From positions 398,456 to 441,363 of the forward strand of contig CAYOFQ010000001.1 in assembly GCA_964403585.1 (NCBI GenBank): a stretch of DNA of 42,908 nt. Reading direction: 5' to 3'. The DNA comes from an uncultured Gammaproteobacteria bacterium. Its GTDB lineage: Bacteria > Patescibacteriota > Microgenomatia > JALYQM01. The notes under the pieces were generated by a model. That model worked only from the letters and a program-made list of their open reading frames with translations, ran no database searches and was not told the DNA's origin. A program made the position numbers and the translations under genes. Shown in pieces: positions 1-42,908 of the stretch (its first letter is position 1; the number at the start of each line of letters is the position of its first letter).

Positions 1-1
1 A

Positions 2-205
2 CTAAGCTTGAACGAAAAGAATAAACACCTCCAGAATTTTAAAAACTGGTCAAAGCCGGTGTACGGCGAATTACTCACCATGCTAATTAAAAACTGGCGG
101 AGCAAGGCCTGGAACAATTACCGGCTGCTTACCTACAACGAAACATCCCGTGTGCAAATTGAACAGGCTGCAACCAGATTGGCGCGATATCTTAAGATTC
201 GCTGA
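2..205 (+). CDS. hypothetical protein, 3' fragment (ORF open to the left window edge)
   Basis: The frame stays open from base 2 through the TTG at 8 to TGA at 203-205. No motif was recognised. It converges on and overlaps the NUDIX gene by 14 nt. Confidence 0.3.
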   Translation, partial: LSLNEKNKHLQNFKNWSKPVYGELLTMLIKNWRSKAWNNYRLLTYNETSRVQIEQAATRLARYLKIR

Positions 206-866
206 ATAACAAATCCTCACGAGCTCGTGCAATCCGATCTTCAATTCTTCTTGGATTAAAAAGGAAGTGATCTATAACAAAAACCTCCCCATGAGAAATA
301 CCTTCTGGATGTCGCTGGGTAACTCGTCGGAATGCTTCAGCCGGAGGCAACCAAAGTGCATGGGTAACTTCTGCATCATTTACACTAGGAGGGTGGCAGT
401 TTGGTTGAAATACAGCTTTAAATAGTAACAGTATCCTATCAGGATCTTTACAGATAATACCTGGAGAGTCAACAGAAACATCCAGCAGTTCCGTTACTTG
501 ATACTGATCTGAGGAATATCCGGTCTCTTCAGAAACTTCACGGGCCAATGCACGCCAAAACGAACGATCAGTTCGATCAATATGTCCGGCCGGATTGCCC
601 CAGGTATTCTTCGTGGAGTTATAAACCAGTAATACTTCCTGAAACCAGTTAAATGCGTTAACCAGCCTTCCATCAACCGGCAGAAAATCCGGATCAGTTA
701 CCCGGCGGATAGGGTCGACCTCGCGAACCCCAATAATCCCGACACTTCCCTCCAGCCGCCCTGATACAAGAAGCTGATGTATTTCCTTAAAGAACGGCCC
801 ATGCCGACGGATCAATGCTTCATCAATCCAAAACTCCGGCGGTATAAAACGAGTCTCCTGTAACAT
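192..866 (-). CDS. NUDIX-family hydrolase
   Basis: Nudix-box-like segment GHIDRTDRSFWRALAREVSEETGY (REVxEETG core) in a 224-aa ORF. Confidence 0.7.
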   Translation of the reverse strand: MLQETRFIPPEFWIDEALIRRHGPFFKEIHQLLVSGRLEGSVGIIGVREVDPIRRVTDPDFLPVDGRLVNAFNWFQEVLLVYNSTKNTWGNPAGHIDRTDRSFWRALAREVSEETGYSSDQYQVTELLDVSVDSPGIICKDPDRILLLFKAVFQPNCHPPSVNDAEVTHALWLPPAEAFRRVTQRHPEGISHGEVFVIDHFLFNPRRIEDRIARAREDLLFSES

Positions 867-928
867 TATGCGAAAATAATACTATATCTTTTAGTACAAA
901 TACAGCAAAGTACGGTATAATAGACCTC

Positions 929-2029
929 ATGGAACGATTTATACTGGTAAACGTCATACCACCCAAAATAGATAAAGAGCAAGCCGAACAGGATCTGGCC
1001 GAGTTAATGTCCCTCGTCACAACCTTTGGCGGGGCTACCGTTGTCAAAATTATTCAGCGCCGTGACTATCCGGATAACGATACCTTCATTGGTAAAGGGA
1101 AAGCCGATGAGCTGAAAGAAGCGATTAAAGCCGAAAAGGCCAGCGCGGTTGTGTTAAATGCGGTGGTGAAACCTACCCAGAAATTCAACTTACAACGCTA
1201 TATCACCGATACAAAGGAAGATGTCGCAGTGTGGGATCGGGTTGACCTGATTCTCCATATTTTTTCGAAACATGCCAATACGGCAGAAGCGAAACTACAA
1301 ATAGAGTTGGCAAGAATGCGCCACATGGGACCGCGTATGTACGGACTGGGCGGCACCGTCTTGTCTCGCCAGGGGGGCGGTATTGGCACCCGTGGTATTG
1401 GAGAAACTAACATTGAGTTAATGAAGCGACACTGGCAGCGTGAAATCAAACAGACCGAAGATAAACTTAAAAAGCTTACCACCGAACGCGAGAAGCAGTT
1501 GGAACGCCGACGGGAACTCGGTTTAAAGACAGTCTCTATCGTGGGGTATACCAATGCCGGCAAAACATCGTTGTTCAACTTACTGTCCAAAAAGCAGAAG
1601 TTAGTCGAAAATGCTCTTTTCGCAACATTGGATAGCGCTGTCGGTCAGTTGTATCTTCCCGGTCTGCAGTCAACAGTGCTGATCTCGGATACCATAGGAT
1701 TTATCCAGAACCTCCCGCCACAGTTAATCGATGCATTTAAATCTACGCTTATGGAATCAGTGAATGCGGATGTACTGCTTCATGTTATCGATATCACAGA
1801 CCCAAAAATGCAGGAAAAAATCACCGCCGTCGAAGAAATTTTAACTGATCTGGGCGTAGGAGACAAAAAGAAAATCTATGTTTTCAATAAAATTGACGCG
1901 CTCCCCAATCACGATCCCCTTGAGCTCCACCATCAATACAACGAGCACCATCCCGTCTTTATCTCAGTAGCCAATAAGCAGGGAATTACCGAATTAACCT
2001 CACAGATAGAGCACGCAGTAGAGTTCTAA
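929..2029 (+). CDS. hflX: GTPase HflX
   Basis: HflX-type N-terminal domain (ELARMRHMGPRMYGLGGTVLSRQGGGIGTRGIGETNIE). G1 is GYTNAGKTS, G3 is DTIGF and G4 is NKID. TATAAT at 916-921 lies 7 nt before the ATG. Confidence 0.9.
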   Translation: MERFILVNVIPPKIDKEQAEQDLAELMSLVTTFGGATVVKIIQRRDYPDNDTFIGKGKADELKEAIKAEKASAVVLNAVVKPTQKFNLQRYITDTKEDVAVWDRVDLILHIFSKHANTAEAKLQIELARMRHMGPRMYGLGGTVLSRQGGGIGTRGIGETNIELMKRHWQREIKQTEDKLKKLTTEREKQLERRRELGLKTVSIVGYTNAGKTSLFNLLSKKQKLVENALFATLDSAVGQLYLPGLQSTVLISDTIGFIQNLPPQLIDAFKSTLMESVNADVLLHVIDITDPKMQEKITAVEEILTDLGVGDKKKIYVFNKIDALPNHDPLELHHQYNEHHPVFISVANKQGITELTSQIEHAVEF

Positions 2030-2077
2030 CTCCAGTGGTTGCGTTTGACAGCAAGTCTCACTACCATAATCTGTAGA

Positions 2078-4291
2078 ATGTCAAAAACAGTGATCATTAC
2101 CGGAGCTAATTCAGGAATTGGCAAAGAACTGGCAATCCTATCGGCAAAAACAGGGGACAAGGTTATCCTAACCGTACGAAGTAAGAAAGCGGAAGAATCC
2201 CTAAGTAAAGATTTGAGCAAGAGAAAGCTAACTGGAAAGTGCTCAATCTACCTTTTGGATCTTGAGTCGTTGGACTCAGTTAAAGAATGTTGCCGGCAAC
2301 TCCAAGCAGAAGGCCAAACAGCTAACCTGCTCATTCTTAATGCCGGAATTCATATTCCGTTTTCCAACACTCGGACCCGTAATAATTTTGAAAAACACTA
2401 TCAAGTCAATTTCCTTTCCAATGTCCTTTTTACCAACCTCTTAATCGCTAACAATGTGCTGGTCCCGGACGCCACAGTGACCTATATATCGAGTAATGCG
2501 CATAAGCAGGTGGAAAAAACCTGGTCAAAACTGAATACCTATATCTACAACTACGCATATTCAAAGTTTTGTGCGACTACCTACTTTCTGCATTTTCAGC
2601 AATTGTATCCCCGCCTGAGAATAAAAATTATTCATCCGGGACTGGTTAATAGCGAAATTAACCGGTATAAATCACCATTACTGGTAACCTTCTATAAGAC
2701 TTTCCGTACGTATATCAATCCGGGTGCGGCTGCTCAAAATATTTATAAAATCGTCAGTGATCCGGACCCGCAGATCTATTGGGAATTTTCCCGGAAAGGA
2801 CGAGTTGCTGCACTAAGCCTCAATTGCACAGTGGCTACCCAAATTTGGAATAAGGCATCGCATGACCTGCAGAACTATTTACCATTCATTGCCCGGGTAA
2901 AACTGGTTCCTGTTGCTAACTTTGCGCGTACTTTTACCGGATTAAGTGCTGTCGTGCAGTATCCTGCTACACCAACTGCAGTGTGTAAGATAGTTAAAGA
3001 GGCAATCAGCAACAATCTCACTATTCGCACCGTCGGAGCACGTCATTCATATAATGACTCATTTGATTCCAAACAAGTAAGCGTATCTCTCAAAAACTTA
3101 ACTAAAATCAAAAAAATTGATAAAAAACACTCGACGGTAATATGCCAGGGCGGAGTTACCATCAATAAACTTGTCACTGAGCTACACAAAAAAGGTCTAA
3201 CGCTTCCATTCAGTGGAGACTATGGTGAACAGACAGTCGCCGGCGCCATCAGCACGGGCACGCACGGGTATGCACGGTATGGAGGATGTCTTTCAGAGTT
3301 AGTAAAAGCGATGACGGTAGTCAACGGAAAAGGCGAGCTCCAAACCATAACTCAGGAAGACGAACTTGTCCTCGCACGATTATCACTGGGAATGTTTGGC
3401 ATTATTTGCGAGGTAGAGCTTAACGTAATTCGTGTTAACCGCTACTGTGAATACTCGCTTCAAACAATGCACAAAGACATACTCTTTAATAATCTACCCC
3501 GCGATTGCCAGGACAGCGATCATCTCCGATTCTTACTCAATCCATTTAACATGAACTATTTCATTATCATGAAAATCAAGGAGTATCCTTTAACTAAGAT
3601 AATGGAGAACCGAATTCGTAAACGAATTCATTTTGCTGTACCTGAGCGTAAGCATGATCATTCGGAAAGTAATTTTTTTCTGCTGGTAAGATCTCTCATT
3701 CGGCATAACAGGCTAATAAAATATATTCTGTACCGCCTCTCTATGAATATACATAAAAAGTATTATTTCATGTTCGATACCGGTGTATTTATTAATGATG
3801 GGCTTGGTAACAACAGGTTTCCTTTTTTCAAACTGATTTATAAAGCCCTTAAAAAAAACAAAGAATACGATATGGAAATTGCTGTTCCTGTTGAGAGTTT
3901 CGAAAACTTTTATACTTTCTTTACTAACCTCGTCGTAAAATTTCGGAAGCGCGATCGACGGTTTGAAGCTTTTCTTTCAACACGGTATTTGGGGCAGTCC
4001 GGCAAAGTGCTGCTGGCCGGAAATTATCATAATTCTGTTGTCTACAACGACGTATTCGTGTACAAAAATACACCATTGGCTCGGGAGTTCTTACATGAAT
4101 TGGAAGTAGGTTCTATTACGCAGTTTCAGGGTAAAATGCATTGGGGAAAATATATGACCACCGCTTATCCGTTTATTTTGCAGAATTACCCTCAGTCTGA
4201 TATTAAGAAATCCGTACGGCTGAGAAAAAAATATGATCCGGACAAAATATTTTCCAATTATTATACTCAACGGCTATTTGGTGATGTATAG
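2078..4291 (+). CDS. fusion protein: short-chain dehydrogenase/reductase (N-terminal) plus FAD-linked oxidase with ALO-type C-terminal domain
   Basis: SDR motifs are TGANSGIGKE and YAYSK (YxxxK). FAD PCMH-type motifs are GARHSYND and AISTGTHG. ALO-like C-terminal motifs are MHWGKY and DPDKIFSN. ATG 2078 is preferred over the track's TTG 2039 because MSKTVIITGANSGIG is a canonical SDR N-terminus and CATAAT 2065-2070 lies 7 nt upstream. Confidence 0.8.
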   Translation: MSKTVIITGANSGIGKELAILSAKTGDKVILTVRSKKAEESLSKDLSKRKLTGKCSIYLLDLESLDSVKECCRQLQAEGQTANLLILNAGIHIPFSNTRTRNNFEKHYQVNFLSNVLFTNLLIANNVLVPDATVTYISSNAHKQVEKTWSKLNTYIYNYAYSKFCATTYFLHFQQLYPRLRIKIIHPGLVNSEINRYKSPLLVTFYKTFRTYINPGAAAQNIYKIVSDPDPQIYWEFSRKGRVAALSLNCTVATQIWNKASHDLQNYLPFIARVKLVPVANFARTFTGLSAVVQYPATPTAVCKIVKEAISNNLTIRTVGARHSYNDSFDSKQVSVSLKNLTKIKKIDKKHSTVICQGGVTINKLVTELHKKGLTLPFSGDYGEQTVAGAISTGTHGYARYGGCLSELVKAMTVVNGKGELQTITQEDELVLARLSLGMFGIICEVELNVIRVNRYCEYSLQTMHKDILFNNLPRDCQDSDHLRFLLNPFNMNYFIIMKIKEYPLTKIMENRIRKRIHFAVPERKHDHSESNFFLLVRSLIRHNRLIKYILYRLSMNIHKKYYFMFDTGVFINDGLGNNRFPFFKLIYKALKKNKEYDMEIAVPVESFENFYTFFTNLVVKFRKRDRRFEAFLSTRYLGQSGKVLLAGNYHNSVVYNDVFVYKNTPLAREFLHELEVGSITQFQGKMHWGKYMTTAYPFILQNYPQSDIKKSVRLRKKYDPDKIFSNYYTQRLFGDV

Positions 4292-4352
4292 TAGAACATT
4301 ATAGTATTGATTACAATTGACTTGTGCCTTTTAATGGTGAATAATCACTCAC

Positions 4353-5105
4353 GTGTTCAGCTTGATCCGCATCACCGAGAAACTCCTACACTCATTTATA
4401 CTTGCACTACTTTTCATACCGTTAATCTTCAACCACGTGATCTACGCATCAAGTGCGTACCACCACAACGTCACCGGCTTTGATATCTCGTACCCGCAAT
4501 GTAATAAAGAGTATCCTGCCAATCCGGCCTTCGCGGTTATTGGTATCAACGGCGGGCGTCCATTTACTGATAACCCCTGTTTTGCACACCAATATGAATG
4601 GGGGATTCAAAATTATGCCAAACCGGCAGTTTATATGAACCTCAGTTATATCAGCGAAAAAAATCGTGCCTACGCCTTTAACGGTCCATGGCAATGTGAC
4701 GAAACCAATGAAAGTTGTCTTGCCTATAACTACGGGTATCAAGCCGCAGTATACGCCTATGATAACGTTGAGAATGCCAAAACCAAACCGAGTATGTGGT
4801 GGTTGGATATCGAAATAATGAATACCTGGTCAGAGGATACCGAGCTCAATAAATTTGTCATCCAGGGAGCGCTTGATTTCCTCCATAAAAATGATCAGCA
4901 CGTCGGAATCTATTCAACCAACTACCAGTGGAAGAAGATTGCCGGAGATTTTAAACCCCAAGTACCCACCTGGGCGGCTGGAGCGAAAAATAAAGAATCT
5001 GCTTCCTTACGCTGCCAGGATTCGTATGCTTTCACCGGCGGAAAAGTTCTTATGGTGCAGTATATTTTGAATGATTTCGACCATAATTATTTGTGTAGCA
5101 AGTGA
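4353..5105 (+). CDS. secreted glycoside-hydrolase-like protein (GH25 / Rv2525c-like fold suspected)
   Basis: N-terminal hydrophobic signal (LLHSFILALLFIPLIF..ASS). GFDISYPQC, VIGINGGRPFTDNPCF, WWLDIE and GIYSTNYQW resemble lysozyme-like TIM-barrel families. GTG start, with TTGACT(4317-4322)-17 nt-AATAAT(4340-4345) upstream. Confidence 0.5.
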   Translation: MFSLIRITEKLLHSFILALLFIPLIFNHVIYASSAYHHNVTGFDISYPQCNKEYPANPAFAVIGINGGRPFTDNPCFAHQYEWGIQNYAKPAVYMNLSYISEKNRAYAFNGPWQCDETNESCLAYNYGYQAAVYAYDNVENAKTKPSMWWLDIEIMNTWSEDTELNKFVIQGALDFLHKNDQHVGIYSTNYQWKKIAGDFKPQVPTWAAGAKNKESASLRCQDSYAFTGGKVLMVQYILNDFDHNYLCSK

Positions 5106-5106
5106 G

Positions 5107-5325
5107 TTAGAACCGTATCCGGTCAAGGTAAAAATCCACCTCATCAAATGAATGATAGACCCCATCCTCCAGCTGTTGCAGGATCGCCAATACGTGGTTT
5201 TCTGCCCGTTGCATACGCGCGTAGTGAAGAATGTCATTTTTCGCGACCGGATAACGAAGCCCAACCAAATATGACTCAACATAGTCAACAGTTATTTCTG
5301 GAGTGGCATCCAGAAGATCATCCAT
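5107..5325 (-). CDS. DUF2795-like small protein
   Basis: 72 aa. YLVGLRYPVAKNDILHYARMQRAENHVLAILQQLEDGVYHSFDEV matches the DUF2795 pattern from memory. GGAG lies 8 nt upstream of the ATG. Confidence 0.65.
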   Translation of the reverse strand: MDDLLDATPEITVDYVESYLVGLRYPVAKNDILHYARMQRAENHVLAILQQLEDGVYHSFDEVDFYLDRIRF

Positions 5326-5445
5326 ATACTGGTCTCCTTTTTTAGGTAAAAATTAATACATTAACAGTATAACATAATTTTACAATAATGATAATAAGAA
5401 AGTTGGTGGATTGTATTAATAAAAATTAGTCGATACAATAAAAAT

Positions 5446-7095
5446 ATGATTACACCAGACTTATTAAATTATTTACGACAGGAATTACGCAAAGGAAAGT
5501 CACCGGATACGGTAAAACAGGAAATGGTTGCCAACGGTTGGCAAGGCGCAGATGTTGACGAAGGCCTCGCCAGCATTCAAAACGAGGCACCGGTAGTAAC
5601 AACATCAGGCTATCAGCCTTCCAAAGCACCAATGGCTATTATCGGTATAATCTTACTGGTTCTCCTCGGTGCCGGGGGAGTTCTTGCTTACTTCTTCATC
5701 TATGACACACCTGAACGAATGATGCAAACAATGGCAACTAACCTGGAAAAAGTTAAGACCTATGAGTTTAAAGGATCTGCACAAATAGATGTTACCAGTT
5801 CCAATGATGCCTTTTCGGATAAAGGAACGGAGGAACATTTAAATCCGCTGCAAGGGATACAGGAAGCTTTTGCGGCAACGAGTGTTTTTAATATGCAAGT
5901 CCAATTTGATGGCAGGGCAGACGAGGACGATGAAAGTAATCCCAAAGCCGAAACAAATTTCACGGTAGACTATAAAGGTTCCGATGGATCGAGCATGCAA
6001 GCAAAAGTTGACACCAGAACGGTAGATAAGGTGATCTATTTCAATGCGCGAAAAATGCCCGATACTGGTGGGTTGATGGATTTCAGTATGTTCGAAAATA
6101 AGTGGATTAAAATGGATATGGCTATGAGCGGTCTGTCTAGTTCTCCATTGCTCGGCGGGATCGGCGTCGCCACCGATTCTTCCCAACTGAAAAAGGTTAA
6201 GGAACATAAAGAAAAATTGGAGCAGGCCTATCTTCGCCACCGCTTTATGATATTCGACCGTGCAGTAACATCAGAAACTGTTAATGGCGTTGATACCAAG
6301 CACTATAAATATAAGATTGATTCCGAACTGTTAAAAGGTTTTTTGATCGAGGCTGTGCCGATCGTTTCAGAGCAGAAAATATCTAATAAAGAAGCCGAGG
6401 AACAATTCAAGTCATTTAATATTTTAAAAAACGCCACAGGGGATATCTGGGTTGGCAAAAAAGATGTACTTCCATACAAATTCTCCTTCCAAACTGAGCT
6501 TCGGGACGATGCGGATAAAACCAGTTCAGGTAAGCTATCCTTTACTATGGAGCTGAATAATTTTAATAAATCATTCCAGATAACCGCACCCGAAGGAGCA
6601 AAAACATTCGAAGAACTGGGACAGGAAGTAATGGAGAGTTATTACGGAAGCAGTGGATCAGGCTCCATCCTTGCCCGTTCGCGGGATTCTCAACGGCTCT
6701 CCGACATAACAACTATTCGTAAGGCTATCGACGCAACCATGGCCATGGACGCCAATAAAAAACTTCCGGTATGTCGAAAAAGCAGCGATCAAACCAAGTG
6801 TTCGTCAGCCGGAGCTGAAACAAATACGGCTAAGCGGTCGGCTAAAAACGGGTGGATTCCGTTTGATATGAGTGAGTTCCTGGCCACCTTGCCGGTCGAC
6901 CCGATGAATGGTCAGAAAATGGTTAATGCTGCCGGCGATGAAGTAACCGCGTATTATTTTTACCGGTCCGATGGGTCTACCTATAAAATAGCCACATATA
7001 TGGAAGATCCTTCAAACCTGGTCAAAGCCCAAAGTGACGGTGGTACCGATCCGGAATTATTCGAAACCGGTACCGGTATGACGTTGCCTTTGTAA
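5446..7095 (+). CDS. membrane-anchored protein with pilin-like C-terminal domain
   Basis: Soluble N-terminal about 60 aa, then one TM helix (MAIIGIILLVLLGAGGVLAYFFIY) and a large extracytoplasmic region. The C-terminus carries RDSQRLSDITTIRKAID, LPVDPMNG and YYFYRSDGSTYKIATYMEDPSN, as in type IV pilin-like heads. Confidence 0.5.
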   Translation: MITPDLLNYLRQELRKGKSPDTVKQEMVANGWQGADVDEGLASIQNEAPVVTTSGYQPSKAPMAIIGIILLVLLGAGGVLAYFFIYDTPERMMQTMATNLEKVKTYEFKGSAQIDVTSSNDAFSDKGTEEHLNPLQGIQEAFAATSVFNMQVQFDGRADEDDESNPKAETNFTVDYKGSDGSSMQAKVDTRTVDKVIYFNARKMPDTGGLMDFSMFENKWIKMDMAMSGLSSSPLLGGIGVATDSSQLKKVKEHKEKLEQAYLRHRFMIFDRAVTSETVNGVDTKHYKYKIDSELLKGFLIEAVPIVSEQKISNKEAEEQFKSFNILKNATGDIWVGKKDVLPYKFSFQTELRDDADKTSSGKLSFTMELNNFNKSFQITAPEGAKTFEELGQEVMESYYGSSGSGSILARSRDSQRLSDITTIRKAIDATMAMDANKKLPVCRKSSDQTKCSSAGAETNTAKRSAKNGWIPFDMSEFLATLPVDPMNGQKMVNAAGDEVTAYYFYRSDGSTYKIATYMEDPSNLVKAQSDGGTDPELFETGTGMTLPL

Positions 7096-7096
7096 T

Positions 7097-7519
7097 ATGG
7101 ATCAAAATCAAAGTAAAAACTGGCACTCTCGACATAAGGATCAACTTACTTTTGGCCAAAAAATTGCCGATGCTGTCGCAAATGGAATGGGCAGTTGGGG
7201 CTTTATCATTGGCCAATCAATCTTTGTCGGCATTTGGATTGTAATCAACCTAATCGCGTATTTTCAGCACTGGGATCCGTACCCGTTCATTCTGCTGAAT
7301 CTCCTGTTCTCAACACAGGCGGCCTATGCTGCACCAATCATTATGATGTCCCAAAATAGACAAGAGCAACGTGATCGTATTCAGGCCGAAGAAGACTTCA
7401 GGACAAATCTCAAAGCTAAAAAAGAAATTGAAGAACTGCAGGAATCCCTATCTCGTATCGAAGTTGAGAAGTTGGACAAGATTTTACGTATTCTGGAGAA
7501 GATAGAAAAGGGAAAATGA
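7097..7519 (+). CDS. DUF1003-family membrane protein
   Basis: FGQKIADAVANGMGSWGFIIGQ, WDPYPFILLNLLFSTQAAYAAPIIMMSQNRQ and a C-terminal coiled coil give a typical DUF1003 layout. Confidence 0.7.
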   Translation: MDQNQSKNWHSRHKDQLTFGQKIADAVANGMGSWGFIIGQSIFVGIWIVINLIAYFQHWDPYPFILLNLLFSTQAAYAAPIIMMSQNRQEQRDRIQAEEDFRTNLKAKKEIEELQESLSRIEVEKLDKILRILEKIEKGK

Positions 7520-7520
7520 T

Positions 7521-8150
7521 ATGAAGCCTGCCCATCACCATAAGGGTAACCCGGTAGTACCGATAATGGTTACACTGGTTTTAGTCCTTACTTTTCTATC
7601 AGCGATCACCTTAATTGTTGGAAAATATCGACTTGTATCACGGGTAAGCACCTCACTTGCCCGGGCATCGTGTGATACAAGCTTTTTTACCGTCTCTGTG
7701 CCAAACGGAGCTACATTCTCAACCGGCTGTATTGGTAACAATGTACAAATCTATACTGACGATAACCGGTATACGTTTTTTCATCCAAGCGCTGTTTTGA
7801 ATAACCAGGCTTTTATTCAAACACCAAATAGGGAAGTAAAAGATCGTACATCCCTGAGTTGGGACGTCGAGTTCAGTAAACCAGCTACAATTTACCTGAT
7901 GGTCCGGCACGTGCCCGGGGTGAATCAGACGCCAGCATGGATTACCGGTGGAGGCTACGTACGCCAAACTACTGACGAATTGATAAATACTAACCAGTAT
8001 CTCCTTCGGAAAAGTGAGCAGGGAGTAATTGGAATGTATGACATATACTCCAAAGACGTTCCATCCGGCCCGGAAAAATTCTATGCCGCATCTGACGAGA
8101 AGTTCACTGCCTACTCCATGTATCTGGTGGCAGTGGTACCACGAAACTAA
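7521..8150 (+). CDS. hypothetical membrane-anchored/secreted protein
   Basis: 209-aa ORF that starts 1 nt after the previous stop. N-terminal TM helix (VVPIMVTLVLVLTFLSAITLIVG). No motif recognised. Confidence 0.45.
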   Translation: MKPAHHHKGNPVVPIMVTLVLVLTFLSAITLIVGKYRLVSRVSTSLARASCDTSFFTVSVPNGATFSTGCIGNNVQIYTDDNRYTFFHPSAVLNNQAFIQTPNREVKDRTSLSWDVEFSKPATIYLMVRHVPGVNQTPAWITGGGYVRQTTDELINTNQYLLRKSEQGVIGMYDIYSKDVPSGPEKFYAASDEKFTAYSMYLVAVVPRN

Positions 8151-8584
8151 AGTTGGTTAACCATTTGTCGCAAATAGTATGCCGAATCCAATTCCTCGAA
8201 TTCGTCCTTGGTAACCCAGCGGAATTCGGTATGTTCATTACTGAGCGTCACTGAGTCGGTTGTTGCTTGTGCTCGGTAACCGATAAAAATATAGTAGATG
8301 TTATTCTCAAAATTAGTTTCAACTTGTACCGGATTGATATCACCAATCTCCAAACCGGTTTCTTCAGCAATTTCCCGTAATAACGAATCCCAGTGCTTCT
8401 CACCAAACATGACATTACCTCCGGGTAAGTCCCATTTATTAGGCCGGATAGGATGGTAATCTGCCCGCTTTATTGTTAAAAAGCGCCTGGAACCGTCGGG
8501 ATGAAGCAGAGCCACTTTTTGGAAGAACTTAATATCATCCGTAAACATGTATTTACGTTTTGATTCATCAGCTGGTGCCGGCAT
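8147..8584 (-). CDS. NUDIX hydrolase
   Basis: Canonical Nudix box GGNVMFGEKHWDSLLREIAEETGL (Gx5Ex7REUxEExGU). GGAG lies 5 nt upstream of the ATG. Confidence 0.8.
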   Translation of the reverse strand: MPAPADESKRKYMFTDDIKFFQKVALLHPDGSRRFLTIKRADYHPIRPNKWDLPGGNVMFGEKHWDSLLREIAEETGLEIGDINPVQVETNFENNIYYIFIGYRAQATTDSVTLSNEHTEFRWVTKDEFEELDSAYYLRQMVNQL

Positions 8585-8595
8585 AAGATCTCCAG

Positions 8596-9273
8596 TTATT
8601 GCGCTACAGTTACGCTCTTCATAACTACCGGTTCTACAGGTCGATCATTCGCGCCTGTTTGAACATTCGCAATAGCATCAACAACATCCTGTCCCTGAGT
8701 TACGTGCCCAAAAATAGTGTAGGCATTAGGAAGAGGGTAGTCCTGATGCATAATAAAGAATTGGCTGCCGTTGGTATTCGGTCCGGCATTTGCCATCGCC
8801 ACTACGCCTTTTTTATATCCGTTCTTGTATGATTCGGTATTCGGATTTAGTTCATCCGCAAATTTGTATCCCGGACCACCTCCGCCAGTTCCTGTCGGAT
8901 CTCCCCCCTGAATCATAAAGTCTTTAATAACACGGTGAAAGGTTACATTGTTATAAAATCCTTTTTTAGCCAATGTTACAAAATTCTCAACTGTCTTTGG
9001 TGCATCTTCATTGTACATTTCAATCACAATAGTGCCTTTATTCGTTTCCATTGTAATAATATCTCGCTTCATATTTTTTCTCTCCGTAGGTGTTGTTGCC
9101 GATGTACTTGCAGATGGAACACCACTCGATGTAACTTTCGACGGGCTTGAAGCTGCTGGTGATCCGCTTCCATAGTAGTGTATACCGGAATCCACTTCCT
9201 CTTTTTGCTTCGACGCACATCCTGCCAAAACAACAATAAATGATAATAGAGCAATCAAAGATACCTTTTTCAT
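8596..9273 (-). CDS. peptidyl-prolyl cis-trans isomerase, cyclophilin type, lipoprotein
   Basis: Lipobox VLAGC. Cyclophilin motifs are FHRVIKDFMIQGGDP, GVVAMANAGPNTNGSQFFI and FGHV. Confidence 0.9.
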   Translation of the reverse strand: MKKVSLIALLSFIVVLAGCASKQKEEVDSGIHYYGSGSPAASSPSKVTSSGVPSASTSATTPTERKNMKRDIITMETNKGTIVIEMYNEDAPKTVENFVTLAKKGFYNNVTFHRVIKDFMIQGGDPTGTGGGGPGYKFADELNPNTESYKNGYKKGVVAMANAGPNTNGSQFFIMHQDYPLPNAYTIFGHVTQGQDVVDAIANVQTGANDRPVEPVVMKSVTVAQ

Positions 9274-9278
9274 AACCC

Positions 9279-9755
9279 TCAGTATACCAAATTTTCCAGT
9301 TGTTTCCCAATCTCTGCAGTAGCTATAGTGAAATTAAATCCCTTAGGAATGTGAACAAAAGTGTACTGAGACTGTAGTACTCTTGAAAGAATTGAGTCCA
9401 TAATTAAATATGAAACAATATTACAGTATGATGTCCTAATCCCATCACTAATTTTTATATACTCGCTTGATTCAAGATAGTAATTAATCTCATGCCGAAT
9501 CAAAGAATCCCCGATGCGGTGGGAATGAAATTGATTAGTGCAGGTTCGCTCAACACGCATTTTATTACGGTCACGTCCTCCGTACATGCCCAATCCAAGT
9601 ATATGCGTTGGTTGTTTCTCCTGAAGAGTAGTAACGAGTTTCTGCATCGCAGCTAACGTAGGGCGAGGCCACAGGAATAAAACCTCATCCAATGGAAGAT
9701 TTTGCAGAATCCTGCTTGCGGAAGTCCTGCTAAAAGCAAAACCGATACATTTCAT
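9279..9755 (-). CDS. pyroglutamyl-peptidase (peptidase C15)-like protein, short form
   Basis: Counterparts of the Pcp catalytic Glu/Cys/His contexts are present: LGMYGGRDRNKMRVERTCTN, RTSYCNIVSYLIMD and TFVHIP. ATG 9755 was chosen because the track's longer ORF (to 9902) overlaps the permease gene. Confidence 0.55.
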   Translation of the reverse strand: MKCIGFAFSRTSASRILQNLPLDEVLFLWPRPTLAAMQKLVTTLQEKQPTHILGLGMYGGRDRNKMRVERTCTNQFHSHRIGDSLIRHEINYYLESSEYIKISDGIRTSYCNIVSYLIMDSILSRVLQSQYTFVHIPKGFNFTIATAEIGKQLENLVY

Positions 9756-9762
9756 AAAGCGA

Positions 9763-10560
9763 TTAATTCCGCGTAAGCAGGTGTAATACGCCAAAACAGA
9801 ACAGTGCCAAGAGTACAATTGCGCCACCGGCAGCCAGATTGAAGTAATACGAAAGAAATAAGCCGGAAATAACGACAAATAAACTGAAGATAATTGAGGC
9901 ACTAAGCGTCTGTCTAAAACTTCGTGCCACCAACGAACCGGAAAGCACGGGAACGACCATCAAAGCACTAATTAATAGAACTCCAACAATCCGAATCGCT
10001 AAAGCAATAGTTATAGCTGCTAATATCATAAAAATATAATTAATTCGTGAGGTTGGTAATCCGCTTACTCGTGCCGACTCCTCGTCAAATGACACATACA
10101 CGAGTTCTTTATATAAAAGAATCACTACCAGCAGCACTACCACCGCCAAAATGGCGGTAACAATAACATCGGTAGATGAAACAGTCGTAATACTGCCGAA
10201 TAAATATGAGAAAAGGTCAACAGTAAAACCCCGGGCAAAACTGATTAAAACGGTGGCTAACGCCAGTCCTCCGGACAAAAACAGAGCCAGTGTTGATTCA
10301 CCGGAAATCCGTTTCGAACGGCTTAACCGCTCAATACACACCGCGGCAATAATTGAAACAAGTAACGCGGTGTAAACAGGGTATATCTCGAGCAAAAGTC
10401 CGATTGCCACTCCGGCTAAACATACATGTGAGAGGGTGTCTGCCATCAATGAGTAGCGTTTGCTAACCAGAAATATGCCAATCATTGGAGCAACGCAGGC
10501 AATAATGGCCCCGACAATCAGCGCCTTAATCATGAAATCATATTGAAAAATTTCTAACAT
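9763..10560 (-). CDS. metal ABC transporter permease (ZnuB/MntB-like, ABC-3 family)
   Basis: 265-aa polytopic membrane protein in an operon with the ATPase and the substrate-binding protein. The sequence style is typical ABC-3. Confidence 0.85.
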   Translation of the reverse strand: MLEIFQYDFMIKALIVGAIIACVAPMIGIFLVSKRYSLMADTLSHVCLAGVAIGLLLEIYPVYTALLVSIIAAVCIERLSRSKRISGESTLALFLSGGLALATVLISFARGFTVDLFSYLFGSITTVSSTDVIVTAILAVVVLLVVILLYKELVYVSFDEESARVSGLPTSRINYIFMILAAITIALAIRIVGVLLISALMVVPVLSGSLVARSFRQTLSASIIFSLFVVISGLFLSYYFNLAAGGAIVLLALFCFGVLHLLTRN

Positions 10561-10566
10561 AAATCC

Positions 10567-11334
10567 TTAGTGCGCATGTAAAATAAATTTTCTGGTTTTT
10601 CCATACAACTTTTCCATATAATCTTCTTTAATAAAATCCCGCGGCGTTCCTTCATACACTAATGTACGGTTCAAACAGGCAACTTTATTTACTTCGTTGA
10701 CAATAACATCAATATCATGCGAAACAATTATCAGAGTCAACGGGTGCCCGTTATAGGAATGTTTATTCAGTTCAGCCAGTAACTGATAAAACTCATCCTG
10801 AACTTCAATATCAACCCCAACCGTGGGCTCATCCAGAATCAGTAATTCCGGTTCGGAGGCCAAGGCTTTGGCAATGAAAACCCGCTGCTGTTGTCCACCG
10901 GAAAGCTCGGTAATCAGGCGATCGGCGAATTCAACCATTCCGACCGATTGGAGTGCGGCGTTAATAGCTGCATAATCGTGTTCATCCAGGCGCCGGAATA
11001 GTCCGCGTTTACCAACTCTCCCGAGCGCAACAACTTCGCGCACGGTAATCGGAATTTTTGTCTCAAACTGGGCGGATTTCTGTGCAACGTAGCCGATGCG
11101 GGACCATTGCTTAAACTCTTTAACCGGCGAACCAAAAAGTTTCAAAGATCCTTTTTGAGGCGTAACCAGCCCGAGCATCAGCCGGAGTAAGGTTGTTTTT
11201 CCGCTACCGTTCGGACCGATAATCCCCAAAAAATCACCTTTATTGACATTCAATGAGATATCGGCCAGAACTTCCTGATTCTGGTAAGCAAAATGGACAT
11301 GGTCAATATGAATGAGTGTTTCCATAACTAACAA
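10567..11334 (-). CDS. metal ABC transporter ATP-binding protein (ZnuC-like)
   Basis: Walker A is GPNGSGKTT, the signature is LSGGQQQR and Walker B is LLILDEP. Confidence 0.9.
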   Translation of the reverse strand: MLVMETLIHIDHVHFAYQNQEVLADISLNVNKGDFLGIIGPNGSGKTTLLRLMLGLVTPQKGSLKLFGSPVKEFKQWSRIGYVAQKSAQFETKIPITVREVVALGRVGKRGLFRRLDEHDYAAINAALQSVGMVEFADRLITELSGGQQQRVFIAKALASEPELLILDEPTVGVDIEVQDEFYQLLAELNKHSYNGHPLTLIIVSHDIDVIVNEVNKVACLNRTLVYEGTPRDFIKEDYMEKLYGKTRKFILHAH

Positions 11335-12239
11335 CCGAGTGCAATTTTTAAGTTGCGCACGTTCTCTTCCTGTACCGTGAAATAATCCTTGCCTTGTCGA
11401 ATCTCGTCTTCGGTTAGTCCTTCCAGTGGATTAAAAACCAGTGTCTGGGCACCAACCTCTTGTGCTATTGTATCGGAAAGACGGGGGCTAACTAAAGACT
11501 CAAAAAAGATATATTTCACGGAATTGGCTCGGGCAAAGTCGGCGATCTCCGCCATACGGGCGGGCGAGGGTTCTTCGTCGGGAGAAAGACCGGATATCGG
11601 AACTACGGTTAACATATAACGCCGGGCAAAATAGCCAAACGCATCATGCGAGGCTATCACCGTACGGTTGGTGCATGAACTTAGCTCTGAACGGATGTGA
11701 TTGTCCAGATCGAGTAGCCGCTGGATCATAGTCGCTGCATTCTGCTCGTACGCTGATTGATGGAGCGGGTCGGCTTTGGTCAAGGCAACCGATATACTGT
11801 CAATTTCTTTTTGTACCGCGATCGGGTCGAGCCAGTAATGAGGATTTAACAGATTACGTTCATCTGCCTGGAGCTCAACAGTTTCACTGGCATTCACTAT
11901 TTGTACGCTATCAGCTGACCAGCTTGAGATAACTTTATCAGTCCAGCGCTCAATACCGGCACCGTTAAAAATAAATACTTTTGTACCGTTAAGCGCTGCT
12001 ATGTCGCGTGGTGAAGGATCATAATCATGAGGTTCACTGCCAGGAGGAACCAGAGTCTTAACCGATACTAAATCACCGCCAACTGCTTGAGCAAAAAAAG
12101 CATGCGGGTAAAATGTCGCAACTACCGGAAGTGTACGTGTGTCGGGAGAAGGTTTTTCGCGGGCAAAAATTCTATACCCAATACCAAGGACACTAATAAC
12201 GAGTGAAACTATAAAAAGTGCCGACAATAATTTTTTCAT
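11328..12239 (-). CDS. metal ABC transporter substrate-binding protein (ZnuA/TroA-like)
   Basis: Signal anchor MKKLLSALFIVSLVISVL. Cluster-9 SBP motifs are PGSEPHDYDPSP, HYWLDP and HDAFGYF. ATG 12239 was chosen over the track's 12362 because the extension would overlap the regulator gene. Confidence 0.85.
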   Translation of the reverse strand: MKKLLSALFIVSLVISVLGIGYRIFAREKPSPDTRTLPVVATFYPHAFFAQAVGGDLVSVKTLVPPGSEPHDYDPSPRDIAALNGTKVFIFNGAGIERWTDKVISSWSADSVQIVNASETVELQADERNLLNPHYWLDPIAVQKEIDSISVALTKADPLHQSAYEQNAATMIQRLLDLDNHIRSELSSCTNRTVIASHDAFGYFARRYMLTVVPISGLSPDEEPSPARMAEIADFARANSVKYIFFESLVSPRLSDTIAQEVGAQTLVFNPLEGLTEDEIRQGKDYFTVQEENVRNLKIALGC

Positions 12240-12245
12240 GCTTTT

Positions 12246-12296
12246 ATTGTAACCTATTTTTAACATTTTGCAAGTAAGTTGCATTTGTGGTATACT
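12246..12296. promoter_or_regulatory. back-to-back divergent promoters sharing one palindromic -35 hexamer, plus an imperfect dyad (candidate Zur/Fur box)
   Basis: Plus strand: TTGCAA(12268-12273)-17 nt-TATACT(12291-12296), preceded by TGg (extended -10), then 7 nt to ATG 12304. Minus strand: the same TTGCAA-16 nt-TACAAT(12251-12246), then 6 nt to ATG 12239. Dyad: ACATTTTGCAA-gtaag-TTGCATTTGT at 12263-12288. Confidence 0.45.
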
Positions 12297-12303
12297 GTAG
12301 CAT

Positions 12304-12726
12304 ATGAATACGTTTACTGAAACGATCTCCCATTTAAAAGAAGAGGGCTTCAAAATAACCAAATACCGGCTTGCTATTCTGGAGTTGTTTCATCAGTACG
12401 ACAAACCGGTAAGTGTGGGGGATATTATTTCCTATTTAGAGAAAAAAAAACTCAATCCAAATAAAACGACGGTTTACCGGGAAGTGGATGCACTCGTTTC
12501 GTTAGGCTTGGTACACGTACTGGTTTTCGGTGATGAAAAAAAACGGTATGAGCGTGCATCTCTGGAACACCACCATCACCTAATTTGCCAAAATTGTGAC
12601 AGGGTGGAAGATATTATTTTGCACGACGACGTAAAAGCGATCGAACAAAAAGTGCAGTCAAAATCGAAATTTAAAATACAAAGTCATTCTTTGGAATTTT
12701 TTGGACTCTGCACCAAGTGCCAATAA
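12304..12726 (+). CDS. Fur-family transcriptional regulator (Zur-like)
   Basis: wHTH N-terminus, HHHHLICQNCDRV (CxxC) and C-terminal CTKC. It is divergent from the metal-uptake operon. Confidence 0.85.
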   Translation: MNTFTETISHLKEEGFKITKYRLAILELFHQYDKPVSVGDIISYLEKKKLNPNKTTVYREVDALVSLGLVHVLVFGDEKKRYERASLEHHHHLICQNCDRVEDIILHDDVKAIEQKVQSKSKFKIQSHSLEFFGLCTKCQ

Positions 12727-13455
12727 TTACAGTTCAAAAATAAAGCATCCCAGTTCGGGAAATTTTTGCTCAACAATTGTCTGCGATACATTGTATACCG
12801 GTATATTCTGAGTAGTTTTCCCTTCAAAGGTCCCCATATGCGCATGTCCATGAAAAACAACCGATACCTCACGCCGATGAATGGGCTCCAGTAGCCGTGA
12901 CGAACCGAGAAATGCATAAATCTCCGGATGTTCACCGATAACAGTTTCCCGAATCGGCGAGTAGTGAAGAATTACTACTTTTTTGAGGGTATCAAGCCGT
13001 GAAAGTGCACTGTCCAGTTTGAGGGACTCATCCACCACTTCCTGGACAAAGGCCTTAACCTGACGCTCGCCCCATAAAGGCAGCATGTACTTATCAAACC
13101 CTCCGGAGAAACCTTTAATGCCTGCAAACCCGACGTCTTCAATAACGACGGATTCTCCATATAAAAATTGCGCAGTATGAACTGTCAGAATTTGTTTTAT
13201 CTGATCTTCCTGACCGGATTCATAATCATGGTTACCAAGCACACCAACAACCGGAATAGTACAATACTGCAAATCTTCAGCCAGTATTTTTGCTTCCTCA
13301 ACCGTTCCGGTAGTTGTTAAATCTCCGGCGATGCATAACACATCTGCTTGTTTGGATATCGTCTCAAAAAAGTGCCGGTATTTACCGGCATCTTTCAGGC
13401 CGACATGAATGTCCCCGATAGCCGCAATTCGAAGTTTTTTTGTTTTTTCTGCCAT
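12727..13455 (-). CDS. metallophosphoesterase (calcineurin-like)
   Basis: Motifs GDIHVG, AGDLTTTG, GNHDYE and HGHAH. Confidence 0.8.
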   Translation of the reverse strand: MAEKTKKLRIAAIGDIHVGLKDAGKYRHFFETISKQADVLCIAGDLTTTGTVEEAKILAEDLQYCTIPVVGVLGNHDYESGQEDQIKQILTVHTAQFLYGESVVIEDVGFAGIKGFSGGFDKYMLPLWGERQVKAFVQEVVDESLKLDSALSRLDTLKKVVILHYSPIRETVIGEHPEIYAFLGSSRLLEPIHRREVSVVFHGHAHMGTFEGKTTQNIPVYNVSQTIVEQKFPELGCFIFEL

Positions 13456-13457
13456 AG

Positions 13458-14192
13458 TTATACCGTCCCGAAAGTAATAGCTTTATATCCCCATTCGGTA
13501 ATATCAACTGAATACTGGGTCTGTGATATAAGCGGGCCGCGGCAAACTTTATCTTTTGCGTGCGGCAGTGATACCTGATCCTGCAACCGTGACACCAGTT
13601 CTTCGATTACCCAGTTGGGTATAGCTTCTGCTTCAGAGGGATAGACAAACCGGAAATTAATAACCTGGGATAACAGCAAATGCCAATGCTGCTCCATGCG
13701 GGTCATAATCCATTTCCAGTCAAGTTCTTTTCCCCTTTTAAGAATAATATGGTTAATATCTGCACCGTCATACCGGTATTTATCCAGAAGATAGAGTTTA
13801 CACCAGATCATTTCCTCCGGACCAACATAGCGAATTGCTGCTCCAAATAATTCGGAGTCAACTGCCCGGTCAAACCAGGTGTCATCAACGGGGCATAAAC
13901 TATTAACCGAGTTAAAAATAAAGTCCAGATGATCTTCACCTTTAAAAGTTTTGACAATCCACCGGTCATCGGTAATTTCTGTCTCGAAGCCCTCATCAAC
14001 GAAAACTTTCAACAACCGGGGATAGTCACCCGCCTTGCAAAATAGATCAAGATCAAGTGTTTCCCGGACAATCCCGCTATAATTACGGAAAGCGTATCCG
14101 CCACCAACGAGCACCGGGATACCGCTCTCATTTATTTTTCGCAGGGCATAATTATAGAAATTTTGTTGTTCAGGCGTGGTAAATGAATCCAT
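13458..14192 (-). CDS. nucleotidyltransferase-fold protein (uncharacterised family)
   Basis: VLVGGGYAFRNYSGIVRETLDLDLF resembles the GG..R.T.DxD signature of minimal nucleotidyltransferases. It ends 2 nt before the metallophosphoesterase start. Confidence 0.4.
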   Translation of the reverse strand: MDSFTTPEQQNFYNYALRKINESGIPVLVGGGYAFRNYSGIVRETLDLDLFCKAGDYPRLLKVFVDEGFETEITDDRWIVKTFKGEDHLDFIFNSVNSLCPVDDTWFDRAVDSELFGAAIRYVGPEEMIWCKLYLLDKYRYDGADINHIILKRGKELDWKWIMTRMEQHWHLLLSQVINFRFVYPSEAEAIPNWVIEELVSRLQDQVSLPHAKDKVCRGPLISQTQYSVDITEWGYKAITFGTV

Positions 14193-14272
14193 AGTATATA
14201 TCTAAAATATAATATAATAGTATAATATTACTATAAAAAGAAAAGTTTTGCAATTACACGTATAATATTGGT

Positions 14273-15484
14273 ATGAAAAAACTTCTCACCGTAATCTGCG
14301 CTATGGTATTTTTATTCGCCGGAACACCTGCTGCAGCACAAACGTATCCGACAGAATATCTTTCGGCAACCGAGTCGGCCGAAATGGAAGCTCAGGTTCC
14401 TGATGTGTTCCCTAAAGATGAGTATTACCGGGGAAAAATCATTTCTGCGGGTAAAGATGTGGTCAGTGAATTTCAAGGATATAAATCAGTAACCCAGGAT
14501 ATGACGGTAAAGTTACTGGACGGACCGGAAAAAAATAAAACTATCCAACTGAAATACAATCAGCTCCTGAATAAAGATAATATTGTGCGGCCGAAAGTAG
14601 GCGATACCGTGGTTATCACCAAATCAACACTTGGCGATGAGCCGGTCTATGTTATCAGTGATAAATACCGACTTGATACCATCAGTTACCTGTTAATAGC
14701 ATTTTTTATTATGGTGATTATTTTCGGACGCTGGAAAGGTCTTACTTCAACGGTTGGTTTGGGCGTCAGCATACTAATCATTGTTTATTTTATAGTGCCA
14801 AAAATAGTCAGCGGTAGTAATCCCTTTGTTATTACTATGATCGGAATCTTGATTATCAGTTTTACGTCATTGTATCTGGCGCACGGCTTTAATAAACGTA
14901 CAACTATCGCCCTGATCGCTACCTTAATTACGCTTGGACTCTCGATCCTGCTTGCGCGACTAGCAGTTGATCTGACGCAACTCAACGGATTAGGCAGTGA
15001 AGAAGCAATGTTTTTACAGGCCGGGGTGTTAGGGAGCCTTAATTTGAAAGGACTGTTATTGGGTGGAATTCTTATCGGTACCCTTGGCGTACTGGATGAT
15101 ATTACCACCAGTCAATCGGCAGCCATCGATGAAATTAGTAAAGCTAACCCGTCCCTCAAATTTGGTGAACTCTACGAACGGGGATTAAGTGTTGGACACG
15201 AACATATTGCTTCACTAGTTAACACGTTATTCTTAGCCTATGCCGGCGCTTCATTACCACTATTTATTTTGCTCTCTCAGGCGCATGGTCAACCGATGTG
15301 GGCGGTGGTCAATAGTGAACAGTTTGTCGAAGAAATCGTTCGGACAATCGTTGGGAGCATTGCGCTCATCTTGGGAGTTCCAATCTCTACGCTGCTCACC
15401 ATTTGTCTTTCACTCATAGAAAAATCGTCTTTTAGAGCGATAAATGGAGCTAATTGTGGTGTTCCAGAACTCAATTCTTCATAG
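14273..15484 (+). CDS. YibE/F-family membrane protein, 3' end remodelled by the island junction
   Basis: Signal peptide, a soluble domain, then about 7 TM helices typical of YibE/F. The last roughly 6-25 codons lie in AT-rich junction sequence and overlap the recombinase ORF in antisense. Confidence 0.75.
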   Translation: MKKLLTVICAMVFLFAGTPAAAQTYPTEYLSATESAEMEAQVPDVFPKDEYYRGKIISAGKDVVSEFQGYKSVTQDMTVKLLDGPEKNKTIQLKYNQLLNKDNIVRPKVGDTVVITKSTLGDEPVYVISDKYRLDTISYLLIAFFIMVIIFGRWKGLTSTVGLGVSILIIVYFIVPKIVSGSNPFVITMIGILIISFTSLYLAHGFNKRTTIALIATLITLGLSILLARLAVDLTQLNGLGSEEAMFLQAGVLGSLNLKGLLLGGILIGTLGVLDDITTSQSAAIDEISKANPSLKFGELYERGLSVGHEHIASLVNTLFLAYAGASLPLFILLSQAHGQPMWAVVNSEQFVEEIVRTIVGSIALILGVPISTLLTICLSLIEKSSFRAINGANCGVPELNSS

Positions 15485-17061
15485 GTAGGTGCCATCTGGA
15501 AAATGAGGCTGAAAAAGGTAGCTCTTTTGACTGAATCAGAGCCATTTAGCAACAAATCTTCAAGGTGTTCCAGAAAATATTTAACGGTCTCTGTTACCTC
15601 CACTATATCTATTGCCTTTTGCTTCTTTTTTAGCTTTTCCTCTTGTAGCTGAGCTATCTGATCCTCAATTTTTTCTAAATCTTCTTCCATATACTTAATA
15701 GCGGTTTCAGATGTTAAAACTCTTATCTTGTCTGCTATTAAACGGCCAGAGGTTTGCAGCTCCTTCATCTTAGTCTCAATGATTTCATTATCTTTATTCA
15801 TATTTGCTTGTCTCTTATCCCACTCTTCCAGAACTGCTTTCATTAACTTTTCTGCATATTTAGGAGTTATGTGTAAGCCTTTAACAAAACTAAGGATTGT
15901 TTGATCGAAATCTTTCTTTGATACCCGGAAATAGTGTCCACGTTTATTACAGTGATAAGCGGGATAGTATTTGCCTAGCTTTCCCCTCGAAGCACTGCCA
16001 AAAAGCGGTTTTTCACAATGAGGGCACATTACATAGCGTTTATATGGAAAATCAGGGTTTCTGACACCTTTTTTAAGCAAGTGCTCAGGAGGTCGTTTTT
16101 TATAAAACTTAATTTCACCATCCTCTTCGGTAATTGTTCTTTTATCTTTATTTGCTTTATTGAAAGTGTCTATGCTTACTAAACCTTCAAATTTACCTTT
16201 AATTGGCTGCCCTTCAGTCCAACGCTCAATATTAATTCCTGCATAAATAGGATTTTCGACAAATCTCAAAAATTGTTTTAGATTAAGAGGATTTCCGCCA
16301 CTTTTACCTATTACTTGTTTCTTATCCTGCTTACTTCTTATGAGTTTAGTTCTTGTTTTAAATCCAAGATTGTTTAGTTCTTCAATAATTTGTGAATCAT
16401 CCATTGAACCTCGGATACGCAGTTGAAACATCTTTCTTATCCAATCTGCTTCTTCTGGGTGAGGTGCTAAGATAACTCTTTTACCATGATCAGTTTCAAC
16501 CTTTTGATTAACATATCCAAATGGTGCCTGTCTGACTCTATAACCTAGTCTTACGTAACGGATCTCAGCTCCAATCATACGGGTCATGATATCTCGCATC
16601 TCATCTTTAGCTCGTTCAGCTTCAAGGATTTCAGCTTTTTTAGTTGGACTATACACACTCCAGTCGTAAGTTACATTTAGATGCTCCAAGGTATTAACTT
16701 GTTGAGTGCCAATAATGCCATATATATCAACTAACTTAACTCCATATTTGGTAAGTTGCATTTTTAAAAGATCGTATGAATATGATCCACCTCTAGTAAA
16801 ACGGTCAATAGATTTGATAATAAAGAGCTGAATGTCGTTTTTAGGATTTTTACAGTAATCAATAGCCTCTTGAACTGGTTGCTGTTCTTTAGAAGCTGAT
16901 TCCATGAAAACAAAAAATTTCTTGATATGTATGTTATGGGTCTGTGCGAAACGTTCGATTTGTTCTTTTTGCGCTTCAGGAGAATCACCTTGAAGACCTT
17001 GTTTAATAGAAGATACTCTTATTGCGGCTACTGCATTTTCTTGTATAGATAGGTTATTCAT
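15289..17061 (-). CDS. large serine recombinase (integrase)
   Basis: Resolvase-type N-terminus with AAIRVSSIKQ (catalytic Ser) and IKSIDRFTRG. A recombinase domain follows, then zinc ribbon CPHCEKPLFG..YHCNKRGH and a coiled coil (MKELQTSGRLIADKIR..LEKIEDQIAQLQEEK). The last roughly 57 codons are antisense to the yibE/F-like gene. Confidence 0.9.
   Translation of the reverse strand: MNNLSIQENAVAAIRVSSIKQGLQGDSPEAQKEQIERFAQTHNIHIKKFFVFMESASKEQQPVQEAIDYCKNPKNDIQLFIIKSIDRFTRGGSYSYDLLKMQLTKYGVKLVDIYGIIGTQQVNTLEHLNVTYDWSVYSPTKKAEILEAERAKDEMRDIMTRMIGAEIRYVRLGYRVRQAPFGYVNQKVETDHGKRVILAPHPEEADWIRKMFQLRIRGSMDDSQIIEELNNLGFKTRTKLIRSKQDKKQVIGKSGGNPLNLKQFLRFVENPIYAGINIERWTEGQPIKGKFEGLVSIDTFNKANKDKRTITEEDGEIKFYKKRPPEHLLKKGVRNPDFPYKRYVMCPHCEKPLFGSASRGKLGKYYPAYHCNKRGHYFRVSKKDFDQTILSFVKGLHITPKYAEKLMKAVLEEWDKRQANMNKDNEIIETKMKELQTSGRLIADKIRVLTSETAIKYMEEDLEKIEDQIAQLQEEKLKKKQKAIDIVEVTETVKYFLEHLEDLLLNGSDSVKRATFFSLIFQMAPTYEELSSGTPQLAPFIALKDDFSMSERQMVSSVEIGTPKMSAMLPTIVRTISSTNCSLLTTAHIG
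15458..15466. repeat. candidate attL core (GGTGTTCCA)
   Basis: The identical 9-mer recurs at 38657-38665, exactly where composition returns to host-like. The expected number of chance 9-mer matches between two 100-bp windows is only a few percent. Confidence 0.45.
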
Positions 17062-17222
17062 GCTCTATTCACTGAATTCGTAATGTACTTTTCTATAAGC
17101 CTATCAAGTATGAGATTAGCTAATACTTTGAGTCTTTCTTCAGTGTTTAATGGAGAAGTAAGAGGACGTTTTTTATCTTGTTTTAGGGAGTGTATTTTAG
17201 ATGGTAAATTAGTCTTTTTCAT
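17058..17222 (-). CDS. small basic protein (54 aa) translationally coupled to the recombinase; candidate directionality factor or regulator
   Basis: Hand translation gives MKKTNLPSKIHSLKQDKKRPLTSPLNTEERLKVLANLILDRLIEKYITNSVNRA. GAGGT lies 8 nt upstream of the ATG. Its TGA overlaps the recombinase ATG (ATGA). It is below the ORF-track size cutoff. Confidence 0.5.
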   Translation of the reverse strand: MKKTNLPSKIHSLKQDKKRPLTSPLNTEERLKVLANLILDRLIEKYITNSVNRA

Positions 17223-17257
17223 ATCAAATTACCTCATTAAACTATGCGTATAATGAT

Positions 17258-17286
17258 AGTTTATATCAATATATTGATAGTGTCAA
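17258..17286 (-). promoter_or_regulatory. candidate promoter of the small-ORF/recombinase operon with a 16-bp perfect palindrome in its spacer
   Basis: Minus strand: TTGACA(17286-17281)-17 nt-TAAACT(17263-17258). The spacer contains TATCAATATATTGATA (17264-17279), a perfect palindrome. Further TATCAA/TGTCAA half-sites lie nearby. Confidence 0.45.
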
Positions 17287-17313
17287 CAGTAAATGAGATG
17301 TTATACTTTCTTT

Positions 17314-17538
17314 ATGCAACAGGCTGAACAAAATAAGGCAAGAGAGACAATTGGAAGTAGAATAAAAGCTGTACGTGAGGCTAAAAATCTCACTCAGACC
17401 GAAGTAGCAGATAAAGCTGGAATCAATGTAAACTACTTTGCAATGATTGAAAGAGGTGAAACTAACTTTACATTCGATAAGCTATTTAGAATAATAAAAG
17501 CCCTTAAAATAAAATCCTCTGAAATATTACCCTTCTGA
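17314..17538 (+). CDS. XRE-family helix-turn-helix transcriptional regulator
   Basis: IKAVREAKNLTQTEVADKAGINVNYFAMIERGE is a classic Cro/CI HTH. ATG 17314 is preferred because TATACT at 17302-17307 lies 6 nt upstream. The track's start is 17293. Confidence 0.8.
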   Translation: MQQAEQNKARETIGSRIKAVREAKNLTQTEVADKAGINVNYFAMIERGETNFTFDKLFRIIKALKIKSSEILPF

Positions 17539-18147
17539 TAATAAATGCTTAGTAATATTCCCTGAATAGATAGTCATTGCTGTGGCAATATTTATCATAT
17601 GTTCAACTGAGATAATTTGCACATTACAAGCACCTTCAACAGTCATAGTTGAAACTGGTACAACCTCATCGAATAGCGGCCTCACTGTTAAAATATTTTG
17701 TCTTGCATCGTAATCCAGAGACTTTTCAGCTTCTTCAAGCATATACAGTGACTCCATAAACGCTGGGTGCTTTTCGGCAACATGTTCCAATGGTGGATAA
17801 GCGACCCCTCCAGTTCTCAGCCTTCCACAAACATTAACAACTTTATGTAAATCATTCTGCCTTTGTGTAAAAGCATTTATCACAGCGCTTCCTCCCGCAC
17901 TTGTTCCAATAAGCGAAACTCTTCTACCCTCTTTTGTTAACGAATCAATTCTCGTTAAAAACCTTTCTAATTTAGGCTGAAAAGTTTGCTCATTACCTGA
18001 CCAGGGCATAACATGCGGTTGAAGGTTTATACCATATTTTTGTGCCCAATCCCTCGCCATCCATTCGAGCCAATTGGTCCTATCTCCCAGGCCTGGAACA
18101 ATTAAAACTTCATGATCAATTTTTGATGATTCCTTTGAAGGTACCAT
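17527..18147 (-). CDS. alpha/beta-fold serine hydrolase
   Basis: Nucleophile elbow GTSAGGS (GxSxG) in a 206-aa ORF, with an LIVPGLGD N-terminal strand. The substrate is unknown. Confidence 0.6.
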   Translation of the reverse strand: MVPSKESSKIDHEVLIVPGLGDRTNWLEWMARDWAQKYGINLQPHVMPWSGNEQTFQPKLERFLTRIDSLTKEGRRVSLIGTSAGGSAVINAFTQRQNDLHKVVNVCGRLRTGGVAYPPLEHVAEKHPAFMESLYMLEEAEKSLDYDARQNILTVRPLFDEVVPVSTMTVEGACNVQIISVEHMINIATAMTIYSGNITKHLLSEG

Positions 18148-18149
18148 AA

Positions 18150-19118
18150 CTACTTCCAGATTGAATTAGTATACTGTAAACCACGCCTACCTAAATCAAG
18201 CCATAATTCATTTTCGCTTGAACTATTGCCCATTACTTTCTTTTGATGATTTGGCAAAACAATATGCATAGCATGCGCAACCTTTGTATACAGTGGCAAG
18301 GCAGCTAATTCAGCATCCATTAACTTAATCAATTTCTGATATTCCTTTAAACATTCTTCATATAGATATGGAAAGTTTGAAGGATCTTTTTCATTGAAAA
18401 AAAGGTCACATAATAAAACTGCCAATTCCTGAATTCTTGGATAAACATTTGAGACTGAGAAATCAATAATGTAAATTTGTCCGTTTTCAGCCCTTATAAC
18501 GTTAGTCTTAATAATATCTCCATGAACAAAAGTCTTTGGTAATTCTTCTAAATTAAGTTTGCTAAACTGATCAGCTAGTGGGGCAACCATTTCATAGTCA
18601 TCTGGGTCTAAGTATGATTTCTTGCTCTCAAATTCACTCAAAAAGTTTGTACATGCCCAATCGTCATAAATAGGTGTCGGTTTTATATTTAATTGATTAA
18701 TCATTGCTGCCTGCCTTGTTATAAACATTAATTCTTCAAAAGTAGGTTGCTCATTTAAAGAATAAAAACTTGAACCTTGAATAAATTGCAGAACACATAA
18801 TCTAACACTTGCTTCATTTAAGGTGATTTCATGCAGCGCTTCATCATCGGAAGTAAAAACCCTAGGATGAGCAATACCTGCTTCCATTACATTTTGCATT
18901 ACATCTACATATCTTTGACAATCTTCTGGGGTTCTAAACGTGTTAAAGGCTTTAACCAAATATTTGCCAGTATTGGTGTCTAGGACTATATTTAGATCCT
19001 CATAACCTATAGGGATTATAGAGTGTGACTGATATTCACCTAAATCGTAATCTTTAGTTACTTGGTGTAATAGCGGAGGTAATTCGCCATGATAATCAAT
19101 TCTTTCTTGGAAGTTCAT
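18150..19118 (-). CDS. aminoglycoside-phosphotransferase (APH)/choline-kinase-family small-molecule kinase
   Basis: Catalytic loop FVHGDIIKTNVI (HxDxxxxN) and IIDFS (DFG-like). Length 322 aa. Confidence 0.75.
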   Translation of the reverse strand: MNFQERIDYHGELPPLLHQVTKDYDLGEYQSHSIIPIGYEDLNIVLDTNTGKYLVKAFNTFRTPEDCQRYVDVMQNVMEAGIAHPRVFTSDDEALHEITLNEASVRLCVLQFIQGSSFYSLNEQPTFEELMFITRQAAMINQLNIKPTPIYDDWACTNFLSEFESKKSYLDPDDYEMVAPLADQFSKLNLEELPKTFVHGDIIKTNVIRAENGQIYIIDFSVSNVYPRIQELAVLLCDLFFNEKDPSNFPYLYEECLKEYQKLIKLMDAELAALPLYTKVAHAMHIVLPNHQKKVMGNSSSENELWLDLGRRGLQYTNSIWK

Positions 19119-19198
19119 AATATATGAATTATATCCTATTTACCTTCACTTATCTTATAGGGTTTGATATACTTCACTTCATATTTATCCTATAAAAT

Positions 19199-21796
19199 AT
19201 GTTGAATACTCTGGATTTATCGAATTTGTTTCCATCTTATTTAAATATCGAAACCTTAACCCTTGTCCTCACATCTCTCATAGTATATTTACTATTCACC
19301 TTAGTTTTAAAATCAATTAGCTTAAGACTATATTTTGCAAAGCAATATATTTTCCTTGAAATCAAACCAACTGACCGAACTTTAAAGACAGCATTTACTA
19401 CAACTCAATTATTTATAATGCTTCATTCATTAGAGACACCATATTCTTGGTGGGAGAAGTTTATACAGATCAGGAAAAATATTAGTTACGAACTAGTATC
19501 AACAAAGAACGAAGGGATACGATTTATTCTACGTGTACCTAAGGAAAACTCTTCCAGTATTAGAAAAGCCTTATTAGCTTATTTACCAGGAATTGAGATA
19601 AAAGAGGTTAATGATTACCTTCCCAACACGACAGATACTTCCTCAGTCATACGAGAGTTCACTTTAAGTAATTTATTTGTCTATCCGTTATCGAAACAAG
19701 AAACATTGAATCAATATGACCCACTTGCGTACTTAACCGCCCATATGACTAAGTTGCAGGTAAATGACCTCATAATGTTACAGTTCACTAGCATTCCAAT
19801 ACACGAAAGCACACATGCGAGCAAAGCAGATTATATTAATTCCTTAAAAAAGAAATTATTAAATAATGAAGATATTTCTGATTTATTAGTAAGAAGCAGC
19901 TTCAGAAGAGTGATAGATCTTATCGCTAGCTCAATCTTATTTATCGTACTTACTCCAATAACTTTAGTTTCATGGCTGTTCACTAATACAAAAGACCCTT
20001 TTCCCTCTTGGGTGTTTGAAAGTGTGAACAAGAGAACTCAAAAAGATTTAGGAGAAGTCAAACGTGAGTTATACGAAAATATTGGAGATAAACTTAGTCA
20101 GCCACTTTTTGAAAGTAGAGTTAGTGTTTTCATTAGCATTTCCAACAAGGAAAATGCAATTGAACGTTTGCAAGGGATCAAATCCTCCTTTGACACTTTT
20201 TCTTCATCACACCAATCCCTCAAATTAAAAACTTCAATTTCCAATATTCTAAAAAGCAATTTACTCAAGAACTTAGATTATTTCTTTTTGAAAAAGAGAT
20301 TTTCATTTTTTGAAAGTAATACAATTCTGTCGGCTACAGAATTATCGTCTTTATTTCACCTTCCCTACACCAGCACAACTAAAACCGAAGACTTACTTCA
20401 GGTTAAAAGTCCTAAATTACCAGCTCCCATTTCTCTAAAGAAATCTGATTTAGAGCTTGATATTACGTTTGCTCATAATACTTATGGCGAAACAACTACC
20501 CCGATTGGGTTAACTCTAGAGGAGAGGAGACGTCACGCTTATATTATTGGTGCTACTGGTACAGGAAAGACTACACTCCTATTACAAATGATTAATCAAG
20601 ATATAAAAAAAGGTAATGGGATTGCAGTAATTGATCCTCATGGTGATTTGGCCGAAAGATTGCTTGAAGTTATTCCTAAAGAACGAATCAAAGATGTTGT
20701 TTACTTTAATCCTTATGATGTTGAGTTTCCAATTGGGCTAAATGTTCTGGAAATACCAGAAGGATTATCTAATGTCGAACTACAACGGGAAAAAGACTTT
20801 ATAACCTCAACACTAATATCAATATTCCACAAGCTCTATGATGCCAGATATTCGGGACCAAGAATGGAACATATATTGAGAAATGTTATTTTAACTGCTC
20901 TTGAACAAGAAAAACCAACACTTTTCACTATCTACAATTTGCTAACTAATACCAAATATAGAAAAGATGTAACAAGTCTATTGAACGATGAAATTTTAAA
21001 GACTTTTTGGAAGAATGAGTTCGAGAAGCTTGGTTCATTCCAAAAAGCTGAACAAATATCTCCCATTACAAATAAACTAGGAAGATTCTTAACTACCGGA
21101 ATGACGAGAAATATCCTTAACCAGACTGAGAGTAAACTTGATTTTGAAGATATTATGAATGGTCGAAAAATTCTTATATGTAACTTATCTAAAGGTAAAA
21201 TTGGAGAAGATACAGCTTATTTCTTGGGTGGACTTCTAACTGCCAAGATACAACTTACTGCATTACGCCGAGTACATGTGCCAGAAAAAAAGAGAACGGA
21301 CTTTTTCCTATACATAGACGAGTTTCAAAATTTTGCCACAATGTCTTTTGCTCAAATACTCTCAGAAGCTAGAAAATATAGGTTGAGTGTTATCCTAGCT
21401 CATCAGAATACTGTACAGATAGAGAATGATCTTCTAGAAACAATTATTGGTAATAGCGGTACTCTTATTTGTTTTAGAACAACGAGCCCGAAAGATGAAG
21501 ATAAACTATTACCTGTTTTTTTACCCGAAGTAGAAAAAGGTCAAATGGCTAATATCCCTTCCTACAATTTTTACATGAAGATAAATGCTATCCAGCCTCA
21601 ATCTACTTTTAGTGGAGAAATAGAAAATTTCGTTATACCTTCAAATGAAGAAGTGAGAAGAGAAGTAATTAAACACTCACAAACAAAGTATGGTCAAACG
21701 CCAAAACCTCTACATGCAAAAAATAAAACTTCCACTGAAAAAGTTATCACAAAAATTGATAATACAGCAAATTTATTTGAGCAAATAAGACCCTAA
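19199..21796 (+). CDS. type IV secretion coupling protein (VirD4/TraG/TraD-like ATPase)
   Basis: N-terminal TM segments, Walker A IIGATGTGKTTLL, DPHGDL, Walker B FFLYIDEFQNF and ILAHQN. Confidence 0.8.
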   Translation: MLNTLDLSNLFPSYLNIETLTLVLTSLIVYLLFTLVLKSISLRLYFAKQYIFLEIKPTDRTLKTAFTTTQLFIMLHSLETPYSWWEKFIQIRKNISYELVSTKNEGIRFILRVPKENSSSIRKALLAYLPGIEIKEVNDYLPNTTDTSSVIREFTLSNLFVYPLSKQETLNQYDPLAYLTAHMTKLQVNDLIMLQFTSIPIHESTHASKADYINSLKKKLLNNEDISDLLVRSSFRRVIDLIASSILFIVLTPITLVSWLFTNTKDPFPSWVFESVNKRTQKDLGEVKRELYENIGDKLSQPLFESRVSVFISISNKENAIERLQGIKSSFDTFSSSHQSLKLKTSISNILKSNLLKNLDYFFLKKRFSFFESNTILSATELSSLFHLPYTSTTKTEDLLQVKSPKLPAPISLKKSDLELDITFAHNTYGETTTPIGLTLEERRRHAYIIGATGTGKTTLLLQMINQDIKKGNGIAVIDPHGDLAERLLEVIPKERIKDVVYFNPYDVEFPIGLNVLEIPEGLSNVELQREKDFITSTLISIFHKLYDARYSGPRMEHILRNVILTALEQEKPTLFTIYNLLTNTKYRKDVTSLLNDEILKTFWKNEFEKLGSFQKAEQISPITNKLGRFLTTGMTRNILNQTESKLDFEDIMNGRKILICNLSKGKIGEDTAYFLGGLLTAKIQLTALRRVHVPEKKRTDFFLYIDEFQNFATMSFAQILSEARKYRLSVILAHQNTVQIENDLLETIIGNSGTLICFRTTSPKDEDKLLPVFLPEVEKGQMANIPSYNFYMKINAIQPQSTFSGEIENFVIPSNEEVRREVIKHSQTKYGQTPKPLHAKNKTSTEKVITKIDNTANLFEQIRP

Positions 21797-21841
21797 CCGA
21801 CTAGGGTAATAACTTGATAAATTAGATTGAAATAAAGGCAT

Positions 21842-21883
21842 TTCTTATTTAGAATATAGTCTCTATATTCTTATAAATAAGAA
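21842..21883. repeat. imperfect 42-bp inverted repeat (candidate oriT or operator)
   Basis: TTCTTATTTA-GAATATAG-tct-CTATATTC-tta-TAAATAAGAA. It lies between the coupling-protein stop and the relaxase-like gene, and no T-tract follows. Confidence 0.4.
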
Positions 21884-21940
21884 GAAAACTTATTTCCTCC
21901 ATAAGTTAAACGACAGGGAGGATATAGGTGGGTATAAAAT

Positions 21941-22643
21941 ATGATACTACCTACTATTACTAATAAACAGAAAGAAATACTCTTACTATTATATAGATTC
22001 AGATTCCTCAATCGCATCCAGATACAAAAGCTTCTCAAAAATAAAGACTACAAAAATATAAATGTATGGTTAAAGGATCTGACGGATAAAAATTACACTA
22101 AACGGATCTTTGAGAAGAAAGCAGGTATAAATCAGTCAGCTATATATTTTATTTCTAAAAATGGAATTAAGTTTTTTCGCTCGCATCCGGGATGCGAGGG
22201 AGAATATCTCAAGAAGTTATCTCAAGAAGTTATCTCAGGAGGGTAGAAGATCAGAAGTATTCATAAAGCAATGTATCTTAATTGCAGATATATACCTAAA
22301 GCTTCTAAATGAAAATGACCCTTCATTCAAATTCTATACACAGACCGACTTTCCAGTTAAGGGACTTATAAGGGATTTACTGCCAAGCTTTGCATTCATA
22401 AAACAAAAAAACACGAAAATCGAGCACTATACGTGCGAGATTTTAAAAGAAGGAATGCCACGATATGCTATTCGCGCCAGGATTCAAAAATATATAGAGT
22501 TCTTTGAAAGAAGTGATTCGAGAACTTATTTATATTTCTACTGTCCTAATCAGAAAATATTAGACTACACAAGAAAATATTCAGAAAACGCCGCAAACGA
22601 ACAGCAAGATCTGGAATTTTCATTTATCTTACTATCAGCCTAA
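21941..22643 (+). pseudogene. replication-relaxation (Replic_Relax)-family protein, frameshifted by a 13-bp tandem duplication
   Basis: The N-terminus KQKEILLLLYRFRFLNRIQIQKLL is a typical wHTH of this family. ORFs 21941-22246 and 22161-22643 join into one roughly 229-aa frame if one 13-bp copy is removed. Confidence 0.65.
22205..22237. repeat. perfect tandem duplication of TATCTCAAGAAGT (2 copies plus a 7-nt partial third)
   Basis: 22205-22217 equals 22218-22230, and 22231-22237 repeats the first 7 nt. The period of 13 is not a multiple of 3. Confidence 0.9.
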
Positions 22644-22678
22644 TCTTAAATAATAGCTTATAATGTAGTGAATTTATC

Positions 22679-24079
22679 ATGATCAGCAAAGATGAGATCA
22701 ATAAAAAATCAGAAGAGTTTGAAATAAATCATGCAAACGTTGAAAGAGACTATGTATTTGGCTGGGTTATAGCGGGTTTATTTACAGTAAGTAACTTGAA
22801 AGATGTTATTTTTCTAAAAGGTGGGAATGCTCTACGCAAAGGATATTTTGAAAATACTAGATTCTCTTCTGATCTCGATTTTGGAATTCCAGATGATATA
22901 ACTCAAGAATCTCTTCTGAATGAAATAAATAGCATTTGTGAGCATATAACCAAAAAAGCAGGAGTCGAATTTATTATTGAGGACAACAAAGTTGAAGAAA
23001 AGTTTTCAGCAACTGATACACCTATTCCTGGACTTAAAGTCTACGAAGCTAGAGTATATTTCAAAGACTTTTATGGGAACTCTGATCATATAAGAATTAA
23101 AATATCGATGGATATCACTCGTTTTGATAAAGTTTTATTACCTATCCAAACAAGACAACTAATACATCCATATTCAGATTATGCTGACGTAACATGCGAA
23201 ATAAGATGCATGAAGCTGGAAGAAATAATTGCAACAAAACTTAAGTGTCTTTTACAACGGCAACATGCACCAGACCTGTTTGATTACGCATATTCAATTA
23301 ATACTCTAGGTGGGGAACTGAACAAAGAAGAGGTTGTTAGAACTTTAGTACAGAAAACTATTTTCGAGAGAAATCCACATGTATTAAAGAAAATACTATT
23401 AAAAACATCCTTTGATTATTTTAAGGAATATTGGACGAAAACTCTTATATGTGCTCAACAATTCATGATGGGGGTTGATGATGCAATAAATATTTTTTTA
23501 TCAGACTTGGAAGCTCTATTTAATATCTTTCCTGATGATGGATATGCTGAGTTTGCATATTTTGGACCTGAACTAAGAATGCCTATTATGCATGCAGCAA
23601 GAACTCAAACCCTATTAAAAATACAATATAACGGATCTGAAAGACTTATTGAGCCTTATTCTCTTAAATATCTTCAACGTAGAGATGGCAAGGAACGTGA
23701 ATATTTTTATGGCTATAACCGTACCGGTGGTTCTAGTCCTCCTGGAATAAGATGTTTCGTATCAGAAAACGTAGAAAGTATAGAAAATACAGAAGAGAAA
23801 TTCGATATTAGAGAAGGATATGCAATTGAATTATCAAAGTCGGGTGAATTACCAGAAAACAAATACCTCTTTGATCCTAACAAGCCAGTACACCCTCCAA
23901 CTCGAAGAAGAGTAAGAGCATGGCGTTCTTCATCTTCAATTAAATATGTATATCAGTGTTCTTATTGTGGAAAGAAATTTTATAAAACAACTCAGGCTAG
24001 TAGACTAAACCCTCATAAAGACAAATATGGTTATCCGTGCAGTGGAAGAACTGGGTATTATGTAACTACAAAATATTAA
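22679..24079 (+). CDS. AbiEii/AbiGii-type nucleotidyltransferase fused to a WYL-like domain and a C-terminal zinc ribbon/finger
   Basis: AbiEii signatures are ERDYVFGWVIAGL, FLKGGNALRKGYF, RFSSDLDF and LEEIIATKLKCLLQR. The C-terminal extension carries KIQYNGSERLIEPYSLKY..EYFYGYN..IRCFVSENVESIE (WYL-like) and CSYCGKKF..H..PCSG. Confidence 0.7.
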   Translation: MISKDEINKKSEEFEINHANVERDYVFGWVIAGLFTVSNLKDVIFLKGGNALRKGYFENTRFSSDLDFGIPDDITQESLLNEINSICEHITKKAGVEFIIEDNKVEEKFSATDTPIPGLKVYEARVYFKDFYGNSDHIRIKISMDITRFDKVLLPIQTRQLIHPYSDYADVTCEIRCMKLEEIIATKLKCLLQRQHAPDLFDYAYSINTLGGELNKEEVVRTLVQKTIFERNPHVLKKILLKTSFDYFKEYWTKTLICAQQFMMGVDDAINIFLSDLEALFNIFPDDGYAEFAYFGPELRMPIMHAARTQTLLKIQYNGSERLIEPYSLKYLQRRDGKEREYFYGYNRTGGSSPPGIRCFVSENVESIENTEEKFDIREGYAIELSKSGELPENKYLFDPNKPVHPPTRRRVRAWRSSSSIKYVYQCSYCGKKFYKTTQASRLNPHKDKYGYPCSGRTGYYVTTKY

Positions 24080-24082
24080 ATC

Positions 24083-27000
24083 CTACTTTCTTCTTCGAAT
24101 TAGTAGGATAACAAGTATTGTAGTAATAACAGCAAATATTCCAATACTCCAAAGGTATATTGGAGAATAAAATACATTTTGGGGTTTAATCTTAATCTCA
24201 AGAGAAAACTCTCTAACGTCTCCAGTTAGATTAAGGGCTTGCTCTCCTTCATAACCATTGTAAGCAATAATTACTCGATGATCACCTTTCTCTACGTTAT
24301 TAAATATTGCATATCCATCTTTATCACTTGTAGTTTCTTGTACTCTTGAGTGCATAGTTACTTTTGCTCCTTCGACTGGATTACCTTGTTCATCAATCAC
24401 TCTTACTTTTACTGTATAGCCTTCAGTATCGACTATTTCTTCCATTGCTTCCTTATCTACATTTTCAGAAGTTGTCGTTGGATCATTCGTTGAATTTATA
24501 CCACTACTATCTAAATCGTCCTGAGTGAGTGGAGTAGATTCTAAAGTTGAACTTGTAAATTCTAAATTGTTATAAGAAAAAGCTGATTTAGTTGTCGCTT
24601 TCATCTCATTAGACCAATCTCCCGGTTTGCACCCATTACCACCTCTCACTTTAAAGTAATAAGTAGTATTTGGCTTCAGCTCCTTCACCAAATAAGTCAT
24701 TCTGCTTTCAGACTTTATTCCTAGATTGTCTGCCCCATAGATATACTCACCCGATTTAGTACCATATTTGATAGCATATCTATCTACAGGATCAGCTGCC
24801 TCTGTAAAGTATAAGAGAATTGAGTTTGAATTCTGAGCTATAGCTCCGTATAACCAAGGTGGTTGAATTCCAACATCATCATGACATTCATTATCATCTT
24901 TATCGTCATCATCATTTGAGCTAGACGAGTTAGGGGCTATAGTGAACGCATCTGAAGCATAATTTCCACTACTTGTAGTGTTTCCATTTGAATCTGTCGC
25001 ACGAACAAAAATTGTATGAGAAGTTCTAGATGACTCGGGTGGAGTACATGAAAATGTTTCAGACGCTTCATCAAAACTACCATCATCGGCAATGCAGCTA
25101 CTCCAGCTTCCGCTTGTACTATCTATCTGATATTCAACTGAAACTACCGTACCTACAGTATCCGTTGCAGTTCCAGTAATTGTAGGGGTATTATCTGTTG
25201 TAGGATCAGGGGAAATAGGATTTAGAGTTATAGAAGGTGAGGTAACATCTTTTTCCACTTCAAAATTAACAGTGGAATAACCTCCAGTATAAGTAAAAGA
25301 TATTTCTCCACTCGAATTAGAAGTACAATACCCTCCTGAGCAACTTCCACCTGTTACATTTTGGCCTAAAACGTTATTTACTTTTACTGAATACTGACGA
25401 TTAGGTTGGAGATCCCCAACGGTATGTACCGTAGAGGCAGATCCTATTGATGAAGACTCTTCGGACCATACCTTTTTATATGTTCCTGATGTATCCCAAG
25501 TAGTTATAGTAATGTCCATCCATTCTGAATAATCTCCTGCTCCAAACCCGCCAGACGGTGTTACTGTTAAATCAGCCGTAGTTCCAGAGACAGTTTGAGT
25601 ATTTCTAAATTTGCCATCTTCATATACTCTTACATCTCCATTAATATCGATTTCGTCCGTTCCCATTGTATATGGAGGTTGGTATTCATAGGCTCCAATA
25701 TCTGGAGTACCATAAATTGGATTTCCAATATAATCAACGGTTAATCCTACGTCCGTACCGGAATCAATAGCTGGGGAGAGATAAGTGAGTTGAAAATCAG
25801 TTGGAACTGAATAAGATCCCGAACCATTTGTAAACAATGGATCGTTATTTATTGAGTTGGCCTCATTTGATGAGTGATAAGTTGTCCACGATACATCATT
25901 AACTGCATCAGTACTGAAAAACTTATTATTATCCAGTGGCTTATATAAATTATAGTCAAGTGTTGTGTATGCTGGCTGGGTATCTAGTAACTCGCGCGGT
26001 TTGCCTCCTCCAAAAATTCCGTTATTGACAACAAAGCTTCCACCATTTGTTTTTCTATAATAGACATTGCTTCTTACTGATGGAGTTGATACTGTATTTC
26101 CTCTGAAAGTATCGCCAGATGCATATCCGTTTCGCCAGGTAACACCATTATAAAAGGCATTATTTGAACCATCGCTTACATCACCCGATCCTTGATTGTA
26201 GTTACCAATAGATACACAATAGTAGCACTTTATATCGTTAGCCAAATCGTGTGGTAAAAATCCACCACCATCCGTTACAGTATTAAGAGTCCCATTATAA
26301 GAAGCTTCACTGTATCGATAAGTTATATCATAAGATGACTCTCTGGCGAGAAACCCAATACCTAAGTTGTTATTAGCTGTACAGTTATTGTGTTCAATAT
26401 CATTAGAAGTATCCTCCTGTACAAATCCATTAATTGAATTGTTATTTGCTGTGCACCTGTTAAATGTAATATTATGAGATGTGCCACTTACCTGAAAAGC
26501 TCCATAGCTAGTGGCATTAGAGACATCGGTGTCATTTACAGTGATATCTGAAGAATCTGTAAAAAGGACACCTGCCGTTCCAGATGAAATTGAAACGTCC
26601 TCAATAATTCCTGTCGTAACCGTATTTAAAGTTATTCCTCCTGCGTGGGGTGAATCAGTGATTGTAACATCCGATCCAGTAGACACTGTAAACGCAGCTA
26701 GCCAGCTTGTGTTTGTTAATGTTAGGTCTGTCGCATTATTTACTTGTATTCCCGGGTTAAGTGTAGAGTTTTGAATAGTTACATTGCTATTACTGGAACC
26801 AGTAAGATGAATAGCATTTCTGGCTGGTGTTCCACTTGTAAGCGTCACCGAATCAAAAGTCACATTACTCAAAATACTGCTAGACCACATAACGTATCCA
26901 TATCCACCCATATTGCTAGTGATGTTCTTAAATTGAAGGTTAGATCCAGCTCTAATAATTGTTCCTATATTTGTCGAAGCCGAGGTACCAGTATAATTAA

Positions 27001-27421
27001 ATGTCAGACCGTCAACTATAATATTAGACCTACTATTAGTATCTAATAAATATCCAGATGTGATAGCAACTAAAGGTGTCTCACTTGGTACTTTTGCATA
27101 AGTAATCTCATTCCCGACTCCAGATCCACCTGAAGGTAAAGTCATGACTTCTGTATAATTACCTCCTTGAGAGCTAAATAGTATTTGATCTCCAGCTACA
27201 AATGTCGCAAGTTTGAATTGAGCCATATTTAATGCTGTATTAGCGTTATTAGGACTAGTAGCATTTGCTTTGTTAGCTGCCGTAACAGTTCCGTCAGCTC
27301 TTACATAGTAGGTTGCAGCATTAACAGACGTAGGTAAAATAAGAAAAATTATTCCTATAAAAATAATAGAAAATAATATTTTTGAAAATCGATCTAAAAC
27401 TTTGGGCATTTTACTAAGCAT
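24083..27421 (-). CDS. giant surface protein with right-handed beta-helix repeats, FN3-like and CarboxypepD_reg-like domains and a C-terminal membrane anchor
   Basis: N-terminal signal/anchor ILFSIIFIGIIFLILPTSVNA. Repeated N-rich PbH1-like units (FNRCTANNNSINGF, HNNCTANNNLGIGF). FN3-like PNTTYYFKVRGGNGCKPGDWS. YTVKVRVIDEQGNPVEGAKVTMHS..DKDGYAIF. C-terminal TM plus RRRK. The track's start at 27445 is TTG, and the first ATG is at 27421. Confidence 0.75.
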   Translation of the reverse strand: MLSKMPKVLDRFSKILFSIIFIGIIFLILPTSVNAATYYVRADGTVTAANKANATSPNNANTALNMAQFKLATFVAGDQILFSSQGGNYTEVMTLPSGGSGVGNEITYAKVPSETPLVAITSGYLLDTNSRSNIIVDGLTFNYTGTSASTNIGTIIRAGSNLQFKNITSNMGGYGYVMWSSSILSNVTFDSVTLTSGTPARNAIHLTGSSNSNVTIQNSTLNPGIQVNNATDLTLTNTSWLAAFTVSTGSDVTITDSPHAGGITLNTVTTGIIEDVSISSGTAGVLFTDSSDITVNDTDVSNATSYGAFQVSGTSHNITFNRCTANNNSINGFVQEDTSNDIEHNNCTANNNLGIGFLARESSYDITYRYSEASYNGTLNTVTDGGGFLPHDLANDIKCYYCVSIGNYNQGSGDVSDGSNNAFYNGVTWRNGYASGDTFRGNTVSTPSVRSNVYYRKTNGGSFVVNNGIFGGGKPRELLDTQPAYTTLDYNLYKPLDNNKFFSTDAVNDVSWTTYHSSNEANSINNDPLFTNGSGSYSVPTDFQLTYLSPAIDSGTDVGLTVDYIGNPIYGTPDIGAYEYQPPYTMGTDEIDINGDVRVYEDGKFRNTQTVSGTTADLTVTPSGGFGAGDYSEWMDITITTWDTSGTYKKVWSEESSSIGSASTVHTVGDLQPNRQYSVKVNNVLGQNVTGGSCSGGYCTSNSSGEISFTYTGGYSTVNFEVEKDVTSPSITLNPISPDPTTDNTPTITGTATDTVGTVVSVEYQIDSTSGSWSSCIADDGSFDEASETFSCTPPESSRTSHTIFVRATDSNGNTTSSGNYASDAFTIAPNSSSSNDDDDKDDNECHDDVGIQPPWLYGAIAQNSNSILLYFTEAADPVDRYAIKYGTKSGEYIYGADNLGIKSESRMTYLVKELKPNTTYYFKVRGGNGCKPGDWSNEMKATTKSAFSYNNLEFTSSTLESTPLTQDDLDSSGINSTNDPTTTSENVDKEAMEEIVDTEGYTVKVRVIDEQGNPVEGAKVTMHSRVQETTSDKDGYAIFNNVEKGDHRVIIAYNGYEGEQALNLTGDVREFSLEIKIKPQNVFYSPIYLWSIGIFAVITTILVILLIRRRK

Positions 27422-27514
27422 ATTATCTTTATTTAATAACCTCAATAAGATAAAAGATAACTTTTTCTCTTAATATAAATCTACACTACTAAAGCAAAAC
27501 TTTCCATATATGAA

Positions 27515-27787
27515 ATGGTCAAATATGGCATGTCGACAAATAATGAGGTCATGCCGAGTAATTATCTAAACAACGAATATGCAAAGGAAAGAAAAACACT
27601 TGGCCTAACTATTAAAAAGTTCCGACAGTTGAAGAAATTAACTCAAGAAGATTTAGCCGACTATGCAGATATAAACGTTTCTTATCTGGCAAAAATTGAA
27701 AATGGATACGTAAATACTTCAATTCGTTATCTCATAAAAATTTCAAAAGGTCTGAAAATAAAAGTGAGAGACCTATTTGAGTTCTAA
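27515..27787 (+). CDS. XRE-family helix-turn-helix transcriptional regulator (paralog of 17314-17538)
   Basis: IKKFRQLKKLTQEDLADYADINVSYLAKIENGY. It resembles the first XRE along its length by eye. Several in-frame ATGs leave the start uncertain. Confidence 0.8.
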   Translation: MVKYGMSTNNEVMPSNYLNNEYAKERKTLGLTIKKFRQLKKLTQEDLADYADINVSYLAKIENGYVNTSIRYLIKISKGLKIKVRDLFEF

Positions 27788-27799
27788 ATTTCCCTATCA

Positions 27800-27840
27800 T
27801 ATCAACTATTGTTGACATTCTGCATCTTCTTTATTACAAT
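27800..27840 (+). promoter_or_regulatory. near-consensus promoter of the T4SS operon with an overlapping dyad operator
   Basis: TTGACA(27812-27817)-17 nt-TACAAT(27835-27840). The dyad TATCAAC-tatt-GTTGACA (27800-27817) overlaps the -35. Confidence 0.5.
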
Positions 27841-27897
27841 TCACTAAATTTCTATAGTTATCTTTATAAGTCCTCCCAATTAGAAATATAAAATTTT

Positions 27898-28182
27898 ATG
27901 GAAAACGGAATACCCGGATATGATGCCGCACAACCGATTCAGTTCTCGAATCTTGATAGTTTGTTATGGGGTATTGTTAAAACTCTTCAATGGTATTCAC
28001 TTCCCGTAATGGCAATTGCTATAGCAACTCTTGGCATCTTTTTAGTCATGAGTGGTGACGATACAGAAAGAAAATCACGATTAAAAGGCTGGATTATGAA
28101 TATCCTTATTGGAGGATTGCTCGTATTTGGAGCCTCATCATTAGCTCAAATTATTAAAACATTTGTCGGTGGAACAGTATAA
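27898..28182 (+). CDS. T4SS pilin-like protein (TrbC/VirB2-like)
   Basis: 94 aa with two hydrophobic helices (LPVMAIAIATLGIFLVM and IMNILIGGLLVFGASSLA) separated by a charged loop. It is the first gene of the T4SS operon. Confidence 0.6.
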   Translation: MENGIPGYDAAQPIQFSNLDSLLWGIVKTLQWYSLPVMAIAIATLGIFLVMSGDDTERKSRLKGWIMNILIGGLLVFGASSLAQIIKTFVGGTV

Positions 28183-28195
28183 CTCAAATCTATGC

Positions 28196-29938
28196 ATGAG
28201 AGTAACAACACTTCTTCTCTTTATTTGCTTCTTAACGTTTTATAATCTTTCTCCCGCTTTTGCACAAGAGCCTCCACCTACTCCTGCGCCATTACCACAA
28301 GTTCAATGGACAAATGATTTTACAGTAGAAGAGAAACCTTCAGTCATTATTACAATACTACAAGACTTCATTCATGGCTTTGACTCGTTCATGGGTGGTT
28401 TTATTTTCTACACTCCTGATCCATTTGGGGAAACAATCAAACTTAAAGATGGGACAGAAATCCCAGGAGTAACAAAATATCGGGATATTTTTAATCAGAT
28501 TGCCATACCTATTTCAGCAATTGCTATCGCAGTTATCGCTGTCACTCGGCTTGGTTCTGATAATGTGCAGGAACTAAAGACATTCGGTTTGCGCTTTCTA
28601 GTTACTATTATTTTGTTTATTACGATTCCGTTTGTTCTTGGCTACAGCATTCAGTTTAATAATCTACTTGTTGAAAAGATAAATACTACACAAGAATTCA
28701 CTGGTTTTTTACATAATTATCTCGATACCTCTCAACAAGAAATACAAAACGGTGCTAATTCTGAAGCATATGGTATTCCCTCATATGACATTTCCATGAC
28801 AGGAGGAGTATTTAGGTCACTCGGAAAATTTATTGTTCAGACATTTCTCTTTATCCTGACATTTTTATTTCTACTTGGAGGATTTGTTTACATTGGCTTT
28901 CAATTTGTAATTCGATTCGCGACATTGCTATTTTTAGGCGTTCTGTACCCAATTATTCTTCCTTTCGCTCTTTCTGAGAAGACTCATCAGATTGTAAACA
29001 CCTTTTTTAAAACATGGTTTACATTTCTCATCCAACAACCAGCTTTTGTACTGGGTTTTGCAATTGCTAACGATATTTTTTCCAGCATTTTAACTTCACA
29101 AGGACCCTCAGTTGGCATGTTATTTTTCTACACCGGATTTCTCTTTTTCCTTGGAGGGGTAAATATGCTAACTGGAAGAATTTTTGGTGATACATGGGGA
29201 ATGTTTGCTACACATATGCAAGCCGCTATTGCAACCCGTTCAGTAACAACTCCTATAGCTTCATGCATCAATGACTTTAAACGAGGACTAGTGGGAGGTA
29301 GTATCAGTCATTCTGCTGGTCATTATCTTAATGAACAATGGAAGAAACGCACAGCAAAGAATGAAGAAGATCCATCCACCAATGGTTCATCAGGTAATGA
29401 TTCAACTCCTCCTTCCAATGGCTCTTACCGTCATTCAAAAAAAACAAATGAGTCATCACCATTTACTCAGGCACTTTCTCAAAAAGGTTTTGAAGTACAA
29501 ACAGAAAATCACAAGCAGGGAATCATTACTGTTACCGGGGAGGCTTATAAATATGACGACAGTAAAACAGGTATGACTTCTATTTATCCAACACGGTTAG
29601 AAGCTATTCAAGATGGGGTACCTGAACCCAAACTGGAGACAATTCAGCTTGAGCAGGATAGATTTATTGATTTATCCAGCTTTAATAAGAAAAACCCCAA
29701 TCCTCACAACTACAATGCTATGCAGGAATCACAAAGAAGAGGTAAAAGCCTAACGTATGCCTATGTGAATGAATCCAGTCCGCCACAAAGGATTAAACAT
29801 TTCTTAGAAGTTTCACAAAAGAGAAATAATGCCTTTGGTATTAAAGGTGTAATCGTTGACAGGCAGGGCACACAATCATCCGACCATATTATTCGGATGT
29901 ATACCTATAAAAACTATGAAAAGCGTCAGAATATATAA
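28196..29938 (+). CDS. VirB6/TrbL-like polytopic T4SS membrane protein
   Basis: Signal peptide, at least 6 TM helices and a hydrophilic C-terminal tail. Its position between the pilin and VirB4 genes fits. Start taken at ATG 28196 (MRVTTLLLF). Confidence 0.55.
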   Translation: MRVTTLLLFICFLTFYNLSPAFAQEPPPTPAPLPQVQWTNDFTVEEKPSVIITILQDFIHGFDSFMGGFIFYTPDPFGETIKLKDGTEIPGVTKYRDIFNQIAIPISAIAIAVIAVTRLGSDNVQELKTFGLRFLVTIILFITIPFVLGYSIQFNNLLVEKINTTQEFTGFLHNYLDTSQQEIQNGANSEAYGIPSYDISMTGGVFRSLGKFIVQTFLFILTFLFLLGGFVYIGFQFVIRFATLLFLGVLYPIILPFALSEKTHQIVNTFFKTWFTFLIQQPAFVLGFAIANDIFSSILTSQGPSVGMLFFYTGFLFFLGGVNMLTGRIFGDTWGMFATHMQAAIATRSVTTPIASCINDFKRGLVGGSISHSAGHYLNEQWKKRTAKNEEDPSTNGSSGNDSTPPSNGSYRHSKKTNESSPFTQALSQKGFEVQTENHKQGIITVTGEAYKYDDSKTGMTSIYPTRLEAIQDGVPEPKLETIQLEQDRFIDLSSFNKKNPNPHNYNAMQESQRRGKSLTYAYVNESSPPQRIKHFLEVSQKRNNAFGIKGVIVDRQGTQSSDHIIRMYTYKNYEKRQNI

Positions 29939-30725
29939 AGATGATATCAGGCAGCATATTTTAAGAAGTCTGTTTTTTACAGATAATACCCTGTTTATAA
30001 GTGGTGGGGTAATTCTTGCTATTACGCTGTATATCTGTCTGAAATATATTGCCCATGTTTTTAGTTGGAATATCTATATTGCGTCTCTCATTGTTCTTGA
30101 AATCGCCTTCATAGGATTTATCACACAAAAAGTAGATAATCAGCCAATTTATAAAGTTATTCCAAGAGGGTTCATGTTTAAGAGAAGTAAAAAGAAACAG
30201 AGACAGAAGGAACTGGAATCATATTTTGTTGATTTTGCAATTCAGGATAATTTGATCATTCGTAAAGACAGCATTATCCAGATGTTGGAAGTGGAGCCAT
30301 TTGATATTTCTCTTCTTAACGATCAGGATCGGGAGCACTTTTTCTTAAAACTTAAGCAAGTGATTCATATATTACCTTCTCAAGTGCAATTTATTGTGAA
30401 GAAAGAAAAAGCAAAAGTGGAAGATTACTCAAAACATATATTTTCGTTATATGCAAATTCTAACGAAAGACGAGAGTCATTAATTGCTGAATATACTCAA
30501 AATTTATCCACATTAATTAGTGAGACTAACTTTATGTCTACTCATCACTACGCGGCTTTTTCGGTTTCGTGTAATCCATCAAGGCAATATGAAAAAATCA
30601 ATGCCATCAAAAAACTGCAAGATATGAGTATGCGTTTTGCTTCTGCCCTTGCTAGTTGCAATATTACCGCTCGACCCTTACAAGGCGAAGAATTAATTAA
30701 TTTTGCAAGAAATACACTACGATGA
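29916..30725 (+). CDS. T4SS membrane protein (VirB3-like TM hairpin plus VirB4 N-terminal-like region)
   Basis: Two adjacent TM helices (GGVILAITLYICLKYI and IYIASLIVLEIAFIGFI). These are followed by IIQMLEVEPFDISLLNDQDREHFFLKLKQVIHILPSQVQFIVKK, which resembles the start of monoderm VirB4 proteins. ATGA overlap with the next gene. Confidence 0.45.
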   Translation: MKSVRIYKDDIRQHILRSLFFTDNTLFISGGVILAITLYICLKYIAHVFSWNIYIASLIVLEIAFIGFITQKVDNQPIYKVIPRGFMFKRSKKKQRQKELESYFVDFAIQDNLIIRKDSIIQMLEVEPFDISLLNDQDREHFFLKLKQVIHILPSQVQFIVKKEKAKVEDYSKHIFSLYANSNERRESLIAEYTQNLSTLISETNFMSTHHYAAFSVSCNPSRQYEKINAIKKLQDMSMRFASALASCNITARPLQGEELINFARNTLR

Positions 30726-32845
30726 CACTACAATCCCTACCAAACGCAATCAAGAAGACTGCTCTGAATGTCTATAACGACGTAAGGACATTTAGTCTAA
30801 GCCGTAAACTGCAAGATCACTTAGAGCATTTATCTTATGAAAAGAGTAAAGAAGAGTATGAACTGAAGAAATTAAAACGTGAATATAGTCTTTATAAAAC
30901 CAAAAGCAAAGGAATACAAACCATTGAAGAGCACTTTTTCAATGGAGAGCCAAAACTTCATCAGAATAATCTTACTCTAGCTTTACGTGATGAAATTAAA
31001 CGACTCATGAAGATTATAGAAACACAACAGGAACTTATTGAAAAAACGCCATTTATTACCAGTCAGCTGCTTTTAATTCATAAACCAACACTTATTAAAA
31101 CAAAGAATCCCATAAAACTTACAAGAAATTATCTGAAGTTAAGAAAAGAGATGAGTGACTACAACAAAGCAGTTGATACGGCTCGTAGAGCTGAATTTCA
31201 TCTTACTTTGGAAAAGAATAATAATGAACTAACTGTAGAACGTGATGGAACGAAGATATACAAAAGTGAATACTTACAAGAATACAGTTCATCTCTTCAA
31301 GTTGGAGAAAAACTAAAACGATTTTATTACCTTGCCGATATTCCAGCCTACTTAAGCCCGTATGTATTTTTCAGGCTATTAAATTCATCATTGCCATTTA
31401 CCTTAAGTATCTTTGTTGAACCTTCTCCAAGTAGTGAGCTATTAAAGAAAGCACGCCAGCGATTATCAGTGCTTGAGATGCAACAGAATGACCGACTAAA
31501 ACAAGGCAAAATCAGAGATCAACAAATAGATAAAAATATCGAAGAAGTTATGAGTTTTGTTGATGAACTGGTTCATGAAGCAGAAAAAGGCGTTTTGTAT
31601 TCTCTTTATCTGCAACTAGAGGCCGAAGATGAAAAAGAATTATCAAAAATCCACAAACAACTCCAAAATATTACCGGAACGATGGACATGACGTTCAATC
31701 AGTACACCTATGGTCAGAAGAAGGCCTTTAAGAACTTTTTACCCTTCAATCTTGATCACGTACAAGAAAATAGAATTTTGCAGTCTACAGCAGCATCATA
31801 CTTATTGCCTTTTGTTTCAAAACAACTCAATGATCCAGAAGGAGTATTTATGGGAGTTAATGCGTATAACAATAGCTTGGCTTTCGTAAATCCCTTTACT
31901 TCAAGAAATAACAATATCAATATCTTTGGTGTCTCAGGGTCTGGAAAAAGTGTGACTGCGAAAATACTGATGAACAGGCTCTATATGAGAGGAGTACAAA
32001 TTATTGTTATTGATCCAGAGGGTGAATACGTTGATATTGCAAAAGCATTGGGAGGAGAAGTTATCTCATTCTCAAGAGAAAACGGAATTAATCCTTTTTA
32101 TGTTTCAAGTTTACAAGAGAATGATATCTTGGATCACATATCAACTTTGAAAACGTTCTTCAAATTCTTTATTCCTCAAAATCATTATGACGGTGCGTTT
32201 TTGGATGAAGCATTGATTAAGTTATATGACCAAGGTAGTCCATCGTTTGAAAACCTTCTTGAACTATTAAAGAAACATCCAATGCAAAAAGATTTGAGTG
32301 TTTTATCTACAGGAAGCTTACGAGGAGTTTTTAATTCTACGAGAAAGTTAGAGCTCAACAACGATATCATTGTTCTTGATCTCCATGATTTGAAAAAAGA
32401 CGAGAAACGAGATCCTGCAATGTATTTGTTAACCTCTTTAATCTGGAATCTAGTGAATAAGAAGAATGACAAAAAGAGAATGTTATTTATTGATGAAGCT
32501 CACAAACTTCTTGTTGATCCTGAAGTAGCTGTCTTTTATAGAGAGTTGGTCAAACAAGCTCGAAAGAGAAATGTTGGAGTCGTTTCTATAACTCAAGACG
32601 TAGAAGATTTCTTAGATAGTGAATATGGAAAAGCTATTATCACCAATTCCGAAACAAAAATATTACTTAAGCAGTCATATGCCACACTTGGAGATATCGG
32701 GACAATTTATCCAATGACTGATGAAGAAAAACAACAACTTGGACATTTAGCCATAGGAGAAGTTGTTCTGTTTAGAGAAAGTGAACATGTAAGAATTAAT
32801 ATTATTGTCCTTCCGTTTGAACAACCGTTAGTATTTACTTCTTGA
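30722..32845 (+). CDS. VirB4/TrbE-like T4SS ATPase
   Basis: Walker A is GVSGSGKSV, Walker B is MLFIDEAHKLL, and VSITQDVEDF is present. There is an N-terminal coiled-coil-rich region. Confidence 0.85.
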   Translation: MTLQSLPNAIKKTALNVYNDVRTFSLSRKLQDHLEHLSYEKSKEEYELKKLKREYSLYKTKSKGIQTIEEHFFNGEPKLHQNNLTLALRDEIKRLMKIIETQQELIEKTPFITSQLLLIHKPTLIKTKNPIKLTRNYLKLRKEMSDYNKAVDTARRAEFHLTLEKNNNELTVERDGTKIYKSEYLQEYSSSLQVGEKLKRFYYLADIPAYLSPYVFFRLLNSSLPFTLSIFVEPSPSSELLKKARQRLSVLEMQQNDRLKQGKIRDQQIDKNIEEVMSFVDELVHEAEKGVLYSLYLQLEAEDEKELSKIHKQLQNITGTMDMTFNQYTYGQKKAFKNFLPFNLDHVQENRILQSTAASYLLPFVSKQLNDPEGVFMGVNAYNNSLAFVNPFTSRNNNINIFGVSGSGKSVTAKILMNRLYMRGVQIIVIDPEGEYVDIAKALGGEVISFSRENGINPFYVSSLQENDILDHISTLKTFFKFFIPQNHYDGAFLDEALIKLYDQGSPSFENLLELLKKHPMQKDLSVLSTGSLRGVFNSTRKLELNNDIIVLDLHDLKKDEKRDPAMYLLTSLIWNLVNKKNDKKRMLFIDEAHKLLVDPEVAVFYRELVKQARKRNVGVVSITQDVEDFLDSEYGKAIITNSETKILLKQSYATLGDIGTIYPMTDEEKQQLGHLAIGEVVLFRESEHVRINIIVLPFEQPLVFTS

Positions 32846-32849
32846 TGTC

Positions 32850-33608
32850 ATGAAGATTATCACTACGGTTAGAAACCTTCGTACAATAACAAATGATCCT
32901 TTTGGATTTATTATAGATACGCTCATTAAAATAGTAGTTAATCTTGTAATTCCCATTCCATTAGCAGGAAATGTAATCGCCAAGTTTAAACGACCAGTGC
33001 TAGGTTTTTTAGCTTCAATGGTGATATTAGGAGTCATGCTTTTTGTGATCTTGATTACGATATTTATATCAATCTTCTTATCTCCAACTGGTTTTTTCCA
33101 ATTCTTAACTGCTAGTGTTGCTCAATCCGCACTGAATAATGAGTTTATCCAGACAGTCGTGCCTGCACAAAACCCGTTAGGTGGACAAGGAATGTCGTAT
33201 ACTTCTATTACAGCTGGGTTTATGGATCCATCATATCTAATGCAGTTTGGTAAAAATCATACAGGAATAGATATGGTTCCTAATTCGACATACTATTCCA
33301 GTAGTTCAACATATCAGCAGGACAAGAAAATTACTATCTATGCAACGCACACAGGAAAAGCACGATATTATGTAGATTCAGATGGAGGAGAAACAGTAGA
33401 AGTATTAAGTAGTGCTGGAGATTTAAAAACAATCTATATCCATTTTAAAGAGGTATATGTAAAAACTGGTGATGATATCAAAGCAGGTACTCCGCTCGGC
33501 GAAATGGGAAACACTGGTTTTGCGACTGGAGAACATTTGCATTACGAAATACAACTTAAAGAGGGTAATAATTGGCGTCCAGTTAATCCGTTAACTTATA
33601 TAAAATAA
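32850..33608 (+). CDS. M23-family metallopeptidase (peptidoglycan hydrolase, VirB1 functional analogue)
   Basis: N-terminal TM helices, HTGIDM (HxxxD) and GNTGFATGEHLHYEI (HxH). Confidence 0.85.
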   Translation: MKIITTVRNLRTITNDPFGFIIDTLIKIVVNLVIPIPLAGNVIAKFKRPVLGFLASMVILGVMLFVILITIFISIFLSPTGFFQFLTASVAQSALNNEFIQTVVPAQNPLGGQGMSYTSITAGFMDPSYLMQFGKNHTGIDMVPNSTYYSSSSTYQQDKKITIYATHTGKARYYVDSDGGETVEVLSSAGDLKTIYIHFKEVYVKTGDDIKAGTPLGEMGNTGFATGEHLHYEIQLKEGNNWRPVNPLTYIK

Positions 33609-33612
33609 TAAT

Positions 33613-34080
33613 ATGAAAAAACTATTTAAAGACAATCCACTTTTTGTAACGTTTGTTATACCAATCATTGTTGATGTAGTAGGCACAGTGCTAGGCCAAC
33701 CACCAGAGTATTGGACTAGTGAAGGTAAAGTATTTAACGAATCGGTGCCATTTATTTACTTATTACTACAAATCCATCCATTGCTATTTATAACCATCTG
33801 TTTAGCTATTTGGTTACCATTTACTTATTGGTTAACAAAAAAATTAAAATCACCACTAAATCTTTGGGCAACAACGTCCTTACTTATAGGCCATGGTTAC
33901 AATAGTGTTTCATGGCTAAGAAAGGATCTTTATTATGCTGGTTTGTTTACTGGCGATAATCAACTATCACGAGCATTGTCTTTAATACCAGTGACAATTT
34001 ACATTTTATTTATTGGCTGGGTAGCCATGATGGGATTTGTTTCATATATCAAGTCAACAGCAAATCAAAAACAAATATGA
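33613..34080 (+). CDS. hypothetical polytopic membrane protein (T4SS operon)
   Basis: 155 aa with about 4 TM helices, co-oriented and tightly spaced. No motif recognised. Confidence 0.5.
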   Translation: MKKLFKDNPLFVTFVIPIIVDVVGTVLGQPPEYWTSEGKVFNESVPFIYLLLQIHPLLFITICLAIWLPFTYWLTKKLKSPLNLWATTSLLIGHGYNSVSWLRKDLYYAGLFTGDNQLSRALSLIPVTIYILFIGWVAMMGFVSYIKSTANQKQI

Positions 34081-34865
34081 AAGACATTCAATTAAATAAA
34101 TTAGACGCAAGTCAACGAAGATTACTCCAAACTGGAGTAATCTTAATTCTTTTAGTATTTTTAGGCTTATATTTCTTTTTTAATTGGAGAGATCAATCAC
34201 CTATTGGTAATAGCGAAATATATTTAGAAAACAACCAATTGCATATTTTCAATGATACCTACACCTTTAATGGCTATCCAGACAAGATACTCGTTCATTA
34301 TCCTTACTTGCTCTATGTACAAGGGAATAAACCATTAACCACTATTTACAACCTTGAAACTAAAGAGAAGGAAAAGGAAATTATTGAAGTACTTCTTGAT
34401 TACCATGACGGCAATATGGTCTATAACAAGAAAGAAACCTACTTTAACGATAAAAATTTAGGAGAATACTGCGATGCAGCATTTATTAAATCAGAAGAGA
34501 GTGTTTTATGTATAACAAAACAGTCACGTGATTTTGTAGATAACATGCTCATTGATATTAATCCTGATAAACCAAACCTTTGGGCAAGGATCTATAAGTC
34601 AGACAATGTATTAACTAATGTTTCCGTGATTAATGACAAGCTCTATGTAGGAGAAATTAACTTTGAGACAAAACAAAACTATCTTTCAATTGATCAAAAT
34701 GCTTTACCTGTAGAAAGTCCTGTGAGTTTGATTTACCAATTGGACAGTAAACCATATTTTGCTTCATTTAAGAGTGAATTAAATAACAATACAGCAAGCT
34801 ATTTTTTAGTTGAAGATGATAATATTGTCAAACAAGCCGATAACAAGATTTATTTTAGTCGGTAA
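34077..34865 (+). CDS. hypothetical single-pass membrane protein (T4SS operon; VirB8-like role possible by position only)
   Basis: ATGA overlap with the previous gene. N-terminal TM helix GVILILLVFLGLYFFF, then a 220-aa extracytoplasmic domain. No motif recognised. Confidence 0.5.
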   Translation: MKDIQLNKLDASQRRLLQTGVILILLVFLGLYFFFNWRDQSPIGNSEIYLENNQLHIFNDTYTFNGYPDKILVHYPYLLYVQGNKPLTTIYNLETKEKEKEIIEVLLDYHDGNMVYNKKETYFNDKNLGEYCDAAFIKSEESVLCITKQSRDFVDNMLIDINPDKPNLWARIYKSDNVLTNVSVINDKLYVGEINFETKQNYLSIDQNALPVESPVSLIYQLDSKPYFASFKSELNNNTASYFLVEDDNIVKQADNKIYFSR

Positions 34866-35580
34866 CCTCAGTATTGTTGATCACATCATATCTCACATGA
34901 AGGTATGAATTTTCTAAAACATCACATTTAACTAACTTTAACGGTCTAATCTTCTTAAGATCCTCTTGTTTGTGAAGCGATTCACCACCAATCAAACTTT
35001 GTGTATTTGAGCCTCCAATTAAGCATGGAGCTACAACTATTGAAACGTGATCTAGTAATCCTTCCCTTAACCAGTGAGAATTCATTGTCCCTCCTGATTG
35101 AATAGTTAACTTTTCAACTTTATATTCTTCTTTTAGCTTTCTCAGCATATCAGCCAAATCAACCTTATTTTCGTAGTAGATAATTTCAATATTTGAATAT
35201 TTGTCTTTCAAGCTGTAAGCAGGATGATTCTTATTTGTAGTTACAAGATAAAGTGTTTTTACCCACTTAGCAAGATAAGTAACCCCGTTTTTATTTAAGT
35301 GCGGTTTCGTATCAATAATCACAAAACTGACTTCCATTTTTTCAGGTTCTTTTGTTCGCTCGTTAATTCCTATCTTTGCCATAACTCTCCCTGTATTGAG
35401 AGAGAAAAGATCAGTTTGTTGTTCTAAATCATAATATTGATGAAGTCCTTCTTTTACACCAACTATTCTTTTGAAGTCTTTATCAACATCAAGTTCATCA
35501 TTATCTCCCGTGGTTATTTTGCCATCGAGAGACTCGATCATGAAAAGAGTTGTCTCGGGTCTATTTGTAGCGTTATTCAT
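34855..35580 (-). CDS. dihydrofolate-reductase-family/RibD C-terminal-domain reductase
   Basis: FMIESLDGKITTG and LTIQSGGTMNSHWLREGLLDHVSIVVAPCLIGG match the RibD_C pattern. Confidence 0.7.
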   Translation of the reverse strand: MNNATNRPETTLFMIESLDGKITTGDNDELDVDKDFKRIVGVKEGLHQYYDLEQQTDLFSLNTGRVMAKIGINERTKEPEKMEVSFVIIDTKPHLNKNGVTYLAKWVKTLYLVTTNKNHPAYSLKDKYSNIEIIYYENKVDLADMLRKLKEEYKVEKLTIQSGGTMNSHWLREGLLDHVSIVVAPCLIGGSNTQSLIGGESLHKQEDLKKIRPLKLVKCDVLENSYLHVRYDVINNTEVTD

Positions 35581-35587
35581 AAATAAT

Positions 35588-36295
35588 TTAGTTTGTAAGT
35601 ATTCTCTCTACAGATGAATCAGCCAAAATCTCCATAGAATCATAAATCTTAAAATCGGAATGACTAGGAGTTAAGAGTTGTAAATCTGTACAGGCAAGTA
35701 CTACAGTATGCACATCATGAACTCTAAAATTCTCTATTATCTTAAGAAGCTTAGCTTTATCTTCATCGCCATTTCTGCTTAACACCAATCTATTAATTAG
35801 TTCTCCTACTTCTAGCTGGTCATTTTCGTTTGGAAGCGCAACTTGTATATTTTTTGATTCTAGCGGTTTTTGGTACAGACCATGCTTTATAGTAGTTAAT
35901 GTAGCAAGTATACCTACCTTATCAATATTTTGTTCTTTCAAGAAATTAGCAGTCTCCTCAACAATGCTAAGAACTGGTATATTTACTGCTTTTCTTACTT
36001 CTTCAATAAATATATGGACTGAATTACATGGTATTACTAAAAAGTCAGCACCACCTGATTCTAATCGCTTAGCAGCTTCAACTAAGTAAGGAATGTATCT
36101 TTCTTCACCAATAGCAGATTGGATAAGATCATTCTCAATCTTATATTGCATTGGGATACTCCACATTAATATAGGAGGACGTTGTTCCTTATTTCTTTGA
36201 TAGCACTTAAAAATAAGTCTTAAGTAAAATTCGCTTGTGGTTTCAGGCCCTAATCCACCGATAATTCCTATTGTTTTCATATTTATATTATACAT
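35588..36295 (-). CDS. aspartate/glutamate racemase-family protein
   Basis: MKTIGIIGGLGPETT, with the two catalytic Cys contexts VIPCNSVH and VLACTDL. The start may be ATG 36280. Confidence 0.85.
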   Translation of the reverse strand: MYNINMKTIGIIGGLGPETTSEFYLRLIFKCYQRNKEQRPPILMWSIPMQYKIENDLIQSAIGEERYIPYLVEAAKRLESGGADFLVIPCNSVHIFIEEVRKAVNIPVLSIVEETANFLKEQNIDKVGILATLTTIKHGLYQKPLESKNIQVALPNENDQLEVGELINRLVLSRNGDEDKAKLLKIIENFRVHDVHTVVLACTDLQLLTPSHSDFKIYDSMEILADSSVERILTN

Positions 36296-36314
36296 CTGGG
36301 TATATAATTTCTAA

Positions 36315-37037
36315 ATGTATAAACCTTCTTTAAAGCTAGCAACGGTTCAATGTGCAGCTATTCAAGGCGACATAAATAAGGTAGTTAATCATATTTGCGA
36401 AACTCTTAAGTGGGCAGATAGTGAAAATATAGATATTATTAGTTTTCCCGAATGTTATTTACAAGGTTACTATCATGATAAGGAAACGATAAGAGAACAC
36501 GCTATTTCTCTGTCAGATACTAAGTTTATAAGTATTTTAAATCGACTGAAGCCTTTTAAAACAACAATCATACTAGGATTAATAGAATTAAAAAAAGACA
36601 AAATTTATAACACTGCTTTAGTGATAGAACAAGGCAAAATCATAGGCTTTTATAATAAAGCTCATTTAAATGAAACAAAATATACGGCTGGAACTGAATC
36701 GCCTGTTTTTAAGAAAAATGGAGTTACGTATGGAATAAACATTTGTAATGATGCTAATTATCCTGAGACCGCTGCAAAACTAAAATCTCAAGGTGCTGAA
36801 ATCATTTTTTATCCTCTCAATAACTTATTGCCAATTAAAGTTGCTGATGAGTGGAGAGAAAAAGCAGAAGAGATACTTATAATGCGTGCAAAAGAAAATA
36901 ACTGTTGGATTGTGTCATCTGATGTTGTCTACAAAGGAGAAGAACAGAAAAGTTTTGGCTGTACAGCAATAGTTAGTCCTACAGGTGAATTGATCAAAAG
37001 AGTTCCTGAGTTCAGTGAAGGAATTATTTCTATCTAA
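36315..37037 (+). CDS. carbon-nitrogen hydrolase (nitrilase superfamily)
   Basis: Glu-Lys-Cys triad contexts are FPECYLQGY, YNKAHL and INICNDANYPE. Confidence 0.8.
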   Translation: MYKPSLKLATVQCAAIQGDINKVVNHICETLKWADSENIDIISFPECYLQGYYHDKETIREHAISLSDTKFISILNRLKPFKTTIILGLIELKKDKIYNTALVIEQGKIIGFYNKAHLNETKYTAGTESPVFKKNGVTYGINICNDANYPETAAKLKSQGAEIIFYPLNNLLPIKVADEWREKAEEILIMRAKENNCWIVSSDVVYKGEEQKSFGCTAIVSPTGELIKRVPEFSEGIISI

Positions 37038-37061
37038 TATCACCTGATATACTTTGCCTAA

Positions 37062-37508
37062 ATGCTTATTTATTTTGCAGCTCCACTATTTTCAGAGGCT
37101 GAGAAACAGTTTAATTTATCGTTGACAAAAAAGCTTGAAGAAAAAGGATTTACTGTATTTCTTCCTCAAAGAGATGGGGTTGAAAGTGATAAACCTCAAT
37201 ATAAGGGTTTGTCCAAAGATGAAAAAAGAGAAATACTATTTAATATGGATAAAGAGAAAATATTTGAGTCAGATATATTCCTTTTTATATTAGATGGAAG
37301 AGTCCCTGATGAAGGAGCATGTGTTGAATTAGGAATAGCTTATACTCAAAAAGAGTTAGAAAAGAGAAAGAAGTTGTTAATTGGGTATATGACTGATACT
37401 AGAGCTGCATTTATCGGAGGAAAGTTAAATCCTATGGTAAAGATTCCATTAGGCAAGATCGTAGAAACAGAAGATGAGTTACTAAAATTTCTTAATGATT
37501 ATAAATGA
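37062..37508 (+). CDS. nucleoside 2-deoxyribosyltransferase-family protein
   Basis: MLIYFAAPLFSEAEKQFN and DEGACVELGIAY are typical of the family. Confidence 0.7.
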   Translation: MLIYFAAPLFSEAEKQFNLSLTKKLEEKGFTVFLPQRDGVESDKPQYKGLSKDEKREILFNMDKEKIFESDIFLFILDGRVPDEGACVELGIAYTQKELEKRKKLLIGYMTDTRAAFIGGKLNPMVKIPLGKIVETEDELLKFLNDYK

Positions 37509-37522
37509 GGTTTAATTAGTTT

Positions 37523-38089
37523 TTAGTGAGCAGCTTTATATCTCTTTACCTCATCAGTGTAAAATTCATTTTCTGCCAAGTAATCTAATAAATCACTTGT
37601 TTTCTCAATCGGATCACCATTTAGTTCAGTACAAAGTCTTGCAATCTCTAATCTATTGTCATCACTGTAGGAATATTCAATAACCCTGCCATCAGGCATC
37701 TTAAATATAAAGTTGATTAGATCATTCCCAACAAAATCATTCCAATATCCGTTATCTAATTTTTGTCGGATAAGTTCTTTATATGATTCAATTGCCGCTC
37801 CAGGAATAATCAGCTTTCTTGAAGTAGAATCTTCCTCTTGAGCAATATCGATTCCTAAATCCAAAAGCTCTCGATCAGTAATATTATTTGCTCCCATAAG
37901 GTAACTTCTATAGCTAAAATTTTCACCATCAACTTTTTCATGAGCAATCATATGTGCTGTAATTTGCATACCTTGAAGTAACTTAATAGCGTTTTCTCGG
38001 GTTGCTTCTTCAGGGCTTCTATTAGTTTGAAGGTAATTAATAGCTTTTTGAATGTCTGCTTCGGTGATTTCTGAGCTTTGTTTTGCCAT
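37523..38089 (-). CDS. hypothetical protein (downstream partner of the PLD-like nuclease)
   Basis: 188-aa acidic cytoplasmic protein that starts 16 nt after the PLD gene stop. No motif recognised. Confidence 0.5.
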   Translation of the reverse strand: MAKQSSEITEADIQKAINYLQTNRSPEEATRENAIKLLQGMQITAHMIAHEKVDGENFSYRSYLMGANNITDRELLDLGIDIAQEEDSTSRKLIIPGAAIESYKELIRQKLDNGYWNDFVGNDLINFIFKMPDGRVIEYSYSDDNRLEIARLCTELNGDPIEKTSDLLDYLAENEFYTDEVKRYKAAH

Positions 38090-38105
38090 ATTTTCTCCAA
38101 TTATA

Positions 38106-38582
38106 TCAAATAAGTACTTTAGGACTTATGAACTCAAGCATTTCTTGAACAGCCTGTTTATCGTGTATACGCCGCATAATTTCTCTACTTTGTGATTGGG
38201 AGAGGATATTCAAACTTCCTTCCCAAACAATATTCTCATCAATAACGGCAATTTTCCTATGGTGAAAACCTTTTAACAACTTTATATGTATACCCATTTC
38301 CTCGCAAAACAAAATTTCATTTGTTGCTTGATAGCGAATAACTTCGTCGTGTTCAGATGGATCTCTAGTAATAATTTGTATTTTTATTCCTTTATTTAAT
38401 AACCTTTGAAAGATTGGGATTAGCTTTTCCATTCGATTTGAAGTTATATAAGGACTTTCAATGATGACTCTTTCTCTACAATTTTCTAAATCTTTCAAAA
38501 AGTATTTATAGAAGTTTGTCTCATTAAAGAGTTTGGATGAGATGAATAAGCTCTTGGGCTGTTTAAAGAGAGGGAATATCAT
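38106..38582 (-). CDS. phospholipase D-family (single HKD) nuclease-like protein
   Basis: HKD motif HHRKIAVIDENIVWEGSLNILS (HxKx4Dx6GSxN). Only 158 aa, so it would need to dimerise like Nuc-type enzymes. Confidence 0.75.
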   Translation of the reverse strand: MIFPLFKQPKSLFISSKLFNETNFYKYFLKDLENCRERVIIESPYITSNRMEKLIPIFQRLLNKGIKIQIITRDPSEHDEVIRYQATNEILFCEEMGIHIKLLKGFHHRKIAVIDENIVWEGSLNILSQSQSREIMRRIHDKQAVQEMLEFISPKVLI

Positions 38583-38656
38583 TCTGATACCTCCTTTCTT
38601 GGATTTAAACCTAAAGCTTGTAGTTTATAATGTACCTCGATAAGATTATCAATAAA

Positions 38657-38665
38657 GGTGTTCCA
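38657..38665. repeat. candidate attR core (GGTGTTCCA)
   Basis: Direct repeat of 15458-15466. Sequence to its right is G+C-richer. Continuing the yibE/F frame from here gives 20 more open codons, ending at TAA 38726-38728. Confidence 0.45.
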
Positions 38666-38747
38666 CCTGAGACCCAGAGAGCTCGCCTCCTGGTATTTTG
38701 GCAAACGATCCGCCAATTCACCGGCTAAAGTGTAGTATACTGATAGT

Positions 38748-39152
38748 ATGAATGACTTAAAAAATAAGCCGGATTCTTATTGGAGAGACAAGCTTACTCC
38801 CGAACAATACCATGTAACGCGCGAGAAAGGTACGGAAGCACCGTTTACTGGCAAGTATGACGACTTTTGGGAACCCGGCAGTTTTGCCTGTTCCAATTGT
38901 GGAAAAGTATTGTTCCACTCGACAGACAAATTTGAAGCACATTGCGGATGGCCGGCATTTTCCCAAGAAGACAGTAAAGCAAATATTGAACGCATCGACG
39001 ACGACAGCTTTGGCATGCATCGAACCGAGGTAGAGTGCAGCAATTGTGGCGCGCATCTCGGTCATGTGTTCAACGATGGACCGCCACCGACCGGTGAACG
39101 CTATTGTATTAATTCAGCATCAATTGAGTACGTTCCCGAAGAGGATAAATAG
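38748..39152 (+). CDS. msrB: peptide-methionine (R)-S-oxide reductase
   Basis: CSNCG, CGWPAF, RTEVECSNCGAHLGHVFNDGP and RYCINS. Confidence 0.95.
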   Translation: MNDLKNKPDSYWRDKLTPEQYHVTREKGTEAPFTGKYDDFWEPGSFACSNCGKVLFHSTDKFEAHCGWPAFSQEDSKANIERIDDDSFGMHRTEVECSNCGAHLGHVFNDGPPPTGERYCINSASIEYVPEEDK

Positions 39153-39153
39153 T

Positions 39154-39498
39154 TCATTTTTTACGTTTACTCTCCATACTCATGGTAACAGATTTCGTAA
39201 TCCACTGTGACAACATTTCACGATCATCCAGAACATCAACGGGAACTTCCCAATAGGAGGTAAGCGTCACGTCACCATTCTTTTTGGCATACGTGAACGG
39301 CTCACTCCCGTACTGCAGATAGTCGTTTTTATTCAGTTCGCCTACTTTAAAATAGAGCTTGTCGCCAATAAGTATTCCAAACACAATACCGTTCTTATAA
39401 AAAGCAAATCCGCCGAACATACCGCGAGTGGATATTTCTGTTTCGTCCTGCAGCAAGTCATACACAATGTAGTCCCGGTAAGAAGTATCTCGAGCCAT
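39154..39498 (-). CDS. TfoX/Sxy N-terminal-domain protein
   Basis: RGMFGGFAFYKNGIVFGILIGDKLYFKV is the TfoX_N signature. Only the N-terminal domain is present (114 aa). Confidence 0.7.
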   Translation of the reverse strand: MARDTSYRDYIVYDLLQDETEISTRGMFGGFAFYKNGIVFGILIGDKLYFKVGELNKNDYLQYGSEPFTYAKKNGDVTLTSYWEVPVDVLDDREMLSQWITKSVTMSMESKRKK

Positions 39499-39576
39499 AA
39501 CCCAAGTATATCAAAAGAAAAGACCCGACCATCTTTGTTACAAGATAATCGGGTCTCGCTAACCCCACTACACTAA

Positions 39577-40755
39577 TTACTGACGTTTCTCAAAGCACTC
39601 TGCTTTGGGGACAACCAGTAATGAGAGCAGGGCGAACACACCAATGATCAGCAAGGTCACCGTCATCGATTCACCGATGATCATGCTTACCACGATGTTC
39701 ATCACCACGACCAGGATTGAAGACATCATGCCGACATACGAAACCACTGTCGCCTGATACTCACGGGTAACATGCGGATTGATATAGCCGCGCAGAACAT
39801 CATTCCGTGTTAGTACGAACAGCCCTCCAACAACTATATACAATCCGACCGTCAGGGGAGTTATGGCGTAGGCAGCCAGCGCATACACTGTCGCTCCAAT
39901 GAGTGCGGTGGTCACCAGATAACGTCGTTCCGAGCCAATAAGTCTCACGAGCCACTTGAAGCTGAGCAGCACGGCGATCTGGCTGACCAATAGCCCGGAA
40001 TGAAATACGGCAAAGTAGCTGACATCAACTGACAACCACCTGAGCAATAACTGGTAAAGCCAGAGCACGAAGTACCCGGGAATTGCCGAGAGCATCATCT
40101 GTACCATCAGCCCTCGTACGCATTCATTATGCCGAACATGCCGGTAGCCCTCCTGGAGTGCGTCCTTGATTGTCACCACATGCTCGCCGCGAACCTCGGT
40201 AAAACCCAGGGCAATAATTACCGCCACTATCAGGGGAATCGCCGAGCAGATAATTGGATAGTTAAGTCCCCACCTGCTGGCAATCACACCACCGATCAGT
40301 GAACCGGCAATCATCGTAATCCGCCGAATAATCAGTACCGTCCGTGTAGTCCGGGCATGCAGCTCCGGGTCTTCCAGCTCCGGAACCGACGCATACAACA
40401 ATGCCGAATCCGCGCCGTTCATAAGCTTAGTCCCCAACGCGAGGATAAACTCGCCGGCAACGAAGACATACACGCTCGGATACGAACCGTAGAGTACAAG
40501 ACCACAGGCACAAACGAACGCTCCGAGCATCAACGAGAGTTTCCGGCCATACCGGTCAGCAAAGATCCCGGTCGGTACATCCAGAATCAGACCTCCCACC
40601 ATGAACCACGCCTGGATACGCGACAAGTATTCTTCCGGTAAGCCTGCCCAATCGGTATACATCGGGGTCAGAACCGCGCTGAAAAATGCCATCGAGGTAA
40701 AGACGTTGAACAAGACGTACCGTAGCAGGGCTTGCCGACTTGACTGACTGAACAT
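39577..40755 (-). CDS. MFS transporter
   Basis: About 12 TM helices and the loop 2-3 motif GIFADRYGRK. ATG 40755 (MFSQSS) is preferred, with GGAAGGGAAG upstream. Confidence 0.8.
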   Translation of the reverse strand: MFSQSSRQALLRYVLFNVFTSMAFFSAVLTPMYTDWAGLPEEYLSRIQAWFMVGGLILDVPTGIFADRYGRKLSLMLGAFVCACGLVLYGSYPSVYVFVAGEFILALGTKLMNGADSALLYASVPELEDPELHARTTRTVLIIRRITMIAGSLIGGVIASRWGLNYPIICSAIPLIVAVIIALGFTEVRGEHVVTIKDALQEGYRHVRHNECVRGLMVQMMLSAIPGYFVLWLYQLLLRWLSVDVSYFAVFHSGLLVSQIAVLLSFKWLVRLIGSERRYLVTTALIGATVYALAAYAITPLTVGLYIVVGGLFVLTRNDVLRGYINPHVTREYQATVVSYVGMMSSILVVVMNIVVSMIIGESMTVTLLIIGVFALLSLLVVPKAECFEKRQ

Positions 40756-40873
40756 GTCTTCCCTTCCTTTCAGTAATGGTAACGAGCAACACAAGCGTAT
40801 AAGCATTACAACCTCAACAGTTGAACCTTATAAGCTCATTTAAACCCCAGAAAAGAAGGAAGATACTAAAACG

Positions 40874-40898
40874 AAAAAACCTCCGTTTCCGGAGGCTT
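40874..40898 (-). terminator. rho-independent terminator (GNRA-looped hairpin plus U6)
   Basis: The minus strand reads AAGCCUCCG-GAAA-CGGAGGUUUUUU. Confidence 0.65.
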
Positions 40899-40923
40899 AA
40901 ATCAAATTACCAGGAGAATGTAG

Positions 40924-41066
40924 TTACATGCACATTACCTGAGCCTCCGAAGTGGAATCGGCATTGATACCGCCGACCGGTGAGGTAGCGGATACGGGCA
41001 TCTGGTAAAAACATAACCATTTGTGCATAATTTGCACAGTATAGCATACTATAGGACTAAAGACAA
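40924..41066 (-). promoter_or_regulatory. candidate promoter plus 34-codon leader ORF and antiterminator segment upstream of the MFS gene
   Basis: Minus strand: TTGTCT(41066-41061)-17 nt-TATACT(41043-41038), then 9 nt to ATG 41028. The ORF MHKWLCFYQMPVSATSPVGGINADSTSEAQVMCM ends at TAA 40926-40924. CGGAGGCU (40949-40942) can pair with the terminator 5' arm AGCCUCCG (40897-40890). Confidence 0.35.
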
Positions 41067-41076
41067 GAAGAAAAGT

Positions 41077-41901
41077 CTATTCAATAGTAAAATCAAACGC
41101 CAATAGGGCGTGATCTGAAGCTTGGGAGTTTACCGCGACGGTACAATTATTCGCCGCACCTCCCCGCACATAGACACGATCAAGCTGATGCCCGCCAACA
41201 TGTTTAATTCCCTTCGGAAAATGGATTCGGGTCAGATGGAGTTCATCGGCCAGGGTATCCAGGATTTTCTCCCGTCCCGGTTCCCAGGTGTTGAAGTCAC
41301 CAACAAAAATAATTGGCCCGGTGTGCTCAAGAAGTTGTTCGCGTAACTGAGCCATATGCGAGCGAAAAGACCTCCGCAGACGAAAATTAATACCGTGGCA
41401 ATTTAAAACTAACAATGCAGTTCGTATGTCTTTAGAATCATTGAGCGGATACCAGGTGCACAAAGCCATCTTCGGTGTCTTCATAACGGGTTCCAACGGA
41501 CGGGATGCTACCACAATTGCCTGCAGAGTTTTTACCGGAGAAACCGTACACACCCCGGTCGGCGACAATCCGCTTTGTAACGTAAAGTAGCTGACTGCCA
41601 GCAGGGCATCCTTCTGCGAAAATATTTCCTGATGTAATGCGTCAAAAGCCTGCATTTGGCGAAATTCCTGCAATAGCAGTAAGTCGGTTCCGGCCGTATA
41701 GGCAAGCAGCGTATCTGTATAGTGAGGACGTTTGCCTTTATACGTATTCCAGGAAACAATGTGCAGCACCTGCCCGGAAGTAAAACTCTCTTTTTGGGAT
41801 TCATTTTTTACATGCAGTAATTCCGATCCAATCTCTGGACGGTCGGGACGGAAACGATATAAAAATCGGGATAAAACAGTATCCCTTCCTGGTCTTCGCA
41901 T
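41077..41901 (-). CDS. endonuclease/exonuclease/phosphatase (EEP)-family protein
   Basis: Motifs IVSWNTYKG, LLLQE, VGDFN and SDHALLAFDF. Confidence 0.8.
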   Translation of the reverse strand: MRRPGRDTVLSRFLYRFRPDRPEIGSELLHVKNESQKESFTSGQVLHIVSWNTYKGKRPHYTDTLLAYTAGTDLLLLQEFRQMQAFDALHQEIFSQKDALLAVSYFTLQSGLSPTGVCTVSPVKTLQAIVVASRPLEPVMKTPKMALCTWYPLNDSKDIRTALLVLNCHGINFRLRRSFRSHMAQLREQLLEHTGPIIFVGDFNTWEPGREKILDTLADELHLTRIHFPKGIKHVGGHQLDRVYVRGGAANNCTVAVNSQASDHALLAFDFTIE

Positions 41902-41982
41902 ATTCGTATAATATCACTCTCTGCCGGGGTATAAATATTGAGACCTGTATACATAGATGATTTTCTCTTGATACAATACCCG

Positions 41983-42908
41983 CATGGAAGTCTTTTTGGA
42001 AATCAGTGTCGTAATTATTATTGCGACGGTTATCTCATTACTCATTCGTATACTGAAGCAGCCGTTAATAATCGGCTACATTCTTACCGGCTTAATTTGC
42101 GGACCGTATTTTTTCAATATTATTCACTCCGGTGAAACAATCGAAATTTTTTCCAAAATCGGCGTCGTTATTCTGCTCTTTATAGTTGGCCTTAATTTGA
42201 ATCCCCAGGTTATCAAAGAAGTTGGCAGGGTTTCAATTGCCTCAGGCATTGCCCAGGTAATCCTTACCACCGTAATCGGCTTTATCATTGCCCTAACACT
42301 TGGCCTGGATCATACGGCAGCGCTCTATGTGGCCATCGCCTTAACCTTTTCCAGTACTATTATTATCCTGAAACTATTATCCGATAAAGGCGATATTAAT
42401 GCATTTTACGGTAAGATAATTATCGGTTTGCTTGTAGTACAGGATATTATTGCGACCGTAGTACTGGTACTTATCTCAGCACTACAGGGTTCCGGTCAAG
42501 CCGACGTCGGTTTCGTCATCGCAATGACCTTACTTAAAGGCGCTGCAATTACTGTCGCAATTCTGGTAATCAGCAACTATATCATCAACCGCAGTATTAG
42601 GTTCGTTGCCCAGTCTCAGGAACTCCTGTTCCTGTTTTCTCTTGGCTGGGGACTCTCTATCGCTACTATTTTCGCGGTTACCGGTTTTTCAGTTGAAATT
42701 GGTGCGCTGGTAGCGGGAGTCACGCTTTCGGTTACACCATACGCCTTTGAAATCAGTTCGCGCTTAAAACCGCTGCGGGACTTTTTCGTTTTGCTCTTCT
42801 TCATTTTGCTCGGTTCGCAGTTAACATTTTCTAATTTAGAAACATCAATTATCCCAATTATCGTACTCTCGTTGTTTGTATTAGTCGGAAATCCGCTGAT
42901 TATGATTG
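41983..42908 (+). CDS. cation:proton antiporter (CPA2/Kef-type), 5' part; continues past the right edge
   Basis: Hand translation from ATG 41983 gives MEVFLEISVVIIIATVISLLIRILKQPLIIGYILTGLICGP... The frame is open to the window end, with continuous TM helices typical of Na+/H+ exchanger-family proteins. TACAAT at 41971-41976 lies 6 nt upstream. It is absent from the ORF track because no stop falls in the window. Confidence 0.85.

Follow-up and report, generated by a model that had tools for sequence, protein, structure and literature searches.

In the window analysed here, the whole stretch of 42,908 nucleotides, the interval 15398-38684 (23,287 bp) is probably an integrated conjugative element (ICE) of a modular Patescibacteria/CPR-type family. 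According to a preliminary description of this DNA, an integrative element gained by horizontal transfer and equipped with conjugation genes of the monoderm type had entered the 3' end of yibE/F, upstream of msrB; the current analysis supports that core reading. The drop in composition claimed there is borne out by windowed analysis: GC content is 34.2% in the island and 43.7% in the flanks, GC3 is 26% against 45%, and the maximum of the 1-kb windows in the island (0.386) lies below the flank minimum (0.397) with no overlap, a significant shift (Mann-Whitney p=3.6e-8). The gene calls (large serine recombinase, VirD4-type, Replic_Relax, VirB2, VirB6, TrsD-like, VirB4, M23 and two XRE regulators) are likewise upheld by Pfam, and island proteins were matched in a check with T4SS profiles. 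The toolkit was overstated in being called complete-looking, because the relaxase gene is frameshifted, being split by a 13-bp tandem duplication. DNA identity between the island and its sister elements is only 71-78% (blastn), so the acquisition is not demonstrably recent.

The host gene yibE/F (14273..15397, + strand), which codes for a membrane protein, retains 375 host-encoded codons and matches Pfam YibE_F with 233 bits over profile positions 3-239 of 241; its present ORF extends to 15484 through 27 element-encoded codons. Up to residue 376 the product is 69-72% identical to those of the related loci L001 and L002. In these, yibE/F directly abuts msrB with nothing between them and with synteny on both sides, the two genes overlapping by ATGA in the ORF maps, and none of the 18 island proteins tested has been found in either locus. 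The uninterrupted yibE/F-msrB junction is therefore present in related genomes. In the window, msrB (38748..39152, +; Pfam SelR, 165.9 bits) is parted from yibE/F, and the displaced original 3' end of the latter, 16 codons ASWYFGKRSANSPAKV and a TAG stop, is placed at 38685..38735 (+) by a GCTC-joined reconstruction. Rejoining at GCTC gives the tail ASWYFGKRSANSPAKV* with its stop at 38733-38735, in agreement with the tails of relatives (STLLASWSFS, STLLAAWFFGR and STLLAAYVYGKRKA). The closest YibE/F among 5.8 billion proteins searched is about 70% identical and no relative exceeds 72%; the nearest taxon-labelled ones, from Peribacteria MAGs, reach only 45-51%. The host taxonomy and the taxon labels of the relatives are those of the MAG records; an episymbiont-type host is plausible rather than proven. 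The bacterium is uncultivated and has a small genome, the proteins mapping to a contig of 1.57 Mb.

The attL crossover core GCTC (15394..15397), most simply TC at 15396-15397 on the basis of blastn and alignments, has the host half-site GGAGTTCCAATCTCTACGCTGC on its left. The left junction is set at 15396/15397, where the blastn matches to the sister elements L023 and L024 start (15396); alignment A3 places the divergence after GGTGA. GCTC is also present at the right junction (38681-38684), as the crossover core of a conserved right-end arm GGTGTTCCACCTGAGACCCAGAGAGCTC (38657..38684) recognised by comparison. The right arm of L018 is nearly identical up to GAGCTC and then diverges, which sets this junction at 38684/38685; beyond the two arms lie different host genes, msrB here and an Lnb_N gene in L018. 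Right arms of the same layout are seen in L105, L110, L030 and L093. These comparisons place the crossover in GCTC (15394-15397 / 38681-38684); the predicted attP junction contains CAGAGAGCTCACCATTTGTC and the predicted attB CTACGCTGCTCGCCTCCTGG. Junctions of the attP type have been found in L030 and L093, which could be junctions of tandem elements and not circles; L041 has a remnant junction. Two further sequencing runs from this population, which carry the island, yielded the right junction in independent assemblies, and no excised circle or empty site of this strain has been seen.

The breakpoints had earlier been placed at two copies of GGTGTTCCA, with insertion between them as a 9-bp target duplication or att core and an empty site restoring a 20-codon tail PETQRARLLVFWQTIRQFTG that stops at 38726-38728. 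The copies at 15458-15466 and 38657-38665 are confirmed, and the word is over-represented in the window (six copies, one of them at 15564, against 0.34 expected). The model built on them is nonetheless very improbable. The first falls within LSR codons, the second within the conserved right-end arm, and both are kept by sister elements in other hosts; they are therefore element DNA. Homology to uninterrupted YibE/F stops at about 15397 and not at 15466, and the tail PETQRARLLVFWQTIRQFTG is out of frame with the tail conserved among relatives. Serine recombinases exchange strands at a 2-bp core, without a 9-bp duplication. The target-duplication model is rejected on the frame, sister-element and homology evidence, and with it go the att sites and the 'tidy empty site' of the preliminary description, since homology sets the junctions elsewhere.

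The left end of the island opens with the large serine recombinase (LSR; 15289..17061, -), which exceeds the cut-offs of Pfam Resolvase (40.1 bits) and Recombinase (27.0 bits) and whose residues 15-18, RVSS, are a candidate catalytic-serine motif. It has 1713 homologues with identity up to 77%. The ORF is element-encoded from 17061 to 15398 and its last 36 codons run antisense through yibE/F; that it crosses the att site was missed in the earlier reading. In the predicted circular form the LSR ORF would comprise 589 aa, its terminal TGA overlapping the ATG of the PLDc_2 gene. A conserved 54-aa ORF (17058..17222, -) overlaps the LSR start and has equivalents upstream of LSR in L023 and L024, the three sharing the motif E(E/K)L(K/R)(V/I)(L/F)(A/T)NL(I/L)LD(R/Q/K)L; it could be an accessory or directionality factor. 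The first XRE-family regulator (17293..17538, +; Pfam HTH_3, 50.8 bits) is divergent from the recombinase operon, and its position is kept in L023-L027 and L039. Two accessory genes follow, for a possible alpha/beta hydrolase (17527-18147, -; weak Pfam Hydrolase_4 match, 17.8 bits) and an APH-family kinase (18150-19118, -; Pfam APH, 63.7 bits), APH-like genes recurring in L023 and L026. The VirD4-type coupling protein (T4CP; 19199..21796, +) matches Pfam TrwB_AAD_bind (47.1 bits), DUF87 and TraG-D_C and has both Walker A (GATGTGKT) and Walker B (DEFQ) intact; its best NCBIfam conjugation matches, SXT_TraD and CD1115, are both below cut-off. Its synteny with LSR extends to more than 40 related loci.

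Between the T4CP and relaxase genes, a repeat search has identified AT-rich imperfect inverted repeats (21829..21896) in two pairs, I1 and I2, with 26-nt arms 73% complementary and 18-nt arms 78% complementary, which could represent an oriT. The Replic_Relax relaxase gene (21941..22643, +) belongs to the MOBC superfamily, PF13814 being the MobC relaxase superfamily (PMC5357655). A 13-bp tandem duplication, of TATCTCAAGAAGT at 22205-22230, splits it into two ORFs (21941-22246 and 22161-22643). With one copy removed, the ORF comprises 229 aa and scores 26.1 bits against PF13814, barely over the cut-off of 25.3, and 32 relatives have a single uninterrupted relaxase ORF of 208-300 aa. The island subfamily has PSFA where other relaxase relatives have PDA(Y/F). 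In view of this frameshift the island copy is probably excisable and not self-transmissible at present. Downstream lies an AbiEii-type nucleotidyltransferase with a C-terminal extension (22679..24079, +; Pfam AbiEii 88.2 bits, PADLOC AbiEii 170 bits); it is backbone-associated, with 75% identity in the L026/L105 element (tblastn).

The T4SS operon is preceded by the second XRE-family regulator (27515..27787, +; Pfam HTH_3, 56.5 bits). A VirB2/TrbC-like pilin (27898..28182, +; Pfam TrbC 34.1 bits, cut-off 27.9), 90-93% identical in L018-L022, is followed by a VirB6/TrbL-like polytopic membrane protein whose C-terminus is extended by a hydrophilic segment (28163..29938, +). Its own Pfam TrbL match is weak (17.7 bits), and its L018 homologue (75% identity) has a precomputed TrbL_3 match. 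The TrsD-like protein (29856..30725, +) is comprised of an N-terminal membrane hairpin and a domain homologous to the VirB4 N-terminus, with NCBIfam matches to Mbov_0397 VirB4 (positions 14-273, 49.7 bits) and TrsD (19.6 bits) and a weak one to Pfam TraC_F_IV. The VirB4 ATPase (30722..32845, +; Pfam P-loop_TraG 87.6 bits, DUF87) has intact Walker A (GVSGSGKS) and Walker B (DEAH) motifs, its NCBIfam matches to CD1110 (238.8 bits) and Mbov_0397 (235.5 bits) both being below cut-off. An M23 peptidoglycan hydrolase, a functional analogue of VirB1 (32850..33608, +; Pfam Peptidase_M23, 62.1 bits), is encoded immediately after virB4, as it is in all relatives examined. Next come a variable 155-aa polytopic membrane protein and a 262-aa N-terminally anchored protein (33613..34865, +). 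Presumably a T4SS component, the latter comes after the M23 gene in all cases, with 44-68% identity in L018, L020, L105 and L107; no Pfam, NCBIfam, PHROG or significant PDB match was obtained for it, and its AF2 model (pLDDT 47) is unusable.

The 'giant adhesin' of the preliminary description is indeed a large surface protein, a secreted 1120-aa product with a C-terminal membrane anchor and beta-helix, fn3 and CarboxypepD_reg matches in Pfam (24083..27445, -), although an adhesive role is only conjectural. No counterpart has been found in related loci, where restriction or defence genes occupy its position, and it is variable cargo. Pfam assigns further cargo, of metabolic type, to a RibD_C reductase (34855-35580, -), an Asp/Glu racemase (35588-36295, -), a CN_hydrolase (36315-37037, +) and a nucleoside 2-deoxyribosyltransferase (37062-37508, +), which are followed by a 188-aa protein with no assigned function (37523-38089, -). 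Relatives carry other cargo at the position of 34855..38089, such as thiol-redox genes or a deaminase. The terminal gene encodes PLDc_2, a Nuc-like phospholipase-D-family nuclease (38106..38582, -; Pfam PLDc_2, 55.8 bits); this position is kept in L018, L020-22, L105, L107 and L110, and in L093 the gene comes directly after LSR.

The island belongs to a large, widespread and apparently undescribed family of islands of CPR bacteria whose usual site is the end of a tRNA gene; this membership and preference had been missed in the earlier reading. The left end of the family comprises LSR, the small ORF, an XRE regulator, the VirD4-type T4CP and a MOBC/Replic_Relax relaxase, sometimes followed by AbiEii. 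The middle has a first cargo hotspot, then VirB2, VirB6, TrsD-like, VirB4, M23 and the 262-aa protein, then a second hotspot, and the right end is the PLDc_2 nuclease gene. Dozens of the 80 metagenome loci have LSR, T4CP and relaxase in synteny, and the T4SS module with the terminal PLDc_2 gene is kept in L018-22, L105-107 and L110. L026 overlaps L105 (100% over 4,059 bp), and together they make up another complete element, about 28.5 kb long, that is inserted at tRNA-Lys and bounded by GGCTCACCA. VirB4 proteins found elsewhere are 84-92% identical, including one on a contig labelled Roizmanbacteria, against at most 72% for relatives of the host's own YibE/F. This difference speaks for mobility, as do the different host genes beyond the near-identical right arms here and in L018. 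In 68 of about 76 evaluable loci the 3' end of an antisense tRNA gene adjoins the LSR 3' end. As the family normally targets tRNA 3' ends, the yibE/F insertion is an off-site event. With a matrix of the tRNA-side half-site and one 1-nt deletion allowed, the insertion site scores best among 39,192 positions, in a gapped test devised after the 1-nt offset had been seen; by the gapless tRNA-mimic score it is only 310th of 39,180. The island copy sits at a tRNA-like secondary site.

These comparisons show LSR recombining an attP that is embedded in the 3' end of its own coding sequence with a site in the chromosome, usually the last bases of the tRNA acceptor stem (..GGC-TC-ACCA), the element re-supplying the discriminator base and CCA. 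Here a secondary site served instead, in the last 16 yibE/F codons, with the GCTCRCC core unchanged and a half-site resembling a T-arm; 27 element-encoded codons took the place of those 16, and yibE/F was uncoupled from msrB. On circularisation, the LSR ORF would become joined to the PLDc_2 gene by the ATGA stop/start overlap. The established roles of these families suggest that, once the element is excised, its relaxase would nick an oriT and T4CP would pass the DNA to a VirB4/VirB6 channel, the M23 hydrolase helping its assembly through the wall and the VirB2-like pilin acting in contact.

It is possible, though we consider it unlikely, that the T4SS of an integrative island serves an epibiotic or parasitic lifestyle (such as the exchange of effectors, nutrients or DNA with a host cell) and not conjugation; the island would then move otherwise, or T4CP and the 'relaxase' would have other roles, for example in replication. 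Epibiotic growth of a Saccharibacterium requires the T4SS and not T4CP, and detectable relaxases are absent from most Patescibacteria T4SS clusters (PMC12102498; PMC12857230). The large surface protein, the salvage-type cargo and a T4SS operon that is intact where the relaxase is not would also fit such a role. In no fewer than two complete elements, however, the operon lies between att sites along with T4CP and a gene of the MOBC type, the T4CP-relaxase-LSR triad is the same as in streptococcal mobilisable elements, and the VirB4 identity in other contexts and hosts argues for transfer. The two roles are moreover not mutually exclusive.

That two independent elements lie side by side, a small mobilisable one (LSR, T4CP, relaxase, AbiEii) and a separate T4SS/cargo island, is a good deal less probable. 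Small family members with no T4CP or T4SS do exist, such as L041 (about 9.7 kb from PLDc_2 to LSR), the cargo between the modules is highly variable, and T4CP genes of Patescibacteria are mostly far from virB4 (PMC12102498). Yet the island holds a single recombinase and a single attL/attR pair, the T4SS-adjoining arm on the PLDc_2 side partners the LSR end in attP-type junctions, and the same composite recurs at tRNA-Lys in L026+L105. A prophage or phage satellite, which the serine integrase, the XRE repressors and the tRNA-gene insertion of the family might bring to mind, is extremely improbable: the core genes recognised are those for the T4SS, T4CP and relaxase, and a PHROGs search of 10 island proteins, including all those with no Pfam annotation, gave no capsid, terminase, portal or tail match.

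For the ICE favoured here, reversion of the duplication or a relaxase acting in trans might restore transmissibility. We know of no demonstration of conjugation by any Patescibacteria T4SS. The published view is that these systems are largely relaxase-less, a non-conjugative, epibiosis-related role being favoured (PMC12102498; PMC12857230), and bounded elements like this island bear on that view.

The AT-rich island inserted between the 3' end of yibE/F and msrB has, with its ends corrected, a span of 15398-38684 (23,287 bp) and a GC content of 34.2%, as against 43.7% in the flanks. The sharp drop in composition noticed in the preliminary description is significant once computed: across 1-kb windows the island maximum (0.386) lies below the flank minimum (0.397; Mann-Whitney p=3.6e-8), and GC3 is 26% for 21 island genes vs 45% for 19 flank genes. 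The gene calls made there are also backed by Pfam search. The host gene on the left has been assigned to YibE_F (233 bits), and msrB is recognised outside the island. Within the island are encoded a large serine recombinase (LSR; Resolvase 40.1 bits and Recombinase 27.0 bits, both above the cut-offs), a VirD4-type coupling protein (T4CP) with TrwB_AAD_bind and TraG-D_C domains, a Replic_Relax protein, an AbiEii protein, a 1120-residue protein with beta-helix, fn3 and CarboxypepD_reg domains and two HTH_3 regulators. They are accompanied by a TrbC/VirB2 protein (34.1 bits, above the cut-off), weak matches to TrbL/VirB6 and TraC_F_IV, VirB4 (P-loop_TraG, 87.6 bits), Peptidase_M23, cargo genes for RibD_C, Asp/Glu racemase, CN_hydrolase and nucleoside 2-deoxyribosyltransferase proteins, and a terminal PLDc_2 nuclease gene.

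AbiEii has a strong profile match. The gene upstream of it, the relaxase, belongs to no AbiEi family by Pfam, and an AbiE toxin-antitoxin or abortive infection pair of AbiEii with an adjacent AbiEi is not predicted here. No phage structural genes were found among ten island proteins searched against PHROGs, and an Rfam scan of the window gave no match. In the flanks, a metallophosphoesterase and an NTP_transf_5/DUF2204 nucleotidyltransferase gene (12727-14192, minus strand) lie between zur and yibE/F; the pair is missing from the syntenic regions of L001 and L002, two related genomes, which suggests a second, small indel beside the island. At 39154-40806, a TfoX_N gene is missing from both relatives, and the MFS transporter gene has an unusually high GC of ~0.52 (GC3 0.62), yet has a syntenic orthologue of 68% identity in L002.

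The site of insertion has been identified by comparison with empty sites. A scan of YibE/F relatives covering one genome per species revealed two at ~70% identity, L001 and L002. Both carry the uninterrupted yibE/F-msrB junction that the preliminary description had proposed to look for, with msrB directly following yibE/F in a stop/start overlap (ATGA). Both flanks of the island are syntenic with these genomes (znuABC, zur, msrB, the MFS transporter and an Exo_endo_phos gene, 54-88% identity), and none of 18 island proteins tested has a match in them. Homology of YibE/F to L001, L002 and ten further relatives stops at ...GVPISTLL (nt 15397), not at 15466. The relatives continue with short conserved tails such as STLLASWSFS.., STLLAAWFFGR.. 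and STLLAAYVYGKRKA..., and past the right end of the island a frame that begins at 38685 encodes ASWYFGKRSANSPAKV* and terminates at 38733-38735. A join of 15397 to 38685 matches the tail of the relatives and therefore restores a YibE/F of 391 residues in the normal form of the family. At the left junction, blastn homology to the sister elements L023 and L024 starts exactly at 15396; at the right, the end of the sister element L018 matches ..GGTGTTCCACCTGAG...CAGAGAGCTC and then diverges at once.

Since GCTC is common to both junctions (15394-15397 and 38681-38684), the exchange must fall inside it, most simply at TC. Serine recombinases act through a 2-bp crossover, and an exchange at TC fits this. 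With an LSR at one end (by Pfam) and with attL and attR fixed to within 4 bp by the empty sites and the sister elements, the island has the recombinase and definable ends of an integrative and conjugative element (ICE). The predicted empty chromosomal site, attB, is CTTGGGAGTTCCAATCTCTACGCTGCTCGCCTCCTGGTATTTTGGCAAACGATC and the predicted joined element ends, attP, are CAATAAAGGTGTTCCACCTGAGACCCAGAGAGCTCACCATTTGTCTTTCACTCATAG. Two further sequencing runs contain the same right junction (100% identity), and it is therefore not a chimera of one assembly. No empty site was found in those runs, an exact-protein look-up of msrB giving only two contigs, both with the island and both 100% identical to the window. 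At the strain level, a search of the reconstructed YibE/F against 5.8 billion proteins revealed nothing closer than ~70% besides the chimeric protein of the window itself.

The island noticed in the preliminary description is thus real, but its junctions do not lie where they had been placed, at two copies of the 9-mer GGTGTTCCA. The 9-mer is present at 15458-15466 and 38657-38665, as had been described. A junction there is ruled out by the end of YibE/F homology, by the restored frame and by the ends of the sister elements; the join it implies gives a tail of 46 residues after STLL, in a different frame and with no match to anything. As the true junctions seen in empty sites and sister elements lie elsewhere, the 9-mer is element DNA. 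It occurs six times in the window (9115, 12563, 15458-15466, 15564-15572, 26826 and 38657-38665) vs 0.34 expected. One breakpoint copy codes for SGTP near the C-terminus of the recombinase, and the right-arm copy sits in a small palindrome, AGGTG-TTC-CACCT. Read in the sense of the recombinase, the 9-mer (TGGAACACC) has two copies in the 3' coding end of the LSR, in different frames, and one in the right-end arm; the first copy (15458-15466) and the right-arm copy are kept in sister elements. The repeated 9-mers may be protein-binding sites or a coincidence.

The recombinase possesses the resolvase catalytic domain, recombinase domain and zinc-ribbon/coiled-coil C-terminal region of the LSR class, with a CxxC...HC motif and a coiled-coil-like stretch visible in its translation. 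It has 1713 homologues at E < 1e-20, and no match in PDB by sequence. Its ORF spans attL, so that in the integrated state the C-terminal 36 residues come from the antisense strand of yibE/F. As a circle, the element is predicted to encode an LSR of 589 residues whose TGA (38581-38579) overlaps the ATG of PLDc_2 (38582-38580); circularisation would create a recombinase-PLDc_2 operon (ATGA) existing only in the excised state. An equivalent arrangement is seen in locus L093, where 10 nt separate the stop codon of the LSR from the start of PLDc_2, and locus L030 aligns without a break across the attP predicted from the two ends of the island. By these alignments the LSR end pairs with the PLDc_2 end, and the junctions in L030 and L093 would be either circular forms or tandem junctions. 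An ORF of 54 residues (17058-17222, minus strand) overlaps the LSR start, has counterparts in L023 and L024 and is a candidate recombination directionality or accessory factor; a conserved ORF of ~50 residues occupies this position in the family loci.

In a survey of 80 metagenome loci around LSR homologues, the order LSR, sometimes an XRE gene, T4CP and Replic_Relax gene is kept, and LSR, T4CP and Replic_Relax were detected together in 33 of them. The contexts of VirB4 homologues of 92-84% identity (L018-L022, L105-L107 and L110, of which L110 belongs to the closed genome CP065004.1 with its Roizmanbacteria label) have in common an operon of TrbC/VirB2, VirB6, a TrsD-like gene of ~269 residues (204 as called in L110), VirB4, M23 and a protein of ~262 residues. 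The 5' side of the sister operons carries variable defence cargo, namely type I, II or III restriction, HEPN, KAP or SMC-like genes; on the 3' side a second variable cargo slot is followed by the terminal PLDc_2 gene. The island DNA is 71-78% identical to the sister elements by blastn. Locus L026 (tRNA-Lys, LSR, XRE, T4CP, APH, relaxase and AbiEii) overlaps L105 with 100% identity over 4,059 bp, and the two as assembled here make up a second element, complete and ~28.5 kb long, with ..AGAGTTCCACCTACGGGACAGTAGGC-TC-ACCAAAAAAG as its right junction and GGCTCACCA as its flank.

Variants and decayed members have also been identified. L041 contains a small member (~9.7 kb) at tRNA-Gln, which is without T4CP and type IV secretion system (T4SS) and therefore looks like a mobilisable element; at its far end, before the PLDc_2-side arm, is a ~45-nt copy of the recombinase 3' end (1935-2010 and 11625-11668) that looks like a remnant or a tandem junction. 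VirB6 is present as two ORFs in L020-L022 (7472-9217), where an IS200/IS605 Y1 transposase adjoins the right end, and PLDc_2 is split in L105 (20145-20836).

The targets of the family are predominantly tRNA genes. An antisense tRNA 3' end abuts or overlaps the LSR 3' end in 68 of ~76 evaluable loci (Glu 18, Lys 18, Gln 17, Arg 7, Ser 6, Ile 1 and Asn 1). The exchange point is the last two bases of the acceptor stem, with the discriminator base and CCA coming from the element (..TC|ACCA); for tRNA-Lys and tRNA-Glu the ends at issue are GGCTCACCA or GGGTCACCA. Targeting of tRNA genes is unusual for LSRs. It is not without precedent, since a few LSR-bearing tRNA-associated elements are mentioned among the Prochlorococcus tycheposons (bioRxiv 10.1101/2020.12.28.424599). 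In L094 and L095 a partial tRNA-like fragment abuts the recombinase end (~4530-4690) with a complete tRNA-Gln ~80 nt beyond, a layout which points to decay or to successive integrations into the same tRNA gene.

The copy in the window is an exception, its target being the 3' end of a protein-coding gene; ARAGORN detects no tRNA in the window. The site shares a GCTCRCC core with the tRNA-Lys-type site and has a T-arm-like GATTGGAACTCC. With a 24-nt matrix from 23 tRNA-side half-sites, allowing one 1-nt deletion at every position and picked only after a 1-nt offset had been noticed, the real site ranks first among 39,192 positions of the reconstructed host DNA (13.65 bits vs 10.07 for the runner-up); with an ungapped 32-nt matrix it ranks 310th of 39,180. 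There is thus moderate support, from these comparisons, for a secondary site that mimics a tRNA end. Right of the closest sister element, L018 (VirB4 92%), lies an Lnb_N-domain gene (14716-15597, minus strand), and the crossover falls on its stop codon, read as TCA on the plus strand; a protein-coding 3' end may have been the target here too.

The transfer genes include T4CP, VirB4 and other mating-pore genes (VirB2, a weak VirB6, a TrsD-like gene and M23), and both ATPases possess Walker motifs. The nearest NCBIfam families of VirB4 are CD1110 of CTn2 (238.8 bits, cut-off 325) and Mbov_0397 of a Mycoplasma ICE, both below cut-off. A 289-residue protein matches the N-terminal 260 residues of the Mbov_0397 VirB4, and TrsD, and T4CP comes closest to SXT_TraD and CD1115. 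A VirB8-like protein could not be recognised among the island proteins. The conserved protein of 262 residues was considered for this role and set aside: a PDB profile search gave chance-level matches only, detecting no relatives of known structure, and a single-sequence AlphaFold model (pLDDT 47) was unusable. As a candidate oriT region there are only AT-rich imperfect inverted repeats at 21829-21896, which are not convincing alone.

The toolkit, described earlier as complete-looking, is broken at the putative relaxase. TATCTCAAGAAGT occurs twice in tandem (22205-22230), and this 13-bp duplication splits the gene by a frameshift into ORFs of 101 and 160 residues, both containing YLKKLSQE; deletion of one copy restores an ORF of 229 residues with 60% identity over the full length to the intact gene of L026. 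PF13814, which corresponds to the MobC relaxase superfamily (PMC5357655), is matched by the repaired protein at 26.1 bits (cut-off 25.3) over profile positions 2-111 only; the relatives in L064 and L031 score 49-51 bits over positions 2-185. The subfamily of the window and L026 has PSFA (window 22300-22450) where most relatives have PDA(Y/F), a possible substitution of a catalytic acidic residue in a nuclease-like domain. The frameshift may be an assembly artefact, and exact-protein look-ups of the first relaxase ORF and of T4CP found no record; a clean 13-bp tandem duplication is, however, not a typical consensus error. The gene is intact in 32 relatives and the remaining backbone genes of the island are all open. 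By gene content the family would qualify as possessing an intact relaxase, the window copy being defective. With its relaxase broken, this copy is probably immobile unless complemented.

Among known systems, the Patescibacteria clade of T4SS is described as MPF_FATA-related, with abundant TrsD, VirB2-like pilins and a peptidase 3' of virB4 (Quinonero-Coronel et al. 2025, PMC12102498; Wang et al. 2023 for Southlakia). The same set is present in the window by gene order: a putatively MPF_FATA-related VirB4 with the TrsD-like gene, corresponding to a VirB4 N-terminus, directly upstream, a VirB2-like pilin, which is not usual in monoderm systems, VirB6 and a peptidase directly 3' of virB4. Contigs with a Roizmanbacteria label, among them the closed genome CP065004.1, also have the operon. 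Unlike the surveyed systems, the cluster of the window has a single pilin gene, with no array, and lies inside a delimited integrative element with LSR, T4CP and a putative MOBC-type relaxase gene. That survey did not analyse integrases or att sites, and concluded that these T4SS are mostly relaxase-less, chromosomal and often near dnaA (PMC12102498).

The element resembles the ICEs of MPF_FATA type in Firmicutes and Mollicutes (CTn2 CD1110/CD1115 and Mycoplasma ICE Mbov_0395/0397). Its VirB4, TrsD-like protein, T4CP and pilin-like protein have their best NCBIfam matches there, below the curated cut-offs in every case, and its toolkit is likewise monoderm, without VirB7, VirB9 and VirB10; the element differs in integrase type, cargo and a VirB2/TrbC-type pilin passing the Pfam cut-off. 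Streptococcal IME_Class_8 (Coluzzi et al. 2017, PMC5357655) has a compact module of serine integrase, VirD4-type coupling protein and PF13814/MobC relaxase, to which the LSR, T4CP and putative relaxase genes of the island correspond. These streptococcal elements are mobilisable only and without T4SS, whereas the window element and L026/L105 have their own T4SS operon, and neither tRNA 3'-end targeting nor an att site in the integrase ORF appears to be reported for IME_Class_8. Insertion at tRNA 3' ends with restoration of the tRNA by the element, tandem accretion and occasional secondary sites are shared with tyrosine-integrase islands and ICEs such as ICEclc and the AICEs (e.g. pSAM2), which differ from the present family in its use of an LSR and of a 2-bp core exchange at the acceptor-stem end. 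Each component by itself (ICEs, LSR integrases, MOBC relaxases, Patescibacteria T4SS) has been described before; literature searches (Replic_Relax with Patescibacteria; CPR with serine recombinase and conjugative) found no description of their combination.

From the known roles of these families, the LSR, perhaps with the 54-residue protein, would excise the element under XRE control; the MOBC-type protein would nick near the inverted repeats at 21829-21896; T4CP would pass the DNA on to a channel of VirB4, TrsD and VirB6, with the M23 hydrolase and the VirB2-like pilin assisting; and the element would re-integrate at a tRNA end. Excision to a circle and intercellular transfer are indirectly suggested by the attP-type junctions in L030 and L093 and by the same element type in different hosts and sites. 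Comparison with the empty sites shows, at the level of sequence, LSR-mediated insertion at GCTC, the loss from yibE/F of 16 native codons and gain of 27 foreign ones with the Pfam domain intact to position 239/241, and a break between msrB and the gene that was once its translational partner. Facing msrB at the right end of the element (38604-38631, plus strand) is a promoter-like TTTAAA-16-TATAAT, a consensus match only, which might replace the lost co-transcription with yibE/F. The putative CPR affiliation of the host rests on YibE/F relatives (45-51%) labelled Peribacteria and on a contig of 1.57 Mb, taxon labels being those of MAG records.

Patescibacteria T4SS have largely been assumed to be non-conjugative because relaxases are rarely detected; in current reviews they are counted as one of the most intriguing recent additions to the T4SS superfamily, and one cultivated species requires its T4SS for epibiotic growth. 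The same operon is now found in elements whose att sites are precise and which also encode a serine integrase, a coupling protein and a MOBC-type protein, at different chromosomal sites and in differently labelled CPR lineages. Whether CPR bacteria conjugate thereby becomes a testable question, and the elements are a likely route for defence and nucleotide/amino-acid salvage genes among reduced genomes. We tentatively propose, as a reading that is possible though on balance doubtful, that the pilin-bearing Patescibacteria T4SS, or at least a large subset, are the mating apparatus of an unrecognised self-transmissible family, with divergent MOBC/Replic_Relax relaxases largely missed by standard MOB screens, and driven by an LSR clade that targets the very 3' end of tRNA genes; its attP would lie inside the coding end of the recombinase, so that circularisation rebuilds the recombinase-PLDc_2 nuclease operon. 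This tRNA-end-specific clade may be of interest as genome-engineering enzymes. For the genome of the window itself the result is modest, an off-site and probably transfer-defective copy that has altered the yibE/F tail and uncoupled msrB. If the proposal is true, ultrasmall episymbiotic bacteria conjugate with one another, and defence and salvage genes pass by this means from one CPR class to another.

Follow-up and report, generated by a model that had tools for sequence, protein, structure and literature searches.

A putative stand-alone toxin of the AbiEii/MenT nucleotidyltransferase family with a divergent WYL domain and a zinc module, carried by an ICE-like island

AbiE systems (AbiEi-AbiEii) of Lactococcus lactis and Streptococcus agalactiae are abortive infection systems that were classified as type IV toxin-antitoxin (TA) systems and are now re-read as type VII. 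The antitoxin AbiEi (COG5340) consists of a wHTH and a C-terminal domain, and its gene immediately precedes the toxin gene in a bicistronic operon. The toxin, AbiEii, is defined by motifs I-II (hGG...R.S/T.DhD), III (K..7..R) and IV (DxxD), and each of the substitutions K173A, R180A and D192A abolishes its toxicity (PMC3985639). MenT1, MenT3, MenT4 and S. agalactiae AbiEii add nucleotides to tRNA 3' ends and stop translation. For MenT3 (TglT, Rv1045) and MenT4 (Rv2826c) of Mycobacterium tuberculosis, this activity is a nucleotidylation of the 3'-CCA end. The antitoxins of AbiE and MenT systems silence the toxins by inducing their auto-phosphorylation. Such nucleotidyltransferase (NTase) toxins are widespread, and the trigger that activates them during infection is still sought.

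For WYL domains, ssDNA is an activating ligand (PMC11662680). In the wHTH-WYL-WCX factors CapW, BrxR, DriD and PafBC, the WYL domain is reported to bind ssDNA and the signal is passed on allosterically. An accessory function is reported as well: in the PIF1 helicase of Thermotoga elfii, the WYL domain serves as an accessory binding module (bioRxiv 10.1101/163188), and WYL1 enhances the activity of Cas13d (PMC5935466). A fusion of WYL with an 'AbiGII-like nucleotidyltransferase (DUF1814)' was listed by Makarova et al. 2014 (PMC4012209), who proposed it as a regulator of AbiG-type systems. Since the WYL and DUF1814 fusion is already in this list, the view of the initial annotation that the architecture was undescribed is not supported. 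In our literature search on solo or orphan AbiEii and on experimentally studied AbiEii-WYL proteins, only this domain-architecture listing was found. What appears to be undescribed is the clade of AbiEi-less proteins considered below (the solo clade), not the AbiEii-WYL fusion as such.

The gene analysed here lies in a 42.9-kb stretch of DNA (hereafter the window), and its features are collected in Table 1. The analysis confirmed that its product combines three parts, an AbiEii NTase, a WYL-like barrel and a Cys/His zinc module. Purifying selection acts on each of the three domains.

Table 1. Features of the toxin gene and of its upstream region (positions in the window)
Feature	Position	Strand	Residues	Basis or remark
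Sigma-70-like promoter match, TTGAAA-17-TAGAAT, 10/12	21827..21855	+		Only good match upstream; consensus match only
Replic_Relax-family gene, upstream neighbour	21941..22643	+		Split into two ORFs; outside the toxin system
AbiEii-WYL-CCHC protein gene, complete	22679..24079	+	1-466	466 aa plus stop codon; ORF list
DUF1814/AbiEii (MenT-like) NTase domain	22679..23482	+	1-268	Pfam, PADLOC, Foldseek
Motifs I and II, LKGGNALRKGYFENTRFSSDLDF	22814..22882	+	46-68	Columns invariant in 31 homologs
Motifs III and IV, EEIIATKLKCLLQRQHAPDLFDY	23219..23287	+	181-203	K187...R194 and D199..D202 invariant
Helical connector between NTase and WYL	23375..23566	+	233-296	AlphaFold secondary structure
Divergent WYL (Sm-like beta-barrel) domain	23567..23833	+	297-385	Model, Foldseek, homologous domains
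Conserved linker motif IELSKAGE.PEN.YLFDPN.P	23825..23887	+	383-403	Specific to the sub-family
Variable basic Ser/Arg-rich linker	23888..23938	+	404-420	Length variable, model confidence low
CCHC zinc-binding module	23939..24076	+	421-466	Ligands C427, C430, H446, C454

The N-terminal part belongs to the same DUF1814 family as the AbiE toxin. It matches the Pfam AbiEii profile (PF08843) over residues 35-232 with 88.2 bits (cut-off 22.5, E=1.1e-24) and the PADLOC AbiEii profile from residue 1 to 268 (E=1.9e-50). The AbiEii/AbiGii signature strings that had been noticed initially are real, and their columns do not vary among 31 homologs. These columns include G48 and G49, R61, S63, D65, D67, D145, K187, R194, D199 and D202. 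The top Foldseek matches of the full-length model in the PDB are MenT3/TglT (7c46, 6j7o) and MenT4 (6y56), with E about 1e-8; with 8xhr, they support a MenT/AbiEii-like bilobed NTase fold (E 1e-8 to 1e-7, probability 1.00). Unlike this protein, MenT toxins are single-domain proteins of about 290 aa, paired with MenA antitoxins, and the identity is only 16-18%. Compared with AbiE, the NTase core is just 29% identical, even to WYL-bearing classical relatives.

The segment of motifs I and II, which aligns with the MenT4 motif FKGGTSLRK...RFSTDLDF, holds G48 G49, R61, the candidate phospho-acceptor S63 and the metal-binding D65 and D67. S63 is two residues ahead of the first catalytic Asp, as are T65 of S. 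agalactiae AbiEii and S78 of MenT3, and this motif pattern suggests that it is the equivalent of these phospho-acceptors. Motifs III and IV fit the AbiEii patterns KLxAaxxR and +DxxD. The alignment of 31 homologs contains Pol-beta-type motifs I/II together with the family motifs III/IV. Judged by these motifs, the NTase is catalytically intact and retains the Ser that serves for inhibitory auto-phosphorylation in AbiEii/MenT. Its invariant catalytic residues match motifs that proved essential in AbiEii mutagenesis (PMC3985639).

The helical connector that follows is less conserved in the clade (mean pairwise column identity 0.60) than the NTase core (0.74) and the WYL barrel (0.68). The barrel itself escapes direct detection. 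Pfam WYL (PF13280) gives no match to the protein even at E<=1, nor to plasmid homologs that are 40% identical, and Pfam and NCBIfam searches with residues 290-466 directly detect neither WYL nor another domain; in classical relatives, AbiEii and WYL are both scored by Pfam. When PDB sequences were searched with a profile for WYL relatives, nothing came up apart from MenT4, NTases of the JHP933 type and weak C2H2 fingers. The link to WYL is provided by intermediates. Residues 290-466 retrieve P0181, P0230, P0264 and others with phmmer (E 4e-20 to 5e-11), and these three score 29.7, 24.8 and 37 bits, respectively, against Pfam WYL, above its gathering score (21.8), as does L069 (27.5 bits). A common motif, R..EPYSL, backs this link. 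Moreover, the AlphaFold model of the C-terminal region (pLDDT 89) has as its 22 best PDB matches WYL proteins only (DriD, BrxR, PafBC and CapW), with Sm/Lsm proteins next in the Foldseek search. These 22 matches cover 79-181 alignment columns; those confined to the barrel cover 79-94 columns, with an rmsd of 1.9-3.8 A. The viral fold library yielded just generic small WYL/Sm-like proteins. Therefore, the WYL-type barrel announced in the initial annotation was found and its fold is predicted as WYL despite the lack of a direct Pfam match, but it is about 90 residues long and not about 170.

This barrel, made of one helix followed by five strands, is genuine but divergent, as judged from its predicted fold and from its sequence. 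R322, E325, P326, Y327, L329, K330, E341, Y342 and G356 are invariant in the 31 homologs and R358 is nearly so; among these, R322, K330 and R358 are candidate ligand-binding residues. Other canonical WYL arginines are replaced: the solo clade has lost two basic positions of the 'R.DRI' strand, and the protein does not retain the RWHVR-type arginines known from CapW. The beta3-5 half of the barrel has a net charge of -1.8 in the solo clade versus +1.2 in the sister clade described below. Since the two basic residues of 'R.DRI' are replaced and this half is acidic, the ligand may differ from ssDNA. The protein shares its WYL fold with the wHTH-WYL-WCX factors. Unlike these factors, it has neither wHTH nor WCX: its N-terminus is an NTase, a linker and the zinc module follow the barrel, and no HTH was found. 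The barrel is joined in one chain to an enzyme, which takes the place of DNA binding as the output.

The linker between barrel and zinc module begins with a motif (residues 383-403) that is invariant or nearly so in 31 homologs, although it has no regular structure in the model. The zinc module is modelled with a pLDDT of about 97 as three strands without helix. Its ligands have knuckle spacing, and their pattern, C427-x2-C430-x15-H446-x7-C454, is invariant in the alignments of 31 and of 46 sequences. Its matches to named finger families are all sub-threshold (zf-C2H2, E 0.5; zf-BED, 0.035-0.07; C2H2 proteins of the PDB, E>=0.013). The whole linker has a mean net charge of +3.8 and the zinc module of +7.4, i.e. 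about +11 together. The basic linker and the zinc module that the initial annotation had described are thus both present.

The clade of this protein comprises more than 1,400 homolog protein clusters from many phyla, with 59-75% identity; the best 120 of them show 97-100% query coverage and 64-75% identity. This solo clade is large and horizontally spread. Genes of the clade are common in candidate-phyla-radiation bacteria and their mobile elements. Among the complete genomes with the gene are CP129476.1, OY970341.1 and OZ241749.1. An identity of 59-75% across phyla seems unusually high for a fast-evolving defence gene and would count against the reading as a defence toxin.

No AbiEi was found next to toxins of the solo clade. 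A six-frame search with an AbiEi profile built from 71 sequences detected none in the window, which bears out for its entire length the earlier remark that no AbiEi gene was evident, and none in about 60-64 related loci. As a positive control, the same profile detected AbiEi beside an unrelated AbiEii in L068. Furthermore, Pfam and PADLOC revealed no recurrent AbiEi among 43 upstream and 128 other neighbours (171), in neighbourhoods of about 6 kb per side. No conserved neighbour gene was found in the clade either. The recurring genes are just generic regulators of the HTH_3 type, which occur in 13 of 53 loci and in varying places, and serine recombinases (within 6 kb of the toxin gene in 15 of 53 loci). 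The search for a conserved flanking RNA or a type III-like antitoxin gave no Rfam match and no tRNA within the window. In many loci, the gap upstream of the toxin gene is at most 24 nt, and the upstream genes are unrelated to one another. A conserved flanking element is therefore unlikely, the upstream gaps being often too short and the neighbours too variable. Compared with AbiE, the protein thus has no AbiEi gene to form a two-gene operon and carries about 170 extra C-terminal residues (297-466).

In contrast, a sister clade with the identical order of the three domains has AbiEi directly upstream in all of its loci (68/68, 71-sequence profile). This paired arrangement is also found on plasmids, for instance pCB3090_2 of Rhizobium sp. 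CB3090 (WP_283060973/WP_283060974) and pTs417 of Thiodictyon, where it is annotated only as AbiEii/AbiGii toxin. The two clades have homologous WYL barrels, with the motifs R..EPYSL(R/K) and F.PR..(I/V)EL in common, and the zinc module is the part best conserved between them (57% identity versus 23-29% for the other parts). Unlike that of the solo clade, the paired-clade WYL is canonical enough to be scored by Pfam (27.5 bits) and its beta3-5 face is basic. The paired clade also lacks the GG..PG loop insertion of the window's sub-family and the E.PEN.YLFDPN.P linker motif, apart from a common IEL/VEL. The presence of AbiEi in all 68 loci indicates that the fusion alone is no substitute for the antitoxin; the idea put forward in the initial annotation that the fusion makes the toxin antitoxin-independent is not supported. 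Since the sister clade keeps both the fusion and AbiEi, the fusion and the loss of the antitoxin are separate events. The coexistence of the WYL-CCHC module with AbiEi also implies that its ancestral role was not antitoxin replacement; this role may have been substrate binding instead of sensing.

In the window, the toxin gene is located inside a T4SS/serine-recombinase island. This compositionally distinct segment has several features of an ICE: a recombinase, a T4SS coupling protein (T4CP), a VirB4-like ATPase, a pilin and a cell-wall hydrolase. An intact relaxase-type gene was not found, the Replic_Relax gene being split by a 13-nt duplication. The toxin gene is thus a cargo gene of an ICE-like island. 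Like AbiE, homologs occur in mobile elements and among defence genes: neighbours in the solo clade include integrases, Mrr, Shedu SduA, AbiU2 and T4SS genes. Only 33 of 72,556 plasmid records match the toxin, and no tblastn match was found in 50,697 phage records at E <= 1e-5. Elsewhere the gene lies in defence islands; this context, together with the mobile elements and the hsd operon described next, would support a function in abortive-infection defence. PrrC, encoded by the prr locus, is a latent tRNA-damaging suicide enzyme whose gene lies between hsd genes and which is restrained until phage attack. Similarly, two loci (L056 and L058) have the toxin gene embedded between hsdM and hsdR of a type I R-M system. 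Unlike the present NTase, toxins of the PrrC/RloC type are anticodon nucleases, and the hsd context concerns just 2 of about 53 loci.

The upstream neighbour, 35 nt before the toxin gene, had been taken for a frameshifted Replic_Relax-like gene. This was borne out: the gene is broken by a 13-nt tandem duplication (22205-22237; 2.5 copies, 100% identity), and when it is read through, its product matches Replic_Relax with 26.1 bits (gathering score 25.3). The duplication is seen in contigs of two wastewater runs. The consensus match listed in Table 1 suggests that both genes would be co-transcribed from the predicted promoter.

Our main reading, to which we give a probability of about 0.5, is that the protein is a stand-alone three-domain toxin of the AbiEii/MenT family carried as cargo by mobile elements, here an ICE-like island; we give the same even weight to its C-terminal module, in a defence toxin that stands alone, binding nucleic acid and gating or targeting the enzyme. 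By analogy with MenT3 and MenT4, tRNA 3'-CCA nucleotidylation is the chemistry expected of the protein. Once active, the NTase would attach nucleotides to tRNAs or other RNAs at their 3' ends. By analogy with MenT1/3/4 and S. agalactiae AbiEii, this modification would stop translation, and the host or the element would thereby be defended in the manner of abortive infection. With less certainty, the WYL-linker-zinc module would resemble the WYL domains of DriD, PafBC and CapW in binding single-stranded nucleic acid. In the antitoxin-less clade, such binding might be coupled in cis to enzyme activity, and the toxin might stay off until a signal appears, for instance ssDNA or RNA derived from phage or from damage. 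Self-regulation by the C-terminal module is plausible in this clade. A more specific version, which we regard as tentative, is that the module took over the antitoxin's job, holding the NTase inactive in cis until infection-derived single-stranded nucleic acid releases it. The inhibiting parts would be the divergent WYL barrel, whose beta3-5 face is acidic, together with the basic CCHC finger and the invariant linker E.PEN.YLFDPN.P between them, acting by occlusion of the active site or by promotion of S63 auto-phosphorylation.

Just as tentatively, the WYL-linker-zinc module could be an arm that recruits the substrate (tRNA, other RNA or ssDNA) and raises activity or sets specificity without being a switch. 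Its coexistence with a full AbiEi in the 68 sister-clade loci argues for such an arm, and the strong conservation of the very basic zinc module between clades would fit a universally conserved nucleic-acid target. The reported accessory WYL modules of PIF1 and of WYL1 with Cas13d are precedents: there too, a WYL domain attached to or assisting a nucleic-acid enzyme binds single strands, although these enzymes are a helicase and a HEPN RNase, with no toxin logic and no CCHC module. Control of toxicity would then lie elsewhere, possibly in intrinsic S63 auto-phosphorylation, low expression, proteolysis or the absence of the target from uninfected cells. However, MenT and AbiEii toxins need no comparable module to modify tRNAs, the WYL domains nearest in structure (DriD, CapW, PafBC and BrxR) are allosteric sensors, and a recruiting arm leaves unexplained how an antitoxin-less toxin is tolerated. 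One answer to this last point, which we consider unlikely, is neutralisation in trans by an unlinked AbiEi/MenA-like protein, by a host Ser/Thr kinase-phosphatase pair or by a very small flanking gene. The clade would then not truly be free of an antitoxin. The phospho-acceptor S63 is kept, the analysis of each locus covered about 6 kb per side, small ORFs without annotation are present near the toxin in many loci, and MenA antitoxins are diverse and not all relatives of AbiEi (PMC11375011). Yet the recurring neighbours are limited to those named above, the short gaps in many loci lead to unrelated upstream genes, and a gene that spreads so widely on its own would often leave an unlinked partner behind.

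Two other explanations start from the genes around the toxin in the window. The protein could serve the conjugative element and not host defence, acting early on transferred ssDNA or on recipient RNAs (establishment, anti-defence), or as an addiction or exclusion factor. The gene indeed follows Replic_Relax on the same strand, close to the T4CP gene inside the T4SS module; 4 of the 53 loci have a T4CP homolog no more than 6 kb away, with M23 peptidase and VirB4-like genes near in a few; and ssDNA, which WYL domains bind, is the intermediate of conjugative transfer. However, we hold this explanation to be improbable: most homolog loci are devoid of conjugation genes and have R-M, TA, Shedu, AbiU2 or recombinase genes as neighbours, addiction requires an antitoxin and none is present, and the phage and plasmid counts given above also speak against it. 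Far less credible still is the proposal that the broken upstream wHTH gene is a divergent AbiEi antitoxin whose disruption unleashed or inactivated the system. It adjoins the toxin gene on the same strand, its N-terminus is winged-helix-like and its second ORF has a non-significant match to AbiEi_4 (E=0.11). By contrast, once read through, its product exceeds the gathering score of Replic_Relax without matching any AbiEi family at E<=0.1, the 71-sequence AbiEi profile gives no match to it, no homolog occurs in any other toxin-bearing locus (tblastn, best E 1.2), and its position beside the T4SS coupling protein suits a relaxase-type role. We therefore rejected this gene as an AbiEi-type antitoxin, as had been envisaged in the initial annotation.

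A clade that retains catalytic and phospho-acceptor residues, has a WYL domain and has no AbiEi offers a handle on how such a toxin is tolerated alone and on what activates it. WYL domains are known to have single-stranded nucleic acids as ligands, which gives a pointer to the activating signal of the solo clade. The contrast between the 68 paired loci, all with AbiEi, and the solo loci, in which none was found, is a natural experiment for domain and motif swaps. Because defence finders that demand both AbiEi and AbiEii miss genes of the solo clade, such genes would go unreported by them. If cis-gating is true, the protein would be the first ligand-gated single-chain toxin of the AbiE/MenT type, with a direct trigger named for the family.

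The N-terminal part of the window protein is, as the initial annotation had proposed, an AbiEii-type nucleotidyltransferase (NTase). The search with PF08843 (Pfam AbiEii) that it had suggested gave a match over residues 35-232 (E=1.1e-24), the PADLOC AbiEii profile matches residues 1-268 (E=1.9e-50) and, in an AlphaFold model (pLDDT 76), this part superposes best on MenT3/TglT and MenT4 from M. tuberculosis (E~1e-8). All residues of the four family motifs (G48 G49, R61, D65, D67, D145, K187, R194, D199, D202) are invariant across 31 aligned full-length homologs and correspond, as matched by pattern, to residues of S. agalactiae AbiEii whose mutation abolishes toxicity (PMC3985639). S63, located two residues N-terminal of the first catalytic Asp, is also invariant in these homologs. 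Its location matches that of T65 in AbiEii and of S78 in MenT3, which are reported to be auto-phosphorylated upon antitoxin binding (preprint 10.64898/2026.01.19.700257; PMC11375011). Judged from its sequence, the protein has an intact active site and candidate phospho-acceptor of the AbiEii/MenT type.

None of the profile libraries searched directly recognized residues 290-466, for which a WYL-like barrel of about 170 residues had been proposed. Used as query in an exhaustive phmmer search, these residues retrieved 418 representative proteins, including distant relatives that exceed the Pfam WYL gathering score (P0264, 37 bits; P0181, 29.7 bits; P0230, 24.8 bits); a homolog from a Rhizobium plasmid reaches a Pfam WYL score of 27.5 bits. 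The window protein and these WYL-scoring relatives share an R..EPYSL(R/K) motif and the subsequent strands. Modelled alone (pLDDT 89), the C-terminal part starts with a single helix, continues as a five-stranded barrel and closes with a small beta module. Its 22 best matches in the PDB are all WYL proteins (DriD, BrxR, PafBC, CapW), followed by Sm/Lsm proteins; those WYL matches that are limited to the barrel cover 79-94 columns (rmsd 1.9-3.8 A). Since the intermediates pass Pfam WYL and the predicted barrel matches WYL structures, two independent lines, homology and modelled structure, identify residues 297-385 as a WYL domain. Hence, the proposed fold holds, but over about 90 residues only.

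The zinc module predicted after a basic linker was also found, with four invariant ligands (C427, C430, H446 and C454). The first half of this module is similar to a C2H2/BED knuckle, although with sub-threshold matches only, and the model shows nothing but strands. The net charge of the module is +7.4 over 46 residues, and about +11 for the tail including the basic linker. Between barrel and zinc module, the motif IELSKAGE.PEN.YLFDPN.P, modelled without regular structure, might serve as a docking or auto-inhibitory peptide. In some AbiEii-WYL proteins (P0246, P0249 and P0252; about 400 aa), the chain stops directly behind the barrel and the zinc module is missing, indicating that the C-terminal module is itself composite. 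One such short protein is encoded by a Streptomyces linear plasmid (locus L075, 2501-3739), where it adjoins another nucleotidyltransferase gene.

Homologs are widespread: 1,410 clusters were obtained at E<=0.001, the best 120 showing 97-100% query coverage and 64-75% identity. The full-length architecture was found in 62 genome loci, including three complete chromosomes, from Patescibacteria, Omnitrophota, Bdellovibrionales, Planctomycetes, Bacteroidota, Acidobacteriota, Proteobacteria and one archaeal MAG. Their source annotation is only 'AbiEii/AbiGii toxin family'.

A tblastn search against plasmids revealed full-length relatives (26-28% identity) in Rhizobium and Thiodictyon that are annotated beside an AbiEi antitoxin. 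For instance, pCB3090_2 encodes a bona fide AbiEi (PF09407 and PF13338) whose gene shares 8 nt with the start of the toxin gene; the 474-aa toxin scores as AbiEii and WYL and carries the same CCHC module. Thiodictyon pTs417 shows the same AbiEi and AbiEii-WYL arrangement. A metagenome scan with this paired form returned 80 loci, of which 68 extend 700 nt or more upstream; in all 68, an ORF (about 268 aa) that matches the AbiEi profile ends at most 80 nt from the toxin start. By contrast, when the solo-clade loci (about 64) and the whole window were translated in six frames and searched with a profile of 71 AbiEi sequences, no match was obtained, for the window in agreement with the initial annotation; at locus L068, the profile did detect an AbiEi beside a different, classical AbiEii, which is an internal positive control. 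The neighbors of the solo gene are mixed (methylases, HTH_3, YhcG nuclease, RelA_SpoT, M48 peptidase, ThiF, racemase and others), with no recurrent AbiEi family upstream or elsewhere among them, and AbiEi is also absent at 40%-identical plasmid homologs from Sphingomonas, Sinorhizobium and Streptomyces. The WYL-CCHC module thus occurs together with the antitoxin in the paired clade and without it in the solo clade. The idea that the fusion by itself replaces the antitoxin is not supported: since the paired clade has both, fusion alone is not enough for toxin autonomy.

Identity between the two clades is 29% for the NTase core, 23% for the connector, 28% for the WYL barrel, 26% for the linker and 57% for the zinc module, by far the most conserved part. 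This conservation and a net charge of about +7 in both clades suggest a shared, conserved nucleic-acid partner. Furthermore, the solo clade is set apart by a conserved GG..PG loop insertion in the barrel, by replacement of two arginines in the canonical 'R.DRI' strand and by an acidic beta3-5 half of the barrel (-1.8 vs +1.2 in the paired clade); the linker motif is invariant in the sub-family of the window protein and missing from the paired clade. The loop insertion, the replaced arginines with the acidic barrel half, and the linker motif may be what compensates for the missing antitoxin.

In the window, the toxin gene lies within a low-GC segment (about 31-38% vs 40-51% in the flanks) in which neither a tRNA gene nor att repeats were identified. 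The upstream gene is indeed frameshifted and Replic_Relax-like: it is split by a tandem duplication and its 229-aa read-through product is above the Replic_Relax cut-off. The identical duplication occurs in assembled contigs from two wastewater metagenome runs and is therefore not a one-off assembly error. Because this gene is split, the element may no longer be self-transferable. The suggestion that it encodes a divergent antitoxin was rejected, since the read-through protein has no similarity to AbiEi and no homolog was found accompanying the toxin at other loci. The toxin gene starts 35 nt downstream. Since the sole good promoter-like match precedes the Replic_Relax gene, the two genes are likely co-transcribed. 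The VirB4/TraC-like ATPase also comes in two ORFs; either it is naturally split or the transfer machinery has been disrupted a second time. The convergent neighbor of the toxin gene probably encodes an adhesin of the conjugative element.

Features of the toxin gene and of the surrounding island (window positions)
Feature	Position	Description
Low-GC island	15289-38700 (approximate)	gene content of an integrative conjugative element (ICE)
Large serine recombinase	15289-17061 (-)	
VirD4/TraD-like T4SS coupling protein	19199-21796	
Replic_Relax gene	21941-22246 and 22161-22643	two ORFs
13-nt tandem duplication	22205-22237	perfect; TATCTCAAGAAGT, 2.5 copies
Toxin gene	22679-24079 (+)	genuine ORF (ORF list); product of 466 aa
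Linker motif	23825-23887	residues 383-403
Zinc module	23939-24076	residues 421-466
Predicted surface protein	24083-27445 (-)	1,120 aa; convergent, end 4 nt from toxin stop; signal/TM N-terminus, right-handed beta-helix, fn3, CarboxypepD_reg, C-terminal TM segment
VirB4/TraC-like ATPase, first ORF	29856-30725	289 aa; TraC_F_IV N-terminal match
VirB4/TraC-like ATPase, second ORF	30722-32845	707 aa; P-loop; 4-nt overlap with first ORF
Nucleoside 2-deoxyribosyltransferase/Asp/Glu racemase	35588-36295, 37062-37508	
Other ICE-type genes of the island		HTH_3 regulator, TrbC/VirB2 pilin, M23 peptidase
APH-like kinase		in the low-GC island
Cargo after the transfer genes		RibD_C, the above Asp/Glu racemase, CN hydrolase, the above nucleoside 2-deoxyribosyltransferase, PLD-like nuclease

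At other loci, serine recombinases are found near the solo gene in 15 of 53 cases, and further neighbors include integrases, Mrr, Shedu, AbiU2 and T4SS genes. At two loci (L056, 2616-9231; L058, 73-6729), the solo gene is part of a type I R-M operon, flanked on one side by hsdM (product of 758-770 aa that starts with a MerR-type HTH) and on the other by hsdR (984-985 aa), with gaps of 8-12 nt and -39 nt. This recalls the placement of PrrC, a latent tRNA nuclease known from the same position within type I R-M operons. Moreover, genes for nucleoside 2-deoxyribosyltransferase and Asp/Glu racemase are repeatedly found close to the solo toxin gene (L004-L006, 4418-4861; L019, 1132-1818); their recurrence in Syntrophobacteraceae and Saccharibacteria, which are unrelated genomes, and in the window island hints at shared mobile cargo.

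We give a probability of roughly 0.5 to the whole chain, in which the toxin stands alone, acts in defence and is coupled in cis, through its C-terminal module, to the binding of nucleic acid. Our data establish the intact active site and candidate phospho-acceptor, the genuine WYL barrel, the basic zinc module, the lack of an adjacent AbiEi and the mobile and defence contexts. By analogy with its family, the active enzyme would add nucleotides to tRNA 3' ends and stop translation. The C-terminal module could bind single-stranded nucleic acid, as WYL precedents suggest: DriD, PafBC and CapW are reported to sense ssDNA, and the WYL domain is described as an accessory binding module in PIF1 and WYL1. 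The main rival, which is possible although less probable, is that this module only recruits the substrate, with control residing in something else; the fact that it coexists with AbiEi in the paired clade and the extreme conservation of the zinc finger both favor this explanation. Neutralization of the toxin by an unlinked antitoxin seems unlikely, and a role in conjugation very unlikely.

The combination itself is not new, contrary to what was first thought: a WYL domain fused to an 'AbiGII-like nucleotidyltransferase (DUF1814)' is already listed by Makarova et al. 2014 (PMC4012209), who proposed WYL as a regulator of AbiG-type systems. No experimental work on an AbiEii-WYL protein was found in the literature searched. 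Hence, the domain fusion is already catalogued and the toxin family is of a known kind, but a consistently antitoxin-less clade with a divergent WYL, a clade-specific linker motif and a conserved CCHC finger appears to be undescribed, and this clade is directly testable.
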